Source: a virus | IMG/VR virus record: IMGVR_UViG_3300015024_000001 | Span: 67,992-131,991 of that record | Direction: 5' to 3' (one strand) | Length of the DNA: 64,000 bases | In this document: positions 1 through 64,000 of the stretch, piece by piece | Layout: every line of letters begins with the position of its first letter | Position numbering within the stretch: the stretch's first letter is position 1 | Made by a program: the position numbers and the translations under genes | The notes under the pieces: generated by a model | Told to the model about the DNA's origin: nothing | Databases searched by the model: none | Seen by the model: the letters and a program-made list of their open reading frames with translations, nothing else

Positions 1-940
1 TTAGAATTTTACGCACAACTTTATCTGTATAAGTACCTTTAGCTGTCTGATTAATTGTACCAGCACCTATCTTCTCTGTATATTCTGTTACTATTTGTTT
101 AGCTTCATTGTTTCTATCTTCTAATTGCATCTGATATCTGTTTGCTATAGGCACAATACGTTTCTGAGCATACCATCTAAAGAAATCCTTATCTTCCTCT
201 AATACTATAGGTGGTGTATTTGTTAATGCATCTTTTCTATTTTGTAGATAGTTAAGTTTCTCTTCTATGGCTCTTTTGATAAGATAATCTTGTGTGTTTG
301 GTTGTCCTTGAATAGCTATCTGTTGTGTGACTGTATTTTGTGCTTGTTGTTGTTGTGTCCCACCTTTTTGTAATTGTTGGTTGATAAGTTTACCAACAGA
401 CTTCACTGTATTACCTGTTTTTAAGCTCTGAAGCTGTTGAGATAGCCCCGTAAGTGTTTGTGTGGCTTGTGTGTTATCAAGAGTCTGAGCTTGTTGTTGT
501 AATGCTTGTAGAGTCTTTGTGTATTGGTTGAGTGTTTTAGCTTGACGTACTACTTGTTGTGATTGTTGTATATCATTTTGTAATTTGTTGATGTCTCTCT
601 GTAGTTTGTCATTAGGATCTAGAGCAAAATCCACCACGGTTTTTTTGTATGAGAACTGGACATCTTCTAGTGCTTTGTAACCATCATTGATACCTAGTGC
701 ATATGAGTCTTGTACTAATGACAATAAGTTTTGACGCATATACATACGTGGATCAGGTGTGTGTGGTTGACCACCAGAGACTAGCTTTGCCGCGTACTGT
801 TCTATTAGTGTAGTTTCATTAGCTGATACACGGTCAGTGTAGTAAGAAGCTAGTGTATCTATTTGTTGTCTTACAACAGCTTTCTCTTCTACGATCTTGG
901 TGAAGTCAGCAAATGACTGTGTTGTGATGTTTGTAATCAT
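1..940 (-). CDS. Gln-rich protein, 3' part runs off the window; possibly a minor head/head-morphogenesis protein
   Basis: ATG at 940-938 (MITNITTQSFADF...). The frame is open in the 5' part and at the window edge. Same strand as terL. Product is inferred from context only. Confidence 0.45.
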   Translation of the reverse strand, partial: MITNITTQSFADFTKIVEEKAVVRQQIDTLASYYTDRVSANETTLIEQYAAKLVSGGQPHTPDPRMYMRQNLLSLVQDSYALGINDGYKALEDVQFSYKKTVVDFALDPNDKLQRDINKLQNDIQQSQQVVRQAKTLNQYTKTLQALQQQAQTLDNTQATQTLTGLSQQLQSLKTGNTVKSVGKLINQQLQKGGTQQQQAQNTVTQQIAIQGQPNTQDYLIKRAIEEKLNYLQNRKDALTNTPPIVLEEDKDFFRWYAQKRIVPIANRYQMQLEDRNNEAKQIVTEYTEKIGAGTINQTAKGTYTDKVVRKIL

Positions 941-1392
941 TCTCTTATTATAGTTGTTTTCGAGTTATAATTAAAATAAAAGCTTATACACCACCACCAT
1001 ATGGTAAAGAAAGGCTTATAGACATACATTCCCACCCTTTGAAACATAAATCGGCTGATATAGAATCAAAATCATCTAATGTTATACCTTCATCTCAAGA
1101 TCTCAGCATGACTAGATCTAAAACCTCTTTAGTTGTATCTCCACAACAAAATATATGTAGGCAGGTATCAAACCAGATATTTATGATGGTACGAAAGGAT
1201 GGCGTAAGAAAGTACGTTCTCATGGTGGAGACTATACAGTAATAACAAAAGGTAAAAACCAATAACTAGAACTTATCATATAACTCTTTATCTATAAGTA
1301 TTCTGTATGCAGCATGGTGACCATAGAAGAGAAGGTAATGCTATAGTGAATATAGTTGAAAAACAAAACATCTTCGTAAAAAAGAAAATACT

Positions 1393-1704
1393 ATGTCTAA
1401 GAAAGAATTTATTCGTGAAGTCCAGTCTGCTTTAGAAGCTGATTATGGCATTGCTTTATCGCTTGATAAGATTCGCTCTGTTATCAGCGCTTATGCTAAC
1501 ACAGTGAACAATCAGTTGGTGAATGGTCAAGAAGTTCGTATTGATGGTGTTGGTTTGTTAGAGATTAGACAGTTCAAAGCGACTGTTGCTCGTAACCTCA
1601 AGACTGGCTCACCTATGTCTGTACCTGCTACACATAGAGTACGTTTTCGTGCTGTACCTACACTTAAGAAAGCTGTTAAATCTTTACCAGTTGTTGCTGT
1701 ATAA
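1393..1704 (+). CDS. hup: HU/IHF-family histone-like DNA-binding protein
   Basis: MSKKEFI start, EVRIDGVG, ARNLKTG..M.VPA..RVRFRA..TLK match the HU arm signature. Confidence 0.9.
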   Translation: MSKKEFIREVQSALEADYGIALSLDKIRSVISAYANTVNNQLVNGQEVRIDGVGLLEIRQFKATVARNLKTGSPMSVPATHRVRFRAVPTLKKAVKSLPVVAV

Positions 1705-1825
1705 TTTTCTGGTATGCTGAGAACTGAACAACGTTGCTCCACAATGCTACTGCTTTAAAAAGCTAAGGCTCAGTATATCACCTTCATTTGTTGTATAATA
1801 AAGTAAGTAATTAAAAGAGGTTTGT

Positions 1826-2119
1826 ATGTCACTTTCGTTATCCGCTATTCTTGAAGCCGTTGTAAGCCGTGCATTGTCACAAGTAGATCCTTCTACTGTA
1901 ACTAATCTACAAAGTCAAGTCACAGATATTACTGCTAAGTATCAAGCTGATGAAGTTACTTTGTCTGATGTTAGTAATGAATTGAAGACTGCCAAAGAAC
2001 AGCTTAGTGTTCAGTCTGCTCGTTTATCTGAACTTGAGCCTGTAGCTTCTGCTTTGTTAGAGATTGCTGCTAAACTTGGTATCGAAGATTCAGCGCATGT
2101 TGTTGCGCCTATTGTTTAA
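1826..2119 (+). CDS. hypothetical coiled-coil protein
   Basis: GAGG RBS, upstream TGTTGTATAAT promoter, heptad pattern, terminator follows. Confidence 0.7.
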   Translation: MSLSLSAILEAVVSRALSQVDPSTVTNLQSQVTDITAKYQADEVTLSDVSNELKTAKEQLSVQSARLSELEPVASALLEIAAKLGIEDSAHVVAPIV

Positions 2120-2142
2120 TTAATATCTTCGTTTTTGTTGTG

Positions 2143-2166
2143 AAGCTGCTTTAGGGCAGCTTTTTT
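2143..2166 (+). terminator. intrinsic terminator between convergent genes
   Basis: AAGCTGCT-TTAG-GGCAGCTT followed by a T run. Confidence 0.75.
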
Positions 2167-2193
2167 ATTCTTTAAAATATAGTAGAGATTTAC

Positions 2194-3804
2194 TTATCTA
2201 AATATAGATCGTATATTATTTACTGAGGCTGAACCTAATACATCAATACGTTCTTTCTGCCAATCGTAAGCTAATTGTGATTGTTGTCTTGCTTTCTCTT
2301 CAAAGGTTAAAGGTGTATTAGTTAATTTATCTAATCTCATATAGACAGAAGATGTAGAGTCAAATTGTACACCCCACAATAAAGCATATACTAAAGCATC
2401 TACTTGGTCATCGTGTTTTCCACGTGGGAATGCTGTTATCTCTTGCACGAAATCACCTAACCATTCAGCTTGCATAGGTAGAAACACACGACTTTCGAGG
2501 AATAAAGGTATAGTTGCCCTAACCCTATTCTCTTTAGAGCCACCATATGTACGTGGCAACAGTATCTCAAAATTACCTATCTCTCGTTTTAACATGGAGG
2601 CTATAGGATCGCCATTACCTCCTTCTAATAGGTGTGATACAATATGTGGATAAGCATTGTCGTACTCACGAATCATATTGAGTTGTCGTGGAGTATCAGC
2701 TTTTTCACGCTTGATATCAATAACGTAGAAAGAAGAATCTGACTTACCCATAAGTAAACCTACACTATAGTCATTATTCTCACCTTCTTTAAGAGCAAAG
2801 TCCCAACAAGTGTAGTAAGTGTCTATATGAGGTAGATCTGTATAATATTGAAACCATTCTGTTCTTAGTAAATTACCACCCTCTGTTAATGGATTTTGTT
2901 GATACTGAGTTTCCCATGTTGTCAGTCCCGATTTAGCTCGTAAACTTATTACAACTTCAGGTGGGAATCTGACAGGATCAAGTACATCACCATCTTTCTT
3001 TCTACGGTCATGGAATCCTATAGGGGAGAAGAATGTTTTCTTAGAGTTAAATAACATAGGTAGGTTAAGGTGAAAGACAGATTCTCTTTCATTGTCAAGT
3101 ACATAACCTGATAAATCATTCTCCCCTAATCTTTGTTGTACAATTAAAAATTTACCACTAGACTGATCATCAAATCGAGATGGTAGTACTGTTCTATAGA
3201 AGCTGTTTACTTTTTCAAGCTCTGTTGAAGATGAACCATTAGCATCTGAAGGGTCATCAAGTATCTGAATATCAGCACCATGTCCAGTTACTTTGTTAGA
3301 ACGAGGTGTTGATGCAAAGAACTCACCACCTTCTTCAAGTTTAAACCACTCACCTGTATTCTTTGTTTTACTTAGAGAGAACTTGTAATGTAGAGGGTCT
3401 TCTTGGTTACACCATCTATCTTTATACCAAGGTTCATTCAATAACCCACGTATATTGTCTATGTTCTCCATATACAAACCGCTACTATGTGTTATATGAA
3501 TAACTTGCCATTTAGGGTTCTGTATGAATTGCCAAGCTGTACTACCAACAGTAGCAATAAGAGTTTTAGTATGTCTAGGTGGTATATTGATCACCATATT
3601 AGAAGGTAATGCAGATTTAGCTTTTAGAAATTCCTGTAGATGTTCACATAAGCAACCTAAGTGCCAATTATCACTGATAGGTTTGTTTGACATATACTGC
3701 CAACTAGCTTTAATAAATACATATAGCGATTTCTCCGCAGCTTCATAGATGCGTTCCTGCATGAGAGATTCATAATCTTGTAATGCACGGTCTTTATTAG
3801 CCAT
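2194..3804 (-). CDS. terL: terminase large subunit
   Basis: INIPPRHTKT Walker A, ILDDP Walker B, QYQQNP, WDFA and FPRGKHDDQVDA nuclease motifs. Confidence 0.95.
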   Translation of the reverse strand: MANKDRALQDYESLMQERIYEAAEKSLYVFIKASWQYMSNKPISDNWHLGCLCEHLQEFLKAKSALPSNMVINIPPRHTKTLIATVGSTAWQFIQNPKWQVIHITHSSGLYMENIDNIRGLLNEPWYKDRWCNQEDPLHYKFSLSKTKNTGEWFKLEEGGEFFASTPRSNKVTGHGADIQILDDPSDANGSSSTELEKVNSFYRTVLPSRFDDQSSGKFLIVQQRLGENDLSGYVLDNERESVFHLNLPMLFNSKKTFFSPIGFHDRRKKDGDVLDPVRFPPEVVISLRAKSGLTTWETQYQQNPLTEGGNLLRTEWFQYYTDLPHIDTYYTCWDFALKEGENNDYSVGLLMGKSDSSFYVIDIKREKADTPRQLNMIREYDNAYPHIVSHLLEGGNGDPIASMLKREIGNFEILLPRTYGGSKENRVRATIPLFLESRVFLPMQAEWLGDFVQEITAFPRGKHDDQVDALVYALLWGVQFDSTSSVYMRLDKLTNTPLTFEEKARQQSQLAYDWQKERIDVLGSASVNNIRSIFR

Positions 3805-3834
3805 ATATTTTTAGCTAAAGTCCACTAATAAAAG

Positions 3835-4599
3835 TCATTTGCCAAACCTCAATAACTCTCTGATTTTTGCTATAAATCTAAAACGTTCAGATTTTGTACG
3901 CTTGGTAAGAAGATTATACATTGTATCTAATTTTGTCCCAAGTGTATTATATGTATTTTCTGACCATACTTTATCAAACTGTTCAAGAGAAGCATATTGA
4001 ATTACAACAGCACCATAGGGTTGTTTAGTATCTTCATCTTTTAGCACACGTATGTAATGACCAAACATACCTGTATCTAGTATAAAATTCTTATGTTTAC
4101 GGCTTATGATAGCATTATGTAAATGTACATGTATAAATTCTTTATCAGCCCCAAGACTTTTATAGAGATTGTAATCACTTTCTGTAAGTACTGATGGTAC
4201 TAGAATTTCACGTAGTTCTTTAATAATAGGTTTAATACCTACTCGTGTAGCTTCTGACATAGCACTAAGACGTTTCCAATGATATACCGTATTTGATACA
4301 CCATTATGTAAAAAAAAGAAAACAACACGATCAGCATTGGTTATTTCACGCATTTCTACAGCGAGGTCATCCATAGCATCAATAATAGATATGTCAATAC
4401 GATCAAGAGCAGTAAGAGCTATGTTAAGACTCTTAGTACTTGATTCAATAAGTTCTTTAACTTTAACAACACACAGTAAAGCTAATAATACTGTATTTAA
4501 AGATGCTGTTGGTATTGTTATATGAAGACCAAATGCTTCAATAGTAGGTAAGTAATCAGGTTTGATTTCTATAATGGGTTTGTTGATATCTGTTTGCAT
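3835..4599 (-). CDS. membrane-anchored hypothetical protein, possibly holin-like with a GAF-like domain
   Basis: N-terminal hydrophobic helix and ADRVVFFFLHNG segment; function is inference. Confidence 0.4.
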   Translation of the reverse strand: MQTDINKPIIEIKPDYLPTIEAFGLHITIPTASLNTVLLALLCVVKVKELIESSTKSLNIALTALDRIDISIIDAMDDLAVEMREITNADRVVFFFLHNGVSNTVYHWKRLSAMSEATRVGIKPIIKELREILVPSVLTESDYNLYKSLGADKEFIHVHLHNAIISRKHKNFILDTGMFGHYIRVLKDEDTKQPYGAVVIQYASLEQFDKVWSENTYNTLGTKLDTMYNLLTKRTKSERFRFIAKIRELLRFGK

Positions 4600-4607
4600 A
4601 TTTTTGT

Positions 4608-5330
4608 TTAAGTTGTTCCTTCGAGTAGTGTAGGTTGTGCAGCTGCAAGTATGTTTTGTAGATGAGCAAGACGATCAGATATAGCCTTGGTGTCCACAGT
4701 TTTCTTGGGTGGCAAAGCTCTGTTTTTATACTGTTGCAAATCTTTAACCATATCTTTCTCCACAAGTGCTGTACGTGACTTAACAACTTGCTGTGACAAC
4801 GTGTGTAGGTCTTTGCCTATAGCTAGTAAGTCTTTGAGTTCGCGGATGTCAATAGTTTCGTCATCATCTAAGGCGCGGTCTGTATCATATGCTTCTATGA
4901 CACTATCGTATTTGGTTAGTGCCATCTTGTAGATCTTGTTGAGTTTGTTGGTGGCTATCATAGCTTGTGTGTCAGCTATAGCACCTTCGTGGAGATATAT
5001 GTTGAGTGCAGTGTTCTCAGCATTTTCTTGTAGACGTGCTTTGTATGTTGCTCGTTGGAGCGACCACTTCTCTTTGCCACTTCGCCTTTGTACTAATGGG
5101 TAGTAAGCTTTGTGGATATCTGCAAGTTCTTTGACAGTGTAGTCTGTTATTGCTGATGTACCATCATCGTGCAATATACGCTTACCTATTATATACTGCG
5201 CTCTTATTTGTTCATATGGTATCTTCTTACGAGGCTTGGGGGTGCTAGATGTAGGGTCATCTAGATAAACAAAGTCATCCTCGTTATCTTCCTCTACCTT
5301 TTCTTGAAACTCTTCATGTAGGTCTGTCAT
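4608..5330 (-). CDS. putative terminase small subunit
   Basis: HTH-like N-terminal part (YTVKELADIH...RRSGKEKW), helical, upstream of terL. Confidence 0.55.
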   Translation of the reverse strand: MTDLHEEFQEKVEEDNEDDFVYLDDPTSSTPKPRKKIPYEQIRAQYIIGKRILHDDGTSAITDYTVKELADIHKAYYPLVQRRSGKEKWSLQRATYKARLQENAENTALNIYLHEGAIADTQAMIATNKLNKIYKMALTKYDSVIEAYDTDRALDDDETIDIRELKDLLAIGKDLHTLSQQVVKSRTALVEKDMVKDLQQYKNRALPPKKTVDTKAISDRLAHLQNILAAAQPTLLEGTT

Positions 5331-5494
5331 CGTTTATCTTTCGCTAAATAGGATCTAAAATACTCTGTATATGTTAGTTCTTGATCTTTACAGATACGAT
5401 CAAGTTTTGTTAGTTGGGATTCCGTAAGGTTAATCTTTACTCGATGTTCATATTTCTGTGAGGGTAGTTTCTTAGGTCTACCTATATGTGACAT
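5327..5494 (-). CDS. ribbon-helix-helix (CopG/Arc-like) DNA-binding protein, 55 aa, not in the ORF track
   Basis: MSHIGRPKKLPSQKYEHRVKINLTESQLTKLDRICKDQELTYTEYFRSYLAKDKR; its stop overlaps the next ATG (ATGA). Confidence 0.75.
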   Translation of the reverse strand: MSHIGRPKKLPSQKYEHRVKINLTESQLTKLDRICKDQELTYTEYFRSYLAKDKR

Positions 5495-5857
5495 AATTTT
5501 GCACTTGTGTAAGTTAGATCTGTAATTTAATTATAACCCAAGATTGTGTGTAAAACAATAACAAATAAGAGGCGACAAGCTGTAGTATATGGTGGTTAGA
5601 TTTACTTTACAGTACAGCCTCCCAGCGTAACAAATACGAAATTTATACGAATAACCTTCCGTTAAGCTTTGTAAAGCTAATAGAACCGCGCTTAATAAAA
5701 CGTTACAATCGCTATGACCATTAACACACCTTGATCCTAGACTTCTATCTGTTTGATCTTCTATCTGTTTAGACCTGCATTATTTATCTATTAAGTAAAA
5801 TAGAGTCTCTAGCGTCATATGTGCTAGAGCTTACCCATTAATTAGGACAGACCCAAA

Positions 5858-6724
5858 ATGACTAACTTGCAAGCTATTTCTGATGTATTAACAAAGATTT
5901 CGATTTCTATCGAAATCTTTGTTAATACAAAGGCATATCATCTATTAGCGGATATGCCTGCCGATCTTTCTCTCAAGCAGTTCATTGTTGCTAAAGACAA
6001 TGGATGTCGTTTAGCGGGTACACAAAGCCTATTTCGCTCTTGTGAAGTCATTGCTGACTTCACATTGCCTGCCAAGTTTGCCAAGCCTGCCAAGCCTGCC
6101 AAGCCAGAAGCTTTCACTGGCAAGGCTAAAAATGACTATTACGAATTGTTGGAGGTTTGGAGCGACTGGGATTTGACACCAGAAGCAACAATGAACGCTG
6201 AGATCGATCTCAGCGCGACTCGAATATTGCGAGACGACCTCATCCGCAAGGGTCGTAATTTGCAGCGATGCATCGCGTTCGTTCGGTCTTTCGATGCCTC
6301 TATGTTTGAAACTAATGAAGAGTTAGATCTTCATGAGTTATCAGAAAGTACACGGCAGAAAATCCTCAGTGTGTATCGCTCAGCATTTACCGCAAACCCT
6401 AACCTTTTGTTGCAGGGAAGCGCTGTTGATCTTCTTGCAAAAGATCAACTTTGTAATCTTGACAGCGTGGAGGGCATTGATCGGATCATTACAATCAAAA
6501 ATGCGTACCCTAGCGCAGCATACGGTTTTATAAACCGCGAACTTTTGGGGCTGGCGTTACATTCCGTGAGGGAAGAGTGTAACGGTCTTACGTTGCTGAG
6601 GATTGCCTCAAGGCTTGACACACATCTAGGAGGAAGCAAAAATGCGACCTCTATTCTCGCTAATCTTAGGATGCTAGTATCAGGTTTAGCACCTAGTAAA
6701 GGTAAGAAGGCTGCCGCGCAATAG
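5858..6724 (+). CDS. hypothetical protein with AKP tandem repeat
   Basis: 288-aa ORF, AGGAC leader, GCCAAGCCT repeats at ~6070-6106, visibly GC-richer than its neighbours. Confidence 0.7.
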   Translation: MTNLQAISDVLTKISISIEIFVNTKAYHLLADMPADLSLKQFIVAKDNGCRLAGTQSLFRSCEVIADFTLPAKFAKPAKPAKPEAFTGKAKNDYYELLEVWSDWDLTPEATMNAEIDLSATRILRDDLIRKGRNLQRCIAFVRSFDASMFETNEELDLHELSESTRQKILSVYRSAFTANPNLLLQGSAVDLLAKDQLCNLDSVEGIDRIITIKNAYPSAAYGFINRELLGLALHSVREECNGLTLLRIASRLDTHLGGSKNATSILANLRMLVSGLAPSKGKKAAAQ

Positions 6725-6808
6725 CTAATACACATAGAAAGAAAGTAACTTTCTTTCTATGTTTTCTTTCTATGTTTTCTTTCTAACTAACCTATCCTGC
6801 AAAAGCCA

Positions 6809-7105
6809 ATGTATAAAGCTAAAATCACAATCGCTGTATCTTTTTCACTTTTCGCACAGTCTAAAAACTATCTAGATGATACTGTACCGTATTACAAGTA
6901 TGAGTCTAATGGCTTAACGACAGTACATGTATTTGGTCAAACTATGCAAGAGATTTTAACTCATTCTGTATTCACATTCACTGGTTTTTCAAACATTCTA
7001 GAAGTGTTTATTACTTTTGAGGGCGAATATGATGAAGATACACAACCTAAACCTAAACACACTATGCAAGGTATAGAAGACAGTTCTAACTCTTGGGACT
7101 TATAA
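6809..7105 (+). CDS. hypothetical protein
   Basis: ORF followed by terminator AACAGCCTAG..CTAGGCTGTT-T run (7128-7160). Confidence 0.65.
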   Translation: MYKAKITIAVSFSLFAQSKNYLDDTVPYYKYESNGLTTVHVFGQTMQEILTHSVFTFTGFSNILEVFITFEGEYDEDTQPKPKHTMQGIEDSSNSWDL

Positions 7106-7177
7106 CTAACCCGAGATCATCACACATAACAGCCTAGTTTAATCGCTAGGCTGTTTTTTTATGTCTTGGCATAGATA

Positions 7178-7231
7178 CACTGTTTCGCTCTTACAAGCTC
7201 ATCAGGCAGCACAGTATATGCTGCGACAGTG
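7178..7231 (-). ncRNA. hammerhead ribozyme, type III
   Basis: Minus strand reads CACTGT C GCAGC-ATATACTGT-GCTGC CTGATGA GCTT-GTAA-GAGC GAA ACAGTG: full core, three stems, GUC cleavage triplet. Confidence 0.92.
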
Positions 7232-7275
7232 GAACATAGAAAAGAAGTTGTTAGTTTCTCTTCTATGTTAGTGGG

Positions 7276-7632
7276 TTACAACATATTGTAACCACACTCT
7301 TTGATATGTTCCACTGTCGTACTTTGCAGAAGTGCAAAGTTATATAGGTCGTCAAAACTACCAACAGTAGTAGCTTCATACTCTTCTTCTGTGAGAAGAG
7401 TAACTTCTGTAATCCCCCAATCCAATGCGGCATTGTTAGTACCATTAGGACTTAACAAACAATGCTGCTGAAAGATAAAGGCTGTGACCCACTCTTTCGT
7501 AGGATACTGAGAGGAACAACAGACAAGCCATGTATTGTCATACTGCTGATGCCACCATTTTATAATGGCATAGGCTCGTGACGGTAGGGCTTGTTTAGCC
7601 AAATAAACTACCTGTGAATCTTTCTTAGCCAT
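7276..7632 (-). CDS. hypothetical protein
   Basis: ORF with CAGGACAAAAA leader; hammerhead lies downstream. Confidence 0.7.
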   Translation of the reverse strand: MAKKDSQVVYLAKQALPSRAYAIIKWWHQQYDNTWLVCCSSQYPTKEWVTAFIFQQHCLLSPNGTNNAALDWGITEVTLLTEEEYEATTVGSFDDLYNFALLQSTTVEHIKECGYNML

Positions 7633-8529
7633 TCGATTTTTGTCCTGTGAAATTATCTAATTATAACGGTTTACAGTCATTAATAGCCAATAACTTAATA
7701 AATCTTAACATAAGCATATCTTACAAAATTCATTAAATTATCGGCTAATTTTCGTGTAAGTTAATAATCTTGCACTACCTCGACATTAGGCAGTAGATTC
7801 TGAATAACTTGAAGAGAACCACAACTAAAAAACTGAATCTGATTGGTATCATCAGTAGCAAGATCGATAAGCAGCTGATTCAAATTTAAAACTACTCTGT
7901 TGTCTGTTAACACAAAAACAACAGAGTCAGATTCAGTGTAATTCTGAAAAAGTGATTAGAATCGAGATAGAACAAGATCCAGCCGATCTGTTACCTAAGC
8001 CTAGACACACTATGCAAGGTATAGATAGATGTGATGATGATGATCTAGACTATTTTGATGATGATGTTGATAACCAGATCGATGTATAAACCTTATATAC
8101 ACGTTAGCTTATCCCTAGCGTGTTTTTTATGTGCCTAACGTCACAAGGCTGCCTATAGCTAACAACACACGTCATACAGCGATCATGGTTAACACACTAT
8201 GATCGTATATGCCATATACGATCATCAGACTGTATTTATTAAGCGCTTAGAACGTAATATATAAGGCTGCCATAGAAAAGAAGTAAAGTGCTATTTTTTA
8301 TTACATTGATATTTTGAATTAACCGATCTAAGCATAAGATGTAAGAAAAGCTAGCAAGGTAGTTTTAGTTTACTAGGTAGTTTTTTATTTTTTATGTAGC
8401 GGGATTTTTTTTAATTTTTTGCTTGCCGCTATGATTACTATTTTTCTGTAACTGTTTTATAGCATTATATTATCAAAAAGCTAGAATATGTTAAGATATA
8501 CATAGATAGAATTAACATAAAATTAGAAC

Positions 8530-10296
8530 ATGAAAATAATAGCACCAAGTAATTCACTCTACTGCTCAGACTTTATGGTAGATGTTCCACTAGGTATTGT
8601 AGATAAAAAGCTCTGCGGCTGCGGCTTAACTTCGGTAGCTTTAGAGAATAATAAACCTACAATCATCTGTGTTCCTAACACTGAAGTTATATTGAACAAA
8701 GTAGGGCAATATCCCAATAACCGTAGAAAGGAAAGTGTGCTAGGTGTATATGCAGGTGTTGATGTGCAAGCAAAACTACCTACTTATCTTGCCACTGCTG
8801 CTGTACCTAAAATCATGGTAACGTATGACAGCTTCTGGCGGTTGATGCCTTATGTAGATGATAGTTGGGTATTCATAGTGGATGAGTTCTCGGATCTTCT
8901 AGATGTTTACAACTACCGTGATAAAGCTGTACGTCGTCTGCTCAAGGACATTAAGAACTACACTAACGTCTCTTATATATCTGCAACACCAATCAAACCT
9001 GAATACTACCCTGATGAATTGATCGGGTTACCTTACACTGAAATCGAATGGCAGGATATTGTGCGTTGTAGTGTGGTACGTAAGCCTACAGCACACCCTT
9101 ATAAAGCGGCAGCAGTAATTATTGCACGGTACATTATGGCAGGCTCTGAAGGTGTAGAGATGCCTAATGGTTACTATAGTAAGTCAGCGTTATTTTTTGT
9201 AAATTCCGTCACAGCTATTAAGCAGTTGATAACCAAGACAAAGCTACATCCATCACAGGTACGTATTATCTGCGCTGATACTGATGATAACCGTAGGAAG
9301 TTAGGGCGCAAGTATAAGATACAAACTGCGTTAGATCCTGAGCCATTGATTACTTTCACTACATCTAAAGCTTTCAAAGGTAGTGATTATTATTCAGAGA
9401 CAGGTGTAGTTTATATTGTTTCTAACACACATAACATTAATACACTAATAAGTATTGATACTGACGCAGTTCAAATCAGTGGCAGAATCCGTACACTAAG
9501 CAATCCTTTTAGACACGTTATTTTTCATATCTACAATACAGACCCTTCTCTTCTATGTGAGGAGGATTTCAACGCCCTTGTAGCTAAAAAGATAAGTACT
9601 ACTGATGCGTTGTTATCTGGCTTTTCACGTCTGGTAACTTATGAAGAGAAAGCAGGTTATGTTAATCTCTATAAGACACAACATGAGGAAGCTAAAGATG
9701 ACCACTACGTTATGGTTGATGACCATGATACACCTTTCTTTAACCGCTACATGATTAAGAATGACCGTAGGCGATGGGAGACAAGTCATCTGGTGTATGT
9801 GGAAGGTAGTGCTATTAGACAAGCTTACCTACAAGCTGGTTTTGATGCACCTTCTGGTGAACATATACCATCTACTAAGTTTACAGAGGAATTTTTAGAT
9901 CGTTTAACTACTATGGACTTCAAAGAGAAATGTCTGGAGTTCATTGACAAGAAGGAAGAGGTAGAGGGTTATTTTACTGACTACGCTCCCGATATCCGTG
10001 ATGCTTATAATCTACTAGGTGTTAAAAAAATGAAAGCTTTAGGTCTTAATCCTACTAGAATTAAACATGCTCTAGCAGATGCAAGACCAGAAATCCAACA
10101 AGATCTACATGAGACTGTACATGCAGAATTTCAACCTAATAACTTCTATACACTCAAGGATATTAAAGATAAACTGCAAACTATATACGACCAACTCCAA
10201 ATGCACAAAAAGGCTAAGGCTACAGATCTATCGCAATGGTTTGTCACAGCACAAAAGAAAGCAGATGGCACGAATGGTTTATATATAACTACCTAA
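8530..10296 (+). CDS. SF2 helicase-like protein (possible origin-binding protein)
   Basis: GCGLTS (degenerate Walker A), IVDEF, ISATP, FFVNSV, QISGRIR motifs. Confidence 0.75.
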   Translation: MKIIAPSNSLYCSDFMVDVPLGIVDKKLCGCGLTSVALENNKPTIICVPNTEVILNKVGQYPNNRRKESVLGVYAGVDVQAKLPTYLATAAVPKIMVTYDSFWRLMPYVDDSWVFIVDEFSDLLDVYNYRDKAVRRLLKDIKNYTNVSYISATPIKPEYYPDELIGLPYTEIEWQDIVRCSVVRKPTAHPYKAAAVIIARYIMAGSEGVEMPNGYYSKSALFFVNSVTAIKQLITKTKLHPSQVRIICADTDDNRRKLGRKYKIQTALDPEPLITFTTSKAFKGSDYYSETGVVYIVSNTHNINTLISIDTDAVQISGRIRTLSNPFRHVIFHIYNTDPSLLCEEDFNALVAKKISTTDALLSGFSRLVTYEEKAGYVNLYKTQHEEAKDDHYVMVDDHDTPFFNRYMIKNDRRRWETSHLVYVEGSAIRQAYLQAGFDAPSGEHIPSTKFTEEFLDRLTTMDFKEKCLEFIDKKEEVEGYFTDYAPDIRDAYNLLGVKKMKALGLNPTRIKHALADARPEIQQDLHETVHAEFQPNNFYTLKDIKDKLQTIYDQLQMHKKAKATDLSQWFVTAQKKADGTNGLYITT

Positions 10297-10734
10297 CACT
10301 TTTCTTCTACGGTCATGCAAGCACATCTTCGAGTGTGTTTTTTATAAAAACCCCGATCATGTAACATAAACGAAATTATCACGGGATCTCGTTACATGTC
10401 GCAACATATCGCAATCCAACTTTACAAAAATCACGATTAACATTAAGAATTATTAAGATAACCTTGTAACCATTGCTATATATAGCTTATAAGCTTATTA
10501 TAGTTAGGTACAGATAGATCTGTTATAGGTTAGTTATGTTATTAAGCAAATATGTTCTTGCAGGACAATACTGTTCTTTCTATCATTACAAAAATACAAA
10601 GCAGTATGCAAATACTGTAATGGAAGATTACCACAATTTCTTACATCCTGCTACATAGTACACACAGGTGACAAGCTACCCCTTGTTAGTTGGTACACAC
10701 TAAAGTACCAGTACACATTATCTGGTAAACAACA

Positions 10735-11160
10735 ATGTCTGATCTACTCACAATCTTCAACAAGCTTTCTGATGACTCTTTGTTCACATACTACCAAGCT
10801 TTATATTGGTACGCTTCTGAGAACCATGAAGGGCAGTTCACAAAGCTTTATTCCATCCTTTCAACACTCAAGTACAAACCTGCACTTACAGAAAAAGCAG
10901 AAGATGTAGATTTCGATGTGTTAGGATTTCCTGTATCACATGACAACATGGTTTTGTTGGCTACAGCGCTACGTCTGTACTACATAGTACAGCAAGAGAG
11001 TTGTAAGTTCGCTAAATTACATAGGTTTACAGATAGAAACCTATACCTTGCAGAATATCATGACTTTGATGATAACCATGTAGTATGTATCACATACTAC
11101 ATGGTGTACAACATTACTGGAGATTCTATAATCAACGAAACTTTCCCTCCTGACCTATAG
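10735..11160 (+). CDS. hypothetical protein
   Basis: 141-aa ORF. Confidence 0.6.
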   Translation: MSDLLTIFNKLSDDSLFTYYQALYWYASENHEGQFTKLYSILSTLKYKPALTEKAEDVDFDVLGFPVSHDNMVLLATALRLYYIVQQESCKFAKLHRFTDRNLYLAEYHDFDDNHVVCITYYMVYNITGDSIINETFPPDL

Positions 11161-11206
11161 GTTGCCCTGTGTACCAGCACAGGACGAGGTTCGATTCCTT
11201 GTAGCT
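11160..11206 (+). ncRNA. mini tRNA-like three-way junction (T-arm, no D-arm)
   Basis: GGTTGC/GTAGCT closing stem, CCTGTG/CACAGG hairpin, GAGG-TTCGATT-CCTT T-arm. Confidence 0.5.
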
Positions 11207-11286
11207 ACATAATCTACACATAGAAGAGAACTAATAAACTTCTCTTCTACTATTACACAGGACAAAACAAGACAAGGGTAGGACAA

Positions 11287-12408
11287 ATGTTAAAGTTACA
11301 AGAAAAGATAAAACTGCTACCGTTCTCGAAGGTGCAGTGTTGGTTCGCCCAGTCGAAGTTCGTATTATGGGAAACCTATGCAGAAGTCATGTATCAGGCT
11401 TGGCTTGCAGGTCGTAATTTGGTCGTCTACGGTAAAGGTGGTTTCGGTAAGTCAGAAATGACCTACCACTTCCTTGCTCTACTAGCAGACACTATTCCTG
11501 ACTTTAGCAGTGACCTATTAGATTGTGGTGGAGCTGATTCCACGAAGATCTGGGCAGGTATTAAAGGTGCTGAATTGCCTAACTTCATCTACAATGTTGA
11601 ATCTAGCTGGTTGGCAAGCCGCTATGTAGTGTTTGAGGAACTCTTTGACGCGCAACTCTCTGCGTTAGTCGAGATGAAACAAACCTTGACTTCAGGGGAA
11701 TTTCGTACACCACTACAAAGATATGTCTCAAAATATGAGTGGCTTATCTGCCTGACCAACAAAAGCAAAGCAGAAGTTCTTGATAGTGTATCGGAAGAGT
11801 CACGCAACACAGTAGATGCTTTACTCCAGCGTTTTCCACTAGCTTACCAGCTAGAATGGACTTCAGAGCAGTTAAGAGATTCCGCTACTTGGTATGAACT
11901 ATTCGCCAAAACAAAACCACATCTTACAGCAAATGTGCGTGACCTATACGCAGGTGCAATGGCACAAGCACACAAGCAAAAGAAAGCCAACCATGACTAT
12001 ATGAGTCCTCGGTCAGCATTACATCTACTTAGCACAACTGAAGCTTGGGCTGCAAGCACCAACAAACCTCTCACACTCAGCCATTTTATTTCTACGTCTT
12101 GGGCTTATCCTGAGCCTGTAGCAACTTACTTTAAGGATCAAGAGTTTATGTGGCTTGACCCTGAACCAGAACCTGAGCCAGTAGCAGAGGTTTTGGATAT
12201 TGACTCCATGATCGAATGTCTTGCAGAGTTAGGTACTGATGAACTACCGTTGTACAAGATGCAGCAACTTGACTTGCATGTCAAGAAGTTGGTCTATGCT
12301 TACGAAGACAGCGACCCTGCTGCTGTAGCTTGTTTGCAATCAATGTTTGGCAAACGTCTATGTAAATGGCAAATTGTAACAGATACTCAATTTGTGGAGG
12401 CTGCATAA
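11287..12408 (+). CDS. MoxR/RavA-type AAA+ ATPase
   Basis: GKGGFGKS Walker A, VVFEE Walker B, CLTN sensor, ALLQRF arginine finger; adjacent vWA gene. Confidence 0.8.
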   Translation: MLKLQEKIKLLPFSKVQCWFAQSKFVLWETYAEVMYQAWLAGRNLVVYGKGGFGKSEMTYHFLALLADTIPDFSSDLLDCGGADSTKIWAGIKGAELPNFIYNVESSWLASRYVVFEELFDAQLSALVEMKQTLTSGEFRTPLQRYVSKYEWLICLTNKSKAEVLDSVSEESRNTVDALLQRFPLAYQLEWTSEQLRDSATWYELFAKTKPHLTANVRDLYAGAMAQAHKQKKANHDYMSPRSALHLLSTTEAWAASTNKPLTLSHFISTSWAYPEPVATYFKDQEFMWLDPEPEPEPVAEVLDIDSMIECLAELGTDELPLYKMQQLDLHVKKLVYAYEDSDPAAVACLQSMFGKRLCKWQIVTDTQFVEAA

Positions 12409-12411
12409 ATC

Positions 12412-13668
12412 ATGACACATAGAACATACGCATCACGTCCTATCACAATACCTACTACCGAAATTGCAACCAAATGCTCCCGCTTTGTTATGGACTACAC
12501 AGTGGTTGAAGATTTCTACAATGTAGTACTCGGCAAAGGTAAATTCCATACAGGAGAAGACCTTAGAAAGAAAGTAGCTGAATCTTTAGCAGCAAGTGGT
12601 AGTTGGCGTTATGAGTCTTATCCTGCCGAGACCATCAAACAGCAACTTTTATATGACACTGCTGTTCATAATTTCGTGATTGATTGTGTAAAGCGTAACT
12701 TCATTACGTCTGCCACAATCGAAGCTGACATCTGTAAAATGAATGAAGCCTTTAGTGCAGGTTTCAAAGATTTTGATTCTCATACTAATACGGCGTGTGA
12801 AATAAGTGTTGACAATCGCTACTCTGTGCCAGATTTTAGTACAGTAGTTGGCAATGGTGTTTCCAGCGCTAGCAACTTTCTTTCTACGGTCTGCAAGAAA
12901 GATTGCATTGATGATATCCGTTTGTTCTCACCTGCTATACAGAAAGAACTACAAACTATACAAGACATAGCCTGTAACGTCAAAGCTGCATTAGCTTATA
13001 ACAACGGTACAGCAAAACGGGACACTAACACGAAAACAGATTTTGCAGTACAGAGAAGTAATAAATCACTGCAAGAAGCTAAATTCTTATCTCGTAGCGA
13101 GTATGTTTATGACACCAATACACGGCTTGCTAGACTAGTAGCCAATCAAGCACAGGTTCTTACACCGCAGAAAAAAGTACGCAAGAAATTCGCTCGTTTC
13201 TTGTTGTTAGACTGTTCGGGTAGTATGACTTACTATGCAAGATACAATGTGGCAGCAGCTATACTGTTGGATTCTATAGAGTCTGTAGTCACAAACGGTG
13301 ATATCCTGCACATGGCTTTCTTTGGTGAAGACTTCTTCTACAAAGGTGTTGTAACTAAAGATAACGCCCATGACCTCTTGCTACAAGTGTGTAACAGAAA
13401 GAATTACACTAAAGGGACAGATTATGGTGCTGTAGTTCAGACAGCTTGGCAGATCTTACAGGGATCACCCGACCGCCAACAGCTTGAAATCATACTACTA
13501 TCTGATGGCAAGATTGATGCTTTTAAACCATTGTGTATACAGCAGGAGGGTGTTGTACACTTCGTAGATTTGTCTAACGGTGACCAAATAGACTCTTCTA
13601 TCGCTCGCATGGTTCGAGAACATAATGGCACAATTACTACTTTAAACTCTCGGCGTTTAGTACCATAA
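12412..13668 (+). CDS. vWA-domain protein (ViaA-like partner)
   Basis: LLLDCSGSM MIDAS motif, GTD and ILLSDG. Confidence 0.85.
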   Translation: MTHRTYASRPITIPTTEIATKCSRFVMDYTVVEDFYNVVLGKGKFHTGEDLRKKVAESLAASGSWRYESYPAETIKQQLLYDTAVHNFVIDCVKRNFITSATIEADICKMNEAFSAGFKDFDSHTNTACEISVDNRYSVPDFSTVVGNGVSSASNFLSTVCKKDCIDDIRLFSPAIQKELQTIQDIACNVKAALAYNNGTAKRDTNTKTDFAVQRSNKSLQEAKFLSRSEYVYDTNTRLARLVANQAQVLTPQKKVRKKFARFLLLDCSGSMTYYARYNVAAAILLDSIESVVTNGDILHMAFFGEDFFYKGVVTKDNAHDLLLQVCNRKNYTKGTDYGAVVQTAWQILQGSPDRQQLEIILLSDGKIDAFKPLCIQQEGVVHFVDLSNGDQIDSSIARMVREHNGTITTLNSRRLVP

Positions 13669-13726
13669 CCACCTGATGAGTCTACCTTGCAGTGGTAGCC
13701 GAAACCTTGCTTATGCAGGGTCGTGG
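13669..13726 (+). ncRNA. hammerhead ribozyme, type I
   Basis: CCAC CTGATGA G(T)CTACC-TTGCAGT-GGTAG(C)C GAA ACCTTGC-TTAT-GCAGGGT C GTGG; predicted cleavage after C13722. Confidence 0.88.
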
Positions 13727-14430
13727 GCAACTGTTACTCCCCACATAACAACAAATCTGGTTTTATTGTAGGATGGAATGATACTGCCTTTTGTATCAAC
13801 ACTTGCCGTAGAAAAGAACAACCTTATAAACTAGGAGTAAAAGCGGCTCTAATGTTTTATAGTAGCACAGGTAAGAGACTATTCTCTTTAAGTATGACCT
13901 AATAGCTGTATATCGCGTTCTGAGACTTGCTAGCATATTTTGGCTTACATACTAGCTTTTTATATATAACGAGTCTTAAAGCGCGTTTAAAGGTATGTTT
14001 CTTTTTGTTTACTTGTTAAAAGTAAAACGCTATTACTTGCTTTGTAGCAAAGCTACAAGCTAAGTCGTATCTCTATCAGAAGAAAAAAATAATCTCTTGA
14101 CTCCACAGAGAAGCTAAATAAAAGGAGCCGTCTCTACACCTAGTAGAGCGTGGTGGTACAATAACCCACCGTAGGACATAATATGCTACAAGCAATTCAA
14201 GTTCATTACAGACCACACACAAAAACTGCCAGAGCATTTTGTTTTTCTGGTAGTATTATACTACCAGTAGAGGATTTTGAGACAGATGCGCTCAATGTAG
14301 CTGAAGCACTTCAAGCTAAGATGCAGTGGGAGGAGTATTCTTTAATAGGTGGTCGTCTACCTAATGGTGATTTCGTATTTGTACAATAACACAACTTTTC
14401 AAATCTTCCAACTCATAAAAGCAGGTAACA

Positions 14431-14952
14431 ATGGAAGACAGGCTTACAAAGAAGGTAAGCTTCTACATGACAATTCTTTTGATCTTGTGGAGAAGGAGCT
14501 TGAAACACAGTGGTAAAATTATGAGTAGCTCTGGTAGACAAACAGTTTGGTCGCGGCGTGTTCGTAGACGTGATAATCATACTTGCAATATCTGTTTAAG
14601 TACAGAAAATCTAACTGCACATCATCTTAACTCTGCTGACATTAGACACAGATGGTCGTTAGACAACGGTATCACACTCTGCTTTACATGTCACCAGCGA
14701 TTTCATAAATCACACTAGTGTATAACTAAAAATCAACGCAAACCCTGCACAGCAAATGATTATGTGCGGTACAAGGAGAAAACAATCGCTAAGTACTGCC
14801 GTAATCAAGGCAGAAAAGCATTTCACGCTGGATTAACCAGATGTGATAATCCCTATACAACTACAGAACATTATCTGTGGTGGGATCGAGCTTTTAGATA
14901 TGAGCAACAGCAAACTACACCTTCTTTCTATGGTCTTGAGTATGGTAGTTGA
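14431..14952 (+). pseudogene. HNH endonuclease interrupted by an in-frame TAG at 14716-14718
   Basis: RRDNHTCNIC..AHHL..NGITLCFTCHQRFH, then a stop; the same frame continues into the 14764 ORF. Confidence 0.6.
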
Positions 14953-15119
14953 AATACTTTCACCCCTCTACTATGGGATAATCCACAAATACAAGTTGTC
15001 ATCTAAGCAGCTTGTGTTGTATCAAGACATTGTGCAAGATCAACCTTTATCTTCTAAGGTTATCCACAAGCTACTTGCTAATGGTATTCTAACAAATCAA
15101 ATCAAATCAAGGAACTATA

Positions 15120-16550
15120 ATGCTATCTACTAATTTTTTCCAAGTTGTCATCGCCCCTAACCGTAACTACGCAACTATTGAAAACATCCCTGATGCTTAT
15201 ATATATCTGCCACATCCATTTTCTGAGTATGAAGTTAAGTTGTTGAAAGACTTTTTTACTAACCACTACCCTTGTTTTACATTACATATTACAGGAGAGT
15301 ATTTTAAAACTGCTAATGCAGAATACCCAGAACCAGCACGACAGTTTGTAGATAGTTGCAAATATAGACTAGAGATGAAATCTATAACCTGCAATAATCC
15401 AAAAGCTCTTGAACAACAAATCATTTCTTGTATGGAGATGGAAATCACTGTAGAAGATGAAATTGCAAACATCTGCATACCACGTTTTTGATCTTTCCCT
15501 ACGGTGCATTACTACAACTGTGCATCGTGAGGAGTGATCAAAGTATATAATCACCCACAACAAATAAATGAACACACAAGAGCTACAGTCTATTATTGGC
15601 GAACACAATAATATCCAACGTTGGAAAGAGAAGTATTTAACTGAGTGTCTTTCTCGCAGTCTAGAGTTTAAACGCTACTATTAAGCTGTAAAACACCAAC
15701 AGCATATAATGGAGTTACTTTCTGATTCTCTGTCAATACCACCACTGACCATAGAAGAGAAAGTGGCTAACGCTTTCTTCTACGTTGACTCTAATGGTAG
15801 ATACGAAATTACTTCTTACGATCTTGATGGGAAATACTTCTTTTTTGTAGATTCTGCAAACAACGATGTAGAGTACAACCTCAACTTCCACGAAATCCCT
15901 GCTGATGCTTATTTCTTAGGAGTTACAAAACTATGATTGACGATAGATTCTCACTTGTTCCACATCCTGATTTTAAAAATTTATTCTTTCTACAGTTCAC
16001 TGTTGTTTTACCACAAGAAAAATATTTTACTACACAGACTGGTAAGATTCAGGATGAGTGTAAACGGCAGTATCCTGCTGAACTGTCAACAATCACACCG
16101 TATAAGTATGTCTAACTTTCTTCTGTCCTTTACTCAAGAACAACGTACTCTTACTATATTTCTACTTGAACTTTCCATTATCTACATTGTTATTTACTAC
16201 GTCAAATCTTTGGACAATATAAAACTATGAAACTCATTAACGGTCATCGCTACATTATAACAGAAACACAGAATACCTTTACTTTTGTTTTGTGCAACAG
16301 GAAGGGTACTCGACTACTTTGGCACTCTTGTAGTAAGAATTGCAAAGATGCGGGAGAAGTTAGCTTTTGGAGGAAGGTTGTGATTCTGTATGAGCAGTTT
16401 GAGATTAAACGTAGCACACTTCTGAACCGTAATCTTAACTCCCTGTTTGCAGAAATAGATACTGTGGAGATCCAAGTGGCAGCTATATACACACAAGCTG
16501 GCAATACTGATTTTTTAACGAAAATTGATCGAGTTGTATTAGCATTGTAA
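15120..16550 (+). CDS. cluster of small hypothetical early genes (15120-15491, 15709-15936, 15933-16115, 16227-16550)
   Basis: Co-directional, partly overlapping ORFs ending at hairpin AAAAGAAGCGCTCT..AGAGCGCTTCTTTT (~16557-16597). Confidence 0.55.
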
Positions 16551-16716
16551 TTTTCTAAAAGAAGCGCTCTATATCCTTTATACAGAGCGCTTCTTTTATG
16601 GTTTAAAACCCGATCAAAAACTGACATATATAATAGATATAAAATTATACTAGCAAGCCTTGAAACCCATATAAATCGTTAGCTAAAATCCATATATTAC
16701 GAAATGTAACATTAGA

Positions 16717-16745
16717 TTGCCATTTCCTAGCTATCAGGATATATT
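16717..16745 (+). promoter_or_regulatory. sigma70-type promoter
   Basis: TTGCCA-17 bp-TATATT. Confidence 0.6.
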
Positions 16746-16979
16746 AAGTACATCGAAACAAAGCAAAGCGAAACAAACACAAAGCAAAGCCTAATCGAGA
16801 CTAAGTTGTAGTTATCAAGACACTGGTAGCATTATTACAATAACCTAGCTGAGTAACATTTACTTAGCGCTGTAAACCAACTGTAGGATTAAGTTCCTTA
16901 CAACCGTGCCAAAGTCGGTAACTTACTATATCCAAAGTAAGGATGGTGGTAGTCCAGCAAAATAAATCTGTATGATACC

Positions 16980-17342
16980 ATGCGCTGTTTCCGCTTAACA
17001 CGACACGAAGCTACACCTGAACAAATCAAAGCACTCTGTACTATCTATCATGATCTCACACCAGAGAACATCGTAACTAACAATATAATAATAACAACTA
17101 ATATTAAAGAAGCTGTTACCATGTTTGATGACCTTGTTGGTGATACAGAGTTGGTAGAGGTTGTATTACCAACTAACTTGTTAGAAGCAGTTCTCAAGTT
17201 CTCACAGTGGGCTAAGTTGCCATCATCTTCTCTTCTACGTTCTGTGATGAATCGCACAACAAATACTTCGGGTGAAGTAGAGTTTGTGTTTAGTCACTAT
17301 GAACGGATTTTGAAAGTAGAGATTGTCACTGAAAAACTATAG
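16980..17342 (+). CDS. hypothetical protein
   Basis: 120-aa ORF. Confidence 0.65.
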   Translation: MRCFRLTRHEATPEQIKALCTIYHDLTPENIVTNNIIITTNIKEAVTMFDDLVGDTELVEVVLPTNLLEAVLKFSQWAKLPSSSLLRSVMNRTTNTSGEVEFVFSHYERILKVEIVTEKL

Positions 17343-17548
17343 TTATTTGTAGTCACACCGATGGCACAATTAATCCGAATAGCTAACTACCGTTCATTCG
17401 TTCATCGTTTAAGTTCTGTGAAACAGAAACGACTTACTCATTCACTTTCGTATCGTTATTTTGACATATAAAAAGTCAAAAGTCAATAGAAAATAACCAA
17501 ATAAAGGTACGGATAACCGTACAACCATCTAAACAACAGGACAAAATC

Positions 17549-18259
17549 ATGAAACTTTCATATGCAGACAAACGAAAAATTTCTCAACCTATACAAATCA
17601 CTTTAACTCACGATAAAACAGGTAAGATTGACTACTTCTTAGAGTCATCTATCGAGAAAGACGATGCTGACAATACTACTCATTACACACTTTCGTTCTT
17701 TGGCACTACATACGTTAAGGCTAAAGCTAAGGAAAAGCAAGTTGTAGAAGTTCACGAACTCAACGGTCGTAAGTCTGTCTTGGAGACAGGTAATTACGCT
17801 ACGGAAAAGCTTGTGAAAAAGCTGTTACTAACAGCAAGTTTTGCAGTTGACATGACAAACGATATCTACGTTGTTAAAACAGAGGAGTGGACAGAAGACA
17901 GTGAAAGGAACATCACTAACAAGAAAGGAGATACGGTTTCTGTAGATACACTGATTTACGAAGAAGTCTACGATGACTTCAAGATTCGTACACACCAAGA
18001 TGTGTTTTCTGCATTAATCGAACTTAATGCTAAATCAATCTACAAGAACCCAACCATTTCTTTGCTTCTCAGATTTATTGAATTTGGTGCTTCTAACTAC
18101 ACTTCAGTACTCTTGGAGTGGTATGAAGAGCAGTTCATCAATCCTAAAAACAAGTATCATACAGAGTTCGGTAGTGCTTTTAGCTTAGAGTATAACGAAC
18201 TCAAGGCAAAAGAAGAGCTACCTGATGTTGTGTTTGATGAACCTGAAATCTCTAACTAA
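17549..18259 (+). CDS. hypothetical protein
   Basis: 236-aa ORF, CAGGACAAAA leader. Confidence 0.75.
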   Translation: MKLSYADKRKISQPIQITLTHDKTGKIDYFLESSIEKDDADNTTHYTLSFFGTTYVKAKAKEKQVVEVHELNGRKSVLETGNYATEKLVKKLLLTASFAVDMTNDIYVVKTEEWTEDSERNITNKKGDTVSVDTLIYEEVYDDFKIRTHQDVFSALIELNAKSIYKNPTISLLLRFIEFGASNYTSVLLEWYEEQFINPKNKYHTEFGSAFSLEYNELKAKEELPDVVFDEPEISN

Positions 18260-18357
18260 CTTCCTAGCTGTGTAGTGTTATATTGCACAGCTAAGAGTTT
18301 AGTCAACTCTACATTAACTTGTCTTAGGTTTGTTTTTGTCCTGATCTTCGTGAAGGT

Positions 18358-20544
18358 TTGACCACCTTCATTTTTACCTCTAACACTGAGTTAATCATGC
18401 TTTCACTACCAACTATTGACACATCCAACTCTAAATTCAAAGCTGCTCTTTATACAGCTTTTGAAGATACTGTTTATGCAGAGACTTACACAGCATTTAA
18501 AGCATTTGTTGTGAAGAGTACAAAGTTTCCAATCTCTATAGCGAATAATGAACAAGCGTTACAAGCATGGAAAGAGTTTGTAACTACACAGACAATGCAA
18601 CTAGCTGTTATTGTTGATACCGTAGAAGAGAAGGTGGCTGTTGCTATTGTTGTACCTACAATTATTATCGATGGTGTTGAAGTTCAACTCGTACACAATT
18701 TGATTTTCAACGGTGCTAATATGCGTGATGTTAAGCGTAAGCTTGCAGATCGTATTGACAGAGAGGGCTACACAAATTGGTTAGACGAACAACCTATACA
18801 GAAGTGGCTTGGTAGTGTAAAAGAAGCATTTGAATCAGAACATACACTGCAACCAATACCACTTGACCAACCTTTGTTTATCAACATCGAGTGGTTGCCT
18901 GCTGTTACATATGAACCTGTAACAACTACAAACATCAGAAAAGACGGTGTTATCAAAACATATCAGGAAACTAAGAGTGTAGTAAATGGTAAGAAAGCTA
19001 CACTGTTATCTGATGGTGAACTAGCTAAAAATGCGACTGAAAAAGAGTCTATATATAACCAAGAATTTTTCTATACACCTTATGTAGAGGAACGTACAGA
19101 TGGCACTGTGACTGAACAAGGATTTGAACGCCCTGTAGTTTACTTAAGCATGAGGAAGGGTACTGTAGAGCAACCCAATCATCTTTGGTCTACTTGTTTG
19201 ATACAGTCGTTGGATCGCAAGATTACATATTTTAGTTGGACTAAAAAGAAGTCTCAAGCTAACACACCACAGAGGGAAAAACACCACAAAATCAGGACTG
19301 GTTTTGAAGATTTTCAGGCGCAGATGTTAAATGGTGGTTACAGTGACATTTTCTCTGTTCTACTATACAAATACAATCCTGACGGTACTGTAGTTACTAA
19401 CTGTGTAGGTGGTAAGCCTATCGTTCAACGAGTTATATGTAGGTTTCGTATAGCGGCACATCATCTCACAAAAGATGGAATGCAGTCCACTGACACAGGT
19501 TTATCGCATGTTGACACTTATGATCAAAAGAATGGTGCAGTTGATAAAAGCAACCGCGTTTGGTTAGACTTACGCGGTGCAGATGGCACTTGGTCTGTAG
19601 CTGACTCTATTACAATTGGTAAAGGACATTTCGCAGGAGTCAATGCTGAGTATGACTACAAAGACTTTGACTCCCGTGTAAGTCGTGAGAAAACAGATAC
19701 TCGGCATCTTGGAAAGCATATTTTAGCGTTGTTAAAGGATAACAGTCCTACAACAGAGAATGATATCCGTGAAGCCTGTTCTGAGTTCCAACATGCTGAC
19801 CTGCGTTTTACCAATGACGTTCTCTTCTACGTTCGTGTTTTGCAACTACCAGCAAGAGACGATAAAGAAAATATTATAAGAGGTGTCTATACAACAGTAG
19901 AAGAAGAATACCCAATCTTCAAACGATATATCAAGACACACACTGTAGTGTCTATGTTACAAGAAAACCATAGTGTAGAACATTACTTCTATGAATGGGA
20001 ATCCGTTTGCAAACAAGGGGAGAAATGGTTACAGAAAAATGTTACGGAGTGGTTAGTGCTAGATAGACCTGTAGAAAAGAAAACCTACAAAAAGAAAAAG
20101 GTTGATTCATACTGTATGAACCGCAAACTACCTTTTATGGCTAAACAGACTGTAAGATGGGGTTCACCTGTTTTCACAGACACATCAAACAAACAAGCAG
20201 TGACAAAAGATATTATAGAGGAGCAGTTGAAGGGTATTGTATTAGGTGTATTAGGTGACCTAGACCCTAAGGTTTGGTTTTCTCTCAAGTCTAAACTTGT
20301 ACGCTTTGTAGCAGAACAAAAGAATCCTAAGTGGGCTATTCTTTCTGATGAAGACCGTAGAGAATACTTGAATATCCTTGCACCTACAATTAAGGTCAAA
20401 ACGCCTGATGACCTATTCAACCCAGCAGCTTTTGGTTTACAAGGTAGTGGTGATACACCACCGTCTGATATTTGGTTTCATTTGCTAGAACAGTTCTACA
20501 AAGCATTTGGTATTGGTTTAACTTACACACATTATCAAGCATAA
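18358..20544 (+). CDS. large hypothetical protein (start probably ATG 18397)
   Basis: 728-aa ORF with no recognised motif; terminator at 20551-20578. Confidence 0.75.
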   Translation: MTTFIFTSNTELIMLSLPTIDTSNSKFKAALYTAFEDTVYAETYTAFKAFVVKSTKFPISIANNEQALQAWKEFVTTQTMQLAVIVDTVEEKVAVAIVVPTIIIDGVEVQLVHNLIFNGANMRDVKRKLADRIDREGYTNWLDEQPIQKWLGSVKEAFESEHTLQPIPLDQPLFINIEWLPAVTYEPVTTTNIRKDGVIKTYQETKSVVNGKKATLLSDGELAKNATEKESIYNQEFFYTPYVEERTDGTVTEQGFERPVVYLSMRKGTVEQPNHLWSTCLIQSLDRKITYFSWTKKKSQANTPQREKHHKIRTGFEDFQAQMLNGGYSDIFSVLLYKYNPDGTVVTNCVGGKPIVQRVICRFRIAAHHLTKDGMQSTDTGLSHVDTYDQKNGAVDKSNRVWLDLRGADGTWSVADSITIGKGHFAGVNAEYDYKDFDSRVSREKTDTRHLGKHILALLKDNSPTTENDIREACSEFQHADLRFTNDVLFYVRVLQLPARDDKENIIRGVYTTVEEEYPIFKRYIKTHTVVSMLQENHSVEHYFYEWESVCKQGEKWLQKNVTEWLVLDRPVEKKTYKKKKVDSYCMNRKLPFMAKQTVRWGSPVFTDTSNKQAVTKDIIEEQLKGIVLGVLGDLDPKVWFSLKSKLVRFVAEQKNPKWAILSDEDRREYLNILAPTIKVKTPDDLFNPAAFGLQGSGDTPPSDIWFHLLEQFYKAFGIGLTYTHYQA

Positions 20545-20721
20545 TAACACAAAACAGGGTTGTCAGCCCTGTTTTTTTCGTATAATTAGTAGGTACATTA
20601 TGTCTATTCAACATACTATTCTTTTTGCAATTACATATGCAGTTTTCTTTTCTAGTCTTATTACGTTCCTTTGTATTGGTATACAGAGATCATTAGAAAG
20701 ATCACAAGTTAGCTTAATTTT

Positions 20722-21513
20722 GTGTGGTCTTACTTTTATATGTATGGTAATTTCTTTATTTACTCCTTAATTTTTTATAAAACTATGACATATTCTAACA
20801 ACAAAGCTACAGACACTAGCAACTTTCTATACACACTTGAAAAAGGTGGTATAGAGAGGCAACAAGCACAGCAGCAGCAAGTATTGACTAACAACTGTGA
20901 CCTACCAGTCGAATGTGATGATTGGGCTAAATTAGAATCGTGGGGTATTACTAGAGGTGAACAAACAGATTCTTTATTTGTATTCTGTGTACTACCTGAA
21001 GGTTGGACTAAAAAAGCTACTGACCATTCAATGTGGTCAAGCTTAGTAGATAGTCAAGGTCTACTTCGTGCATCTATATTTTACAAAGGTGCATTTTATG
21101 ACCGTAAAGCCCACACTTATGTAGTAACTAAACGCTACTATACTTCGCAGAATCATGACATTAAAGAAGGTGAAGCTTATCAAATTCGTGACTCCGCTAC
21201 AGATACTACTGTGCGACAGTACCCTGCTGGATATTGGGGTTTCATGAAACAAAATAGGTATTTTTTAGGTATTTTGGTAGAAGAAGAAACTTTTGTTGGT
21301 TTAATATACAACGGTTTATTTCACTACAAACCTAAAACTCGTTTTTCCATGATTTGTGACGCTATACTAGCAACACAGATTAGTGTTGCCACTTTTTATA
21401 AAGATTTTCATCGCATAGCACCTTGTTACGATGCTATCAGAGCTGCTGAATTTCTAGCAAGAGAGGAAGCTGTAGTCGAAGCTGATAGAATGAATAAAGA
21501 GTCAAATTGGTAA
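20722..21513 (+). CDS. hypothetical phage protein (start probably ATG 20785)
   Basis: LPEGWTKKATDHSMWS..RASIFYKGAFYDRKA segment. Confidence 0.7.
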   Translation: MWSYFYMYGNFFIYSLIFYKTMTYSNNKATDTSNFLYTLEKGGIERQQAQQQQVLTNNCDLPVECDDWAKLESWGITRGEQTDSLFVFCVLPEGWTKKATDHSMWSSLVDSQGLLRASIFYKGAFYDRKAHTYVVTKRYYTSQNHDIKEGEAYQIRDSATDTTVRQYPAGYWGFMKQNRYFLGILVEEETFVGLIYNGLFHYKPKTRFSMICDAILATQISVATFYKDFHRIAPCYDAIRAAEFLAREEAVVEADRMNKESNW

Positions 21514-21553
21514 CTGTGCAATAATTATAAATTTTAACACTAGCTTACTACTA

Positions 21554-22165
21554 GTGTTTTTTTATTGGGACAAAACTATGATTTTTAAACTAATGTCCGT
21601 AGTAGAGTTAAAAGCTCTATATCAAAAAATACAAAAACCTATTACTGTAAGATTTCCAAAGAATGATAAGCAGACTTTTCTATTCTGTAGTCTTGCTTAC
21701 TATTCTACACCTAAATCAATCACTTTATATAATGAGTACAAGTGTGTAGAAACAACCGTAATAGAGTTGTTAGTAGGTATTACATGGGAAAATTATGTAA
21801 TCCATAGACTGACGGATGAGCAAGGCTATGATTTAGCTGTACAACTACTTGGTTGTTATATCAGTACAGATGAACCATTATCCGAAGCACAAGATACTTT
21901 TGTTTACTTATTAAGTTTAGTTATTGAAGACTACGAATCTCAACACTATCCTATTGCTTCTCTTTCTACGTTGAAGTTTATAGACCAGTTGCTAGAAGAT
22001 AGAGATCAAAATTGATTACATATTAGAGCTTGCTTAGATTATCCTGAGTTTGTAAAGTCTCAGTTTAATGTATCTTTGTATCTCAAAGTAGAGAATCTTA
22101 TTAAAGTTTCGCATTTCTTTCGTTTGCCTGTACAAGCATTTATAGTAGGTGGTTATAATGATTAA
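21554..22165 (+). pseudogene. HigA-like antitoxin/HTH protein with an in-frame TGA at 22013-22015
   Basis: LLSLVIEDYESQHYPI..QLLEDR before the stop; same frame continues ..LIKVSHFFRLPVQAFI. Confidence 0.55.
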
Positions 22166-22426
22166 TATACAAATTGTAGAGCTTATAAGTTATGGTGACT
22201 TTGACATGCCTATGACTGATTCTGTTTGGTATGGTGCAGAAACATTAGAAAAACCTAATGAGTTGAAGTTCTATAAAAACACAAATATAGAAGAAGCGCG
22301 TCAGTATCTTGTAGATTTGGGTTTTATATGTGTCCCTACTTTTAGATTTGAAATTGGTGGTGGAGTATAAGATTTTCTGTAATTATAATATTAACTAATA
22401 TACTATATTAAAGAAATGTTAATTAT

Positions 22427-22675
22427 TTGTGCTACAATTGTTGTTTAATTATCAACAGGATAAATTTAATGTCACATAAATCTGATGATACTGTTTTAGA
22501 AATTTTATTAGGTGCTGTTGTAATATTTGGGACACCTACTCTAGCAGGATGGGTCTTTATGTTACTGTGGAACTTTGCTCTAGTAGGATTGTTTCCATCA
22601 ATCCCTACGTTAGATTTTTGGCGTAGTGTTGGTTGTGTACTATTTCTTAGTTTTATTAGTAGTTTCTTTAGCTAC
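22427..22675 (+). CDS. small membrane protein; 3' end altered by the IS-derived insertion
   Basis: Two hydrophobic helices; the frame runs into the IS left end. Confidence 0.6.
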
Positions 22676-22744
22676 CAAGTGAAAGCCCCGCATTCTAACG
22701 GTACTCCGTTGAGTGACGGGATGTAAGCGCGTCCATCAAGGGGT

Positions 22745-22894
22745 TCAATGCCCCGTAGATGGACAGTCTTCTGGGGTATCTTGCTGCTCAATATATTTCT
22801 TGAGGATAGAAACAGTTACACCGCCACAAGAAGCGATGGAATATGACTCATTCCACAAAACACTTTTCCAGTAATGTTTTTTCACTTCATCGGC
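22745..22894 (-). pseudogene. tnpA: truncated IS200-type TnpA (C-terminal part only)
   Basis: LW..SY...S.GG.....KKYIEQQ motif; the HUH half is missing. Confidence 0.85.
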
Positions 22895-22949
22895 TTTATT
22901 AGCTTTAATTGTTGTATAATAAATACTATTAAAGCCAATAAAATAGACT

Positions 22950-23525
22950 ATGGATAAACACGTTAACGATTTACAGGTTTGCACTATTTGTAAAGTAGAG
23001 CAACCTCTTGAAAACTACTACAAATCTTCAAAAAGAAAAACTGGGTACTCAAATACTTGTAAGCAATGCTCTTTAATCTATGTAAAGAAACATAATGCTT
23101 CTGCTGAAGGGAAAGAGAAAAATACGGCTTGGAGGCATGTGGCAAAAAGTAAAAGACTATCCCAAGGATTTTGCTCTAAATGCGACAGAGAGAGAATGTC
23201 TCAAGATGCCCTATTTTGTAAATGGCATTGCGTTCAACACGCTTGCGGTAGCAGATTGGGTAAGGCAGATAAACTTACAGTGCAATTGCTATTAGATAGA
23301 CTAGAGTCTAATCCTATTTGCCCTTACACTGGGAAAACTTTAGTGCTAGGAATAAATACTCATTTAGACCATATCTTGCCAGTAAGTAGATTTCCAGAAT
23401 TTAAAAGCCAAGTGCTTAATGTTGAATGGATTTCTGCTAAGGCTAATTTATCAAAAGGAGATATGACAAAAGATGAGTTTATTGCTTTTTGTAAATTAGT
23501 TGTTAAATTTGCGGATAGTCAATAA
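22950..23525 (+). CDS. HNH endonuclease with N-terminal zinc-finger motifs
   Basis: CTIC..CKQC, CSKC..CKWH, CPYTG..HLDHILP..NVEWI...ANLSKG. Confidence 0.85.
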   Translation: MDKHVNDLQVCTICKVEQPLENYYKSSKRKTGYSNTCKQCSLIYVKKHNASAEGKEKNTAWRHVAKSKRLSQGFCSKCDRERMSQDALFCKWHCVQHACGSRLGKADKLTVQLLLDRLESNPICPYTGKTLVLGINTHLDHILPVSRFPEFKSQVLNVEWISAKANLSKGDMTKDEFIAFCKLVVKFADSQ

Positions 23526-23729
23526 AGCTCAGTGCGCTTCCGATGCAATAGCAGGATTAGCTGAGAAGCCCACCCTATACTCGTCCGCGAGTTAGGGATG
23601 GGAGTCGTCACAAAGTAATTATGGCATACATTGACAAGACACTACAGAAGATGATTGCTATTGCACATAGCAAACCACAGTTACCATTATTTCACGACAC
23701 ACATTTAATAACATTTAGGAGTATCCAAA

Positions 23730-24101
23730 ATGGACAACCCACAACAACAGCTTTTAAATAAGATTACCTCACTAAAAACTTACATAGAGTCATACAAGGA
23801 AACTATTGGAATCCACCTGGCAGATACAAAAGTACCACTTGAAGAACGCTGGTTAGTATACCAAGAACTACCTTCTTTTCTACGGAATAACGAATGTGAT
23901 CAACAGGACTTTCTTATAAAAAGTGATGGTTCTTTTATAGAACTTTGTGATGTTGGTGAATATTCTAAATATGAAATGATCGAAGTACACAGTTTTCTAC
24001 AAAACAAAGCAAAAAGTCTACTAGATCACAGTCTTGACATTGTAGCAACAAAAGAGTATATTCTAAAACACAATCTAGGTTCTTTCAAGAACGATTGGTA
24101 G
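23730..24101 (+). CDS. hypothetical protein
   Basis: AGGAG RBS, 123 aa. Confidence 0.7.
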   Translation: MDNPQQQLLNKITSLKTYIESYKETIGIHLADTKVPLEERWLVYQELPSFLRNNECDQQDFLIKSDGSFIELCDVGEYSKYEMIEVHSFLQNKAKSLLDHSLDIVATKEYILKHNLGSFKNDW

Positions 24102-24190
24102 CTATGTCATGTCTTCAAGAAATACAGCATATTGCTCAAACCGTTGTTCAATATGCTGCTATAATCAATGTACACTTTCAAGTATAATTA

Positions 24191-24547
24191 ATGATTTTAA
24201 ACACTATTGCATCGATTGTTTTAGGTATGTCTTCTGTTCAAGAACTACCACAGAAAATTACTTATAATAATTCTTGTGGACAGTCTACTTACTATGATAA
24301 CTGGTATGATGGACGCCAGACTAGCTCTGGTGAGATTTACTCACAGTATGGTATGACAGCAGCTTCACGTGACTATCCAAATGGTACTTGGTTGCGAGTT
24401 ACAAATCAACGTAACAACAAGACCGTAGAAATAAAAGTGAATGACACTGGTAATATGCCTTTTCTAGATTTATCAGAAGAAGCTGCGGTGAGACTAGGTT
24501 CAGATGGTTATCCTGACAATTACTCAATTTGTGTAGAGGTTTTATAA
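24191..24547 (+). CDS. RlpA-like double-psi beta-barrel (lytic transglycosylase-like) protein
   Basis: GRQTSSGEIY..MTAA..P.GT.LRVTN..N.KTV..KVND.G..LDLSEEAA. Confidence 0.85.
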   Translation: MILNTIASIVLGMSSVQELPQKITYNNSCGQSTYYDNWYDGRQTSSGEIYSQYGMTAASRDYPNGTWLRVTNQRNNKTVEIKVNDTGNMPFLDLSEEAAVRLGSDGYPDNYSICVEVL

Positions 24548-25488
24548 TGTTTTCTTATTTACAAGCAATCGCCCAAGCTAAAAAGAAAAATAATCTTGCT
24601 AGCAGTTATTTAATAAGTGGCACTGTCAACGCTACTCTTCTTGCACTGTTAGTAATTCCTAGCACAGTTTTTCTGAGCAATCTTCAATTTACTATTTTAG
24701 TATTAGAACTAATTGTAGTTGTTATCTCACTTCTTACAAATCTTTATATGGGAGAGATTCTTATTAAAGACACTGATAAGAAGAAGTATGGGGCTTTGAT
24801 TGCAGTGGTAGGTTTGCAGAGCTTCGTAAACAAATATTGGTTAGGCACTAGACTTTACTCTATTTTGTCGGTTGCTATAGTTACTGTAAATATGATTAGT
24901 ATTGGTTGGATTGGTCAAGCAGTATTTTTTATACTTGCAAGCGCTCTGACTATATCTACCTTATATAATTTCCTTGACCAGCTACCTGAGTTTGTTGCTA
25001 AATTAAATATAAACGAAGATGATATTACGGTGTAATTATGCCTCTACTAAATCCTGAAGAAGACCAACCCGAACGACCTAGATATTTAGGTGAATTATCA
25101 ACAAAACTTCCTGCTGGTGCTACGTTTAAACAAGCCTCTGAACATATGCTAACGTGTCAACATATAGATACGTTGACATTAACAGAGGTACGCACTGTAG
25201 CAAAGGCGTTAAGCGCCCTCTATGTTGGTATGCAAGTTACTGTATCAGCTATGTCCAAACAAGATTTTTCTTTTCCTACAAATATTGACGGAGTATAAGA
25301 TGACTAAACAACAACTTTCTTTCTATGTTGCTTGTGTTGCACTAGCTTTTGGTGTGTTCTTCTTTGTAGTTGGTGGATGGTCAATTGGACAAATTGTACC
25401 ACAGTTTATTGAAAATGCTAATATTGCACAAATCAAAGGTTTGTTGTGCCTCATTGTAGCTGCTGTTCTATATACAAATACAAAATAA
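24547..25488 (+). CDS. three small genes, two of them membrane proteins (24547-25035, 25038-25298, 25300-25488)
   Basis: Tightly packed ORFs with hydrophobic helices. Confidence 0.55.
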
Positions 25489-26858
25489 TGTATCAAGCTA
25501 TCATAACTCCTGTCCAAGCCATCTTGCCACATCCTAATGCAGACAAGTTGGAAATTGCTGTAGTTTGTAACAATCATATAATCGTAGGTATTGATAACTA
25601 CAAAACAGATGACCTTGTTATCTTTTTTGAGGTAGATGGCTGTCTCAGTAAAGAATACTGTGAAGCTAACAATCTATATGAACGTTTTGAAGAAGTTAAT
25701 GGTGTCAAAACTCGTATTAGTACAGGTTACTTAGATAGTAACGGTAGGATTCGTGCATTGAATCTGCGGTCTTATAAATCTAACGGTTTAGTAATGCCTC
25801 TGCGATCACTCGATTTTCTAGACTTTGATCATTCTATACTGAGAGAAGGTTATGCTTTCACATCTCTAGGTAAGGTAGAAATCTGTAAGAAGTATGAAAC
25901 ATCAGCTACAAAATTGGCACGTGCAACAGCCAAGAAGGATAAACTAAAGCTAAAGTACAGCACTGTGTTTCACGAACACGTAGACACACAGAACTTTCGC
26001 AGGAACGTCAATCAAATACCCATTGGCGCAACTGTTACTATTACTGAAAAAATCCACGGCACATCAGGTAGAGTATCGTTAGCCTATACAAAACAAGAGG
26101 TATATAATCCATTCCTTTCTATGGTCTTCAATCGCTTAAACATGCCAACCCCTTGGCAACCAATCAACAAAGCGTGGCAGTTCCTACGTCAGACTATAGA
26201 AGAAAAAGGTAAGACAACCACAAAAGGTTATACGTACCAACATGGTACTCGGCGAGTTCTACTCAAGAGAGATAGCCTTGATAAAGGTTACTATGGTAGT
26301 GATAGTTTCCGTTGGCAAATAGCTGACCGTCTATTACCACTACTCCATAAAGGAGAAGAAGTCTACTATGAAATTGTAGGTTGGAGTTCTCCTGAACGAA
26401 CCATCATGCCTATTCACGCCACATCTATTACTAGTGACAAGAAGTTTATCAAGCAGTATGGTTCGGAAATTACTTACAACTACGGTGTACCTAATGGTAC
26501 AGCAAAGGCATTTGTGTATCGCATAGCAGTAACTAATGAAGATGGTCACCAATGGGAGCTTCCTTGGGCTTCAGTTAAAGCTCGTTGTGCAGAATTTAAT
26601 GTAGACCATGTACCTGAACATTTCTACCGTTGCTATGATAGATATGATGGTAACTCTGAAACTCTTATAACAGATGTAGAGTATCTCTCCCTAATCTCTA
26701 CTTTCACGAATCAATTCCCTGAAGGAGTTGTAGTACGTGTTGACTATAAAGGTACAACATGGTTCTTAAAAGAGAAGAACTGGTACTTTCTAGCAATGGA
26801 GGGTTTCTCGAAAGATAAGCCTGATTATGTAGATACAGAGGAGATTGAAACAGATTAG
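25488..26858 (+). CDS. RNA ligase, DRB0094/Rnl5-like
   Basis: N-terminal PHPNADKLE OB-like domain, TEKIHGTS adenylation motif, EGVVVR, LKEK. Confidence 0.85.
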   Translation: MYQAIITPVQAILPHPNADKLEIAVVCNNHIIVGIDNYKTDDLVIFFEVDGCLSKEYCEANNLYERFEEVNGVKTRISTGYLDSNGRIRALNLRSYKSNGLVMPLRSLDFLDFDHSILREGYAFTSLGKVEICKKYETSATKLARATAKKDKLKLKYSTVFHEHVDTQNFRRNVNQIPIGATVTITEKIHGTSGRVSLAYTKQEVYNPFLSMVFNRLNMPTPWQPINKAWQFLRQTIEEKGKTTTKGYTYQHGTRRVLLKRDSLDKGYYGSDSFRWQIADRLLPLLHKGEEVYYEIVGWSSPERTIMPIHATSITSDKKFIKQYGSEITYNYGVPNGTAKAFVYRIAVTNEDGHQWELPWASVKARCAEFNVDHVPEHFYRCYDRYDGNSETLITDVEYLSLISTFTNQFPEGVVVRVDYKGTTWFLKEKNWYFLAMEGFSKDKPDYVDTEEIETD

Positions 26859-27190
26859 AAAAAGCTATATCCAAGGTTATAATGGTAGTCCTGATATTGA
26901 TTCATGGTTCTTGGATACTCAAGATTCTAACCCTGACTATCTTATGAGCTTTGAATCATTCGCTAATGCTTGGTTATTTGTAGTTTCTCAAGTATTAGTA
27001 TAGATTACAGACTTGACCGTTAGATACGGCGGGAAGGTCATTTCATACTCATTATTGTTTATTTACGCAGTAGACGTATCCTACTGTTTTTTTATTAAGA
27101 GTTTTTATGTTATACACAGATGATGATAACTACATTGATATTTAGTAAAATGATAAGAACTGAAATTCATTGTTGTGAAAAGGTCAACTT

Positions 27191-27739
27191 ATGAACCTAT
27201 TCTTTCTACATACTGACCCTCAAGAAGCAGCACAACTGTATTGTGACCAACACTTAGGAAAGATTCGTTTAGAGGCATCACAGATGTTATCAACAGCCTA
27301 CCATTTATCACCACATGTAACCGTAGAAGATAGGCAAGCAATGTGGTATGTACAGAACAACCGCATCTACAACAAGGCTTTTATTAACCACCCCACGTCT
27401 GTGTGGGTTCGTGCAGCACAAGATAATTTTGATTGGACATTAGTACACCTAAAAGCATTACAAGCTATCTGGGTTGGTGCAGGTCATAACGGTGCTGTAA
27501 CTGAGACACTGATCACAAGCTTCAATAAAACATCTTCTCTTCTACGGTTGCCTGTAGGTATGACAGATGTACCTCTCGCTATGTACGATGCAATCAAAGC
27601 GAAATACAAACCAAAAGAACCTCTACCCATAGCTGTACAAGCGTATAGAGAGTATATGTGTGCAAAAGTATTCAAGAATGATAAACGTCCTACGTGGACA
27701 ATAAATCAACAACCTGAGTGGTATCATGCTTCAAATTGA
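27191..27739 (+). CDS. pyrimidine-dimer DNA glycosylase/endonuclease V-like family protein
   Basis: MNLFFL..DP..AA...CDQH..K..LE..QMLSTA..HPTSVWVR. Confidence 0.8.
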   Translation: MNLFFLHTDPQEAAQLYCDQHLGKIRLEASQMLSTAYHLSPHVTVEDRQAMWYVQNNRIYNKAFINHPTSVWVRAAQDNFDWTLVHLKALQAIWVGAGHNGAVTETLITSFNKTSSLLRLPVGMTDVPLAMYDAIKAKYKPKEPLPIAVQAYREYMCAKVFKNDKRPTWTINQQPEWYHASN

Positions 27740-27859
27740 ACTTGATGCTAAATATGTAGAACTACTTAAGGAAACTACAAAACATTCACAACATATGATT
27801 GCCACTATGTTAAGTTTAGCTATTAATAAACCAGAGATATTTATTAAAAAGGAGTAGTT

Positions 27860-28303
27860 ATGCAACCAGTACTTATTATTATACGCGGTGTATCAGGTAG
27901 TGGGAAGTCAACTTTCGCTGAATGGTTGGTAGATAATCTTTTAGTATTTGAAAATAAAGACAGGAGCAATAGAGAATACATACGTAAATTTGAGGCAGAC
28001 CAATGGTTTGTTGACAATCAAGAAGAGTGGAATCCTCGTTATTTACATACAGCACATGAATGGTGTCAGGCAGAGGTTAAGAAGTCACTACAAGATGGTT
28101 ATATTACAATCGTTAGCAATACAACCACAACTAAAAAAGAGTTGCAACCCTATGTCAAGATTGCTACGAATTTAGGAGTGCAGTACTTTGTGTTGATATC
28201 TGACTCTGACTACAACAATGTACATGGTGTTGCTAAAGATAAAGTAGGGAAACAAGCCGAGCGATTCTACTTTAACAACACAGCAATGCAAGATAGTCTG
28301 TAG
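27860..28303 (+). CDS. AAA_33 polynucleotide-kinase-like P-loop protein
   Basis: IIRGVSGSGKST, FEAD, AHEWCQ, IVSNT, NVHGV. Confidence 0.85.
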   Translation: MQPVLIIIRGVSGSGKSTFAEWLVDNLLVFENKDRSNREYIRKFEADQWFVDNQEEWNPRYLHTAHEWCQAEVKKSLQDGYITIVSNTTTTKKELQPYVKIATNLGVQYFVLISDSDYNNVHGVAKDKVGKQAERFYFNNTAMQDSL

Positions 28304-28693
28304 ATTAGTGACTTCCTATCTATCCTGTTGTTACACAAGATAGATAAGAGGTTACTCTATACAAAATAAGTAATTGTGATGGACAGTTCTTCCTTTTGTG
28401 TAACAGGCTTACGAAACTGGGATACATACATAAGCCACTCTCTTTCTATGGTCTTACTTTAGAGATTAGATACACCATAGATTGCACAAAGTAAATCTCG
28501 ATCTTATAGTGACTAATACCCTACTCAGGTAAGGTATACAGTGAAAGTGACAGTGTTCAGCAAGTGCGCTAAAGTAACAAAGTAGCAATATCTTCAGTAA
28601 CTAAAATCCAAGTAGCTGTAAAGAACAACTGTGCAATTGTTACCACTATAATCTCAATCTCATACACACAACAACAACCAAAAACAATCAATC

Positions 28694-29062
28694 ATGGCTA
28701 ATTTTCTTACTGATCTTATCTCTCGTTTCTCTACTTCTGGAGTTGCACCAGCACCCACCGCAGTATCTTTCACAGTGGAATCTGAAAACTCGGCAGAAGT
28801 AAGGTTTGGTTTTGCAGTAATTGGTCGTCGAAATTTTGATCTTAATCAAACCTATGCCGCCTTTGCAGCAGAACAAGCCGCAGCATCTGGTATTACCCTA
28901 CAAGATGCATATACTCCTCAGTTTATTGTTGGTACAGAAACGTTTGTAGTTGATCCCACACTTACTTTTGCTGAACTGAATGCGAAGTATAGTGTTACTG
29001 CTCAAACACCTGTCCAAGTTAGTATTCCTGATCCTGAGCGTCCTGTTGGTCGTTTAGGTTAA
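28694..29062 (+). CDS. putative ubiquitin-like protein
   Basis: Small, beta-rich, ends ..PVGRLG*; heads the JAB-E2-E1 cluster. The fold is inferred. Confidence 0.6.
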   Translation: MANFLTDLISRFSTSGVAPAPTAVSFTVESENSAEVRFGFAVIGRRNFDLNQTYAAFAAEQAAASGITLQDAYTPQFIVGTETFVVDPTLTFAELNAKYSVTAQTPVQVSIPDPERPVGRLG

Positions 29063-29069
29063 TCATCAC

Positions 29070-29100
29070 ATGGGTAGGTTTGTACCTACCCATTCTTTTT
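29070..29100 (+). terminator. intrinsic terminator after the Ubl gene
   Basis: TGGGTAGGT-TTGT-ACCTACCCA-TTCTTTTT. Confidence 0.75.
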
Positions 29101-29117
29101 GTATTTAGAGATTAAAA

Positions 29118-29498
29118 ATGGATATGCAATTATTTATTAATGGTTTGGCATCTCAGTGGCAAAAAGAAAGAGCTGAAACACAGCTAACTCTTAAAGGTTT
29201 AATTAATAGATTGTCTGAGCTTAATCAAGACTTAGAGGTTGATGGTATTAACCAAGCACATAGTTATCGTGGTTACTACCATGACCTTGCATTTGAACTT
29301 TCAGGTACAAAACGTAAAGTATCTGACATCTTAGCAGATGTAATAGCTTGCAAGGGTGAAACTTTTGTAGGATATAAAGGAGGTGATTTTGATATGACAA
29401 ATAATACTCCTGTTTGGATTGCTGAATATGGTGATATAGGTATGAAAATTATATCTGTAACAGATAACGGTGAATTTATAACTGAGGAAGATAAATAA
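29118..29498 (+). CDS. hypothetical phage protein
   Basis: HSYRGYY.DLAF..F.GYKGGDF.M...TPVWIA segment; stop overlaps the JAB start. Confidence 0.7.
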   Translation: MDMQLFINGLASQWQKERAETQLTLKGLINRLSELNQDLEVDGINQAHSYRGYYHDLAFELSGTKRKVSDILADVIACKGETFVGYKGGDFDMTNNTPVWIAEYGDIGMKIISVTDNGEFITEEDK

Positions 29499-30448
29499 TG
29501 AATACAACTAATATTTGGCAGCTAAAAAATGGTCTATACATAGAACCAAAAATCGCTGAACTTGGTGGGCATTATGTGTATAGTGATTATATTGATAATG
29601 ATGATCCTAACAAGATTGATCCCGCAATCATGCAGGAATTTGAAGGTAATCCACAAAACAAAATCCCAAACCACTTGTGGAATAAAATGGTGACGTTTTT
29701 CGTACATTATTTAGAGCAGAGAACAGAGGTTGAGTGCCGTTATTACAAGCGTGGAAGTAACTTTATTTGTGTTGTTGGTAGTCAATTAGTAACTGGAGGT
29801 TCTGTTGCATATAACTATAATCTACCTTTTTATGACCTTGATGGTGTACTTTACACACGTGAGTCATTAGTAGATAATGGTTGGATTTTATATGGACAAT
29901 TTCACCTTCATCCTTTCGATATGCCATCACCTTCCTCAGTGGATGACACTAATGAAATGAAGACTCCTTTGCTATATGGTATTATTTCGATACCCCATGG
30001 TAGACTTTCTACCATGGACTACAGGATACGTACTACTCTTGTAGCTAATAATGGGCATGAGAACTATCGTTATTTTCCTCAATCTTGGGATTTCATTGAC
30101 CTTCCTATCAATGATGAATTACAAACGTATACACATACTGCGTATGCACCTATTTGTGAATCACAAGTAAAACGTATGGTATATAGACCACAGCAAGTGA
30201 CATATGCAGTTGGTAGTACAAAGTGGTTACAACCTATACAGAGTGGTGTGACAGCTAAAAGCTTGTCAGAACGTTTAGTTGTAGCTTTACGAAATATACT
30301 ACTAGCTGATTCTAAAATTACAGTAGGAGACATAGAAAAAGAGTTGCCAGCAGTTTTATCAGAGCTTTTAACAGAGGATTCAAAATATTCAGAGCTTTTT
30401 ACATATGATGTAGACGTAGCTGATCCTTATTATTATAGGTGTGACTAA
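29498..30448 (+). CDS. JAB/MPN+ metallo-isopeptidase
   Basis: Upstream Glu (TEVEC) and FHLHPFDMPSPSSVDD (HxH-x7-S-x2-D). Confidence 0.8.
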   Translation: MNTTNIWQLKNGLYIEPKIAELGGHYVYSDYIDNDDPNKIDPAIMQEFEGNPQNKIPNHLWNKMVTFFVHYLEQRTEVECRYYKRGSNFICVVGSQLVTGGSVAYNYNLPFYDLDGVLYTRESLVDNGWILYGQFHLHPFDMPSPSSVDDTNEMKTPLLYGIISIPHGRLSTMDYRIRTTLVANNGHENYRYFPQSWDFIDLPINDELQTYTHTAYAPICESQVKRMVYRPQQVTYAVGSTKWLQPIQSGVTAKSLSERLVVALRNILLADSKITVGDIEKELPAVLSELLTEDSKYSELFTYDVDVADPYYYRCD

Positions 30449-31122
30449 TGGTAGAATATCTTATACCATCTCACTGTGAAGCGGCTATTATATTTGAACA
30501 AGCTATCATGCTTGTACTACAACCTATTACTGTGCCATTTTACTACACCGTTCAGGTGTCTAATAGTGATGATTTTTTTATTGAAAACTGTGTAGATTGT
30601 ACTCTACGTGGAAGTTCTTGTTATAGAGCTGGAGCTTTAAACACACGTTGTATGTTAGATCATTCTACTCGGTTGTATGAGGACATAAGATGCATACAAA
30701 TGCCATTACCTCAACATATGCTGATATTCGCTGAAAATTTAGATATTCCTCCTAGTTTTGCTTATTACAGTGATGGTATTTTACTACCGTTACGTATAAG
30801 TAATATAGGTAGTGCTGGTATTTGGTGTACTGGAGATGTGTCTTTCAATAAATTAAATCCTTCAAGCATATATAATGCTTACATGCAATCACTACATAAT
30901 AAGGATCTCACAGGTAGAGATGCGAAGAACTATGAAAGTTATTTACAAACTATATCTAAAGACTCTTCTAAAATATTTGAAGGATATCCACTAGATATTA
31001 CTAGTTATGGTAGTATCCAAAATGTTATACATACACCTACAACTATTACGTGGGGTTCTTCCGTATCAAAAGATGAAAGTTATTACAATATAGAAGGTAC
31101 AGGATATGTTAAAATTCAATAG
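30448..31122 (+). CDS. prokaryotic E2-like protein (Prok-E2_D/PRTRC-B-like)
   Basis: PLPQHMLIF and PLRISNIGSAGIWCTG (N..G..C.G motif). Confidence 0.65.
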   Translation: MVEYLIPSHCEAAIIFEQAIMLVLQPITVPFYYTVQVSNSDDFFIENCVDCTLRGSSCYRAGALNTRCMLDHSTRLYEDIRCIQMPLPQHMLIFAENLDIPPSFAYYSDGILLPLRISNIGSAGIWCTGDVSFNKLNPSSIYNAYMQSLHNKDLTGRDAKNYESYLQTISKDSSKIFEGYPLDITSYGSIQNVIHTPTTITWGSSVSKDESYYNIEGTGYVKIQ

Positions 31123-31909
31123 CGCTGTTATAGCTTTAGTAGGTTGTGGAGGCACTGGTTCATATCTTTGTGACCACTTAGGTCGTTTATTTGGTTCTCA
31201 TGGGGAACTACGTAGAATAAATCCCCTTTTATTTCTACTTATTGATGCTGATGTAGTCTCTGAATCTAATATAGTTCGGCAGAACTTTAATTATAGAGAG
31301 ATTAATGAGCAAAAAGGATTAACGCTACAGCATAGATTAGAACAACGATATAATGTACCATCAGTAGACTTCTGGGCTTCCTTTGCTAATAAGAAACTTC
31401 TAGAAAAATTATTTAAGAAGACGGCTAGAAACCCATTGATAATTATATCTTGTGTTGATAACCATAGAACACGTAACAGAATCATGTCTACTTTAAAACC
31501 AGATCCTGATTCTTATGTAGGAGCTAGAGAGACTAACTGGCTTTACCTTGATGCTGGGAATACTGTCACTGATGGTTGGGTTAGTGCTATGGGTGTATAT
31601 AGTGGTCAACCATTTGGAGTTGATATGCGTATGCAGGACGCAGCTATACGTAGTAATACTATAGATGAAGCTCCTACTCTTAATATGAGTGGAAGAGAGA
31701 TACAAGGTTGTGGTGCGGTAACAAGTTCACCAGAAACCTACTTCGATAACCAAATGAATAGCTATTTATTGGCTAGTCAACTAAGATCTATAGTATTGAA
31801 AGGTAAAGGTTATGGTTTGTTAGCACACAAGAGAAGTGATCTTGATGCAGAAGATTGGATGACACAGAGTTATGAAAACCACTATTTAGCTCCTTTCACT
31901 CTCCCTTAA
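31106..31909 (+). CDS. ThiF/E1-like adenylyltransferase
   Basis: VGCGGTGS, DADVVSESNIVRQNF, SCVDNHRTR, YLDAGN, candidate catalytic Cys in IQGCG. Confidence 0.9.
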   Translation: MLKFNSAVIALVGCGGTGSYLCDHLGRLFGSHGELRRINPLLFLLIDADVVSESNIVRQNFNYREINEQKGLTLQHRLEQRYNVPSVDFWASFANKKLLEKLFKKTARNPLIIISCVDNHRTRNRIMSTLKPDPDSYVGARETNWLYLDAGNTVTDGWVSAMGVYSGQPFGVDMRMQDAAIRSNTIDEAPTLNMSGREIQGCGAVTSSPETYFDNQMNSYLLASQLRSIVLKGKGYGLLAHKRSDLDAEDWMTQSYENHYLAPFTLP

Positions 31910-32044
31910 TTAAATGCTAATATGTTTACCATCAACTACAAACTTATTTTCAAAGAAGTTTAATCACCTATTAACTACTAACAGAGAAAGAAAAACTCTC
32001 AGAAAACTCTCGTCAACAAACCTACACATAAATAAATAAAACAT

Positions 32045-33305
32045 ATGGCTGGTAAAAAACCTTGTAAAAAACCATCAGCACTAGCAAGATGGAAAGATGC
32101 AGTAAATTATGATGCTCGTGCAAAAGCACAAAATTGGTTACGTTTTCTAAAACGTGATACTGCTATTATCACACCTGAAGAAATTGGTCTTCTAGAGAAG
32201 AATGGTTTTGCTATTAATTATAAAGGCAAAATGTCAGGTGCAAGAAGCCGAGTAAAAGCAGTTGGTATGCAAGCAGTTATACAAGCTATTCGTATGTGTG
32301 AAGATGTACATAAAGTTGTTTCTGCTGTCAAAAATAATGACTGGACATCTGTTACACGTTTATTGCAACCACTAGGACTACCTATGGATTATAAAAAGGT
32401 GATTATAAGTGTTTAATCATAAACTGAAAGAACAAATTATACAGTTAAAAGAACAATACAGTATTGTATATAATCTTTTACAACAGAAACAAGACAATGT
32501 TATGGCTTTAAAACGTCAGGTTGTTGAACTACAAGATAACCTTATGTCTGTGCAACGTACTTTGTCTGCTCTAAGGCAACAACCACAGTCAAAATTACCT
32601 ACTCACTTCTATACTGATCTTAAAAATAAGATTGAGAGTGCTATCAATCATTACACAGATGATTCTCTCAAAGAGCGTATTACAGAGAGTATTGCCAATC
32701 AAGTAGCTGACTATTTGAGTGAAATTATTGATCCTATTTTCTATCCTGATTCTAACGAAGATGAATATGATGAAGACGAAGACGATTAAATAATCACAAA
32801 GTAGGTGGCTAATAACTACCTACTTGCTTTCTATGGTTATGATATATAAAGAAATATACAAAGCAAAATATCATGGTATGATGTTCAGAGTTCTGCAACA
32901 CAAAGAGACAGGTAAGTATCATATCTGTCGTGATTTATTTTTTAACATAAAATACTTATATGATTTTGAACTAAAGTACAGGGATGCTGCTATAGATTGT
33001 ATAAGCCCTGACATGTGGTATATACATATATGGCATTTTGGTTATATACTATGATTTGTGTTATATCTTTTAACTTGACACAAGATAATTGTGTGAGGTT
33101 TTTACGTGGGATTGCTCTCTACAAAGCTGTACTGAAAAATAATTTCACTGTTGAAAGAACTGAAGATTTAAGAAATATTAAATCAATCTCTTCTTGTATC
33201 TCTTGGTATCTAGTAGAGTTTTGTACTATTTCTGATTTTACATTCTTTAAAGAAAGATATCCAGAATTTAATTATATAGAGCAGGAGAATACATATGATA
33301 ACTAA
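32045..33305 (+). CDS. cluster of small hypothetical genes (32045-32416, 32409-32789, ~32840-33054, ~33051-33305)
   Basis: Co-directional overlapping ORFs. Confidence 0.55.
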
Positions 33306-33451
33306 TTGGTTACTATGTTTGTTTGGTTTGTCAGAAATTGTTGCTGAACAAGCTTTTGAAATTGATCGTTTACAAATGAACTGCGATATGTATGTACAAC
33401 TAGCTATTATAGATGCAAATATTATAAGAAAATTAGCTGAGATTAATCTAA

Positions 33452-33940
33452 TTGAAAATAATTAAAGGAGATATATTACAAGTCTTTGCACAAGCTGAAC
33501 AAGCTTTTTTATTGCATGGTGTCTCTTGTCAATCTGTACTACATAAGGGACTTGACAAACAAATTATTACAAGTTACCCTCTATTACTCGATCAACATCG
33601 TAGAAATATACGACAGTTCGGTACTGAAATGTTAATAGGGTCTTGTACGTTTTTTGCTACAGAAACAGGGCATAAAACAAAAGATATTGTCAACCTATAT
33701 CAACAGTTAGAAGTTGGTCGTCATAAGCAGCAAATTGATTACGATTATTTTCGCTATGCTTTGGAAGACTTCTGCAAATATCTTACTGATGGTTTAGAAC
33801 TTGTACCTATCTATATACCAGAGGGTATCGGATCAAATAATGCTGGAGGTGATAAAAAAATTATTCTTTCAATCATTGAAGAAATCTTACCTATGGCAAT
33901 ACTAGTGGAGTACAAAGATGCAAATATACAGCAAACATAA
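33452..33940 (+). CDS. macrodomain (ADP-ribose binding/hydrolase-like) protein, divergent
   Basis: IIKGDIL, LHGVSC, IVNLYQQ, IPEGIGSNNAGG. Confidence 0.7.
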   Translation: MKIIKGDILQVFAQAEQAFLLHGVSCQSVLHKGLDKQIITSYPLLLDQHRRNIRQFGTEMLIGSCTFFATETGHKTKDIVNLYQQLEVGRHKQQIDYDYFRYALEDFCKYLTDGLELVPIYIPEGIGSNNAGGDKKIILSIIEEILPMAILVEYKDANIQQT

Positions 33941-34640
33941 AGACTACTATGATGGTCAACTTATACAGATATCTTCACTTGATAGTTTTGTAAGACAAGC
34001 AGAGTGTAAAGAGAATGTAGCAGTTAGCGCACTACCACAAGATATTTTAAAGCTATCTCTAGATAATAGATTACAATATCTTTTTTGTTGTGGTGTGCTA
34101 TATCCTTTTATTGAAAATACTGTCACAAAAGAAGTAGAAAGATATGACTATAAAGGTAAACCTGTCTCATCGTCTGTTACAAATACTTCTTTTCTATGGA
34201 CTTACAGTGAAATAAAAAACTACCTTCAAGAACACGATCAATTATCTTTTTGTTTTGAGGAAGAACTTGAAGCTGTTTTCCACTTAAATATGAGTGATTT
34301 TACATTATTAAACAGTATACAGTTAGTATCTGGTGTTTGCTACTTTGTGTTTAAGCCTCATCACACATATAGATATCCAAATAGATTTGGTAGAAGTGCT
34401 ATTGCTGGAAACCTATTGACATATCCTTCATTACAAGATATACAAGCTTATAAAATACTCGATCCTTATACAGTAGCCCAACAAATTGATTACTGGTTAG
34501 GAAACATTTTTGTATCTGATAACTGTCTCTCATTACAAACTAACAATGAGAAGATAGTAGCATATGGTCACGATCTTCATGTGTCTTTTAGAGATAGTTC
34601 AGGAAAAGGTAAAAAGAAAAATGCTAGAAAATCAAATTGA
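33918..34640 (+). CDS. hypothetical phage protein
   Basis: I.SK.KDYYD start; DPYTVAQQI..EKI..YG.D...SFR end. Confidence 0.7.
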   Translation: MQIYSKHKDYYDGQLIQISSLDSFVRQAECKENVAVSALPQDILKLSLDNRLQYLFCCGVLYPFIENTVTKEVERYDYKGKPVSSSVTNTSFLWTYSEIKNYLQEHDQLSFCFEEELEAVFHLNMSDFTLLNSIQLVSGVCYFVFKPHHTYRYPNRFGRSAIAGNLLTYPSLQDIQAYKILDPYTVAQQIDYWLGNIFVSDNCLSLQTNNEKIVAYGHDLHVSFRDSSGKGKKKNARKSN

Positions 34641-35075
34641 AATATATGAAAATAAAGTCTACAAAACTAGACAACAACTATTATATAGCGCACAACCATT
34701 AATTAATAACTTTTGTAAACAGTATGAGCTTACTTTTACTGCGGGTATGGGTAGTTTCTCATTTAATTTCAGTAAAAAAGACCATTCTGACAGTTATATA
34801 TGAGGAGTTTTTAGATGAATTAAATCCAGAACTATTTGCTCTACTAAACTATCAATTGGAAGATCATAACGCTCTAGGAACTAGTCTTGAAAACTACACT
34901 CAACAAGTGATTGAGTTTGTTTATATATATAGAGATAACAACACAGATAAATTAACTATACATAAAGAACCAACAGATTTAGTCAGTATTACTAACTATG
35001 GTGATATGTCTTTAAAACTTGCAAATACAGTACTAGAAAGACCTGATGCTGTAGAATTATTAAACTTTTACTAAG

Positions 35076-36182
35076 ATGAACAGAAAAGAAGTAGAAACAA
35101 ATACTATATTACTATGTCTAACTGGAAGTAGACTGTATGGTATTGATAACATTGATTCAGATTATGATTATAAAGGTATATGCATACCTCCGCTAAAATA
35201 CTTCTTTGGTAATTTTGGTTTTGAACAATTTGATGATTTTAAAGATGAATTTCAAGCTAAAAACTACATATATTCTGTACTAACAAATACAGATTCACAA
35301 ATATATAACATTAAAAAGTATATTAATTTAGGTTTGCTTAACAATCCTAATATTCTTGAACTTTTATGGGTTGCACCTGAACATTATATCGTAAAGACAC
35401 CATTAGCAGATCGACTAATTGCTCTGAGAGAACTATTTCTTTCTACGAAAGTTTATTATAGCTACAGTGGATATGCTTATTCTCAGATCAAACGTGTAAA
35501 AACACATAGAGGTTGGTTACAAGCTTATCGTGCTGATTCTGCATTTTTTAATATACCACCTAACCCTAAAGACTATGGTTTGGAAGAAAACCCACTACGC
35601 AAAGAACAGTTAAACGCTTTTCTTGAGTTTTTATATATCTTGATTGATGATGCTGCTCAGTACCATGAAATTCGTGATACTATTTTTCCACATATTGACT
35701 TCAAAGGGTTATTAAAACAGTATAAAATTAAACCAGAGTTATTAGATGCTGTACAGTATTATACACGTGGTACAGATGACTTCATGACTTTGTTACATAA
35801 TACACAAAGCTATAGGCAGGCTAAACAAGAGTATGATGCGTTTCATAGCTGGAAAACAAACCGTAATAGTAAACGTGCAGCCTTAGAAGAGAAAGTAGGT
35901 ATGGATTGTAAGCATATAGCTCATGCTTATCGTCTGTTAAAATCAGGTATTGAAATTCTTAATGGTCAAGGTGTAATCCCTGATCGTCGTATAGCTGGTG
36001 ACTCTACTTATATTCGACAAATTCGTAATGGAGAGGTTGAGTATGATGATATTATGCAACAAGTATATACTTTGATGATTGATCTTGAAATAGCAAAAGA
36101 CAATACAAAACTACCATATCAACCAGATCGTAAAACCATAGAAAATGAAATGATTGCAATTATTAAGGAGTATCTATTATGA
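35076..36182 (+). CDS. Pol-beta-family nucleotidyltransferase (YcgL/RlaP-like)
   Basis: GSRLYG...DSDYDYKG, NNPNILELL, GYAYSQ, D.KH..H..RLL. Confidence 0.85.
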   Translation: MNRKEVETNTILLCLTGSRLYGIDNIDSDYDYKGICIPPLKYFFGNFGFEQFDDFKDEFQAKNYIYSVLTNTDSQIYNIKKYINLGLLNNPNILELLWVAPEHYIVKTPLADRLIALRELFLSTKVYYSYSGYAYSQIKRVKTHRGWLQAYRADSAFFNIPPNPKDYGLEENPLRKEQLNAFLEFLYILIDDAAQYHEIRDTIFPHIDFKGLLKQYKIKPELLDAVQYYTRGTDDFMTLLHNTQSYRQAKQEYDAFHSWKTNRNSKRAALEEKVGMDCKHIAHAYRLLKSGIEILNGQGVIPDRRIAGDSTYIRQIRNGEVEYDDIMQQVYTLMIDLEIAKDNTKLPYQPDRKTIENEMIAIIKEYLL

Positions 36183-36388
36183 CTATTAATTGGTTGCCAA
36201 TTAAAACTGCACCGTTAGATGGCACACATATTTTAATATGTGATAACTATGATGTTTGGAAAGCTTATTATAAAGATAATAGATGGTATTGTGATTCTTG
36301 TCAAATTGAGAATCAAACATTTTTATTTTATGAACCTATATACTGGCTACCTATTACCGATCTCTTAAAATCAATAGGGCATTTATGA
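36179..36388 (+). CDS. DUF551-like small protein
   Basis: W.PI.TAP.DGT.IL...P.YW.P. Confidence 0.7.
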   Translation: MTINWLPIKTAPLDGTHILICDNYDVWKAYYKDNRWYCDSCQIENQTFLFYEPIYWLPITDLLKSIGHL

Positions 36389-36506
36389 ATAAAGTATTTA
36401 AAAACTACAAAGAGCATCCAGTTTTAAAGTATGACGACCCTAAGCTCATATTTAAAATAGATGCTAAAGTGTATATAATCAAAAATGGTCTCGTCAATCA
36501 GATTAT
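36385..36506 (+). pseudogene. small gene interrupted by the IS605 element; continues at 38183
   Basis: Removing the IS gives ..NQI-I-GYERLTNTSV* in frame. Confidence 0.5.
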
Positions 36507-36535
36507 CGGAGAAATGGGTTTAAAACCCCGTGCTT

Positions 36536-36937
36536 CTAGCACGGCTTTTCTTGATTCTGAATGTACTGTTTGAGTATCTCTAAAGGCGCGCCGCCAATAG
36601 AAGACGCAAAATAACTAGGACTCCATAAAGCATCTTTACCATAAGGCTTAGGATGACCAGCTTGACCGTATTTTCGGCTTGAGACACCTTTTAAAGCGTT
36701 AACTATTTGAGATACGGATAGTTTAGGCGGGTACTCAATCAAAGCGTGAATATGATCTGATTCACCATTAAATTCCTGTACCTGAAAATTCATTTTTGTT
36801 GATACTTCTCTGAATGATTTTTCAATCACTGCCAAACTCTCAAGCGTAAAGATTTTACACCTATATTTTGCAACACAGACCAAATGCATTTTAAGGTCAG
36901 AGACACTATGCCTCTCTTTACGTAAACAGGTTGTCAT
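36536..36937 (-). CDS. tnpA: IS200/IS605 Y1 transposase
   Basis: HLVCVAKYR, DHIH, LKGVSS, LWSPSYF, QYIQNQ. Confidence 0.95.
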   Translation of the reverse strand: MTTCLRKERHSVSDLKMHLVCVAKYRCKIFTLESLAVIEKSFREVSTKMNFQVQEFNGESDHIHALIEYPPKLSVSQIVNALKGVSSRKYGQAGHPKPYGKDALWSPSYFASSIGGAPLEILKQYIQNQEKPC

Positions 36938-36988
36938 TCTAAGCAGACCAATGTATAATAAACCTACAGACCAATTTTAGCATAAGCA

Positions 36989-38173
36989 ATGAAAGCTAGG
37001 TATCAATACAGATTTTACCCAACTAACCAACAGCAAAAGAGCCTAGCTCAATTGTTTGGCTGTGTTCGCGTGGTCTGGAATGATGCTTTAGCACTTTGCA
37101 AGGCTTCTGCTAAGGCAATTGGTTTTAACAAACTTTCAGCTATGCTTACTCAGTCTAAAAAGACTGAAGAGAGGCAGTGGCTTAAAGATGTATCGTCTGT
37201 ACCGTTGCAGCAATCCCTAAGATATTTAGATGTCGCTTATCGCAACTTTTTTAATTCTCTAAAAGGAAAGCGAAAAGGTAGAAAAGTTGGTTCGCCAAAA
37301 TTCAAGAGAAAAACTAATAATCAATCTGCTGAGTTTACCAAAGCAGCATTTTCTCTTTCTAAAGATGGTGTTTATTTAGCCAAGATAGGAGATATCAAGC
37401 CAGTATGGTCTAGGAAATTACCGTCAGAGCCTAGCTCTGTAACGGTAATTAAAGATTGTGCTAACCGATATTTTCTTAGCTTTGTAGTGGATATAGAGCC
37501 AGAGCATATTGAACCGATTAATCCATCGGTAGGGATCGATCTAGGGATCAAAACTTTTGCTGTACTCAGTACTGGCGAAAAGTTTCAAAGCCCTGATTAC
37601 TCCAAATTGGATAAGAAGGTCAGGAAGTTGCAACGTAAGCTAGCAAAGCAATCTAAAGGCTCTAACAGACGGCACAAAACCCGACTGAGAATCGCCAAAA
37701 AACATAACAAGATTTCTGATACTCGCAACGACTTTCTGCATAAAGTTTCTACTGAAGTGGTACGCAAAAACCAAGCAATCACTTTAGAAGACCTCAATGT
37801 TTCTGGCATGGTCAAAAATCGCAAACTTGCACGGGCAATTAGTCAGCAAGGATGGAGAGAGTTTAGAACTCTTTGCGAAGCCAAATCTGAAAAGTATGGC
37901 AGAACTTTTTCAACGGTTAGCCGTTGGGAACCTACCAGTCAAATTTGCTCAGATTGCGGATATCAATGGGGTAAATTAAATCTTAGTGTTAGATCTGTCA
38001 CTTGCATAAATTGTGGAGCTATCCATGATCGTGATGAGAATGCAGCTAAAAATATAGATAAAGTCGGGATAGGGAACTGCCACGACTCTAAACGAACGCG
38101 GAGAGATAATAAGACTACTTCGGTAGCGAATCTCAGTGATGCGTTAAGAATTACCGCTGCTTCAGCTCGGTGA
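36989..38173 (+). CDS. tnpB: RNA-guided endonuclease TnpB
   Basis: YRFYPT HTH, GIDLG, LEDL, CSDC..CINC zinc finger, DRDENAAKNI; RuvC D-E-D intact. Confidence 0.95.
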   Translation: MKARYQYRFYPTNQQQKSLAQLFGCVRVVWNDALALCKASAKAIGFNKLSAMLTQSKKTEERQWLKDVSSVPLQQSLRYLDVAYRNFFNSLKGKRKGRKVGSPKFKRKTNNQSAEFTKAAFSLSKDGVYLAKIGDIKPVWSRKLPSEPSSVTVIKDCANRYFLSFVVDIEPEHIEPINPSVGIDLGIKTFAVLSTGEKFQSPDYSKLDKKVRKLQRKLAKQSKGSNRRHKTRLRIAKKHNKISDTRNDFLHKVSTEVVRKNQAITLEDLNVSGMVKNRKLARAISQQGWREFRTLCEAKSEKYGRTFSTVSRWEPTSQICSDCGYQWGKLNLSVRSVTCINCGAIHDRDENAAKNIDKVGIGNCHDSKRTRRDNKTTSVANLSDALRITAASAR

Positions 38174-38267
38174 GTGTTTCAATGGCTACGAAAGATTAAC
38201 TAATACGTCTGTCTGAAGACATAAAACTACAGCTTACACAATATTACACAACAATACATATAAAATT

Positions 38268-38699
38268 ATGGCAACTTCACTAAGAACTCGTAAAAAATCA
38301 TCAGTATCCCCACAGCCAACAGTGCAAGATCTAGCAATATTGTTAAGTAGATGTTTAGGTTTAGACCTTACACAAGAATACGACCCTGATACTTTCTCTT
38401 CTATGGCAGTTGATATGTATCAAGCAACTGACCCTGATGTTTATACAGAGCAAGGTTTACAAATTTATACTTTATTGCAACAGTTATGCTTAACCACCCA
38501 ACAAGAAACTGCTATTGTAAAGACAGAACGTAGAACAAAAGTATGGTATCAACATTCATTAACGTTGCAAGACAAAACAGATAGTGAATTGGTAGATGAT
38601 ATTCTTGCTAATTATACTTTAGTTGTAAAATCTATCACCGATCCTAAAATCACAGAACCCGTAGCGTTTATTGCTATTGAGGTGCTTTTTAATGAGTAG
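38268..38699 (+). CDS. hypothetical protein
   Basis: 143-aa ORF. Confidence 0.65.
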   Translation: MATSLRTRKKSSVSPQPTVQDLAILLSRCLGLDLTQEYDPDTFSSMAVDMYQATDPDVYTEQGLQIYTLLQQLCLTTQQETAIVKTERRTKVWYQHSLTLQDKTDSELVDDILANYTLVVKSITDPKITEPVAFIAIEVLFNE

Positions 38700-39096
38700 T
38701 ATACTAGAACAAGTTACAAACCAAATCCGCGAAGCACGTTTGCAAGGTAATAAAGAAGTACTTGATAATCTTGTTATCTTAAAAGCTGATATTGCTCATG
38801 GGTTAAGCCAGAAACAGCCTGTCAAGGCACTCAAAACAATTACAGCCCTAATCACCTCTTATAAGCAAACTCAAGGCTTAATGCGAGAATCAGTGGCTGT
38901 ACAGCGATATCAAGATAAGATTAGTTTATTAGAATCTTTTCTAGTAGTAGATGATATGCTTGACACAAATAAAATGCAAGAGCTACTAGATATGGGTGAC
39001 TATCCTAGTATTCGTGATTGGATGTCGTTTCTTAAAGCAGAGTATATTGACCGTTATGATGGTAAACTAGCTTCAACTTTATACAATGGTAGGTAA
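38692..39096 (+). CDS. YqeY/GatB-like protein
   Basis: ILEQV..QI..AR..G.KE....L..LKA.I; LESFL; YDGKLAS. Confidence 0.55.
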   Translation: MSSILEQVTNQIREARLQGNKEVLDNLVILKADIAHGLSQKQPVKALKTITALITSYKQTQGLMRESVAVQRYQDKISLLESFLVVDDMLDTNKMQELLDMGDYPSIRDWMSFLKAEYIDRYDGKLASTLYNGR

Positions 39097-39098
39097 CT

Positions 39099-39827
39099 AT
39101 GAATTTAACAATAAAAACAAGTGGTAGTTTTGAATCTATACAAAGATTTAAAGCTGATGGTACTGAGTTTTGGTATGCTAGAGATTTAATGAAGCTTCTT
39201 GGTTATAGTAAATGGGATAGATTTGCAGATGTAATTGAACGAGCAAAAATATCGTGTGAAATTTCAGGAAATATTTGGGAAAATAACGCTTCCCGCCTAT
39301 GGGAAGCGTCTGGTAAAACTAAGCGTGAAAACTTTGAATTATCTAGATTTTTGTGCTACTTAATTGCCCAAAATGGTGATCCAAGAAAATCTGAGATCGC
39401 TGCAGCACAGACTTATTTTGCAGTAAGAACTAGGCAAGCAGAGATTATAGATGTACAACAACATCAACAACTAGCAACTCGTGACTCTGTTGATTATATA
39501 CAAGCTGCTGAAATACTTACAAAATTACCTGATAATCGTTTAACACGTTTGTTGAATCAAATGTTAGTATCTGAACTATCACTAATTTCTGTAAATCAAA
39601 AGCAATTAACACCAACTGAGGAGCAACCAAAACAATATATCACAGCAACAGTCCGAGCAGGACAACTTGGTTACACTACTAAACAGATTGGTAATGGTGC
39701 TACCCTTGGTAAATTTATCAAGCAACAAATTGAACCTAATTTCCTTGATTGGCAGGGTCAATATCAGGTAAATCATTATGAAGTATCTGATCAATTCGAT
39801 AAAGCTATCCATAACTACTTTAATTAA
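39099..39827 (+). CDS. DinD/BRO-N-domain protein (antirepressor-like)
   Basis: FESI..EFWYARDLM.LLGY..W..F..VI.RA..LSR..CYLIAQNGDPRK..IA.AQ.YFA..TR..E. Confidence 0.85.
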   Translation: MNLTIKTSGSFESIQRFKADGTEFWYARDLMKLLGYSKWDRFADVIERAKISCEISGNIWENNASRLWEASGKTKRENFELSRFLCYLIAQNGDPRKSEIAAAQTYFAVRTRQAEIIDVQQHQQLATRDSVDYIQAAEILTKLPDNRLTRLLNQMLVSELSLISVNQKQLTPTEEQPKQYITATVRAGQLGYTTKQIGNGATLGKFIKQQIEPNFLDWQGQYQVNHYEVSDQFDKAIHNYFN

Positions 39828-39829
39828 CT

Positions 39830-41103
39830 ATGGCAACTAAAACAATATCCGCGTCAACATTACAAGCTTATCTTGCAACACAACCACCTGACACTCAAAT
39901 CAACCTAGCTACACTAGCAACAATTATGCAAGATAGTAATTTACAAGAAGCTGTCACTTTCTTTTCTACGTTGAGTGAAATTAGAAAAGTAGAAATTATG
40001 TTTTACTTGTATAATTATTACTACAACATTCTTTCACAAGAATCTGTAAATAATGGTTGGTTGTTGGAATTAAGTGCTGACAATATTATGTTGCAAGACA
40101 TTGAGGACGATTTTATTATTAAGTTTAATCTTGATACTACACAACTTGTCCCACTCAGACGGTTGCTAGGACGACTACAACGTGAAACTTGTAAACAAAG
40201 GAACTATAAAAAAGAAGAAGTGATTGACACTATTGATCTGTCAGCTGGCAATAGTTGTGACTAAAACTGAAACTTATTTGTATCAACCCACTCCTGAAGA
40301 TGTAGAGAATTTTGAAGCTGTATGGATCAAACTTTGGCATCCTACTTTTAAAGAAATACCTATGGAACAATATACTTGTATATGTAACTTCGCATTTGAA
40401 GTATTTATAGCAGGAGTCAATCAAAATAAACATAATATCATATTAGATTTAGAAAGGACACTTAACCAATGATTAGTTTTGCAAACAAGAATAAAGCTGA
40501 AGTTCTAAAAGCACTTTGGGAAAACTCGAAAGCACAAGGAATGTCTTTCCGACATCTACCAGAATCAGGTGAAATTACACTTGTACAATGTTCTGCTGCA
40601 CTAGCAGTTAGTTCCTATGTTGATTATTTCTCTGGAAAAGTAATTAAAGTTGACTTTTCTAGTGAAGCTTTCGATCCTAGAAGTTATGACCGAGACAATG
40701 GTGATGGTGCTGCTACAAAAGTACTACAAGGTATGTTATAATATACTAGTCGTTTCATCAGACTAGTATGTTTGCACCTAAGACAAAATGTATTATGTAT
40801 AGTGGTAAGGATGATGTAGTCCTAGGATCATACGATCAAGGATTGCACTATCCTTCCATATACACAATACAACACTACGACTCTAACCAAAATATAGTAC
40901 GTCTATATAATGCACCTGAGATTGATTTCTCTGTAACTTCTGATGGTTGGGGCTTTTCTCGTGCATTAGCTTTTCAATCAGTTTGGTGGCAGAGAAAGTT
41001 TGTAACATTAGATGTATTTTTAGCTACAGCTTCTCCACAATTATCTTATTACAACAAACTCCAAGAGATTTATGGCAATTACACTTCCAACATCAACAAT
41101 TGA
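39830..41103 (+). CDS. cluster of four small hypothetical genes
   Basis: 39830-40264, ~40257-40472, 40469-40741, 40768-41103. Confidence 0.55.
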
Positions 41104-42986
41104 ACCTACTTATATTGATCCTTCAGTTCTTACTATTCTTTCAAATACAAAAGTAGGTAAAACTTCTAGCTGTTTGCAACTACCCAATTCTTTACTTGTA
41201 GACCTTGAAGATAGTGCTTCTTTCTATAAAGGAACTTATCTAAATCTTAAGAAACAGTCTACCGTAGAAAATAAAGGTATGGGTTCTTTATTATTAGAAA
41301 CCGTAGCAGCTATTCAACAGGCTAATACTGAAGCAGGTCGTTGTGTGTATGATTTTATTATTATCGACACTTTAACTGTCATTGAGAAGATTGCTCGTCA
41401 AAAAGCAACCTATGATTACAAAAAAACATTAGCGGGTAAAAATTTCTCAGGTACAGATGTTGTAGCTGAACTTTCAAAAGGCGCGGGTTTGTAAAATAGC
41501 CCGTATCTGGTTAATTGCTGGAAACTCTTAAAGTCGGCACACTACAACATAGCTAGAAATGGCAAGTGTGAAAGTTTGAAAAGTGTAGGCTATGAATGTA
41601 TGTTATAATGGTATACATGAATGAAAGACAATCAGCAGCAAAGCTCCTAAGTAATTATTTATATGGAGAATGTTCAACGACTATCCCTCGGAAGGGGAGT
41701 AGGTTGGTAGAAATATTAGCCGAAAAGCCAGATATAGTTTTCAAAAAGCTATGGGATAAAAAAGACAGTAGGTTTGATGTTGCGGGTATTTATCTAATTT
41801 TATGTACAGGTAACGATGAGTTTTATATAGGTTCATCAAAAAATATACACATAAGATTTAGAAAACACCGTAATGAGTTGAATATTGACAAACACTATGG
41901 TAAATACTTACAGAGATCTTTTACTAAATATGGTAGAGATTCATTAGTAGGTTTTATATTAGAAGAGACTATAGATTTTGAAGGTAGGGAGTTATATTGG
42001 ATCAAGTATTTAAAACCTAAATTCAATTCATCAGAAGATGTGAAGAGAAACTTTTTAAATGCTCAATACTACGAAGCTATCCAGAAAGCTAGAGAAAAAC
42101 AACAAATAAAAGTTGTTGCACTAACGCTAGAAGGTAATTTTGTTAAAGAGTTTGATAGTGTTACTAGAGCAGCTGAGTTTTTTGGAACTTCCTCAACTAA
42201 TATATCTGGTGTTTGTAAAGGTCGTCTAAGATATATGAAAGACCATTTATTTATTTACAAAATAGATTATGATCCTAATAAATCGTACAGACTTAAAGAA
42301 TACCTAGCAGGTACTAAGAACCCAAAACATCTTCAAATTATTCTTGAAGCAATAGGTAAGTCTGTAGTGTCTATTAACATTAAAACTCAGGAAGTCAAAC
42401 AATACATCTCAATATCTGAAGCTGCAAGATCACATAATTTGACTAGGACAATGTTTAAATACAATTACCTAGACAATAAACGCCTTTTAGGTGATCTAAA
42501 GTTTGAATACTATAAAAATATAGTCTAGTCTTTATGGTGACATAAAGTATATCGTATGTACACTTTAATAAGGCTTTCAACGACTTGATTGACCCGTTTA
42601 AAGGTTTAGCAGGTAAATGCCTTATTCTTCTATGTCATGCTAAACTATCATCTATCAGTAAAGATTCTACAGAAATTGATCTAAAAGATATTGAACTATC
42701 TGGTAAGAATAAATTAGCTGTTACAGCTTATGCAGATACGATTGGTCTCTTATACCGTCACAAACGTAATAAGAATCAAAACATCATATCTTTTAAAACA
42801 AGTGAAGATAATTTAGTATGTGGTACACGTTCTGCACACTTAATGAACAAGACTTTTGTGTTTTCAGAGTACGATCCTAAATCTAATGAATTAACAACAC
42901 ATTGGGATTTAGTTTTTAAATCACTTGGTTCTGATAAACAGATGCAAGAGGTAGAAGAAGTAGAACCACAAAAAGAAGAAGCTTAA
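41072..42986 (+). CDS. AAA_24/Sak4-like ATPase split by a group I intron (exons 41072-41488 and 42555-42986)
   Basis: KVGKTS Walker A, VDLE, IIIDT; spliced junction reads ELSKGAG|YVHFNKAF in frame. Confidence 0.85.
41489..42554 (+). mobile_element. group I intron with GIY-YIG homing endonuclease
   Basis: P1 GCGGGT/GCCCGT with U.G at the 5' splice site; AATTGCTGGAAA, AATCAGCAGC, TCAACGACTA, AATATAGTCT core elements; terminal G. Confidence 0.9.
41596..42528 (+). CDS. GIY-YIG homing endonuclease with NUMOD1-like repeats
   Basis: GIYLI..FYIGSS..R..H; EFDSVTRAA, YISISEAAR. Confidence 0.9.
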   Translation: MYVIMVYMNERQSAAKLLSNYLYGECSTTIPRKGSRLVEILAEKPDIVFKKLWDKKDSRFDVAGIYLILCTGNDEFYIGSSKNIHIRFRKHRNELNIDKHYGKYLQRSFTKYGRDSLVGFILEETIDFEGRELYWIKYLKPKFNSSEDVKRNFLNAQYYEAIQKAREKQQIKVVALTLEGNFVKEFDSVTRAAEFFGTSSTNISGVCKGRLRYMKDHLFIYKIDYDPNKSYRLKEYLAGTKNPKHLQIILEAIGKSVVSINIKTQEVKQYISISEAARSHNLTRTMFKYNYLDNKRLLGDLKFEYYKNIV

Positions 42987-43024
42987 CTAACAAGGATTGG
43001 TAATACCCTTCTAATTATTACCTG

Positions 43025-43657
43025 TTGTTGTGCAAAGAGGTCATTATGCTACTTATAACCTATAACTCTAACCCTCAGAATAATCCTGACTTACCTACAA
43101 TCAGAGGTTGGTCTTTATATACACTCGAAGATTGGCAATCTTTATGGATGGATGTTGATAGTTACTTCTCTTATCTACCTAGTGGTGATGCTGAACTTGA
43201 GTTTAATGTAAAAGGTATAGGTTCTGTATATTATGACTGTCATACAGGATGGTTCAAAGATTATCAAGTATCTGAGATTGATATTAACAAACCTTACTTC
43301 AGTTTGGAAATTATTGAAAACTTAGACCTTATACTTGGTACTAATTTCTATGTACCGTATATTTTTGATGATCCTATATATCCAGAAATGGATGTTGATT
43401 AATGTGCTATAATGTTTACACTACAAACTAAAACTATGTCAGAAACAATTACAAAAGAAGATTTAATGGATCTTCAACGTCAAATCACCCAAGCTTTACA
43501 AGAACAAGTTCTAAATAATATTAGAGGTAATGTTAAACCTTATATGGAGGTACTAGACTATTCAATTCGTCTACTAGAAAAACTCTCTTGTATTGGTAAT
43601 GAGTTTGCAGAAAAGTTGCAATACTCTGACCAAATTGGTTTACAAGAGTATTATTAA
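43025..43657 (+). CDS. two small hypothetical genes (~43046-43402, 43412-43657)
   Basis: ORFs; TGTGCTATAAT promoter at ~43403. Confidence 0.55.
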
Positions 43658-43783
43658 ATTATTTGCTCTAATCATAGAAGAAAATGTCTCTGGTCTTGAC
43701 TATTTAAAGCAATCCTATTTTGCTATACAACAAGCTAAGATGTTTGATAAATTACTAACACTACAAAATAACTAACAAAAACT

Positions 43784-44197
43784 ATGTCTGCACAAATTCA
43801 AGTTACTGGTACCATTGCTTCCGTTGATTCGATCAAAACTTTTGACTCTGGTAAGTGTGTTCTTAAATTTTCTATCGTTACACCTAATGGTGAACCTAAG
43901 AAAGATGGTGATGAGTATGCACCCTCACAGTTCTATAAAGTAGAACTATGGGATAAAGCAGCTAAATCAATGGAGAAACACATTATAAAAGGTTCTAAAG
44001 CCTATGTACGTGGTAACCATGTATCTCGTGCTTGGGAAAATGATACTTCTAAAGGTATTGAAGAACAAATCAAGTACGCTACAGTAGAACCTTTTGTATG
44101 GGTCAATGATGGTAGTTCTTCACAAGAGACATACACAGCTACTAAATCTACTACAACCACATCACAAAATACTGCTAATAGTGATATGCCCTTTTAA
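43784..44197 (+). CDS. ssb: single-stranded DNA-binding protein
   Basis: OB-fold pattern (FYKVELWDK.A....KGS..YV.G) and acidic DMPF tail. Confidence 0.9.
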   Translation: MSAQIQVTGTIASVDSIKTFDSGKCVLKFSIVTPNGEPKKDGDEYAPSQFYKVELWDKAAKSMEKHIIKGSKAYVRGNHVSRAWENDTSKGIEEQIKYATVEPFVWVNDGSSSQETYTATKSTTTTSQNTANSDMPF

Positions 44198-44506
44198 ATA
44201 ACACTATGGGTTGGAATTAGACCTCCTCCAGTTGATTTAAAACAACAAAGTCTATTCTGTAAAATAAAACTGAAAAGTCAATTGAGGCAGTGATTAAGTT
44301 TTATCTCCCATAAATATATATCATAGTGTCGGCTGACATGAAAAAAGCGATCTTGTGGAAAACACATACTTCAGGATATAGTGTAAGGGCTGCCAACAAT
44401 AGCTTTGTGGATCATAATCTCGGCACAGTTGGCGTGGGCGAGAACACCTCTCACACTAGGATCGGTTCGACACTTAACGTTTGTAGGTAACGTAAACCTT
44501 CATTAA

Positions 44507-44930
44507 CCACCTGTGGCTGACTGGTAAAGCAATCAACTTAAAGTGTGTGTAACACAGCTTGGGTCACTATAGTAGTGATATTATATGTGAATCTCCCCTA
44601 AACGGTGAAGGCTAAGTTATAAGAATTAGTACTACTTATAATATGCTAATACCGTACCAATTGCCTCTCTAGTGAGAGGTTCTAGTGTGTAGAGACTATA
44701 CAGGGAGTATCTTGTAGTGGAGTAATAGTTTAGTGGTATAACACCTTCGGCAAGAAGGAAGTTTGGTTCGAGTCCAATGATACTATTGCAAGATAAAGAT
44801 AGAGTCCAGACCATCAAATATTATATACTTATATTATGTTTCAAGGAATATAAATAAGTACTTAGTAGTAGTGAAAACTATAGTGGTAAGCATAATTGAT
44901 GACATACAGATTCGATTTCTGTCAGGTGGA
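44507..44930 (+). tRNA. tRNA-CAT (elongator Met or Ile2) split by a group I intron; exons 44507-44538 and 44891-44930
   Basis: CCACCTG/CAGGTGG acceptor, GCT/AGC D stem, ATCAA-CT|CATAA-TTGAT anticodon arm, ACAGA-TTCGATT-TCTGT T arm. Confidence 0.9.
44539..44890 (+). mobile_element. ORF-less group I intron at tRNA position 33/34
   Basis: Follows U33 and ends in G; CTCCC/GGGAG P3, AAACGGTGAA, AATACCGTACC, GTAGAGACTA, AAGATAGAGTCC. Confidence 0.88.
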
Positions 44931-44939
44931 TTGTAGAAA

Positions 44940-44966
44940 GGTGTTGCATGACGCAGCATCTTTTTT
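44940..44966 (+). terminator. intrinsic terminator after the tRNA
   Basis: GGTGTTGC-ATGAC-GCAGCATC-TTTTTT. Confidence 0.75.
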
Positions 44967-44989
44967 GTATATCATAAGTAGGTATAAAT

Positions 44990-46309
44990 ATGACACATAC
45001 AGTAGATTCACAAATACTAGCTGCATTTTCAGATTATACTCTAAAAAGAGAATTGATACGCACTGCTGAACATATCAATACAATAGCTAAAGAACAAGGT
45101 ATATATTTTGCTATAGCTTTCCTAATTGATGCTAATTATGATAATGAAAGATTACAAAAACTACTACCTATATTACATACAATTAGAGGAGCAATAAAAA
45201 ATGAACTGGCAACCAATAGAAACTGCACCTAAAGATAGTACTTGGATATTATTAGCATCTAATTTACATGATTGTAAACTTATCCCACAAGTAGCAGTAT
45301 CTCGCTGGTATCCTGATGACAATAATTGGGATATGGTTGGTTGGGTTACTTCTAGATGTGAATATTTTCCTGAACCTACTTATTGGTCATATATATTGGA
45401 AACATAGAAGAGAATGGCAACAATACCTAAATTATCTATATGGGTTTTAGATACAGATTGGATTTACAGTATAAAAGTACCTGTGAAGTGGAGTCATTCT
45501 AACTATTTCTTACTAGCTACACATAACATACCTTTCTGTATAAGATATGAAGAAAATATGGCTTCATTTCTTGAACGACATCCAGCTCTGTTTGCGCCTA
45601 TACATAGAGCTATACATGACTGGTACGGACATGATAAAGGACGGGTAGATTTTAATCAACAAGGTTATAAATATATTAGGAAGTTAATATGATGATGCAT
45701 GATTGGCTACTGGATATAGGTATGGATTCTAATACTCCTGTAATAACTTTAGAACAGTATGTAAAAGATAATAAACCAAAAGGGTTCATATTAGACCTGA
45801 AGAAACACTACGGTTGGAGGAAAGGACGTTTAGAGCTACACGAGATTATAGATGATTACTTTCTTGTAGGTGTGTTAAATTCTGTTCTTGTTAAACTATA
45901 CACAGAAAGAAATGCAGATAACTTTAACTTACTCTCACTTGAGTTAAACAATATAGTTATAGTAAATCAAGATGATCTTTTTTCTGATAAAGGTAAGATT
46001 CTAGTTACTCGTCTTACAGAATATTCTGTTTATTTCAGAAATCTTACAATAAATGCACCTCAAAACGGCTCCTATGAAGAGACGATGTGTAGAGAAAAGA
46101 GTATATCTACATACTTTCAGAGTTTAGCTAACGCAGTATTATTGGAGATGTATTTTGGTGCTGCTATCAGGTCTTATGATAGAGATTTTATTAGACATTT
46201 GAATATAGACTCTAGTTTAAATCATGAACAGTTAATGGATCTGTATGAAAAACTGTATGATAGAGATTCTGTTATAAGAAGTAATCACTACTTCTTATCG
46301 GAAAGGTAA
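44990..46309 (+). CDS. four hypothetical genes, including a second DUF551-like gene (45201-45407)
   Basis: Packed ORFs; MNWQPIETAPKD motif. Confidence 0.6.
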
Positions 46310-46409
46310 ATTGCAAATAGTAAATAATAATATAGACCTCTTTTTGGAAATTAACTACGAAGAGTCTTCTTATGTGCTAGAATAAACAGGCACTTCACCT
46401 TTCTCTTCT

Positions 46410-47228
46410 ATGTTTGACGATTCACAAATCATCCAAGTAAATGACGACAACGGTAGACATTACTATCACACTGACTTCCCTGTTATGAAATATCCCTCTG
46501 TCTCAAAATTATGTGAGTTTTTCGACAAGAAAGGTTATGAACGTATCCTTGCGTGGAAAGCTAAACTTGTAGAAACTTTAGGTGTTGAAGAAGCAGAAAA
46601 ACAGTCTCATGCTGGTGCTGCTAGAGGTACTCGTATCCATAATGCATTGGAAACAGGTGACTTATCTAAACTAGATAAAAAAGAAGTTGTACGCTACAAA
46701 AATCTAGAACGTCTAGTAAACAAAATTAATGTTCTAGGTGTAGAGAAACGTGTCATGTGGACAGACATACAAGATCCTAAAGTTGGTTTCTGTGGAACTT
46801 TGGATTGTATTTCGACAGTAGACTTATCTACATTCCGTAACAGTGAGGACATTGCTATAGGTACAGGTGAAGCTTACACAATTTTTGACTGGAAGAACGT
46901 TACTAAGTTTTATGATCTAGACTTTTATCTTAAACACTATCTACAAGCAGCAGCTTATGCTACATGCGTAAACAAAATGACTGATTGTAAGTATGGTATC
47001 AACAAGTGCTTTATCGCCTTTACAACGGCAAAGATGTTGAAGATTGTATATCTTGAACCACGTGTTATTATGCATTTTTCTCGTAGTATCAAAGAAATGG
47101 CTACAGCTTATGCTTATCAGTTACCCTATGATTATGAAGCTTTTCGTTCTTATACAATTGGTCACTTCACAGAAGATGGTAGTATAGAAGATTTTATACC
47201 AAAACAAGTTTATCTAAATGAAAATTAA
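46410..47228 (+). CDS. PD-(D/E)XK exonuclease
   Basis: YPSVS, AARGTRIH..LE, GTLDC, FDWK, LQAAAYA. Confidence 0.85.
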   Translation: MFDDSQIIQVNDDNGRHYYHTDFPVMKYPSVSKLCEFFDKKGYERILAWKAKLVETLGVEEAEKQSHAGAARGTRIHNALETGDLSKLDKKEVVRYKNLERLVNKINVLGVEKRVMWTDIQDPKVGFCGTLDCISTVDLSTFRNSEDIAIGTGEAYTIFDWKNVTKFYDLDFYLKHYLQAAAYATCVNKMTDCKYGINKCFIAFTTAKMLKIVYLEPRVIMHFSRSIKEMATAYAYQLPYDYEAFRSYTIGHFTEDGSIEDFIPKQVYLNEN

Positions 47229-47910
47229 ACGTTTATATAATATAGGTGATATTGTGACTTATAAAAATAAATCTTATGTTGTCACAGGTTATGAACAGAA
47301 TATTGATATGATAACCTATCAATACGAATTAGTACCTTATAGTGTAAGGTCAGTAAGTTTTCTATTACAAGATGAATTAGAGGATGATGACTAATGGAAA
47401 TCATAGGTGGCATTATAGTAGCGACTTGTTTATGGTTTGCACAATCCAAACCTGTTAAAAAAGTAGAAGTAAAAAAGAAGCCTGACATTACTATAGAAAT
47501 ATATGACCGTAGAAGTAAAGGGCTGGATTCGTGAAGGGAGTTTTGGTGACTCTGATGATATTGTTTGGATAGATGATGGCGACCATCGTAATCGAACACC
47601 TTTAAATTTAATAGAGGCTTTTAATGTTGACAATCCAACAAATACAAGATAAATTACTAGCTTACTACGCACAACCTATTAGTGGGCAAGATAAAGTATA
47701 TGAAGTATTAGGTTTTGCAGAGTGGTCTGATTATCATAACATTTATGAAGAGATATGGACACCACAGTTTAAATCTAGAATCTATATATTACAAAATCCT
47801 TACAGTACACTAGAACAAGCCTTTGTACATGGTGTACAAGTAGGTTGGTTAGACGGTTTTGATTCTGGTTATAATAATGCATTAGAAGATATGAATAATG
47901 GTATAATTGT

Positions 47911-48780
47911 ATGACTTTCTCTATACTTGACTACATAGAAAAACTAGAGACCATAGAAGAGAAGGGTAGTTGGTTCTTGGCTGATTGTCCTGTTTGTCAT
48001 GCACACAAGTTAAAGATCAACTCTTCTACAGGAGCTTATAAGTGTTATGCCAATGATTGTTCTAGCCAGAAAATTAGAGATGCTATTGCCAAATATACAC
48101 CTTATGTAAAAACTAATCTACGGGTTGTACGTAAGGCTCTGAGACGATATTTGGATGCTGAACATCTGTATATACCTGTGAACATTTTGTTGGCTTTAGA
48201 GAGCCATTTTGTACGATGTGATAGAACAGAAGAAGCTGATCGTAAGTATTACGAATATACGCTTTGGCAAAGGTCAGTAAGATTTACTACAAAAGACGGT
48301 AAAAAAATAGTTGCACCTCAGTTTATGAAAGGTATTGACTATATATCAGGTGTAGGTTTCTTACCTTGGCTATTGTTTAATGAGGATTACCTTATAAACT
48401 TTATACCAGAAATTGAACTGATTGCGGATGGTAAATACATAATAATGGCTGAAGGTGAGAAATGTGCAGTATCTGTTACACAACAGAGCTATGAATGTTT
48501 GACACCTGCTGGTTTTTGTTTTACACCCGAATATCTTGACAATGCAGTCAAGAGGTTGTTATTGTACGGTTTACGAGGTGTGTTATACTTCGAGGACAAT
48601 GATACTGCTGGTCGCAAGAAGGCACATATGGTTGCTAATGCTTGCTGGCGTAATGGTTTGCAATGCACAGTTATCAACCCTGCTTTCTGGTTGCCAGATG
48701 CTCCTGATGGGTTTGATATTGCTGATAATGAGTACGAAATTAACGATTTAGTAACAAGTTGGGTAGGACAAAATGGATGA
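47911..48780 (+). CDS. DNA primase (zinc finger plus TOPRIM)
   Basis: CPVC..YKCYANDC, AEGEKC, FEDNDTAG, DIAD. Confidence 0.85.
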   Translation: MTFSILDYIEKLETIEEKGSWFLADCPVCHAHKLKINSSTGAYKCYANDCSSQKIRDAIAKYTPYVKTNLRVVRKALRRYLDAEHLYIPVNILLALESHFVRCDRTEEADRKYYEYTLWQRSVRFTTKDGKKIVAPQFMKGIDYISGVGFLPWLLFNEDYLINFIPEIELIADGKYIIMAEGEKCAVSVTQQSYECLTPAGFCFTPEYLDNAVKRLLLYGLRGVLYFEDNDTAGRKKAHMVANACWRNGLQCTVINPAFWLPDAPDGFDIADNEYEINDLVTSWVGQNG

Positions 48781-50422
48781 AGAGTTTTATTATTCTGTTG
48801 ATAATGAAGCACAAGCTACTGAAGCTGTTATTGACACCAAACCTACATACTCTTTTTTAGATGCTTATACTACTGACCTCGGTAAAGCTCGTGCTAATAT
48901 TGCACAGTATAAGGGGTTACAAAGACGTATTGTTACCGACCAAGTTGTTGTTAAATTATATGAGAATTGGGTAGATAAGTTTGGGTTCTCAGTCAAACAA
49001 ATCAAAGAACATTTAGATTTTGAAGAGTCGCAGATGACAACTTCTTTCAAAACTTCTTATAGTTTCAGAGAATTATTAGAGGCAGGACGTGAAGCTGGTG
49101 AATGGTTAGTTCCATCATTTTTTCAGCCTTCTGCTTTATATACGATATTTTCAGGTGCAAAAGCTGGTAAGTCAACTCTAGTACTTGACCTTAAGTATTC
49201 TATACTCGTTTCTGGTAAATTTCTAGGTATGCCTGTCAGAAAAGGTAAAGTGCTAGATTTCTCTTTAGAGGAAGGTGTTTCTCTGTCTGCTATGAAAATG
49301 GTGGAACGTGGTTTTGATGATGATGATGCATCCTTTCTAAAATATAGTAATGTTTATAGGATTGAGAAGTCTTTTAATCTACTAGAAGATATTGCAAAAT
49401 TAGAAGAGATGATTTATGAGTTTAAGCCAGCTTTAGTTACTTTTGATAGTCTGCGAATGATGCTTGCTGGTACAGGTATTTCTGAAAACAGTGCAGAAAT
49501 GGCTCCCTTGATGTATAGATTACACCAAGTATTTATTAAATCTGAAGGTACAACAGGAATCTGCATACATCATAAATCGAAACAAGGTAAAGATGTAGAT
49601 GGTGCTTCAGGACATTCTTCTATTGCATCTGCTAATGATGGTTTGTTTAAAATAACAAAGATTAGAAATGAGCAAGGGCAAGCAAGAACGGAGCTGCAAA
49701 GCTTTCCTAGAAATGGATTACCACGTACCTTAATCTTAAATATGGCACGTAGTGAAGGTGGTAGATGGTGTATGGAAATTGAATCTGAAAAAGATACAGA
49801 TCCAGTTATCGAAGGATGGTCAAATAAGATTATTCGTGTACTAACATCTAAACCACATCAAAGATACACCAATAAAGAGTTAAGAACAAAACTAGGTATT
49901 AATAAATGTTCAGAGTATGATGATGCACTGATCAAACTACGTGAGATGTGTATCATTGAAGTAGACCGAGTTAATAAGGAGTTCGTTTACTCTATACCAG
50001 AATCTAGTGCTTGGTTTGACGATGATTCTTCAATACTTTGTCATATATCTACTGAATCACGACTTGCTGATACTTTAGTTAAGTGCAAAACAAGACAAGA
50101 TTTACGTATTCTTACGAGAGATTGGTCATTACAACTTAAGCAGAATGTCGTTAAACTACTGTCTGAATTTGAACGTGACTTAGTACGTTTACTATCTAGT
50201 ACTTGTCCTTATATTGTAGGTGAATCTGTTGTATACAATGGGTTAGTTGTTAATATCACAGATACAAAGTTGGAGGAAAAACAAAAAATATTCTTTTTCC
50301 AACTCGCAGATAATGGTGCTGAATGGGTATCAGAAGATAACCTCTCTTTCTATGTTCCTATGGTTACTGAACCTGTGATCGTAGAAGAGAAAATTGATCC
50401 ACAAAGTACTGATTCTTTTTAG
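48773..50422 (+). CDS. RepA/AAA_25-type replicative helicase
   Basis: SGAKAGKST, SLEE, VTFDSL, IHH..K..SG.S. Confidence 0.85.
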   Translation: MDEEFYYSVDNEAQATEAVIDTKPTYSFLDAYTTDLGKARANIAQYKGLQRRIVTDQVVVKLYENWVDKFGFSVKQIKEHLDFEESQMTTSFKTSYSFRELLEAGREAGEWLVPSFFQPSALYTIFSGAKAGKSTLVLDLKYSILVSGKFLGMPVRKGKVLDFSLEEGVSLSAMKMVERGFDDDDASFLKYSNVYRIEKSFNLLEDIAKLEEMIYEFKPALVTFDSLRMMLAGTGISENSAEMAPLMYRLHQVFIKSEGTTGICIHHKSKQGKDVDGASGHSSIASANDGLFKITKIRNEQGQARTELQSFPRNGLPRTLILNMARSEGGRWCMEIESEKDTDPVIEGWSNKIIRVLTSKPHQRYTNKELRTKLGINKCSEYDDALIKLREMCIIEVDRVNKEFVYSIPESSAWFDDDSSILCHISTESRLADTLVKCKTRQDLRILTRDWSLQLKQNVVKLLSEFERDLVRLLSSTCPYIVGESVVYNGLVVNITDTKLEEKQKIFFFQLADNGAEWVSEDNLSFYVPMVTEPVIVEEKIDPQSTDSF

Positions 50423-50766
50423 ACATAAATATGAAATACGAAAATAAAGTAGTTGAATCAATAAAACTGCGAAACAAGCATCCATATCAACCTAACCTAT
50501 ATGATGAACTTTGCATTGTATTTAAGGATGGTGAGGTAATGGCTATTACCGCTTATCAAAACTACGTTGATGTGAGCCTTACAGAACCAACAGAACAAGA
50601 ATGAAAAAATATAGAGTTCGCGTTTATTTCACTGGCTATTCTGTACGAAATGTAGAGGCAGAAAATTGGCAAGAAGCTGAAAAACAATTTTATCAAGAAT
50701 TTCAAGCATCTTTTACTGATGATGTAGAGGTTGATAAAATCGAACATATTTCTATGGAGTCTATAG

Positions 50767-51530
50767 ATGGATGATGACCTACAAGTACCACTAACCAATC
50801 GTGAGAAAAAGAAGAAACCATCTTCTTATATGTTTATCTGTGGTTCATGTGACTGTGGTGTAGCTACATCTGGTGCTAAATGTAACGTATGCGGTCGTCG
50901 TGACCTAAGCAAACAAGCAAGAAAAAGGGATATAAAAGTATATGAGTAAAATTGCAATGCCAGTCTACAAGCAAGTATCTACTGTCACTGGTTATAAAAC
51001 ATCAGATGGGCAACTCTTTGAACACAAAAAAGATGCAGATATTTGGCAACATAAAGTCAACAGATATGATGAAATCCGTTACTATTTCCAAGGTGAGTTA
51101 TTCAAGTATGAAGAACTTAATCCTGACAAAGAGATTCTACACAGAGGAGTCATTACACAAATTTTTGAAGCTATATTCTTTGACCTTGACATATATGATG
51201 CAGAGTGTTTTCTAGCACGTACAAGAGAAAAATATGACACAGACATTTCCTGACTGCAATTTTCTAGATGACTATGACTACAGGATTTGGCACACATCTA
51301 GTGGTATGACATTTTATAAAGATGTTTCTTGTGAGGCAAGCATGACTAGATGCTGTTGGTTATTACATACACTTACTGATTATGATCGTGAAAGAGGTAT
51401 AGAGTATGATAATCAAGGTTTACAAGTAACTCCTACAGGCACAGAAGAGTGGTTTGAGTTTACTTTCACTAATGGTACAACTATTAAACACCAGATGGGT
51501 ACAGCTTATACACAGAGGGAGTTATTGTGA
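50767..51530 (+). CDS. three small hypothetical genes, the first with a CxxC..CxxC zinc ribbon
   Basis: 50767-50949, 50942-51253, 51234-51530 overlapping. Confidence 0.55.
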
Positions 51531-54500
51531 CACAAACTAGAGGACGATGGGCATTTGATATTGAATCAATGGCGTTGATCGATCATACAACTATTGACTA
51601 CACACAATCTCCTTATAGACCTAAACCTGAATTTATCATTGCTTATATACACTGTATTTGTTTTTTGGATGTTGATACAAATCAAACAGTTGACTTTATA
51701 AGAACAGATTATACTAACTTTGATGATTTTCGTGAAGCTGTCTTGCAGTTCATTGCTAAAAATGTTGAAGTATTCATTGCCCAAAATGGTTTAGACTTTG
51801 ACTGGCTAGTACTTAAGATTTTCTTTGATATTGACTACTTTGTAGCTGGTGATCCGACAGATCAGGATACTTTCAACGATAAACCTATTATCTTCCGTGA
51901 TACGTTAGTCATGTCTAAACTATTCAACTCTGAACGCTATGGTGGTCATAGTCTAGAAAGTTGGGGCGAAGAGTTTGGTTTTCCGAAGATCAACTGGCGT
52001 GCTAAAGCTATAGAACTTGGGCTAATCACAAAAGCAGATCCTAAAGGAGCAGAGTTCCACGTATACCATCCAGAGATGCTTATTTATTGCCGTACAGACG
52101 TTGCTATTACTGGTAGACTATTTCTGCACTTAGAGAGAGAAATGGAGGGCTGGAATTGGTTATCAGCTTTATTGTTAGAGCAGTCTGTTCGTGACATCAT
52201 TACTAAGCAATCTCACAGAGGTTTCAAGTTTGATATTAAGTTAGCGCAGGAATTACTTGTAGATCTTGACAGTAAAATGTTAGCACTTAAAGAACTTGTA
52301 GAACCTATAATACCAGCTAAACCTTTAACAAAAGCTAAGCTACAACTATGGACTCCACCCACACGACAATTAGTATATGCAGTTGTACCTGAACCACCTA
52401 AACAACAAGTAAAGAAAGATGGTAGACCAACACAACACATGCTTAACTATGCTATAAAGCTTGGTGGCACTATAGAGGGTGACTATGATATATTTCTCAA
52501 CCTAGTTATTGATGATACCCAACATCCTTTTTCTTCTACGGTTCCGCTAGATTATTGGACTGTTTTTAAACAAGTATCACAAAATAGTCTACCAGCTCTT
52601 GCTAGTAACATAGAAGCATGGGTACAAAAACACAATGGTTTCTTATACTACAATGATGACCAATGGTACGCCAACATAGAGGGAAATGATTATGCTTTAC
52701 CTATAGCAACAGAACCACTTAAACAACAAGAGACAGCATCTATACAAGATGTAACATACTTAAAAGGTTGGTTATGTAGTATGGGTTGGATTCCTACACA
52801 ATTTAAAGAGAAAGACCTCACAGTTAATACCAAAAAGACTAAACTAACACCCGAAAAATACCAAGAAACTGCCCAACGATATATTGACCAGACTTTAGGA
52901 TCACCATTCCGTAAGTTTCGCTATGAAAAGTTAGATGTACACAATGAAAAGCAGTTTGTCAATAAAGTACTTAACCACAGACTTGACCGACCTCTAAAGG
53001 TATATACTAACCCTTCTTTGACTGTTGGTATGTCTAAAGAGATTGACCCTGCTATTGCTGCGATTGCTGCTGTTTTTCCATATGCAAAACAAGTGTCAGA
53101 ATACTTGACCTACAACCATAGAAGAAACAGTATTGCATCTAATGGTTTTGTATTTGATACTTATGATCCCGATGATGACTTTAATAATGATGATGAACCA
53201 GATACAGGTTTCTTGTCAGCTTCACGTATCTACGAAGACGGTAGAATCCCTACACCAGCAGACTCTAATGGCTGTAATACTTCTCGTATGAAGCATAGAG
53301 TGGTTAACGTAAAAATAGCCTCTCTTTAAAAGAATTTGAATTGTCTGGGAAGCCGTAAGAGCCTTTATAACTACAACGTAAGTATGAAATAAGACTAAGC
53401 GTGAATGTTTGAAAATATAAAGGATTTGGTAATCAGCAGCTAAGATCCGAATAGGATAAAGTCCAACGACTAATTGTAGATTGTAAGCTATTGACAATCG
53501 AAGCGGATTCTGGTATATTAATAGAACGGTGAGTTTCACCTAATATACCAAAGATATAGTCTGATCTTTATTGAAAGATAAAGCAGTTCGCACACAAAAT
53601 GAACATCGTTTATCTACTCACTAACAAAACTAAAACTCAAGGTCGTTGCTTTTATATTGGCTCTAAACAAGAATGTTATCTTGTACCTGTGGGTGGTATT
53701 AACACCATTATTAGCTCAAAATCAGGAAAACCTTACTACTCTTCATCATCATCTTTTGAAATGAAGACGGATATGGAATCTGGTCATGTGTTTGAAGGAT
53801 CTATACTTGAAGAAGTTCCTGATAAAAAGAAGCTACTACAGGTTGAAAATAACTATATCAGACAGTGTAATGCAGCCAAATCTGATGAGTACTATAATAT
53901 CGGTAATGCTGTTTTAAACTGTCATGATCAAGATGCTGTTGCTAATAGATTTGGTCAGACTGTCAGAGAATTGGCTAGAGATAATTCTGCCCTGAGCAAA
54001 AGGGATAGCAATGCTGAAAAACTAGGATTTGCAAATTGTGGAGAGCTTGCTTTTCATGTATATGATCTAAAACAAAAAGATCCGACTACTAATTGGGCTA
54101 TTATCTCAAGAGAGTTAGGCTCAGATAGGCATTGGGCTGGTCGTTATATGAAAGACTTCAATATGGAGAAAGCAAAACAGGATCTCCAAAACACAAATAA
54201 AATTCCAGAATTGAGAAAATTAATTGCTGAGAATTGTTCTTTGTACTTTGCAGCTAAACTTCTTGACTTAGAGATACCAGCAGCTAGAGTTATTTTAGGC
54301 GACTTCAACAAACACATGGAGAGAACTTACTCTGTTGCTTTGTTGAACGGTAAGAGTAAAGAGGAAATGGAACTAGACATCACAAAACTCATACTAGATG
54401 GTTTTGGTTTTGTAGATGTATCTAAGAAATTAGGTGTAACAACTATTTCTGTAAAACGATATTTTTTAAGATGTGTGCGAAAACGGCTAAAGAGTAGCGA

Positions 54501-55474
54501 TCTTTAGTGAACATAAATGTGTAAATGTACCTAGAGGAACCTCTTTGTACGGTGGACAAATGCGTTCATTATTTGGAGTTGATGACCACTGCCTACAACT
54601 AGGTTTTGATTTTTCGGCGCTAGAAAACCGCATTCAAAGCCATTATGTTTTCAGATATGATACTGAAGGGCAACCTTATTGCAACTCCCTGCTAGGTGAT
54701 AAAGATTTAGGTGAAGACTGTCATACTTTAACTGCTAAATATATAAGCTCTATTATAGGCACTGACTTTAGTAGGGATGCTGCTAAACAGACAAGCTACG
54801 CATGTGCTTACGGTGCAGGTGATGCAAAAATATCTACAACAATTGGTGTTGATTTAGAAGTGGGTAAAGTAGTCCGACAAGCTTATTGGGAATCAGCTAA
54901 ACCTCTTTCTGATCTTAAAATTAGGCTTGAAGAATATTGGGAGAAAATAGGACAGAAGAAATTCATACTAGGACTTGATGGACGTAAATTACCTACACGT
55001 TCTAAATCCTCTCTGATTAACACCTTATTCCAGTCTGGAGGCACAATATGTGTAAAACGGGCTAGTGTTATGTTTGATCGTCTATTACGCTCTTACGGTT
55101 TAATATGTGACTTCTGGACAGAAGATTACAGGAATAAAACCTACGCACAAGAAATGATTTTGATGCACGATGAACTTCAGCTAGAAATCACAAAAGATTT
55201 GGTTAAATACCAGTACTTTCCTGTCACTGAATGGGAGTACGATAAGAAAAACAAACCTTTCTCTTCTACGGCTATTGCTAATATGCGTGAGTTTCGTTCT
55301 GAAAATCCAAACTGGTCTACGTCACACCAAACATCTGAAGGATACGAATTATCCTACTCTATAGTTGGTGACCTTGCATTACAAGCTGTAGAACAAGCTG
55401 GTACTTACTATAAGCTTAACGTACCTTTGACTGCTGAGTACGCAACAGGTTTAAATTGGAAAAACTGCCACTAA
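51527..55474 (+). CDS. polA: family A DNA polymerase split by a group I intron (exons 51527-53304 and 54520-55474)
   Basis: FDIE, NG..FD, YC..DV exonuclease motifs; DFSALENR, K...YA..YG, HDE polymerase motifs; junction RMKHRVV-VNVPRG in frame. Confidence 0.92.
53305..54519 (+). mobile_element. group I intron with homing endonuclease in the P9 region
   Basis: GGT/GCC P1 with U.G pair; AATTGTCTGGGAA, AATCAGCAGC, CCAACGACTA, AAGATATAGTCT; terminal G54519. Confidence 0.9.
53599..54507 (+). CDS. GIY-YIG (Seg-like) homing endonuclease
   Basis: IVYLLTN..FYIGSK..Y.SSS..E..YYN; C-terminal HTH-like segments. Confidence 0.8.
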   Translation: MNIVYLLTNKTKTQGRCFYIGSKQECYLVPVGGINTIISSKSGKPYYSSSSSFEMKTDMESGHVFEGSILEEVPDKKKLLQVENNYIRQCNAAKSDEYYNIGNAVLNCHDQDAVANRFGQTVRELARDNSALSKRDSNAEKLGFANCGELAFHVYDLKQKDPTTNWAIISRELGSDRHWAGRYMKDFNMEKAKQDLQNTNKIPELRKLIAENCSLYFAAKLLDLEIPAARVILGDFNKHMERTYSVALLNGKSKEEMELDITKLILDGFGFVDVSKKLGVTTISVKRYFLRCVRKRLKSSDL

Positions 55475-55477
55475 AAT

Positions 55478-55723
55478 ATGAGACAAGGTTTAATTACAGG
55501 TCATAATGTAGATGCTGTAGACCTCAATATTGGTCTACAGGCACTAAATAGATGTGGTTATGATGACCCACATACAGTTATGGTTATCACCTATGCTCTA
55601 CAACGGTGGGCAAAAGGGGAAGAAGATAAAGCGTTAAAAATGGCTATTGACCCTGAGTTTCATGGTATTAATCTGATATCATGGACACGAGTAATAGCTG
55701 CCGCAACTGGAATTAAAAACTAA
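55478..55723 (+). CDS. hypothetical protein
   Basis: 81-aa ORF. Confidence 0.6.
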   Translation: MRQGLITGHNVDAVDLNIGLQALNRCGYDDPHTVMVITYALQRWAKGEEDKALKMAIDPEFHGINLISWTRVIAAATGIKN

Positions 55724-55740
55724 CAACAAACAATAAAATT

Positions 55741-56559
55741 ATGTCCATTGAAATCATTAAGCCTGTTATCGTTAATAATGTCGAATTTTACATTTCCTCT
55801 AATGGTATGCAAAGTGGTATTTCTCAAAGTGGTTTATCACGTTTATGTGGTATTTCTGAAACTGCTATTCGTAATATCATTAATCAACCTCGAAGCAAAA
55901 CACCCTCAAAAGTTCTAGAATCCTTTGTAGGTAATATCTTTCACCTCGAACTTGGCTCTGATCAAGGTGCTAAAATCATCACAACTGAAGCTGCAACTGA
56001 GATTGTGTTTTACTATGCTTTCGACTCCAAGATGGCTAATGATATGGCGAAATTCAGTGCCAGAGAATTTGCAAAACAAGGTATGCATAACTGGATCAAA
56101 CAAGTTACAGGTTTTTCCGCTACAAATAACAACCAAGCATTGACGACAACTTTGAATGAACTTTACCACAACGTAAATATCTTGACACAAGAAATGCGTG
56201 AATGGCGTACAGTAAGACGTGTAGCTGACGCTAGTATGGAAGGTATTAATATTTTGATTGAAGAAATTAATCGAAGTGAAGAACACAAAGAGCCTGTTAT
56301 AAACACACGTACATATACTCTAGTAGAGTGGTTAGAGGAAGAAAAAGGTATTGCAGGTATGTCACATGGTAATAAAACTAAACTTGGACGTGCAACATCT
56401 GAAACATATAAATCTCTGAGACAATACAAACCTAGCAGAACAACTCGTATGGTAAGAAGCCGTAGAACTAATTGCTGGACACCTAATAAAACAAATGGTT
56501 ATACACAAGATGATTTTCCAATTCTTGAAGTAGCTTACAATGAATTTTTGTCAAGATAA
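55741..56559 (+). CDS. putative DNA-binding/antirepressor-like protein
   Basis: EFY....G.SQSGLSRLCGIS HTH-like N-terminus; function is inference. Confidence 0.55.
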   Translation: MSIEIIKPVIVNNVEFYISSNGMQSGISQSGLSRLCGISETAIRNIINQPRSKTPSKVLESFVGNIFHLELGSDQGAKIITTEAATEIVFYYAFDSKMANDMAKFSAREFAKQGMHNWIKQVTGFSATNNNQALTTTLNELYHNVNILTQEMREWRTVRRVADASMEGINILIEEINRSEEHKEPVINTRTYTLVEWLEEEKGIAGMSHGNKTKLGRATSETYKSLRQYKPSRTTRMVRSRRTNCWTPNKTNGYTQDDFPILEVAYNEFLSR

Positions 56560-58410
56560 TGGTGTTTAAATTGAATACAATCAGATATCGTCTAGACTAT
56601 AATACCTTCAGAAGTGCTACCCAGACTGAACATTCCTATACAATCCAATTCTCAGATAATGGTTATGATTGGTATGACCTTGAAGATGAGTTTCCAGAAA
56701 ATGTAGGACAACTTATAATCGAAGCACTAGAGTCTGCTAACTTTATACATTTTGATGACCTCCGACCTAAGTGGACTAACAACTAAATTATGCTATCTTA
56801 CTTACTAGCCTTATCAGTTCAAGTTTTTAACCCTATAGTCACCCAGAAATACTATAATTCTGGCGACTGTTCTTATGTACGTCCAGAATTATGTACACCA
56901 TCTGAGTACGGTGTGTACTGCGATGATGGTACATATCATGAACTTACTCGCTCTAGATACTATAGAACGCGTATAGGTGATAAATGTCCTACGTAGTTGT
57001 GATATAATCTTGACATGTCCCTAATTTACACACATCAAGAAAATAAAAAAGAGTCACCTTTCCTGTGGCTTAGATTTCTACCTAATAATAAGCTAGAAGT
57101 TCTTACAGATAATCTACCAAAAACAGTTGATCTAAAACGTATAGATGCTATAATAAAGCAACTATATCCGACTGCAAGAAATGTCACTAGAGACAAACCT
57201 TCAAAATAGATTATTAAATTTAACACCTAGCTATGAACAACAATTGCATTATGCGACTATTTTTCGTGCGTTACCAGAGCTTGCTCTTAATACAGCATAT
57301 GTGGATGGTTACAATACTGCATCTATATTTTATATCGAGATAATCGAAAAACTAGTCACAAGAATCATAGAATAAAAAACAAATGACTAACTTACTATCA
57401 TCCTATCGAGACATTATAGAGACTTACCTTACAGGTCTTCGTACTCAACTTAATGCAAATTTCACATTCCATATGGATCTAGAAGAAGGATCTGTTACTT
57501 TTAAGAGAAGTATACCTTGCACATCTAAAGATGTGGTTCTAGTTATAAAATATACCTTTGATAAAGAAACATTAGAGTGTGAAAAACCTAGTGCAGAAGT
57601 ATTGAAAATTTGCCTATGGGGTCTAGCAAATACTACTAAAGAGTTTTTATTTCCTTATGATGAATTAACAAAATATGCAGTATAAAATACAAGGATCTGT
57701 CCAACAAATCCAAATCTTAACTGCATATTTTTCTGATTATGAAAACTATAAATATGAAGTCAAGTACAAACACTTGCATATATATACGGGTGATAATGAT
57801 GACTGCACTATAGCTTTTCTTTCTACGGTTAGTTCTATTCTCAAGCAATCTGTTTCTATTGACTATATGACTCAATCACTTATTAAGTTTGTAATTTTAT
57901 GAAGAAAACCTATATAAACCTGCGCTACGATTCAGATGCAATCAAAGAAGAGTTTCTTATCTTATTGCACAGCGATAATCTACGTATTAACTCTTATCAG
58001 CTAGAAGAAGACGGTTATGATCTATATGTTGATAGTAAAGAAGTTTCATACTTTTTAGGAGATCTTGCATGTTATTTTATCACTGTCTTAGAAAGAGAAG
58101 ACAGAGAGTATTACGGTCACGTTGACTCTAGTATTGATGAAATGTTTAGTATCTGTCTATATAAGAAAGAAGATGACAATCCAACTTCGGTAACTGTATG
58201 ACTATAGGTTTTAAAGATAGTAGTAGGCAGATTGTATACAGCCCCGATGCTGATTTTACTAATGGCTCATTATGTATTTATTTACAGCCAACTGCCGATG
58301 AACTAGAAACTTTGCATACCAATGCTAAAGCCAATAGAGATGCTATTTGGGACTACACACCTTACTATAACCGCTATCTTGAAATTGTAATACCAACAAC
58401 AGAGGAATAA
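56559..58410 (+). CDS. cluster of about 8 small hypothetical genes
   Basis: Co-directional ORFs, many with overlapping stop/start codons. Confidence 0.55.
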
Positions 58411-61158
58411 ATGACTTTCAATTTCCCTTCTAACACAGCTAATCCTACATTTTTCCGTACTTATAGCCGCTTAAAAGAAGACCTTAAAACAAAAGAATCT
58501 GTCAACGAAGTATTTGAGCGTGGTTTAGATGGTTTGTTTAAGCTTGGTTCTTATACAGATGAAGAACAAGAATTGATTCGTACCAATCTTTACTCTCTAC
58601 ATACACTATTTAGTGGTCGTTGGATGTGGGTTGGTGGTATGCCTTTCTTAGAGAAGGAAAAGAACTACTATGCATCTTATAACTGTATTGGTATGTCAAC
58701 AGAAGGTTTAGCTGATTTTGGTAGATGTTTCAATTTGTTGATGCAAGGTTGTGGTGTTGGTGCTTCTATTACTAAACCAGAATTAGAAAAACTACCACCT
58801 ATTATTACAGGTGTTACTTTATTAAATATCACTGACCAAGAAGATATTGGCTCACGTAGAGAGAATGTACAAGACCATACCTATTTTTATAATGGTACTT
58901 TGTATGTAGGAGATTCGCGTGAAGCTTGGGTTGATGCTATTTTATTTATTTTAAAACTCTTTACAACACATGGTGAATGGGATATTTTTATTGATCTTAA
59001 GAGTCCACGTAAAGCAGGGACACCAATTAAAGGTTTTGGTGGTGTTGCTAATCCAACAGATCTTCGCCAGTTATTCCTTGACACTATTGAGATGTTGAAC
59101 TCTTACGTATACCGTGAATGGGATAGTTTTCTTGCAGCTTGGTTGTATGCTCGTGTAGCTAAGTGTACGGTCGCTGGGAACGTCCGTAGATCTGCCGAAC
59201 TTATGCAAGGCTCAGAAGATGATCCTATATTTACTGAAATGAAAACAGGAATGTGGCAACAAACACCTGAAGGTAAGTGGTCTATTGATCCTAAGAAAGA
59301 CCCTCTTAGAATGGCTAATCACAGCCGCATGTTTTTCCACAAACCTTCTTATGAAGAGTTAGAGAGTGCAGTTCGTAAACAATATTACTCTGGTGAAGGT
59401 GCTATTGCTTATGCACCAATGGCAATTATCAGATGTAATGTTGACCTCTTAGATACAGATGGTAAACAAAATTACTTCCATGCTTTGTATCTATGTGATC
59501 CTGAGAAAGCTCTTGATTATCTGTCAGAACTTGCTGCATTAAAAGGGTTAATTCTTACACCAGAAGAACTTGAACATAGGATAGGAAGATGGAGAGCCAA
59601 TCCTTGTTTTGTTGCTGACACTTTAATTACAACTAGAGATGGTCAGTTTCCTATTGTTGATCTTGTAGGTAAAGAAGTTGACATTTGGGACGGAGATCAA
59701 TGGGTAACTATTGATAACTTCCGAGTGACAGGTGAAAACCAACAAGTCTATACTATTACCTTAAAATCAGGTGATAAAATCACAGCAACACCTCACCACA
59801 CATTCATTCTTGAATCTTGTTTTGTAGCTAAACTATACGACTTGAAGATTGGTGATAGACTTATTACTCATAATAAAGGTAAGAGGATGTTACCAGAATT
59901 GGGTTGGAATCAGATTGTCAGTATTGAGGATTCTGGCATTGTTGACAAGGTTTACTGTTGTACAGTTCCTACTAATAACAGAGTCTCATTAACCTGTGGT
60001 ATTATTACTGGACAGTGTGTTGAAGTTCTTGGTAAAGACTTCCTCTGCAACCTTGCGGAGATTCACTTGAATCAACTAGACCCTTTGAACCGACAACAGC
60101 AAAAAGAAGCTTTTCGTGCTGGTGGTTTGATTACAGCTTCGTTATTGGCACATCAGTTTGACGACGAAAAATTCCGCTACAGTCGTGAGATCGACCCTAT
60201 CGTTGGTGTATCTTTCACAGGTTTGTTTGACTTCTTTGTGAATCTATTCGGTGCTGATTGGTTGAAATGGTGGCAAGCGGGTCGTCCAGAAGAATGGATT
60301 ACACCTAATTCAGAACAACTACAAAAAGTCTGGTTTGTTACTGACTGTTATCCTGAAGAGGTATCTTATGGTAATATTTATCGTAGAATCGAAAAGATAT
60401 ATTTGTCATTCTGGCGCAACTGTGCAATGAACGCAGTTTGGGAATATTGTGACCGCAATGGTTTAAGACGACCTAATCGTATAACCGTTGTACAGCCAGC
60501 AGGAACAAAGTCTCTGTTGACAGGTGCTTCTTGTGGTTATCATCCTCCAAAAGCTTCACGTTATATTAGACGTATTACCTTTGCTAAGAATGATCCTATC
60601 GCTCTTGCTTGTATTGACTATGGTTATTCTGTTGTACCATCACAATCTGATAAAGATGTTAATGGACATCTACTAGATGATCCGTTTGATCCCCGTTGTA
60701 CCGAATGGTTGGTGGAGATCCCTATAGAAGTTCCTTGGGCAAATATTGCAGATGAAGCACAGTTAGACCCTAACCAGTTTTCTGCTGTAGCACAGTTTGA
60801 CTTCTTTATGCAAGTACAGACTTACTATACTCAGCATAATACGTCTTCAACTATTGAACTCCGAGAACATGAGATTCCAGAACTTGCGCAGGCAATCCAC
60901 ACAGCAATTCAAACTAATCAACCCTACTTTTCTACGGCTCTTTTGTCTAGATTTGACTCGTTTGAATCATTTCCACGATTACCTTTTGAACCTGTATCAC
61001 AAGAGAAGTATAATGAGTTGGTCTCTAGTGTCCTTGCCAGACGCAAATCTGAAGACTTTCATGCTCTGATGTCACAGTACCAGAAGGGTGTTGAGTTTGA
61101 GGACGACCGCGGCTCTGTAGCTTGTGAGTCTGAGGTATGCTTTATAGTTAGAAAATAA
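58411..61158 (+). CDS. nrdJ: class II (B12-dependent) ribonucleotide reductase with intein
   Basis: FFRTYSR, SGRWMWVGG, YNC, LLMQGCGVG, VAGNVRRSA, NP|CVE, CNLAE, VQPAGTKSLL, C-terminal ACESEVC. Confidence 0.93.
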   Translation: MTFNFPSNTANPTFFRTYSRLKEDLKTKESVNEVFERGLDGLFKLGSYTDEEQELIRTNLYSLHTLFSGRWMWVGGMPFLEKEKNYYASYNCIGMSTEGLADFGRCFNLLMQGCGVGASITKPELEKLPPIITGVTLLNITDQEDIGSRRENVQDHTYFYNGTLYVGDSREAWVDAILFILKLFTTHGEWDIFIDLKSPRKAGTPIKGFGGVANPTDLRQLFLDTIEMLNSYVYREWDSFLAAWLYARVAKCTVAGNVRRSAELMQGSEDDPIFTEMKTGMWQQTPEGKWSIDPKKDPLRMANHSRMFFHKPSYEELESAVRKQYYSGEGAIAYAPMAIIRCNVDLLDTDGKQNYFHALYLCDPEKALDYLSELAALKGLILTPEELEHRIGRWRANPCFVADTLITTRDGQFPIVDLVGKEVDIWDGDQWVTIDNFRVTGENQQVYTITLKSGDKITATPHHTFILESCFVAKLYDLKIGDRLITHNKGKRMLPELGWNQIVSIEDSGIVDKVYCCTVPTNNRVSLTCGIITGQCVEVLGKDFLCNLAEIHLNQLDPLNRQQQKEAFRAGGLITASLLAHQFDDEKFRYSREIDPIVGVSFTGLFDFFVNLFGADWLKWWQAGRPEEWITPNSEQLQKVWFVTDCYPEEVSYGNIYRRIEKIYLSFWRNCAMNAVWEYCDRNGLRRPNRITVVQPAGTKSLLTGASCGYHPPKASRYIRRITFAKNDPIALACIDYGYSVVPSQSDKDVNGHLLDDPFDPRCTEWLVEIPIEVPWANIADEAQLDPNQFSAVAQFDFFMQVQTYYTQHNTSSTIELREHEIPELAQAIHTAIQTNQPYFSTALLSRFDSFESFPRLPFEPVSQEKYNELVSSVLARRKSEDFHALMSQYQKGVEFEDDRGSVACESEVCFIVRK
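59605..60015 (+). mobile_element. 137-aa mini-intein at the NP|C active site of NrdJ
   Basis: Starts CFVADTLITT, block B ATPHHTF, ends VYC..IITGQ followed by Cys+1; no endonuclease domain. Confidence 0.9.
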
Positions 61159-61422
61159 AAATGCGTATAATAAAAGCTCGATATTTGACTGGTGTTGTTA
61201 TTGATCTTAAAGATTCTATGGAGTCTTTAAAGTGGTTAATAAATAACAGAATTTATTTATCGAGTTTTTATTATGAAAATATAAACATAGAAGAGGAATA
61301 CTTATGACTTCCGTATTACAAGATTGGGTTCAAGATTTGACAAAAAACAATACGAGAAGCCGACAAGCTCTGCACTTTAGTGCTGAGTAGAGGCGAACGG
61401 CGGTTTCAACCGCCAGTAGATA

Positions 61423-61824
61423 TTAGCTGTGATGTGGGTCTTCAATATATTTTTTGATTACGGCAGAGCTAACATTGCCAGCACTAGAAACAAAATAAGA
61501 CCTAGACCATAGACTAGGCAGTTTTAGAAGCTCTGGAAATTCCTTCCTTAGATAGTAAGAGCTTCTACCCTTAAAAGCCTTTATGACTAGGTGAGGGGCT
61601 TCTGTTGGAGGTACTGAAACGAATAAGTGGATATGGTCTGGAGCTATCTCAAGAGCTAAAATATCCCACCCATTCTCAACCGCTAAGGTATGGAATATTT
61701 CAGCAGCCCGTCTAGCCACGCCATTAACCAAAACCTTCTTCCTTCTTTTAGGACACCAGACAAAATGCAGATTTAATAAATACTTGCAATGATGTCCACT
61801 TTTATAGTCAGATTCTTTTAACAT
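61423..61824 (-). CDS. tnpA: IS200/IS605 Y1 transposase
   Basis: HFVWCPKRR, PDHIH, FKGRSS, LWSRSYF, KKYIE. Confidence 0.95.
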   Translation of the reverse strand: MLKESDYKSGHHCKYLLNLHFVWCPKRRKKVLVNGVARRAAEIFHTLAVENGWDILALEIAPDHIHLFVSVPPTEAPHLVIKAFKGRSSYYLRKEFPELLKLPSLWSRSYFVSSAGNVSSAVIKKYIEDPHHS

Positions 61825-61886
61825 AGATTGTCGTTTGTGTTCTACTTATCGACAATCTATGTTATCATATAACCTATACGGTACAA

Positions 61887-63134
61887 GTGAAACCAATGTA
61901 TGGATGTCAGCAAATATTAATTAGTCCAGACAAAGATTTAAGAGCGATCTTAGAATTTGTTTGTGAGCAATCAAATAAGCTTGCGAACTGCGGAACTTAC
62001 TATGCAAGGCAATTGTATTTTAAGACTGGAAGACTTCCTACGAAATACGATTTGCATAAACTACTTAAAGGTAATCCACATTTTCAAGCTTTGTACTCCC
62101 ATGTTGCACAGCAAACCTTAACCAGTGTCGCAGAGTCGTTTAAGTCCTTTAAGGAACTATCGAAGCTATTCAAATCTGGCAAGTTAGCCAACAAGCCTAG
62201 ACTTCCTCAGTACAAGAAAAATAGCCTTAAATTAGCTACTTTCCCAAAAGCTGATGTAAAGCTAAAAGATGGATTATTACGCTTACCACTTGGCTCTAAG
62301 GTTAAGGCGTGGTTTGGATTAGATGCTTTCTATCTGCCAATGCCAAGCAATCTCAACTTTGCAGATATTAAAGAAATTCGTATTTTGCCCCGTAACCGAT
62401 GCTTCTATGCTGAGTTTATCTACAAGTTAGAAGTTAAGAAACCCGTCTTAGATCCTGCTAAAGCGCTTGGCATAGATCACGGAATCAATAACTGGTTAAC
62501 TTGCATTTCTAATGTTGGAACTAGCTTTATTGTTGATGGCAAGTGGTTAAAATCTGCTAATCAGTGGTACAACAAATCAGTTTCTACCATCAAAGAAAAT
62601 AAGCCTAACGGATTCTGGTCAAACCGCTTGGCTAGGATTACAGAAAAGCGTAACCGACAAATGCGCGATGCTGTAAATAAAGCGGCTCGTATTGTGGTTA
62701 ACCATTGTCTGAATAATGGCATTGGCAAGATCGTTTTTGGTTGGAATATCGGTCAAAAAGATTCTGCCAATATGGGAGCAAAAACTAATCAAAAGTTTGT
62801 CCAAATTCCTACCGCTAAGCTCAAAGAACGAATTAAACAACTGTGCGAACTCTATGGAATTGAGTTCATAGAAACTGAAGAAAGTTATACTTCCAAGTCT
62901 TCGTTTGTGGATAGAGACTATTTACCTACTATTGGTGCAAAACCCGATGGGTGGAAAGAATCTGGCAGACGGGTTAAGCGTGGTTTGTATCGCACTGGTT
63001 CGCTTAATTGGTACATCAACGCAGACTGTAATGGTGCTGCAAATATACTCAGAAAAGTAGCGACAATATTAGGGCTTTGCCTTAATGGAGTTGGTAGAGG
63101 GACTTTGGCAGCCCCTCAGAGAATTAAAGTTTAA
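61887..63134 (+). CDS. tnpB: TnpB family protein
   Basis: GIDHG, EESYTSK, INADCNGAANI. The usual RuvC-II Glu position reads IVFGWN and the zinc finger is absent; nuclease activity is uncertain. Confidence 0.9.
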   Translation: MKPMYGCQQILISPDKDLRAILEFVCEQSNKLANCGTYYARQLYFKTGRLPTKYDLHKLLKGNPHFQALYSHVAQQTLTSVAESFKSFKELSKLFKSGKLANKPRLPQYKKNSLKLATFPKADVKLKDGLLRLPLGSKVKAWFGLDAFYLPMPSNLNFADIKEIRILPRNRCFYAEFIYKLEVKKPVLDPAKALGIDHGINNWLTCISNVGTSFIVDGKWLKSANQWYNKSVSTIKENKPNGFWSNRLARITEKRNRQMRDAVNKAARIVVNHCLNNGIGKIVFGWNIGQKDSANMGAKTNQKFVQIPTAKLKERIKQLCELYGIEFIETEESYTSKSSFVDRDYLPTIGAKPDGWKESGRRVKRGLYRTGSLNWYINADCNGAANILRKVATILGLCLNGVGRGTLAAPQRIKV

Positions 63135-63445
63135 TTACTCTGGAATCTCAGTCGCTTCAGCGCTGAGAGTGTCAAAAAGAAGTTTATATATACCTGTGGC
63201 AAGAAATTTGATCTTGAAGGTAGGCATATATCTGATTTCCCTTGTTACACCTTGCGAGAAAGCCTGGAAGAGTATGAGGAGGTAGAAAAGCGCGATCGCC
63301 TAATCTCAAAAATCAAGCTAATTACTCAGTCTCATGGCTTTGGCGAGAAACTGGCAACTGAGCATTTAGAGGCGATCGTTTTTAAATTAATGGAGGCTCA
63401 AAATGTCAACTAAATTAGCTTTGTTTGATTGGAGTGCATTAAGCG

Positions 63446-63541
63446 TTGAAACACTCACCGAGCTGAAGCAGCGGTGATTCTTAACGCATCACTGAGATTC
63501 GCTACCGAAGTAGTCTTATTATCTCTCCGCGTTCGTTTAGA
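63446..63541 (-). repeat. inverted 96-bp copy of the omegaRNA/right end of the 36507-38182 IS
   Basis: Reverse complement of 38087-38182 with one mismatch. Confidence 0.93.
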
Positions 63542-64000
63542 CATTGTTTAGAATCTCCTTTGGTGTGGGCAAATAATTTTCGCAAGCTCTAGTAGCCGAA
63601 AAGTAAACAGAGTCTGAGTATTTCGCGGCTTCGGAATGTTCGGCAATAAAAGCGGATTCGTGGTAATCGCCATAGCCAAGCTGTAGGGTTATTTCAAACT
63701 CTTCGGTTTTAGACATCTCCGCCCAATCGCAGAACTCTGCAAAGTGCTTGACATATTGACTCGTAGTTTCGATGTCGAACCGAACACTAGCTTTATCCTC
63801 GTGGCTGAAGCTTAAATAGGTGAACTCATCACACCAAGCAAGGAAAGCCTCAACCATTGCATCTTTAGCTAACTTCAAGACTTCGTAATCATCTTTGGTT
63901 AGTTTTAGCTGATGGACTGGTGCAGGGAATCTATAAAGCTTGCTTCCAATGACGTAAGCCTCAATCTCAAGCCCTGAAACATTGTTCTCAAGTTGATATT
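63537..64000 (-). CDS. hypothetical protein, 5' end beyond the window; stop codon lies in the omegaRNA copy
   Basis: The frame stays open from 63537 to the window edge, so the listed TTG at 63878 is probably not the true start. Confidence 0.7.
   Translation of the reverse strand, partial: YQLENNVSGLEIEAYVIGSKLYRFPAPVHQLKLTKDDYEVLKLAKDAMVEAFLAWCDEFTYLSFSHEDKASVRFDIETTSQYVKHFAEFCDWAEMSKTEEFEITLQLGYGDYHESAFIAEHSEAAKYSDSVYFSATRACENYLPTPKEILNNV

What the first reader, a model, noticed from the sequence alone, without database searches (positions are those of the whole stretch)
257..57828. Genome-wide, frame-independent 12-13 bp motif TTCTYTTCTAYG(G), about 40 copies
Seen: I count about 23 copies of TTCTYTTCTAYG. 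Plus strand: ~258, 882, 7256, 9546, 17228, 19820, 23873, 27535, 34187, 38394, 39959, 46401, 55259. Minus strand: ~1322, 7235, 8271, 11219, 13807, 15750, 18621, 45403, 47952, 50380. About 15 further variants differ only in the pyrimidine tract (2724rc, 2995, 6733rc, 6750, 6763, 10300, 12877, 14921, 15773, 21958, 25316, 28439, 35436, 52529, 57816). A rough composition-only estimate at ~35% GC gives about 0.1 strict copies per 64 kb. Copies fall in intergenic DNA and inside conserved genes in different frames and strands (TVEEK/TIEEK/IVEEK, FSST, SSLLR), so selection acts on the nucleotide sequence. I saw none in the IS elements or introns. Inference: a binding-site code for a phage protein, analogous to mycobacteriophage stoperators or matS/parS-type organising sites, or a self-mark or packaging signal. 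Candidate readers in the window are the RHH protein, HU, TerS and the 55741 protein.
Basis: partly seen in the sequence, partly recalled or inferred. Interest (0 to 1): 0.88.

Follow-up and report, generated by a model that had tools for sequence, protein, structure and literature searches.

The report
Strand-specific DNA word lattice in cyanophage
This uncultured cyanophage and its relatives write one 15-letter DNA word about every 2 kb along each strand, even through genes, most likely as start signals for the phage's own DNA-copying enzymes, an arrangement I found described in no paper I could search.

Summary
All 23 strict copies are at the stated places (0.06 expected). A refined matrix finds 59 sites in the window and 121 in the 132-kb genome, consensus a-rich/YYTTYTYTTCTAYGKT.

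- **Nucleotide-level selection:** a synonymous-codon shuffle leaves 19 of 102 coding sites.
- **Conservation:** 57 of 69 alignable sites persist at the same place in a relative with about 70% DNA identity.
- **Specific to the phage:** ten candidate host cyanobacterial genomes show no enrichment, and the mobile genes carry none.
- **Strand-specific reading:** each strand has its own evenly spaced series (about 2.2 kb), independent of the other strand.
- **Variant in distant isolates:** Pseudanabaena phages PA-SR01 and Pam2 lack this word. They carry a similarly built one, a pyrimidine tract ending in CTG rather than CTA. Even spacing is weaker in PA-SR01 and not significant in Pam2.

My best reading (about 40%) is preferred priming sites for the phage's zinc-ribbon/TOPRIM primase. 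CTA and CTG are both known DnaG start triplets. Nick, Chi-like and binding-site readings remain open. The stoperator and matS/parS analogies fit poorly. Earlier notes of this scan report comparable lattices in crAss-like and soil-crust phages.

The parts
258..269 (+). motif site, strict copy
   Evidence: 20.2 bits
882..893 (+). motif site, strict copy
   Evidence: 22.5 bits
1322..1333 (-). motif site, strict copy, intergenic, 60 bp before the HU gene
   Evidence: (25.9 bits)
2724..2735 (-). motif site, variant, inside TerL
   Evidence: 13.5 bits
2995..3006 (+). motif site, variant, inside TerL
   Evidence: 22.7 bits
6733..6744 (-). motif site; left arm of an inverted pair
   Evidence: (15.6 bits)
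6750..6761 (+). motif site; right arm of the pair and first unit of a 13-bp tandem run
   Evidence: (19.6 bits)
6763..6774 (+). motif site, second tandem unit, 34 bp before the ATG at 6809
   Evidence: (17.2 bits)
7235..7246 (-). motif site, strict copy; left arm of an inverted pair between two gene ends
   Evidence: (20.9 bits)
7256..7267 (+). motif site, strict copy; right arm of the inverted pair
   Evidence: (18.4 bits)
8271..8282 (-). motif site, strict copy, intergenic
   Evidence: 18.9 bits
8722..8733 (-). motif site, variant
   Evidence: 24.4 bits
9546..9557 (+). motif site, strict copy
   Evidence: 21.3 bits
10300..10311 (+). motif site, variant, intergenic
   Evidence: 23.1 bits
11219..11230 (-). 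motif site, strict copy; left arm of an inverted pair
   Evidence: (13.2 bits)
11240..11251 (+). motif site, variant; right arm of the pair, 35 bp before the ATG at 11287
   Evidence: (14.4 bits)
12085..12096 (+). motif site, variant
   Evidence: 14.4 bits
12562..12573 (-). motif site, variant
   Evidence: 18.1 bits
12877..12888 (+). motif site, variant
   Evidence: 22.8 bits
13807..13818 (-). motif site, strict copy
   Evidence: 13.9 bits
14921..14932 (+). motif site, variant
   Evidence: 19.5 bits
15047..15058 (+). motif site, variant
   Evidence: 18.5 bits
15750..15761 (-). motif site, strict copy; left arm of an inverted pair inside a gene
   Evidence: (25.9 bits)
15773..15784 (+). motif site, variant; right arm of the pair
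   Evidence: (16.5 bits)
17228..17239 (+). motif site, strict copy
   Evidence: 24.3 bits
18621..18632 (-). motif site, strict copy
   Evidence: 26.1 bits
19820..19831 (+). motif site, strict copy
   Evidence: 21.5 bits
21959..21970 (+). motif site, variant
   Evidence: 15.1 bits
23873..23884 (+). motif site, strict copy
   Evidence: 20.2 bits
24424..24435 (-). motif site, variant
   Evidence: 19.7 bits
25316..25327 (+). motif site, variant
   Evidence: 19.8 bits
26112..26123 (+). motif site, variant
   Evidence: 22.6 bits
26195..26206 (-). motif site, variant
   Evidence: 18.4 bits
27322..27333 (-). motif site, variant
   Evidence: 14.7 bits
27535..27546 (+). motif site, strict copy
   Evidence: 24.6 bits
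28439..28450 (+). motif site, variant, intergenic
   Evidence: 21.0 bits
30331..30342 (-). motif site, variant
   Evidence: 16.3 bits
32824..32835 (+). motif site, variant, intergenic
   Evidence: 16.2 bits
34187..34198 (+). motif site, strict copy
   Evidence: 19.5 bits
   Evidence: 10.7 bits, below my 12-bit threshold
35882..35893 (-). motif site, variant
   Evidence: 20.7 bits
36137..36148 (-). motif site, variant
   Evidence: 17.7 bits
38394..38405 (+). motif site, strict copy
   Evidence: 21.9 bits
38529..38540 (-). motif site, variant
   Evidence: 18.4 bits
39959..39970 (+). motif site, strict copy
   Evidence: 21.9 bits
41263..41274 (-). motif site, variant
   Evidence: 20.0 bits
42623..42634 (+). 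motif site, variant
   Evidence: 14.5 bits
43673..43684 (-). motif site, variant, intergenic
   Evidence: 16.0 bits
45403..45414 (-). motif site, strict copy, at a gene edge
   Evidence: 20.0 bits
46401..46412 (+). motif site, strict copy; its ATG is the start codon of the exonuclease gene
   Evidence: (22.5 bits)
47508..47519 (-). motif site, variant
   Evidence: 20.4 bits
47952..47963 (-). motif site, strict copy, best score in the genome, inside the primase gene
   Evidence: 27.5 bits
50343..50354 (+). motif site, variant
   Evidence: 21.1 bits
50380..50391 (-). motif site, strict copy
   Evidence: 19.6 bits
52529..52540 (+). motif site, variant
   Evidence: 23.3 bits
53117..53128 (-). motif site, variant
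   Evidence: 18.3 bits
55259..55270 (+). motif site, strict copy
   Evidence: 24.8 bits
57816..57827 (+). motif site, variant
   Evidence: 22.2 bits
60925..60936 (+). motif site, variant
   Evidence: 19.4 bits
61286..61297 (-). motif site, variant, intergenic
   Evidence: 17.3 bits
47911..48780 (+). proposed reader (inferred): primase with an N-terminal zinc ribbon and a TOPRIM domain
   Evidence: PHROG DNA primase hit on residues 5-66. Atlas neighbours are Toprim_2/Zn_ribbon_DnaG primases, score 0.97 with 171 shared features. C26, C29, C45, C50, E181-G-E183 and D229/D231 are invariant in 11 homologues.
48773..50422 (+). replicative helicase overlapping the end of the primase gene (partner of the proposed reader)
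   Evidence: Pfam AAA_25 at 1.2e-15; PHROG primase/helicase families; 30% identical to the PA-SR01 helicase

Best explanation
The word is a strand-specific signal read on one DNA strand at a time by the phage's own replication machinery. Most likely it marks preferred start sites for RNA primers made by the phage's DnaG/T7-gp4-type primase (window 47911-48780), working with the adjacent helicase (48773-50422).

**Proposed mechanism (inferred, not shown).**
- The invariant CTA acts as the initiation triplet, with A as the uncopied 3' base.
- The primer starts opposite the T as pppA-G and runs along the 10-11-nt pyrimidine tract.
- This gives an all-purine primer of about DnaG length (primer length is from recall).
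- The YGKT on the 3' side is contacted by the zinc ribbon.

Because this primase would be far more sequence-selective than known ones, the genome has to supply a site about every 2 kb on each strand, including inside genes.

**Shown:** strand-specific even spacing, nucleotide-level conservation, restriction to the lineage, presence of the primase, and a sister word ending in CTG in PA-SR01 and Pam2.

For: 1. **Each strand has its own regular series.**
   - Per-strand spacing CVs are 0.59 and 0.68 in G000, and 0.66 and 0.58 in G001.
   - Permuting strand labels gives P<0.0002.
   - Orientation alternates: 83 runs against 61.5±5.5, and 113 against 89.2±6.6.
   - The pooled spacing equals the superposition of two independent series (circular-shift null P = 0.71 and 0.42). 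A site on one strand therefore does not substitute for one on the other.
   - Both short and long same-strand gaps are depleted, also against a null with a 300-bp exclusion zone (P between 0.001 and 0.05).
2. **Spacing is at Okazaki scale.** Mean same-strand spacing is 2.1 kb in G000 and 1.6 kb in G001. T7 Okazaki fragments and strong T7 priming sites are reported at 1-6 kb (PMC12839067, abstract and section 3.5 read).
3. **Anatomy fits a priming template.**
   - TTCTA is invariant and is preceded by a pyrimidine run at positions 0-9.
   - An A-rich stretch lies upstream and YGKT follows.
   - The footprint against G001 shows 0.92-0.99 identity at positions 1, 2 and 6-10. The Y positions change mostly C to T or T to C. 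Flanks are at about 0.73.
4. **CTA and CTG are documented DnaG start triplets.** CTA is used by S. aureus and G. stearothermophilus. CTG is used by E. coli, whose primers start pppApG (PMC2532735, passages read). PA-SR01 and Pam2 have primases 26-28% identical to this one. They lack this word (3 sites against 5 in the control). They carry a similarly built one: A-rich, then 9-11 pyrimidines ending TTTTCTG, then Y. There are 111 sites (55 plus, 56 minus; control 10) in PA-SR01 and 108 (control 7) in Pam2.
5. **A cognate primase and helicase are encoded**. They are among only 31 proteins shared with PA-SR01 at E<=1e-5. The DNA polymerase is not among them.
6. **The word is not a host word.** Counts equal or fall below the reversed control in ten candidate host cyanobacterial genomes, and for the 9-mer core in four of five.
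7. **T7 primase affinity depends on the 3' flank**, probably through the zinc-binding domain (PMC12839067, abstract read).
Against: - No known DnaG/T7-type primase needs more than 3-5 specified bases plus a flank preference. A requirement of about 15 nt would be unprecedented.
- There is no orientation skew anywhere along the genome: every 10-kb bin is mixed. The classic signature of lagging-strand sites around a fixed origin is therefore absent. The model needs forks that cross every region in both directions, for example recombination-dependent replication. That is not shown.
- Pam2's TerL was placed in a 'T7-like terminal repeats' group (PMC9382816, passage read). That hints at defined ends rather than permuted genomes.
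- The per-strand regularity is only moderate in PA-SR01 (P = 0.05 at 12 bits, 0.0006 at 14 bits). It is not significant in Pam2 (P = 0.2-0.3).
- The link between primase and word is confounded with phylogeny. Almost every gene is more alike within the clade than between clades.
- The inverted pairs 17-25 bp apart, all minus-then-plus (7 of 7 in G000 and G001, some of them orthologous), are not predicted by the model. They do not occur in PA-SR01 or Pam2.
- No biochemical or read-level data exist for this phage. Only assembled contigs are public.
Confidence: 0.4

Rival explanations
1. A phage-specific Chi-like signal. A strand-tracking helicase-nuclease or recombination enzyme is switched or stopped when it meets the word in the right orientation. 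Any break or permuted end is then protected, or made recombinogenic, within about 2 kb from either side.
For: The reading is strand-specific, the two strands are independent, and long gaps are lacking. All of this is what orientation-dependent protection from both directions would select. The phage encodes an exonuclease, a RuvC resolvase and a ligase. Pam2 has an annotated recombination protein and SSB next to its primase.
Against: Known Chi sites are 5-8 nt and are enriched in the host chromosome that owns the nuclease. Neither the 12-mer nor the 9-mer core is enriched in the ten and five cyanobacterial genomes tested. No RecBCD/AddAB-like helicase-nuclease turned up among the proteins I scanned. 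Many proteins were not scanned. This reading also does not explain the CTA/CTG-plus-pyrimidine-tract anatomy.
Confidence: 0.15
2. Recognition sites of a phage nicking enzyme. Packaged or replicating DNA carries single-strand interruptions at the word, as in T5, phiKMV-like and tf/LUZ24-like phages.
For: Nick-associated motifs are asymmetric, about 9-19 nt, conserved across related phages and found inside genes (PMC3517423 and PMC11780129, passages read). The phage encodes a DNA ligase and several HNH and GIY-YIG nucleases. Earlier scan notes on crAss-like phages leaned this way.
Against: All described nick motifs sit on one strand only, number 4-14 and are unevenly placed (same papers). Here there are 60 plus and 61 minus sites, evenly spaced. 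Opposite-strand sites 17-25 bp apart would make fragile double-strand breaks. The nucleases seen lie in mobile-element contexts. The idea could not be tested because only contigs are public.
Confidence: 0.12
3. Binding sites on double-stranded DNA for an abundant phage protein. Candidates are a dispersed operator or stoperator-like repressor, a nucleoid-organising or co-packaged protein, or a self tag for the packaging machinery.
For: The word is asymmetric, about 15 bp and carries about 18 bits, as for a monomeric DNA binder. Intergenic DNA is mildly enriched: 17-19 sites where about 11 are expected from a 9.3% non-coding share. There are inverted pairs and a tandem triple in the intergenic region at 6.7-7.3 kb. 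HU and an HTH protein are encoded. The overall statistics resemble bacterial uptake sequences (PMC1939737, passages read).
Against: An orientation-blind reader should give pooled regularity with compensation between strands. Instead the strands are independently regular and the pooled spacing is just their superposition. About 84% of sites lie within genes, with no relation to transcription direction, unlike stoperators. The types of the HTH protein at 55741 do not follow the word. PA-SR01 has no detectable HU homologue at E<=1e-5 yet has a word.
Confidence: 0.15
4. Promoters or other transcription signals for a phage factor. The Pam2 homologue of the 55741 protein is labelled 'RNA polymerase sigma factor' by its depositors.
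For: Signals of this kind are strand-specific. Two sites lie 34-35 bp before a start codon (6763 before 6809, 11240 before 11287). The depositor's label appears.
Against: There are 52 sense and 49 antisense sites inside genes, spread evenly along gene length. The pair at 7235/7256 lies between two gene ends. Pfam finds only a weak HTH and no sigma domains in three homologues, even at E<=5.
Confidence: 0.03
5. A by-product of a molecular drive, with no function of its own. Biased repair, recombination or packaging favours DNA that carries the word, as proposed for bacterial uptake sequences.
For: The drive model explains accumulation of uptake sequences in weakly constrained parts of genes (PMC1939737, passages read). 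The frame bias towards tolerated peptides such as xT[IV]E[EK]K and FSST fits that model.
Against: A drive still needs a reader with this specificity. It does not predict independent even spacing on each strand. It also does not predict 57 of 69 sites kept in place at about 70% DNA identity.
Confidence: 0.05

Closest known systems
Initiation sites of DnaG/T7-gp4-type primases (T7 5'-(G/T)2GTC-3' plus 3' flank; E. coli CTG; S. aureus and G. stearothermophilus CTA/TTA)
   Same: They are read on a single strand. They contain a start triplet with an uncopied 3' base, and CTA and CTG are both documented triplets (PMC2532735, passages). The 3' flank contributes to affinity, and strong sites lie 1-6 kb apart in T7 (PMC12839067, abstract and section 3.5). 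A zinc-ribbon/TOPRIM primase is encoded here.
   Different: Known sites specify 3-5 bases and need no imprint on the genome. Here about 15 positions are constrained, including the whole templated tract. The sites are kept at fixed places inside genes and form a regular lattice on both strands. Priming at these sites has not been shown.
DNA uptake sequences of Pasteurellaceae and Neisseriaceae (USS/DUS)
   Same: They are asymmetric words of about 10-30 nt at about 1 per kb. Both orientations are equally common, most copies lie inside genes, about 10% occur as inverted pairs, non-coding DNA is mildly enriched, and even spacing has been reported (PMC1939737, passages quoting Karlin et al.).
   Different: They belong to competent bacteria and are read outside the cell by the uptake machinery, with orientation irrelevant to uptake. 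The word here is in a phage, is absent from the candidate hosts tested, and is spaced per strand.
Nick-associated motifs of phages T5, phiKMV-like phages, tf/LUZ24-like phages and Rembedalsseter (TACTRTGMC/WACTRTGAC)
   Same: They are asymmetric, lineage-conserved phage words found inside and outside genes, and their function is unknown (PMC3517423 and PMC11780129, passages).
   Different: They number 4-14, sit on one strand only and are clustered. Here there are 121-177 sites on both strands, evenly spaced. Nicks have not been tested here.
Stoperators of cluster A mycobacteriophages and the dispersed C1 operators of phage P1 (both from recall, no call)
   Same: Asymmetric 13-17-bp sites are scattered over a phage genome and are read by one phage protein.
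   Different: They number tens, are largely intergenic and, for stoperators, are oriented with transcription. They belong to temperate phages with a repressor. None of these features holds here.
Chi sites of RecBCD/AddAB
   Same: They are orientation-dependent, read on a single strand, and dense and widely spread in the genome they protect.
   Different: They are 5-8 nt and enriched in the host chromosome. The word here is about 15 nt and is not enriched in ten candidate host genomes.

Membership tests
Primase initiation sites (DnaG/T7 gp4 type) | Contains an initiation triplet with a pyrimidine templating the first purine and an uncopied 3' base | tested here: met
   CTA is invariant in 121 G000 sites and 177 G001 sites. 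CTG is invariant in 111 PA-SR01 sites, although the seed used there contained CTG. Both triplets are documented for DnaG (PMC2532735, passages).
Primase initiation sites (DnaG/T7 gp4 type) | Read strand-specifically on single-stranded template | tested here: inconclusive
   Strand specificity is supported by independent per-strand regularity. Single-strand reading itself cannot be shown from sequence.
Primase initiation sites (DnaG/T7 gp4 type) | A cognate primase is encoded | tested here: met
   Zinc ribbon plus TOPRIM protein at window 47911-48780, next to the helicase.
Primase initiation sites (DnaG/T7 gp4 type) | Sites lie on the lagging-strand template, giving an orientation switch at a fixed origin | tested here: not met
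   Every 10-kb bin carries both orientations in G000 and G001. The model survives only if forks run both ways everywhere.
Primase initiation sites (DnaG/T7 gp4 type) | RNA primers start at the site | not testable with these tools
   This needs a primase assay or mapping of RNA-DNA junctions.
Phage nick-associated motifs | A physical single-strand interruption at the motif | not testable with these tools
   Only Logan contigs are public for this phage.
Phage nick-associated motifs | All sites on one strand, few in number | tested here: not met
   60 plus and 61 minus sites in G000; 83 plus and 94 minus in G001.
Stoperators / dispersed repressor operators | Mostly intergenic and oriented with transcription | tested here: not met
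   101 of 121 sites lie inside genes, 52 sense and 49 antisense.
Stoperators / dispersed repressor operators | A repressor and lysogeny module is present | not tested
   No integrase or repressor appeared among the proteins scanned, but many proteins were not scanned.
Chi sites | Over-represented in the chromosome of the organism whose nuclease reads them | tested here: not met
   The 12-mers occur 1-8 times per 2.8-8.5 Mb, at or below the reversed control, in ten cyanobacterial genomes. The 9-mer core is at or below the control in four of five. The true host is not known.
matS/parS/NBS-type organising sites | Palindromic site bound by a dimer | tested here: not met
   The word is asymmetric. 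In G000 only four inverted pairs 17-25 bp apart exist, involving 8 of 121 sites.
DNA uptake sequences (USS/DUS) | Genome statistics: about 1 per kb, both orientations, mostly in genes, evenly spaced | tested here: met
   compared with PMC1939737 passages.
DNA uptake sequences (USS/DUS) | Read by the DNA-uptake machinery of a competent bacterium, independent of orientation | tested here: not met
   The carrier is a phage, the candidate hosts lack the word, and the spacing is per strand.

The most novel reading that the evidence does not exclude
A family of large Pseudanabaena-type cyanophages uses a primase so sequence-selective that the genome must carry hard-wired primer templates. Each template is a 10-11-nt pyrimidine tract ending in CTA or CTG plus a short 3' flank, placed about every 2 kb on each strand and through genes. 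Primase and word would then co-evolve as a lineage-specific pair that confines priming to the phage's own DNA. This would be a replication-level form of self-recognition. The evenly spaced strand words noted earlier in crAss-like and soil-crust phages may be the same phenomenon.
Probability: 0.3. Interest if true: 0.9.

Novelty: new variant of a known kind. Interest (0 to 1): 0.8.

Why it matters
If the word marks priming sites, it shows that lagging-strand initiation in some phages is not opportunistic. It would be laid out in the genome, constraining codon choice and protein sequence at more than 100 places. It would also give these phages a private replication code that host DNA lacks.

Whatever reads it, the lattice is a strong, conserved signal that gene-centred annotation misses. 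It occurs in two cultured phages, PA-SR01 and Pam2, so it can be tested directly at the bench. Comparable lattices noted by this scan in crAss-like phages suggest a widespread, undescribed step in how phages handle their DNA.

There are practical consequences as well.
- Recoding or synthesising such genomes without the sites may fail.
- The word is a sensitive marker for recognising members of the clade in metagenomes.

Tried and rejected
- **Close relatives in the GenBank phage collection.** None by DNA. TerL and RNR give only distant hits.
- **IMG/VR searches.** Scans with TerL, the TerL alignment and the primase alignment found only one relative, G001. The inverted-pair pattern found G001 and one unrelated contig, L098. 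Of 116 loci scanned, only those from G001 were dense. Four other contigs checked had 1-3 copies.
- **Cyanobacterial genomes.** A primase-profile search of 401 genomes found only about 1000-aa host proteins with a related N-terminal domain, in 24 genomes, and no members of the phage clade.
- **Position in deep homologues.** In 26 protein pairs shared by G000 and PA-SR01 (6,152 aligned residues), 0 of 15 G000 sites coincide within 3 residues with any of 5 PA-SR01 sites. The chance expectation is 0.09, so the test has no power.
- **More distant relatives.** Contigs L218 and L219 (TerL 42-44%) lack the word. They may carry another word containing TCTTAAG, but they are too short to judge.
- **Candidate proteins.** PDB sequence searches for the primase and the 55741 protein gave nothing useful. 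PHROG and Pfam scans left most large proteins unnamed.
- **Sequencing runs.** The seven runs listed are glacier metagenomes kept as contigs, and no RNA holder is listed. I did not use read laying because contigs cannot show molecule ends or nicks.
- **Rejected ideas.** A codon or peptide artefact. A terminator function: the real terminators nearby are GC-rich hairpins, and most sites are single. A host-shared word.
- **Literature.** Searches, and term look-ups in the PA-SR01, Pam and Pan papers, found no description of these words.

Full report
**What the window is.** The window is the right-hand 64 kb of a single 131,991-bp virus record with 35% G+C. It has no near relative in the GenBank phage collection. 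Public runs that hold it are glacier metagenomes kept as contigs. An IS605-type TnpB in the window is 92% identical to copies in Pseudanabaena cinerea and a Pseudanabaenaceae MAG. The only GenBank phages with a related primase are Pseudanabaena phages PA-SR01 and Pam2. A filamentous cyanobacterium of that kind is therefore the likely host. This is an inference.

**The observation.** The strict word TTCTYTTCTAYG occurs 23 times in the window, at exactly the coordinates given, against 0.06 in shuffles. It occurs 39 times in the genome. An unbiased k-mer scan shows that essentially all the most enriched 8- to 12-mers are pieces of this word, for example TTCTACGGT at 24 copies against 1.3 expected.

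Refining a position matrix converges on 121 sites of at least 12 bits (59 in the window). The consensus is A-rich, then YYTTYTYTTCTAYGKT, with TTCTA invariant and G12 nearly so. The genome read backwards gives 4 sites. Flanks are unrelated, so this is a short word and not a mobile repeat.

**Selection on the nucleotides.**
- With synonymous codons shuffled within genes, 19.4 coding sites remain. With codon order shuffled, 3.3 remain. The observed number is 102.
- Sites use all five stop-free frame and strand combinations, with a preference for xT[IV]E[EK]K (40 sites) and FxS[TM] (29 sites).
- The shuffles predict about 1.5-1.8 antisense sites per sense site. The genome has 50 antisense and 52 sense.
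- Five mobile segments in the window (two TnpB units, an HNH shell, a GIY-YIG gene and the homing endonuclease that splits polA) hold 0 sites in 5,627 bp, where 5.2 are expected.

**Relatives.**
- An IMG/VR genome, G001, is 138.7 kb. Its TerL is 50% identical to this phage's, it is syntenic, and aligned blocks are about 65-75% identical at the DNA level. It has 52 strict copies (control 0) and 177 matrix sites with the same logo.
- Five metagenome contigs with TerL 50-86% identical carry 1.2-1.5 sites per kb. Ten contigs with TerL at or below 44% carry 0-1 sites.
- Of 69 G000 sites that fall in blocks alignable to G001, 57 have a site at the same place and in the same orientation.
- The 12-mers are 89% identical, against 73% for random aligned 12-mers.
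- The per-position footprint shows 0.92-0.99 identity at positions 1, 2 and 6-10. Changes at the Y positions are mostly C to T or T to C. Flanks show ordinary codon-periodic divergence.

**Not a host word.** In ten cyanobacterial genomes chosen through the TnpB hits, the 12-mers occur 1-8 times per 2.8-8.5 Mb, no more often than the reversed control. The 9-mer core is at or below the control in four of five genomes and mildly above it in one (62 against 42). The phage has 45 copies in 0.13 Mb.

**The key structural result.** The sites are split 60 plus and 61 minus, and every 10-kb bin is mixed.
- Each strand taken alone is much more evenly served than chance. The CVs are 0.59 and 0.68 in G000 and 0.66 and 0.58 in G001. 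Permuting strand labels gives P<0.0002.
- Orientation alternates: 83 runs against 61.5±5.5, and 113 against 89.2±6.6. This holds at thresholds from 10 to 18 bits.
- Sliding one strand's sites relative to the other's reproduces the pooled spacing (P = 0.71 and 0.42). The two series are therefore independent, and a site on one strand does not replace a site on the other.
- Same-strand gaps lack both short and long values. They cluster around 0.5-1.5 times the mean of 2.1 kb (1.6 kb in G001). This holds even against a null that forbids gaps under 300 bp.

An orientation-blind reader of double-stranded DNA would not produce this pattern. G000 and G001 share many sites, so they are not independent replicates.

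**A sister word in cultured phages.** PA-SR01 (137 kb) and Pam2 (143 kb) share only 31 proteins with this phage at E<=1e-5. These include the primase (28%) and helicase (30%) but not the DNA polymerase.
- Both lack the G000 word (3 sites against 5 in the control).
- Their top enriched k-mers form a differently spelled word of similar build: A-rich, then 9-11 pyrimidines ending TTTTCTG, then Y.
- PA-SR01 has 111 sites (55 plus, 56 minus; control 10). Pam2 has 108 (56 plus, 52 minus; control 7). Sites lie in genes in both orientations.
- Per-strand regularity is moderate in PA-SR01 (P = 0.05 at 12 bits, 0.0006 at 14 bits). It is not significant in Pam2 (P = 0.2-0.3).
- The papers describing these phages do not mention such a word, by term look-up.

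**Reading.** The common architecture is a pyrimidine tract, then CT, then a purine, then a pyrimidine.
- CTA and CTG are the documented start triplets of Firmicute and E. coli DnaG primases, with primers starting pppAG (PMC2532735, passages).
- T7 primase affinity depends on the 3' flank, and its strong sites lie 1-6 kb apart (PMC12839067, abstract and section 3.5).
- The phage encodes a zinc-ribbon/TOPRIM primase overlapping a helicase gene.

I therefore read the word as a hard-wired primer template. That bacterial primers are about 10-12 nt long is from recall. This is an inference with roughly 40% confidence.

The main difficulties are these.
- Such a long requirement is unprecedented for a primase.
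- There is no orientation skew along the genome.
- The regularity is weaker in the sister lineage.
- The link between primase and word is confounded with phylogeny.

**Rivals.** Readings as a Chi-like signal, as nick sites and as double-strand binding sites remain open.
- Described nick motifs are few, on one strand and clustered (PMC3517423 and PMC11780129, passages).
- Chi sites are short and shared with the host.
- Stoperators are intergenic and oriented with transcription (from recall).
- Uptake sequences of competent bacteria are the nearest statistical look-alike (PMC1939737, passages).
It comes in two types that do not follow the word.

**Context within the scan.** Earlier notes report evenly spaced, strand-specific words in several crAss-like phages and in a soil-crust phage. 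One of those words has the core TTCTACGGGGGAG, which shares eight letters with this one. I did not test those notes. They are leads, not support.

Noticed in passing
window 55741-56559: A 272-aa protein with a weak N-terminal HTH is 49% identical to its PA-SR01 and Pam2 homologues, far more than TerL (25%) or the primase (28%). It is only 47-48% identical to the G001 homologue. Two sequence types appear to move between lineages. The Pam2 copy is labelled 'RNA polymerase sigma factor' by its depositors, but Pfam finds no sigma domains.
   Followed up: partly
window 6809-7105 and about 7800-8090: Two small acidic ORFs share a C-terminal stretch (PKP[KR]HTMQGI[ED]). Each is followed by a GC-rich hairpin and a T run. 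They look like paralogous early genes in the intergenic-rich region that also holds six motif sites.
   Followed up: no
window 6733-6790: A perfect 13-bp inverted pair of the word is followed by a 13-bp tandem repeat of its 3' half (three units). It lies directly after the stop codon at 6722-6724 and 34 bp before the next ATG.
   Followed up: partly
L218 (5.6 kb) and L219 (3.6 kb): Metagenome contigs with TerL 42-44% identical lack the word. They show TTCTTAAG seven times in 5.6 kb, with several copies as TCTTAAGTT. This may be another spelling of the signal, but the contigs are too short to test.
   Followed up: partly
window 51527-55474, compared with PA-SR01: The split family-A DNA polymerase has no homologue in PA-SR01 at E<=1e-5, while the primase and helicase do. 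The replication modules of the two lineages are mosaic.
   Followed up: no
G101, G065, G195 and 21 other cyanobacterial genomes (loci L233-L242): In 24 of 401 sampled cyanobacterial genomes, open frames of mostly 640-1,370 aa begin with a zinc-ribbon/TOPRIM domain related to the phage primase. These may be primase-helicases of plasmids or integrated elements.
   Followed up: no
Pam2 record ON014754.1 (loci L246-L248): Several structural genes carry implausible depositor product names, such as neurotoxin types, neurexin and an actin-interacting protein. These look like spurious name transfers. I did not examine them.
   Followed up: no
window 46401-46412: The ATG inside one strict copy of the word is the start codon of the exonuclease gene (46410-47228).
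   Followed up: no

Follow-up and report, generated by a model that had tools for sequence, protein, structure and literature searches.

The 64,000-nt stretch of viral DNA analysed here (the window; positions 67,992 to 131,991 of IMG/VR record IMGVR_UViG_3300015024_000001) carries, lodged in the terminal part of a small phage gene, an IS200/IS605 element that is dead and non-autonomous, and within this element an intact HNH endonuclease gene stands where most of the transposon's own genes had been. We consider it probable that tnpB was invaded by an HNH cassette of a selfish, homing type and that the transposon then decayed to a shell that could be moved by TnpA in trans.

The borders of the element (22672–23611, plus strand, 940 nt) were taken from an empty-site contig of a close phage relative. 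In this 1557-nt Logan contig (run X1, record 1), positions 21800–22671 are joined straight to 23612–24031, and exactly 940 nt with the ends CT..AC are absent. An earlier note on this DNA, made from the letters alone, had placed the element at 22676–23611; its right border holds, whereas the left one has to be moved to 22672. Comparison of the contig with the window puts the insertion at 22671/23612, without target duplication and directly 3′ of the motif TTTAG (22667–22671, plus strand), which is also conserved to the left of the left end in the related loci L124 and L126 (alignment A5). This motif would be the TAM if a cognate TnpB used RNA of the 940-nt element. Past 23611, the flanks differ among contigs of four sequencing runs.

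Both ends carry the subterminal imperfect hairpins that, together with the lack of terminal inverted repeats and a duplication-free insertion on the 3′ side of a short motif, are hallmarks of IS200/IS605 elements. The left-end hairpin (22687–22720, plus strand; conserved in L124 and L126) and the right-end hairpin (23569–23602, plus strand; H3 below) fold into one and the same dot-bracket shape, in which successive stems of 4, 5 and 5 bp are separated by a bulged A and an unpaired T, respectively, and closed by a 4-nt loop, with z-scores of −2.5 and −2.75, respectively, which bears out the earlier identification of a left end. The right-end hairpin covaries, with changes on both sides in 6 of its 9 pairs. 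A second predicted left-end hairpin (22731–22764, plus strand) overlaps the tnpA stop codon, and the sequence around it (22710–22765) is 86% identical to L124. The element is present once in the 131,991-bp virus record. A search of the window region against Rfam returned no match at E ≤ 1, no phage GenBank record resembling 22400–23900 was found, and the flanking phage genes retrieved no related phage from viral contigs; the empty site comes from sequencing-run contigs.

The interrupted phage gene (22427–22671, plus strand) encodes a small membrane protein matching phrog_2169 (E 4e-6 for the whole, 1e-5 for the part before the element), and the insertion has displaced its last codons. As read from the contig, the empty-site form of the gene would end at a stop two codons past the junction. 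The same contig rules out in-frame rejoining of the split gene, because 940 cannot be divided evenly by 3. The ORF downstream of the element has no PHROG match.

Two further contigs preserve the parental transposon. One (X4, record 15) matches 22667–22894 and 23511–23611 with 1461 other letters between them, and the other (X7) has the same breakpoints and continues beyond 22894 with other sequence. By these breakpoints, a 616-nt HNH cassette (22895–23510, plus strand) replaces the 1461 nt of the X4 parent that comprise the 5′ portion of tnpA and almost the whole of tnpB. What is left of tnpA is a 3′ remnant, as the earlier note had recognised: the last 49 codons and the stop of a Y1 HUH transposase, on the minus strand (22745–22894), matching positions 76–121 of the 121 in Pfam Y1_Tnp (E 9.5e-10), with homology to the parent ending at 22894. 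Complete elements of the IS605, IS608 or ISDra2 type carry both tnpA and tnpB. Here neither the intact Y1 TnpA needed for autonomy nor the RuvC-like TnpB needed for an omegaRNA system is present, and only the last 101 nt of tnpB are left; the other tnpB genes of the virus record belong to different elements. The family of the element is cyanobacterial and includes an annotated ISSoc10-type orfB.

The tnpB remnant (23511–23611, plus strand) is 91% identical over its 101 nt to the uninterrupted 409-aa tnpB of L124, and it shares 78–81% identity with the final ~60 nt of tnpB genes annotated on two plasmids of cyanobacteria. The segment after the TAA of the HNH gene had thus been read correctly as a tnpB 3′ end and right end, but the homology starts earlier, at 23511, and the last four codons and stop of the HNH gene (15 nt) are therefore tnpB-derived. 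The remnant contains most of an omegaRNA-type module together with the right end. A consensus structure of 31 sequences comprises 25 pairs, with 96.6% of cells paired versus 83.1% in shuffles and compensatory changes in 17 of the 25; the covariation score of 0.401 compares with 0.143 in shuffles, was reached by none of 500 of them, and slid controls stayed at or below 0.086. Because of this covariation we treat the 3′ module as an RNA. Alignment A6 leaves out 3 of 30 loci (L125, L140 and L144) with large indels or divergence. In the window the module is incomplete: helices H2 (23528–23565, plus strand; part of the covarying consensus) and H3 are present, while H1 has kept its 3′ arm only (about 23511–23518, plus strand), its 5′ arm being replaced by cassette sequence. 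H1 is kept in 13 aligned relatives that lack tnpB. TnpB takes its guide from the flank beside the right end, and the corresponding flank here (23612–23631, plus strand), directly after the end of the element, is the guide that the earlier note had predicted. Rfam searches with eight related loci gave nothing beyond an unrelated sub-threshold AsdA match.

The HNH gene (22950–23525, plus strand) encodes 191 aa and matches phrog_1035 (E 4.8e-22), a large phage HNH family with 2363 representative relatives at E ≤ 0.001. Its product has two CxxC pairs at the N-terminus and an HNH domain of Cas9-like fold at the C-terminus. An AlphaFold2 model (pLDDT 95.3) found its best PDB matches, using Foldseek, in the HNH domains of Cas9, and Gme HNH domains were also matched; by profile the likeness to Cas9 HNH is weak, and Pfam HNH_4 scores 16.8 bits, below its 22-bit cut-off. 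The ORF is whole, as had been claimed, and every column that is invariant among 24 aligned relatives is kept, including D140, H141, N157 and N166. Judged from alignment and model, the ββα-metal catalytic core is intact, as expected of a free-standing HNH homing endonuclease. Pfam detected no PLMP or RRXRR match in the element at E ≤ 0.1, in agreement with the earlier remark that no PLMP domain was visible. Likewise, no IscB/IshB-type omegaRNA was found upstream of the gene, where the tnpA stump and a 55-nt AT-rich leader lie and Rfam has no match. A TATAAT at 22915–22920, within the cassette and ahead of the HNH gene, was read by eye, and a simple promoter scan listed no plus-strand site there; the cassette apparently carries its own promoter.

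The HNH gene occurs once in the virus record, as does the element. Direct protein searches returned as the closest cassette match a 115-aa fragment, 84% identical, from elsewhere, and the single HNH protein used as query found no relative in viral contigs. Positions 22928–23491 are covered by no contig of the four sequencing runs, and in the phage the cassette is thus represented by one assembled record. Single copies and the lack of a close viral relative are compatible with a one-off recombination scar, in which an ordinary phage HNH gene was joined to IS fragments with neither site preference nor mobility. We disfavour this explanation and regard it as very improbable, since HNH genes in both orientations occupy one seam across three tnpB lineages unrelated to each other, near-identical occupied and empty alleles exist, and a close phage relative has an exact empty site of the element.

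The seam lies at H1 of the covariation-supported 3′ RNA module, and it is there that the closest HNH relatives sit in IS605, IS1341 and IS607 elements. In the Microcoleus locus L092, a 386-aa tnpB is followed by a 187-aa HNH (52% identical to that of the window) and then by the tnpB tail. Its orthologue in another genome, L152, has flanks that are 96.9% and 94.6% identical, enclosing 8 nt versus 615 nt. In Microcystis-type loci (L094, L104, L105, L101 and L122), an antisense HNH gene breaks off tnpB immediately behind its codons for VGH, and tnpB resumes beyond the cassette; their HNH ORFs are short at the N-terminus (130–154 aa) and may be decaying. An IS607-type group (L013, L095–L097, L100, L102/L103, L108 and L109) has the gene at the homologous spot. 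Eight different right flanks among its nine loci show that the HNH-bearing element has transposed, and an intact 226-aa ORF is kept at eight different sites. Here the stop codon of tnpB and the start codon of the HNH gene share letters (ATGA), which suggests co-expression of the two genes, and the HNH ORF continues in frame through the TnpB tail. Two HNH-free relatives of L096 are known, L157 with an uninterrupted 412-aa TnpB and L156 with a retained 40-nt footprint, so that near-identical alleles with and without the gene exist for L096 as well as for L092; in the window's own family the HNH-free forms are the parental X4 contig and L124. Three derivatives (the window, L102/L103 and L093) have the HNH gene and the module, with tnpB deleted.

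Among the three readings offered by the earlier note, invasion of an IS by an HNH gene is supported by these data and made more precise: a 616-nt cassette stands for 1461 nt in the window, and members of this HNH lineage occupy that seam in further elements that have an otherwise complete tnpB. That TnpB was replaced by an HNH nuclease is correct as an outcome; the likely route, to judge from the relatives, was invasion first and deletion afterwards. The junctions are flanked on both sides by imperfect 12–25-nt copies of the target, which simple homing does not predict, and sequence next to the cassette seems to travel along with it.

Of 27 loci from genomes and metagenomes, 14 have tnpB linked to the HNH gene (12 detected by tblastn, with L093 and L108 in addition), the sample consisting of loci from related-locus and genome searches. 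In 78 of 79 viral loci with HNH relatives, tblastn detected neither tnpB nor tnpA within about 2.5 kb. All tnpB-linked HNHs fall within one 23-row subclade (SH-aLRT 86) of a 49-row tree, built from 49 of 65 ORFs plus the window after ORFs below 120 aa and exact duplicates had been left out. Where the HNH gene has no tnpB link, it adjoins an AAA_25 gene in L099 and L107 and a homing-endonuclease repeat in L098, and the neighbours of the remainder gave no Pfam match; sensitive blastn with tnpB tails as queries revealed no hidden tails in L014, L016, L018, L098, L099, L106, L107, L110 or L118. The cassette is rare and not sweeping, since, of 51 viral loci with a relative of the IS607-type TnpB, a single one carries the HNH gene and only 4 of 401 cyanobacterial genomes have an HNH relative at E ≤ 1e-10. 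Each of three cyanobacterial genomes has one copy of the gene, and the invaded Microcoleus tnpB has no close paralogue in its own genome (the next is 38% identical); spread between copies within one genome was therefore not seen.

The census also bears on the proposal, likewise raised in the earlier note, that the HNH protein is the effector of the leftover guide-RNA module, with an RNA running from 23511 onwards and the flank as guide, and targets the empty site as TnpB does. The HNH gene does abut the RNA module, both were retained while tnpB was deleted in three independent derivatives, the fold of the domain is closest to that of Cas9 HNH domains, with a weak likeness in profile as well, and the IS607-type ORF runs in frame through the TnpB tail. 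We nevertheless judge such a pairing to be extremely improbable. The protein belongs to a large family, and 78 of the 79 viral loci with relatives have neither tnpB nor tnpA nearby; it lies antisense to the module in one group; the 5′ arm of H1 is lost in the window, and helix H2 of L092 contains one C–C and one A–C pair (A6); and Pfam finds no PLMP or RRXRR region. Moreover, HNH-free miniatures that lack tnpB and keep the module are common (13 of 29 aligned relatives), indicating that retention of the module needs no HNH. For the idea of an RNA-guided HNH the result is thus negative.

A useful accessory role, in which the HNH nuclease would cut HNH-free IS copies or competing phage genomes with such copies and so bias inheritance towards its own element or phage, as marker exclusion does when phages co-infect, appears unlikely but deserves more weight. 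It would fit the maintenance of the intact IS607-type ORF at eight sites, the co-expression suggested by the ATGA overlap, and the heavy IS traffic in this phage, which has at least two other intact IS605 elements. Low prevalence among genomes and viral loci speaks against it, and the truncated ORFs of the Microcystis-type group fit neutral decay better than selection; the present data do not separate an accessory role from plain selfish homing.

Invasion by a homing-type cassette, which we prefer, would have proceeded as follows. The parent was an IS with divergent tnpA and tnpB genes, and a free-standing HNH cassette would have settled in tnpB a few codons past the RuvC-III motif, in the DNA that encodes H1. 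Either at that moment or later, the element would have lost the 5′ portion of tnpA and almost the whole of tnpB, leaving the order left end, tnpA stump, HNH, H2, H3 and right end. The HNH protein is likely to be a protein-guided selfish nuclease that needs no guide RNA; we infer that it cuts cassette-free tnpB alleles at or near H1 and that repair copies the cassette in. Because both TnpA hairpins are kept, a cognate host TnpA could excise and insert the shell as one unit. Mobilisation by a TnpA that acts in trans on the IS ends, a further reading of the earlier note, would be compatible with the exact empty site and the intact hairpins. The phage holds no cognate TnpA for the element. Its two other TnpAs are unlikely movers, being 47–50% identical to the tnpA remnant and belonging to elements whose ends fold into different hairpins.

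TnpB transposons have been studied both as the forebears of Cas12 and as selfish DNA that maintains itself in the genome by means of a guide RNA. The recurrence of a protein-only nuclease gene at one tnpB seam suggests that they have parasites of their own. The seam also provides a natural experiment on where the 3′ RNA module is bounded: ~600 nt can be inserted there while the element still transposes. The target of the HNH nuclease, the dispensable extent of the TnpB C-terminal tail and H1, and the movement of cargo-bearing shells by TnpA in trans now become testable. More tentatively, this HNH lineage with its Cas9-like fold could be an active homing element that recognises H1 DNA and a parasite specialised on RNA-guided transposons, a possibility we take seriously while not counting on it. 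If so, its hosts would be the RNA-guided transposons of cyanobacteria and their phages, its landing spot would spare both the TnpB core and the RNA module, the cassette could bring its own hairpin copy, and the HNH gene would outlive tnpB in shells moved by TnpA in trans. The IS607-type HNH would then stand one frameshift from a TnpB–HNH fusion, and this near-fusion would be a living example of a RuvC nuclease gaining a second, HNH nuclease.

Our literature search found no description of an HNH cassette nested in a tnpB transposon, and survey supplements could still list such cargo genes. Several known systems share features with the element. A PLMP domain is the criterion for IscB and IshB proteins. 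The window protein resembles them in size and setting, an HNH of about 190 aa within an IS200/IS605 element, and in that its best solved-structure matches are Cas9 HNH domains; IshB, from the OMEGA systems, consists of an HNH domain only and measures about 180 aa (PMC11610941). It differs from them in having two N-terminal CxxC pairs in place of a PLMP or RRXRR match and in that its relatives are mostly free-standing phage genes. IStrons, in which a group I intron is reported to be fused to IS605 or IS607 elements and to conflict with the 3′-end guide RNA (bioRxiv 10.1101/2023.11.20.567912), offer a parallel: a second selfish element sits at the 3′ end of a TnpB transposon and collides with the guide-RNA region. 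In contrast to IStrons, the passenger here is a protein nuclease gene rather than a ribozyme, and the insert of about 615 nt consists of an approximately 50-nt 5′ leader and an ORF, with no intron. As a shell, the element is like the palindrome-associated miniature IS200/IS605 derivatives, with hairpins of equal shape near both ends and a short motif on the 5′ side of the insertion that was left unduplicated; its family includes gene-less relatives such as L126, but the shell in the window holds an intact cargo HNH gene and only stumps of tnpA and tnpB.

The cassette itself is best compared with the free-standing homing endonuclease genes of phages, such as the Seg and Mob genes of T-even phages, which spread by intronless homing. 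As in that process, a small self-contained nuclease gene without intron or intein occupies a conserved spot in a host gene, occupied and empty alleles are near-identical, and adjoining sequence seems to move along with the cassette. The HNH junctions, unlike those of intronless homing, bear short copies of the target. The host gene is also of another kind: a selfish RNA-guided nuclease gene within a transposon, entered at the seam where the tnpB reading frame gives way to the structured 3′ RNA module.

The window covers the 3' half of an IMG/VR virus record of 131,991 bp with a completeness rating of 95%. It is AT-rich, and the IS200/IS605-type element under study is visible in it as two GC-richer patches (~22650-22850 and ~23500-23650). 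Matching subterminal hairpins are a hallmark of IS200/IS605 ends. Single-strand folding of the left end (22687-22720) and the right end (23569-23602) gave hairpins of identical shape, with stem segments of 4, 5 and 5 bp separated by a bulged A and an unpaired T, in that order, and closed by a 4-nt loop. Between them lie an intact 191-aa HNH ORF on the plus strand (22950-23525) and, upstream of it on the minus strand, a tnpA remnant corresponding to just the final third of the Y1 transposase family (Pfam Y1_Tnp 76-121/121, E = 9.5e-10). The segment 3' of the HNH stop shares 78-81% identity with the 3'-terminal ~60 nt of tnpB genes annotated on plasmids of Chondrocystis and Oscillatoria, and 91% identity over 101 nt with the uninterrupted 409-aa tnpB of a cyanobacterial locus, L124. 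The tnpA 3' remnant, the intact 191-aa HNH gene and the tnpB 3' end after its TAA, all named in an earlier note, are thereby borne out. The left end aligns with those of L124 and of a gene-less miniature of the same IS family (L126:991-1425), in which ~280 nt separate the left end from the right-end RNA module.

Logan contigs from four sequencing runs, which serve as evidence of presence and not of absence, were compared with positions 21800-24600. In the contig of a close phage relative, 21800-22671 is joined directly to 23612, skipping 940 nt; the element therefore occupies 22672-23611, right after TTTAG and without a duplication. Because contigs differ in sequence beyond 23611, the right end is fixed there, as the earlier note had placed it, while its left end, 22676, shifts to 22672. 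Given this exact empty site, either the 940-nt unit or its full-length parent moved in or out via the IS605 route. A 3046-nt contig from a second run agrees with the window over 22667-22894 and 23511-23611 and has 1461 nt of other sequence between these stretches; it is the intact parent IS. Contigs of a third run break at both of these positions (22894 and 23511). These breakpoints show that a 616-nt cassette (22895-23510) replaces a 5' portion of tnpA together with the spacer and almost the entire tnpB. Sequence of tnpB, in a different frame, supplies the final four codons and the stop of the HNH gene.

Several IS605-type elements are present in the virus record. Two others in the window, at 36400-38220 (tnpA/tnpB pair 36536-38173) and 61330-63180 (pair 61423-63134), are apparently intact, each with tnpA and tnpB in divergent orientation; both tnpA genes encode 133 aa, the tnpB genes encode 394 and 415 aa, and their end hairpins, judged from folds of the ends, differ from those of 22672-23611. 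Further tnpB genes, including ones outside the window, lie at G000:C1:24094 and at both record ends. The tnpB 3' end of the first of these two elements (38115-38168) recurs in inverted orientation at 63460-63513 with 1 difference in 54 nt; this second copy has no adjoining tnpB and is a stray right-end or guide-RNA fragment. A 915-aa ORF at 58411-61158 matches class II ribonucleotide reductases and, at residues 434-523, an intein splicing domain, in each case under Pfam cut-offs, and is probably an intein-bearing RNR gene.

HNH genes of the same lineage occur in three other groups of loci at the same seam, a site in tnpB between its frame and the 3' RNA module. Together with the exchange of 1461 nt of the parent IS for a 616-nt cassette, this supports the suggestion that an HNH gene invaded an IS. 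In group 1, the Microcoleus locus L092 carries, in order, a 386-aa tnpB (85% identity to an uninterrupted Oscillatoria TnpB), a 187-aa HNH gene, the final ~20 codons of TnpB and then the right end. L152, the orthologous locus in another genome, has the same neighbours, flanks 96.9% and 94.6% identical, and 8 nt in place of the 615 nt of L092. Group 2 comprises IS607-type elements with a serine-recombinase tnpA (L013 and eight metagenome loci), in which the HNH start overlaps the tnpB stop (ATGA) and the HNH ORF continues in frame across the TnpB tail, ending 14 nt before the element end. The nine loci have eight different right flanks, and the HNH-bearing element has therefore transposed. A close HNH-free relative, L157, encodes an uninterrupted 412-aa TnpB; another HNH-free IS607-type tnpB (L156:3590-3700) has a premature stop and retains the rightmost 40 nt of the cassette, an apparent footprint left by its loss. 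In group 3 (Microcystis and others; L094, L104, L105, L101, L122) the HNH gene lies antisense, right after the VGH codons. The remainder of tnpB follows on the far side of the HNH gene, starting with an imperfect repeat of the same ~14 nt and continuing to the tnpB stop and the right end. Deletion derivatives resembling that of the window arose at least twice more: L102/L103 retains TnpB residues 1-44, HNH and module, and Chlorogloea L093 has kept the module and an antisense HNH along with ~35 codons from the TnpB N-terminus.

Among viral loci with HNH relatives, 1 of 79 (L013) had tnpB or tnpA nearby (tblastn, ~2.5-kb flanks), and HNH was present at 1 of 51 viral loci with relatives of IS607-type TnpB. 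The 27 genome and metagenome loci with HNH relatives comprised 14 linked to tnpB and 13 unlinked, some of the latter in ordinary phage-like contexts; 4 of 401 sampled cyanobacterial genomes held a relative at E <= 1e-10. In a 49-row tree, groups 1, 2 and 3 each formed a separate clade, and every tnpB-linked HNH fell, with nine unlinked rows, into one 23-row subclade (SH-aLRT 86). The tnpB link is thus a trait of one sub-lineage in a mostly free-standing family.

We aligned the right-end module of 31 sequences (the window, L092, 27 of 30 related loci, L010 and L011). The RNAalifold consensus comprised four helices: H1, outer H2, inner H2 and H3, the right-end hairpin. Paired cells amounted to 96.6% (83.1% in shuffles), compensatory changes occurred in 17 of 25 pairs, all five pairs of H1 covaried, and the covariation score of 0.401 (0.143 in shuffles, at most 0.086 in slid controls) was reached by none of 500 shuffles. 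In 13 aligned relatives without upstream tnpB coding sequence homology starts at H1, which thus marks the start of the conserved module. Judging by covariation in a coding region and by knowledge of TnpB, the module probably acts as RNA; the boundaries of the true RNA are putative.

Two types of tnpB-less module copy occur in cyanobacterial genomes (L127, L130, L132, L137, L145, L146, L149 and L153; L136, L148, L150 and L151). Between H1 and H2 they carry an additional 5-7 alignment columns, the sequence of which corresponds to the final codons and stop of the Microcoleus HNH gene; these copies may derive from HNH-bearing elements or may have been the source of that piece. The L092 cassette brings its own complete H1 at its end, and this H1 is of the kind that tnpB-less miniatures have. 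In the same element (L092:3600-3612; row L092_HNH of alignment A6) two H2 pairs read C-C and A-C, positions at which HNH-free L152 has standard pairs; the RNA module of L092 may be in decay after the invasion.

In the window, H1 is interrupted by the cassette junction and lacks its 5' arm; H2 and H3 are complete. This cut H1, the antisense HNH of one group and the free-standing majority of the family at the loci surveyed disfavour an RNA-guided HNH, the pairing with a transposon guide RNA that the earlier note had raised. On sequence grounds, the data rather fit a homing-type selfish nuclease cassette specialised on the tnpB seam, since the seam is fixed in tnpB genes ~35-40% identical mutually, the cassette occurs in both orientations, occupied and empty alleles are near-identical (with one such pair occupying an orthologous position in the chromosome), cassettes seemingly bring a stretch of the former host's seam, and the catalytic core is intact. 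The seam, presumably conserved at the DNA level by both protein and RNA module, would be a sensible target and the one place where an insert can spare the RuvC core and the module. After the cassette invaded tnpB, the transposon in the window would have lost tnpA and tnpB. Against homing, the cassette is rare and occurs once per genome, HNH ORFs in one group are N-terminally shortened, and the junctions bear copies of the target, which simple homing would not predict.

In the portions of the full-text literature on TnpB, IscB and IStrons available to us (including PMC6293099, PMC13565253 and PMC11610941), we found no description of a free-standing HNH gene nested in tnpB. The sole Pfam match of the 191-aa protein is a sub-threshold HNH_4; in PHROGs, residues 9-186 match phrog_1035, annotated as endonuclease VII (E = 4.8e-22). 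HMMER, run in full against 1.84 billion representatives, returned 2363 relatives at E <= 0.001, of which 447 reached E <= 1e-10; most are 170-200 aa long. An alignment of 24 relatives shows that they have in common two N-terminal CxxC pairs (four cysteines), additional cysteines and the core CPYTG...DH...N...N. AlphaFold predicted the structure confidently (pLDDT = 95.3), and the best Foldseek PDB matches of this model were isolated Cas9 HNH domains (5vgb_A, E = 2.9e-4), with modest TM-scores of 0.32-0.44; a profile search against PDB sequences also pointed weakly to Cas9 HNH domains (E = 0.03).

What the first reader, a model, noticed from the sequence alone, without database searches (positions are those of the whole stretch)
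28694..31909. Phage-encoded ubiquitin-like conjugation system (Ubl, JAB, E2, E1)
Seen: a small protein ending VGRLG with its own terminator, one spacer gene, then translationally coupled JAB (HLHP..S..D), E2-like (N..G..CTG) and ThiF/E1 (GCGGTG, NIVRQ, CVDN, DAGN, candidate Cys) genes, all with catalytic motifs intact. Established: this set parallels the PRTRC/Prok-E2_D cassettes. The characterised bacterial E1-E2-JAB systems I know of (CBASS Cap2/Cap3, Bil) are host anti-phage systems. Here the cassette sits among phage genes with phage-like composition and no ParB or sulfur-transfer genes. Inference: the virus tags host or viral proteins, or uses the JAB to remove host Ubl marks. The Ubl already ends in Gly, so the JAB is more likely a deconjugase than a maturase, and the terminator would give excess Ubl.
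Basis: partly seen in the sequence, partly recalled or inferred. Interest (0 to 1): 0.9.

Follow-up and report, generated by a model that had tools for sequence, protein, structure and literature searches.

The report
Phage ubiquitin-like tagging gene cassette
A large virus of cyanobacteria carries a conserved set of four genes that looks like a complete kit for attaching a small ubiquitin-like protein to other proteins and removing it again; it is a very diverged relative of a gene set predicted in 2006 and apparently never tested, and what it tags is unknown.

Summary
The window is part of a 131,991-bp virus record. It encodes, in order: a 122-aa protein ending VGRLG; a hairpin plus U-run terminator; an inserted gene; a JAMM/JAB peptidase with an intact E..HxHx7SxxD motif; a 224-aa protein; and a ThiF-type E1. 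The last three overlap start to stop.

The 122-aa protein models as a beta-grasp, with its best matches to ubiquitin-like domains, one of them bacterial BilA (Z 8.6). The 224-aa protein models with high confidence (pLDDT 89.8). Its only coherent fold matches are UBC E2 enzymes (Z 5.3-4.9). N119 and C127 are invariant in 24 relatives.

Ubl-JAB-E2-E1 is contiguous in 7 of 7 related phage loci, and none has the inserted gene.

By sequence it is a distant relative of the PRTRC cassette (operon type 6d of Iyer et al. 2006), but it fails all curated PRTRC thresholds and lacks ParB and the alpha-helical protein.

The role (host takeover, counter-defence or phage competition) is untested. GenBank phages already carry annotated PRTRC cassettes. 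This scan has noted phage-borne PRTRC-like cassettes before on other DNA. I class it as a new variant of a known kind.

The parts
28694..29062 (+). Ubiquitin-like modifier candidate, 122 aa. It has a poorly modelled N-terminal ~30 residues, a beta-grasp at 30-114 and a tail PDPERPVGRLG ending in Gly122.
   Evidence: ORF. 19 homologues at 49-100% identity. 17 of 19 aligned sequences end in Gly. AF2 model pLDDT 64.9 with b-b-a-b-b-a-b order. The Foldseek PDB top rows are ubiquitin-like and other beta-grasp domains, best E 3.7e-3. In VIA-align the 50 rows shown are almost all ubiquitin-like or related beta-grasp domains, Z 8.6-7.2, including BilA chain 8tyz_B (Z 8.6, rmsd 2.7, 80 aligned). No Pfam, PHROG, PADLOC or Prok_Ub match.
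29070..29103 (+). Intrinsic terminator-like hairpin (10-bp stem, 4-nt loop) plus U-run, directly after the Ubl stop codon.
   Evidence: A hairpin plus U-run at the same place in 5 of 5 loci folded (window, L003, L009, L011, L012), with different stem sequences; z -4.27, -2.20, -4.21, -2.82, -3.90.
29118..29498 (+). 126-aa gene of unknown function (phrog_12889). It is a lineage-specific insertion between the terminator and the JAB gene, not part of the conserved cassette.
   Evidence: PHROG hit 5e-19. tblastn finds it in 0 of 7 related loci, where the Ubl and JAB genes are 60-80 nt apart.
29498..30448 (+). JAMM/JAB metallopeptidase, 316 aa. Core about 60-200, with E77/E79 and H136-x-H138-x7-S146-x2-D149, followed by a conserved C-terminal extension.
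   Evidence: Motif invariant in 20 of 20. Profile hit to PDB 2kks_A across the HxH..S..D stretch, E 0.0043. Five PADLOC JAB models at E 0.0076-0.04. Prok-JAB 11.9 bits, E 0.017, below the cut-off of 25. Cap3 and desampylase models at E about 0.07.
30448..31122 (+). E2-like protein, 224 aa. UBC-like fold over residues 1-176, candidate catalytic Cys127 eight residues after invariant Asn119, and a four-Cys insert (C48-x2-C51-x6-C58-x9-C68) that is probably a zinc site.
   Evidence: AF2 pLDDT 89.8, pTM 0.81. In VIA-align wide the top 9 of 48,161 chains are all UBC E2s, Z 5.3-4.9, rmsd 3.3-3.6 over 109-115 residues. In pdb_via the top 8 of 994 are all E2/UEV, Z 5.3-3.1, and the next is 2.4. Invariant residues in 24 of 24. 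hhalign to the phage Dina Prok-E2_D protein aligns NIGSAGIWCTGDV with FNVWERGEICTGNV, E 4.6e-5, probability 68.6%. One distant relative, P0056, passes Pfam Prok-E2_D at 27.8 bits against a cut-off of 25. The protein itself has no Pfam match.
31106..31909 (+). ThiF-type E1 adenylating enzyme, 267 aa, single domain. Carries GCGGTG, D47, R58-Q59, K70, D118 and D149-x-G-N; candidate catalytic Cys202.
   Evidence: Pfam ThiF 6.3e-11, 42.3 bits against cut-off 28.1, residues 3-126. NCBIfam PRTRC_ThiF is the best hit at 8.8e-22, 77.6 bits, below the cut-off of 144.75. 22 PADLOC Cap2-type E1-E2 models, best 1e-7, covering the E1 part only. PDB profile hits: TcdA 1e-4, ThiF 1.5e-3, UBA5 and MccB about 0.05. 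C14 and C202 are the only invariant Cys in 5 close relatives. A Cys lies within one alignment column of C202 in the three GenBank phage E1s.

Best explanation
This is a phage-encoded, minimal ubiquitin-like protein-conjugation pathway of the PRTRC type (operon class 6d of Iyer et al. 2006).

Proposed steps, all inferred by analogy with characterised E1/E2 systems:
1. The E1 (31106-31909) binds ATP and adenylates Gly122 of the 122-aa beta-grasp protein.
2. The modifier passes as a thioester, possibly via E1 Cys202, to Cys127 of the E2-like protein.
3. The E2 carries an invariant four-cysteine (probably zinc-binding) insert that may select substrates. It transfers the modifier to lysines of target proteins without a separate E3.
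4. The JAMM peptidase reverses or edits the marks rather than maturing the modifier, because the modifier is already made with a free C-terminal Gly.

A conserved terminator after the modifier gene should give more modifier than enzymes. The three enzyme genes are translationally coupled.

The cassette lies in the plus-strand replication and nucleotide/RNA-repair arm, not in the structural arm. I therefore infer that it acts inside the infected cell on host or phage proteins (takeover or counter-defence) rather than in virion assembly.

Shown here: gene content, motifs, predicted folds, conservation and synteny. Inferred: every chemical step, the target and the role.
For: - Phage genome: a virus record of 131,991 bp, 95% complete. 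Major head, portal and endolysin genes are on the minus strand at 24-62 kb. RNA ligase, kinase, phosphatase, nucleotidyltransferase, primase/helicase, DNA polymerase and RNR lie around the cassette on the plus strand.
- Ubl: beta-grasp model. An independent Atlas model also has beta-grasp neighbours. The terminal Gly is kept in 17 of 19.
- E2: a confident model whose only coherent matches are UBC enzymes. N119-x7-C127 is invariant in 24 of 24. The active-site stretch aligns with a bona fide Prok-E2_D protein.
- JAB: full JAMM motif invariant in 20 of 20.
- E1: ThiF domain over the Pfam cut-off, closest to PRTRC ThiF.
- Synteny: Ubl-JAB-E2-E1 is contiguous in 7 of 7 related loci. By their identity values these represent about four lineages: L002/L003, L009/L010/L013, L011 and L012.
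- A terminator after the Ubl gene in 5 of 5 loci, with differing stems.
- No ParB, rhodanese, ThiS/MoaD or cysteine desulfurase in the genome.
Against: - No biochemical or expression data exist.
- The Ubl model is only of middling confidence (pLDDT 64.9), and the Ubl has no sequence match to any Ubl family.
- The E2 fold matches are modest (best Z 5.3). The tool warns that Z under 8 can reflect a common arrangement. Foldseek alone found nothing below E 0.39.
- I could not check in three dimensions that Cys127 sits where the UBC catalytic Cys sits.
- The best solved-structure relatives of the E1 by sequence are tRNA-modifying TcdA proteins (E 1e-4), and the neighbours are RNA-repair genes. A nucleic-acid substrate is therefore not excluded.
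- No E3 and no target were identified.
- The inference from genome position to role is weak.
Confidence: 0.65

Rival explanations
1. The chemistry is the same, but the role is defence carried by the phage. Like the bacterial Bil system, the cassette would tag structural proteins of competing phages that co-infect or superinfect the same cell, sabotaging their assembly.
For: [quoted passage not shown] The Ubl model matches BilA as well as any other Ubl (8tyz_B, Z 8.6). That phages often carry defence systems is my own knowledge and comes from no call.
Against: The E1 is a 267-aa single-domain ThiF, unlike the BilD architecture of tandem inactive and active adenylation domains plus a CYS domain (PMC10557695, passages). 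By sequence the system is closest to PRTRC, not to Bil. In all 7 related loci it sits at a fixed place between the same flanking genes, which looks like a core gene set rather than a mobile defence island. The genome has no tyrosine integrase, so long-term protection of a lysogen is unlikely.
Confidence: 0.15
2. The key activity is the JAB peptidase acting as a counter-defence deconjugase. It would strip host Ubl-type marks (Bil Ubl, or Cap2-conjugated CD-NTase), with the Ubl, E1 and E2 serving as decoy or regulator.
For: The JAMM motif is intact. There are weak matches to Cap3 (E 0.076) and to PADLOC JAB models of CBASS (E 0.0076-0.04). The Ubl needs no maturation. The neighbourhood holds RNA-repair genes of a kind that I recall as counter-defence genes.
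Against: All four genes are conserved together, and E1 and E2 keep their catalytic residues. That would be unnecessary for a lone deconjugase. A look at two Pseudanabaenaceae genomes found only one sub-threshold Prok-JAB match, which tells nothing about host Ubl defences.
Confidence: 0.1
3. This is not protein tagging. The E1 would activate the small protein as a sulfur or acyl carrier (ThiS/MoaD-like), or act directly on tRNA (TcdA-like), as part of the neighbouring RNA-repair or modification module.
For: The best solved-structure sequence relatives of the E1 profile are TcdA (E 1e-4) and ThiF (E 1.5e-3). RNA ligase, a PNK-like kinase, a phosphatase and a nucleotidyltransferase lie within 6 kb. 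JAB plus ThiS/MoaD plus E1 operons without an E2 exist for sulfur chemistry (Iyer 2006, Table 1 rows 4a-4e, passages read).
Against: The genome has no rhodanese, ThiS/MoaD family match or cysteine desulfurase. An E2-fold protein with an invariant Cys is always present. The E1 scores far better against PRTRC ThiF (77.6 bits) than against ThiF or MoeB models (42 bits or less).
Confidence: 0.07
4. It is a maintenance or partition module, as PRTRC has been labelled in plasmids, ICEs and temperate phages. It would help an episomal phage genome to segregate.
For: The closest named family is PRTRC. It has been described as a ParB/ThiF 'partitioning cassette' in Burkholderia phage AB2 (PMC13366799, passages).
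Against: The genome has no ParB and no tyrosine integrase. The phage has its own replication machinery and a virulent-type layout. The cited paper itself says that the function has not been studied.
Confidence: 0.03

Closest known systems
PRTRC cassette (ParB-Related, ThiF-Related Cassette; NCBIfam TIGR03736 and the Pfam families Prok_Ub, Prok-E2_D, Prok-JAB, alpha-hel2, PRTRC_E). This corresponds to operon type 6d of Iyer, Burroughs and Aravind 2006. An example is Ralstonia phage Dina gp02-gp07.
   Same: Separate genes for a small Ubl, an E2-like protein with a conserved N..G.C.G motif, a JAB peptidase and a ~265-aa single-domain ThiF E1, with the E1 gene last. The E1's best family hit is PRTRC ThiF. 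The E2 active-site stretch aligns with Dina's Prok-E2_D protein. It is carried by mobile elements including phages.
   Different: - Every curated threshold is missed: E1 77.6 against 144.75 bits; Prok-JAB 11.9 against 25 bits; no Prok-E2_D or Prok_Ub match.
- ParB, the alpha-helical protein F, a detectable DUF2016 domain (which Dina's JAB protein carries) and, by the gene content of the cassette, protein E are all missing. PRTRC_E was not searched genome-wide.
- The gene order is Ubl-JAB-E2-E1 instead of Ubl-F-E2-JAB-E1.
- The Ubl ends at its Gly, whereas Dina's Prok_Ub protein continues about 60 residues beyond the domain.
- The E2 carries a four-Cys insert that is absent from the Dina, D69 and Arash proteins aligned beside it.
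Bil (BilABCD) antiphage ubiquitination system of bacteria.
   Same: Four separate genes for a Ubl, an E2, a JAB deconjugase and an E1. The Ubl model superposes on BilA (8tyz_B, Z 8.6, rmsd 2.7, 80 residues). Thioester chemistry through an E2 Cys is expected.
   Different: BilD has tandem inactive and active adenylation domains plus a mobile CYS domain (PMC10557695, passages). This E1 is a 267-aa single domain. Bil is encoded by the host and acts against phages. No sequence-level match to Bil was seen in any search here.
Type II CBASS Cap2/Cap3.
   Same: An E1 Rossmann domain (PADLOC E1-E2 models, best 1e-7) and a JAB with faint Cap3 similarity (E 0.076).
   Different: Cap2 is an E2-E1 fusion that conjugates the CD-NTase itself rather than a free Ubl (PMC11601603, introduction). 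Here E2 and E1 are separate genes and a free Ubl is present. The PADLOC matches cover only E1 residues 4-122.
JAB and E1 genes of Vibrio phage D69 (with D181 and D148) and Salmonella phage Arash, with a weakly E2_D-like gene upstream in D69 and an unmatched gene upstream in Arash; all unannotated as such.
   Same: Large phages with a ThiF-type E1 about 29-31% identical to this one and an adjacent Prok-JAB gene. D69 also has a gene with a sub-threshold Prok-E2_D match (20.5 bits against a cut-off of 25).
   Different: The order is (E2)-JAB-E1. The small ORFs directly upstream do not end in Gly. The proteins aligned as E2s have no four-Cys insert. tblastn with this phage's Ubl, JAB and E2 finds nothing in 50,697 phage records at E <= 0.1.

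Membership tests
PRTRC / Iyer 2006 operon type 6d | E1 passes the PRTRC ThiF model (TIGR03736, cut-off 144.75 bits) | tested here: not met
   It is the best-scoring family, but at 77.6 bits, E 8.8e-22, covering residues 8-159 only.
PRTRC / Iyer 2006 operon type 6d | E2-like protein of Pfam Prok-E2_D (PF14460) | tested here: inconclusive
   No direct match at E <= 1. A distant family member, P0056, passes at 27.8 bits against a cut-off of 25; that was 1 of 10 relatives scanned. hhalign of the 24-sequence profile to Dina's Prok-E2_D protein gives E 4.6e-5, probability 68.6%, over 34 columns around the Cys.
PRTRC / Iyer 2006 operon type 6d | JAB of Pfam Prok-JAB with the N-terminal alpha+beta domain (DUF2016 in phage Dina) | tested here: not met
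   Prok-JAB 11.9 bits, E 0.017, against a cut-off of 25. DUF2016 has no match in the genome at E <= 1. hhalign to Dina's JAB protein finds nothing. The JAMM motif itself is complete.
PRTRC / Iyer 2006 operon type 6d | Ubl of Pfam Prok_Ub (PF14454) | tested here: not met
   No match at E <= 1. hhalign to Dina's Prok_Ub protein gives probability 0.3%.
PRTRC / Iyer 2006 operon type 6d | ParB-related protein and the alpha-helical protein (alpha-hel2, PRTRC F) in the cassette | tested here: not met
   ParB_N has no match in the whole 132-kb genome. alpha-hel2 has no match. The four genes are contiguous in 7 of 7 relatives with no room for further genes.
Ubiquitin-like conjugation systems in general (Ubl + E1 + E2 + deconjugase) | Modifier with a beta-grasp fold and a free C-terminal Gly | tested here: met
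   Model topology and fold matches (Z 8.6-7.2 to Ubl and related beta-grasp domains). 17 of 19 aligned sequences end in Gly. The model confidence is only middling (pLDDT 64.9).
Ubiquitin-like conjugation systems in general (Ubl + E1 + E2 + deconjugase) | E2 with a UBC fold and a catalytic Cys downstream of a conserved Asn | tested here: met
   pLDDT 89.8. The top 9 of 48,161 and the top 8 of 994 chains are E2/UEV, but Z is only 5.3. N119 and C127 are invariant in 24 of 24. The equivalence of C127 to the UBC Cys is inferred from spacing and order, not from a superposition that I could inspect.
Ubiquitin-like conjugation systems in general (Ubl + E1 + E2 + deconjugase) | E1 adenylation domain with a nucleotide-binding Gly motif and a catalytic Asp | tested here: met
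   Pfam ThiF is over the cut-off. GCGGTG, D47, R58 and D118 are invariant in close relatives. D118, R123, D149, G151 and N152 are invariant in 8 of 8 sequences, including the Dina, D69 and Arash E1s. The assignment of roles to these residues is recalled from ThiF and MoeB.
Ubiquitin-like conjugation systems in general (Ubl + E1 + E2 + deconjugase) | ATP-dependent adenylation, thioester relay and isopeptide formation | not testable with these tools
   This needs biochemistry.
Bil (BilABCD) | E1 with tandem inactive and active adenylation domains plus a CYS domain | tested here: not met
   The E1 is 267 aa with one ThiF domain. The BilD architecture is taken from PMC10557695 (passages).
Type II CBASS Cap2/Cap3 | E2-E1 fusion protein acting on a CD-NTase | tested here: not met
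   E2 and E1 are separate genes. The PADLOC E1-E2 models match only the E1 protein, within residues 3-122. I did not search the genome for a CD-NTase.
ThiS/MoaD-ThiF/MoeB sulfur-carrier systems | ThiS/MoaD-family carrier with sulfur-transfer partners (rhodanese, cysteine desulfurase) | tested here: not met
   ThiS, Rhodanese and Aminotran_5 have no match in the genome at E <= 0.1. The controls rang in 12, 13 and 14 of 14 genomes.
TcdA (tRNA ct6A dehydratase, E1-like) | Full-length similarity to TcdA | tested here: inconclusive
   TcdA is the best PDB sequence hit of the E1 profile, but only at E 1e-4, 25 bits, over residues 3-94, which is the shared Rossmann part.

The most novel reading that the evidence does not exclude
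A virulent cyanophage runs its own ubiquitin-style tagging pathway as a weapon. Early in infection it attaches its Gly-ended Ubl to host proteins, for example defence or housekeeping proteins, to inactivate them or mark them for destruction. An E2 with a built-in zinc module acts as its own E3, and a JAB keeps the phage's own proteins unmarked. This would be the prokaryotic-virus counterpart of the ubiquitin hijacking known from eukaryotic viruses, and the mirror image of the host's Bil defence.
Probability: 0.3. Interest if true: 0.85.

Novelty: new variant of a known kind. Interest (0 to 1): 0.6.

Why it matters
The bacterial ubiquitin-like conjugation systems described in the papers I read (type II CBASS Cap2/Cap3, Bil and Bub) are host systems, shown or proposed to act against phages (PMC11601603 and PMC11601596, parts read). 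The PRTRC/6d class was predicted in 2006. A 2026 paper states that its function has not been studied (PMC13366799, passages), and my six literature searches found no functional study of it.

A complete, compact, strongly conserved version sitting in the early/replication arm of an apparently virulent phage suggests that phages themselves use Ubl conjugation. The system is small (122 + 316 + 224 + 267 aa) and the modifier needs no processing. It should therefore be easy to reconstitute in E. coli, so it could give the first biochemical handle on this class.

The four-Cys E2 clade is also a candidate for an E3-independent conjugating enzyme. Its 19 cluster representatives among 1.84 billion proteins carry no source name among the nine I looked up.

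Tried and rejected
1. Complex prediction of E1 (alignment A6) with the Ubl (A1) gave no verdict: score 0.02 against a mark of 0.32. This is no evidence either way.

2. Foldseek of the E2 model against the PDB found nothing below E 0.39. A lone Ubc2 row stood at rank 44. The UBC match came only from VIA-align.

3. Profile searches of PDB sequences with the E2 alignments A2 and A4 gave only chance-level rows. phmmer of the single E1 sequence found nothing at E <= 0.01.

4. hhalign of the JAB and Ubl profiles against phage Dina's Prok-JAB and Prok_Ub proteins found nothing. The eye-catching likeness of the tail RPVGRLG to Dina's RAVGRKG has no statistical support.

Scans of viral contigs with P0053, P0056 and P0049 found no relative. 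Cluster look-ups gave no names.

6. Genome contigs held no relative of the JAB, so no prophage or bacterial copy was found among the species representatives.

7. DNA search of the cassette against GenBank phages gave no match. tblastn with the Ubl, JAB and E2 gave no match at E <= 0.1.

8. No RNA holder was listed among the sequencing runs. There were 5 DNA runs from 3 studies. I did not lay reads.

9. The protein Atlas feature searches gave no usable hit for the Ubl or the E2.

10. Arash gp246 and gp248 are labelled 'structural protein'. I rejected this as evidence of virion association, because the proteome in that paper lists 116 proteins, including ribonucleotide reductases and RNA ligases (PMC10585845, passages).

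11. A look for Prok-JAB in two Pseudanabaenaceae genomes gave one sub-threshold match and was not pursued.

12. Literature searches found no paper on the function of a phage-encoded Ubl-E1-E2-JAB cassette. Supplements were not opened and may list phage-borne operons.

Rows dropped before alignments: P0023 (71-aa fragment) from A1, and P0041 and P0044 (fragments) from A3. The L003 proteins were added to A1-A4.

Full report
**What is there**

The window is bases 67992-131991 of a 131,991-bp IMG/VR virus record that CheckV rates 95% complete.
- 28694-29062: 122 aa, ending ERPVGRLG.
- 29118-29498: 126 aa.
- 29498-30448: 316 aa.
- 30448-31122: 224 aa.
- 31106-31909: 267 aa.

A 10-bp hairpin at 29070-29093 followed by a T-run lies 8 nt after the first stop. 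The next three junctions are two TAATG overlaps and one 17-nt overlap.

**The four proteins**

*E1.* Only the E1 is recognised by Pfam (ThiF, 6.3e-11, residues 3-126). Its best NCBIfam hit is PRTRC ThiF, at 77.6 bits against a cut-off of 144.75. PADLOC Cap2-type E1-E2 models match its Rossmann part only. A profile of five close relatives hits TcdA, ThiF, UBA5 and MccB in the PDB at E 1e-4 to 0.06. GCGGTG, D47, R58, D118, D149-x-G-N and C202 are invariant in close relatives. D118, R123, D149, G151 and N152 also hold in the E1s of phages Dina, D69 and Arash.

*JAB.* The 316-aa protein has no Pfam match. It carries E77/E79 and H136-x-H138-x7-S146-x2-D149, invariant in 20 of 20 relatives, which is the JAMM signature. 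Weak hits agree with this: PDB 2kks_A at E 0.0043, PADLOC JAB models and Prok-JAB at 11.9 bits.

*E2.* The 224-aa protein had only 4 word-index homologues. A profile search of 1.84 billion representatives gave 19. In the 24-sequence alignment, which goes down to 18% identity, ten residues are invariant: C48, C51, C58, C68, H90, N119, G124, C127, G129 and D153. One distant member passes Pfam Prok-E2_D. hhalign aligns NIGSAGIWCTGDV with the active-site stretch of phage Dina's Prok-E2_D protein (E 4.6e-5).

The AF2 model is confident (pLDDT 89.8). Foldseek found nothing. An exhaustive VIA-align search put nine UBC E2 enzymes on top (Z 5.3-4.9, about 112 residues, rmsd about 3.5). A second look at Foldseek's 994 candidates put eight E2/UEV chains on top, with the next at Z 2.4. 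The Z values are modest and the tool's caveat applies. Even so, the fold, the N-x7-C spacing (which I recall as that of the HPN..C motif of classical E2s) and the Prok-E2_D link all agree.

*Ubl.* The 122-aa protein has 19 homologues. 17 of 19 aligned sequences end in Gly. Its model (pLDDT 64.9) has the b-b-a-b-b-a-b order. All leading Foldseek and VIA-align matches are ubiquitin-like or other beta-grasp domains, among them BilA of the bacterial E1-E2-Ubl complex (Z 8.6). The Atlas's independent model gives the same picture.

**Conservation and anatomy**

Seven related loci were fetched: two from viral contigs, one of them a 138,722-bp contig, and five from metagenome contigs. All seven have Ubl-JAB-E2-E1 contiguous and in this order, between the same flanking genes. 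By their identity values they represent about four lineages. None has the 126-aa 'spacer' gene. That gene (phrog_12889) is therefore an insertion in this phage and not a part of the system.

A hairpin plus U-run follows the Ubl stop in 5 of 5 loci folded, and the stem sequences differ. This supports a conserved terminator or attenuator that would give excess Ubl transcript.

The four-Cys insert of the E2 is absent from the Dina, D69 and Arash proteins aligned beside it. It defines a separate clade.

**Setting**

The structural genes (major head, portal, endolysin) lie on the minus strand at 24-62 kb. The cassette lies in the plus-strand arm with RNA ligase, a PNK-like kinase, a phosphatase, a nucleotidyltransferase, primase/helicase, DNA polymerase and RNR.

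The genome has no match to ParB, Prok_Ub, alpha-hel2, DUF2016, rhodanese, ThiS/MoaD, cysteine desulfurase or tyrosine integrase.

The host is probably a Pseudanabaena-like cyanobacterium. A TnpB-type transposase gene in the window is 92% identical to copies in Pseudanabaena cinerea and in a Pseudanabaenaceae MAG.

**Mechanism**

The best reading is a minimal Ubl conjugation pathway:
1. The E1 adenylates Gly122.
2. The Ubl is relayed as a thioester to E2 Cys127, perhaps through E1 Cys202.
3. It is transferred to lysines of targets, which the E2's zinc module may select.
4. The JAB removes the marks.

All chemical steps are inferred. The position among early and middle genes points to action in the infected cell. 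I cannot tell whether the targets are host proteins, the phage's own proteins or those of competing phages. The sulfur-carrier, tRNA and partition readings are weaker, for the reasons given under the rivals.

**Comparison with what is known, and novelty**

The closest known kind is PRTRC, which is operon type 6d of Iyer et al. 2006 (Table 1 read). This cassette works like it but fails every curated membership threshold. It also lacks ParB, the alpha-helical protein and the DUF2016 domain, and it has a different gene order, a ready-made Ubl and a four-Cys E2. It is not Bil (single-domain E1) and not Cap2/Cap3 (no fusion).

Phage carriage is on record:
- Ralstonia phage Dina has an annotated PRTRC cassette.
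- Burkholderia phage AB2 is discussed in a 2026 paper. It states that the function has not been studied and that the cassette was not recorded in phages other than in NCBI accessions (PMC13366799, passages).
- Vibrio phage D69 has Prok-JAB and E1 genes and a sub-threshold Prok-E2_D match. Salmonella phage Arash has Prok-JAB and E1 genes.

This scan's notebook also lists several phage-borne PRTRC-like cassettes on other DNA. Those notes are unchecked. I independently confirmed only the Dina, D69 and Arash cases.

My six literature searches found no functional study. I therefore rate this a new variant of a known, predicted but untested kind. Its interest is moderate to high, because the system is compact, complete and easy to test.

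Noticed in passing
window 28304-28693; L003 3114-3900; L010 918-1783; L011 4698-5592: The non-coding stretch between the kinase gene and the Ubl gene is about 390 nt here but about 800-900 nt in related loci (coordinates). I did not test it.
   Followed up: no
window 29118-29498: A 126-aa gene (phrog_12889, function unknown) is inserted between the Ubl terminator and the JAB gene only in this phage. It is absent from 7 of 7 related loci.
   Followed up: partly
window 36989-38173: A TnpB/IS605-type transposase gene (phrog_506, 1.2e-116) is 92% identical at protein level to copies in Pseudanabaena cinerea FACHB-1277 and in a Pseudanabaenaceae MAG. Most of the 80 best loci listed (of 442 relatives) are cyanobacterial. 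This is a host clue.
   Followed up: partly
window 25446-28303 and 33452-36182: An RNA-repair-like gene set flanks the cassette: RNA ligase (phrog_968), a PNK-like AAA_33 kinase, a phosphatase (phrog_335) and a nucleotidyltransferase (phrog_388).
   Followed up: no
L003 6804-7601 (minus strand): In the related 138.7-kb phage contig, a 265-aa ORF lies directly after the E1 gene on the opposite strand. Its N-terminus reads like a GIY-YIG homing endonuclease, judged by eye only. The window has no such gene there.
   Followed up: no
protein P0007 (Ubl homologue, 135 aa): One Ubl homologue continues for 8 residues (LSLKVVGI) after the RLG end. It may be a natural precursor form that would need JAB trimming, or a read-through or assembly artefact on a 1,486-bp contig.
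   Followed up: no
L005 4001-4942 (Vibrio phage D69, OZ195729.1): The E1 match starts at locus position 4001, but the annotated CDS starts at 4187, and a small opposite-strand CDS is annotated at 3976-4065. The N-terminal GxGxxG part of the E1 therefore appears to be missing from the deposited annotation.
   Followed up: no
L006 (Salmonella phage Arash) 1519-2274 and 3499-4539: The ThiF-type E1 (gp246) and the gene two upstream (gp248) are annotated 'structural protein' in the record. In the paper, that label was given to hypothetical proteins detected in a virion-preparation proteome of 116 proteins that also includes RNR and RNA ligases. I did not see the rows for gp246 and gp248 themselves. 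At most the label suggests that these proteins are made; virion association is doubtful.
   Followed up: partly
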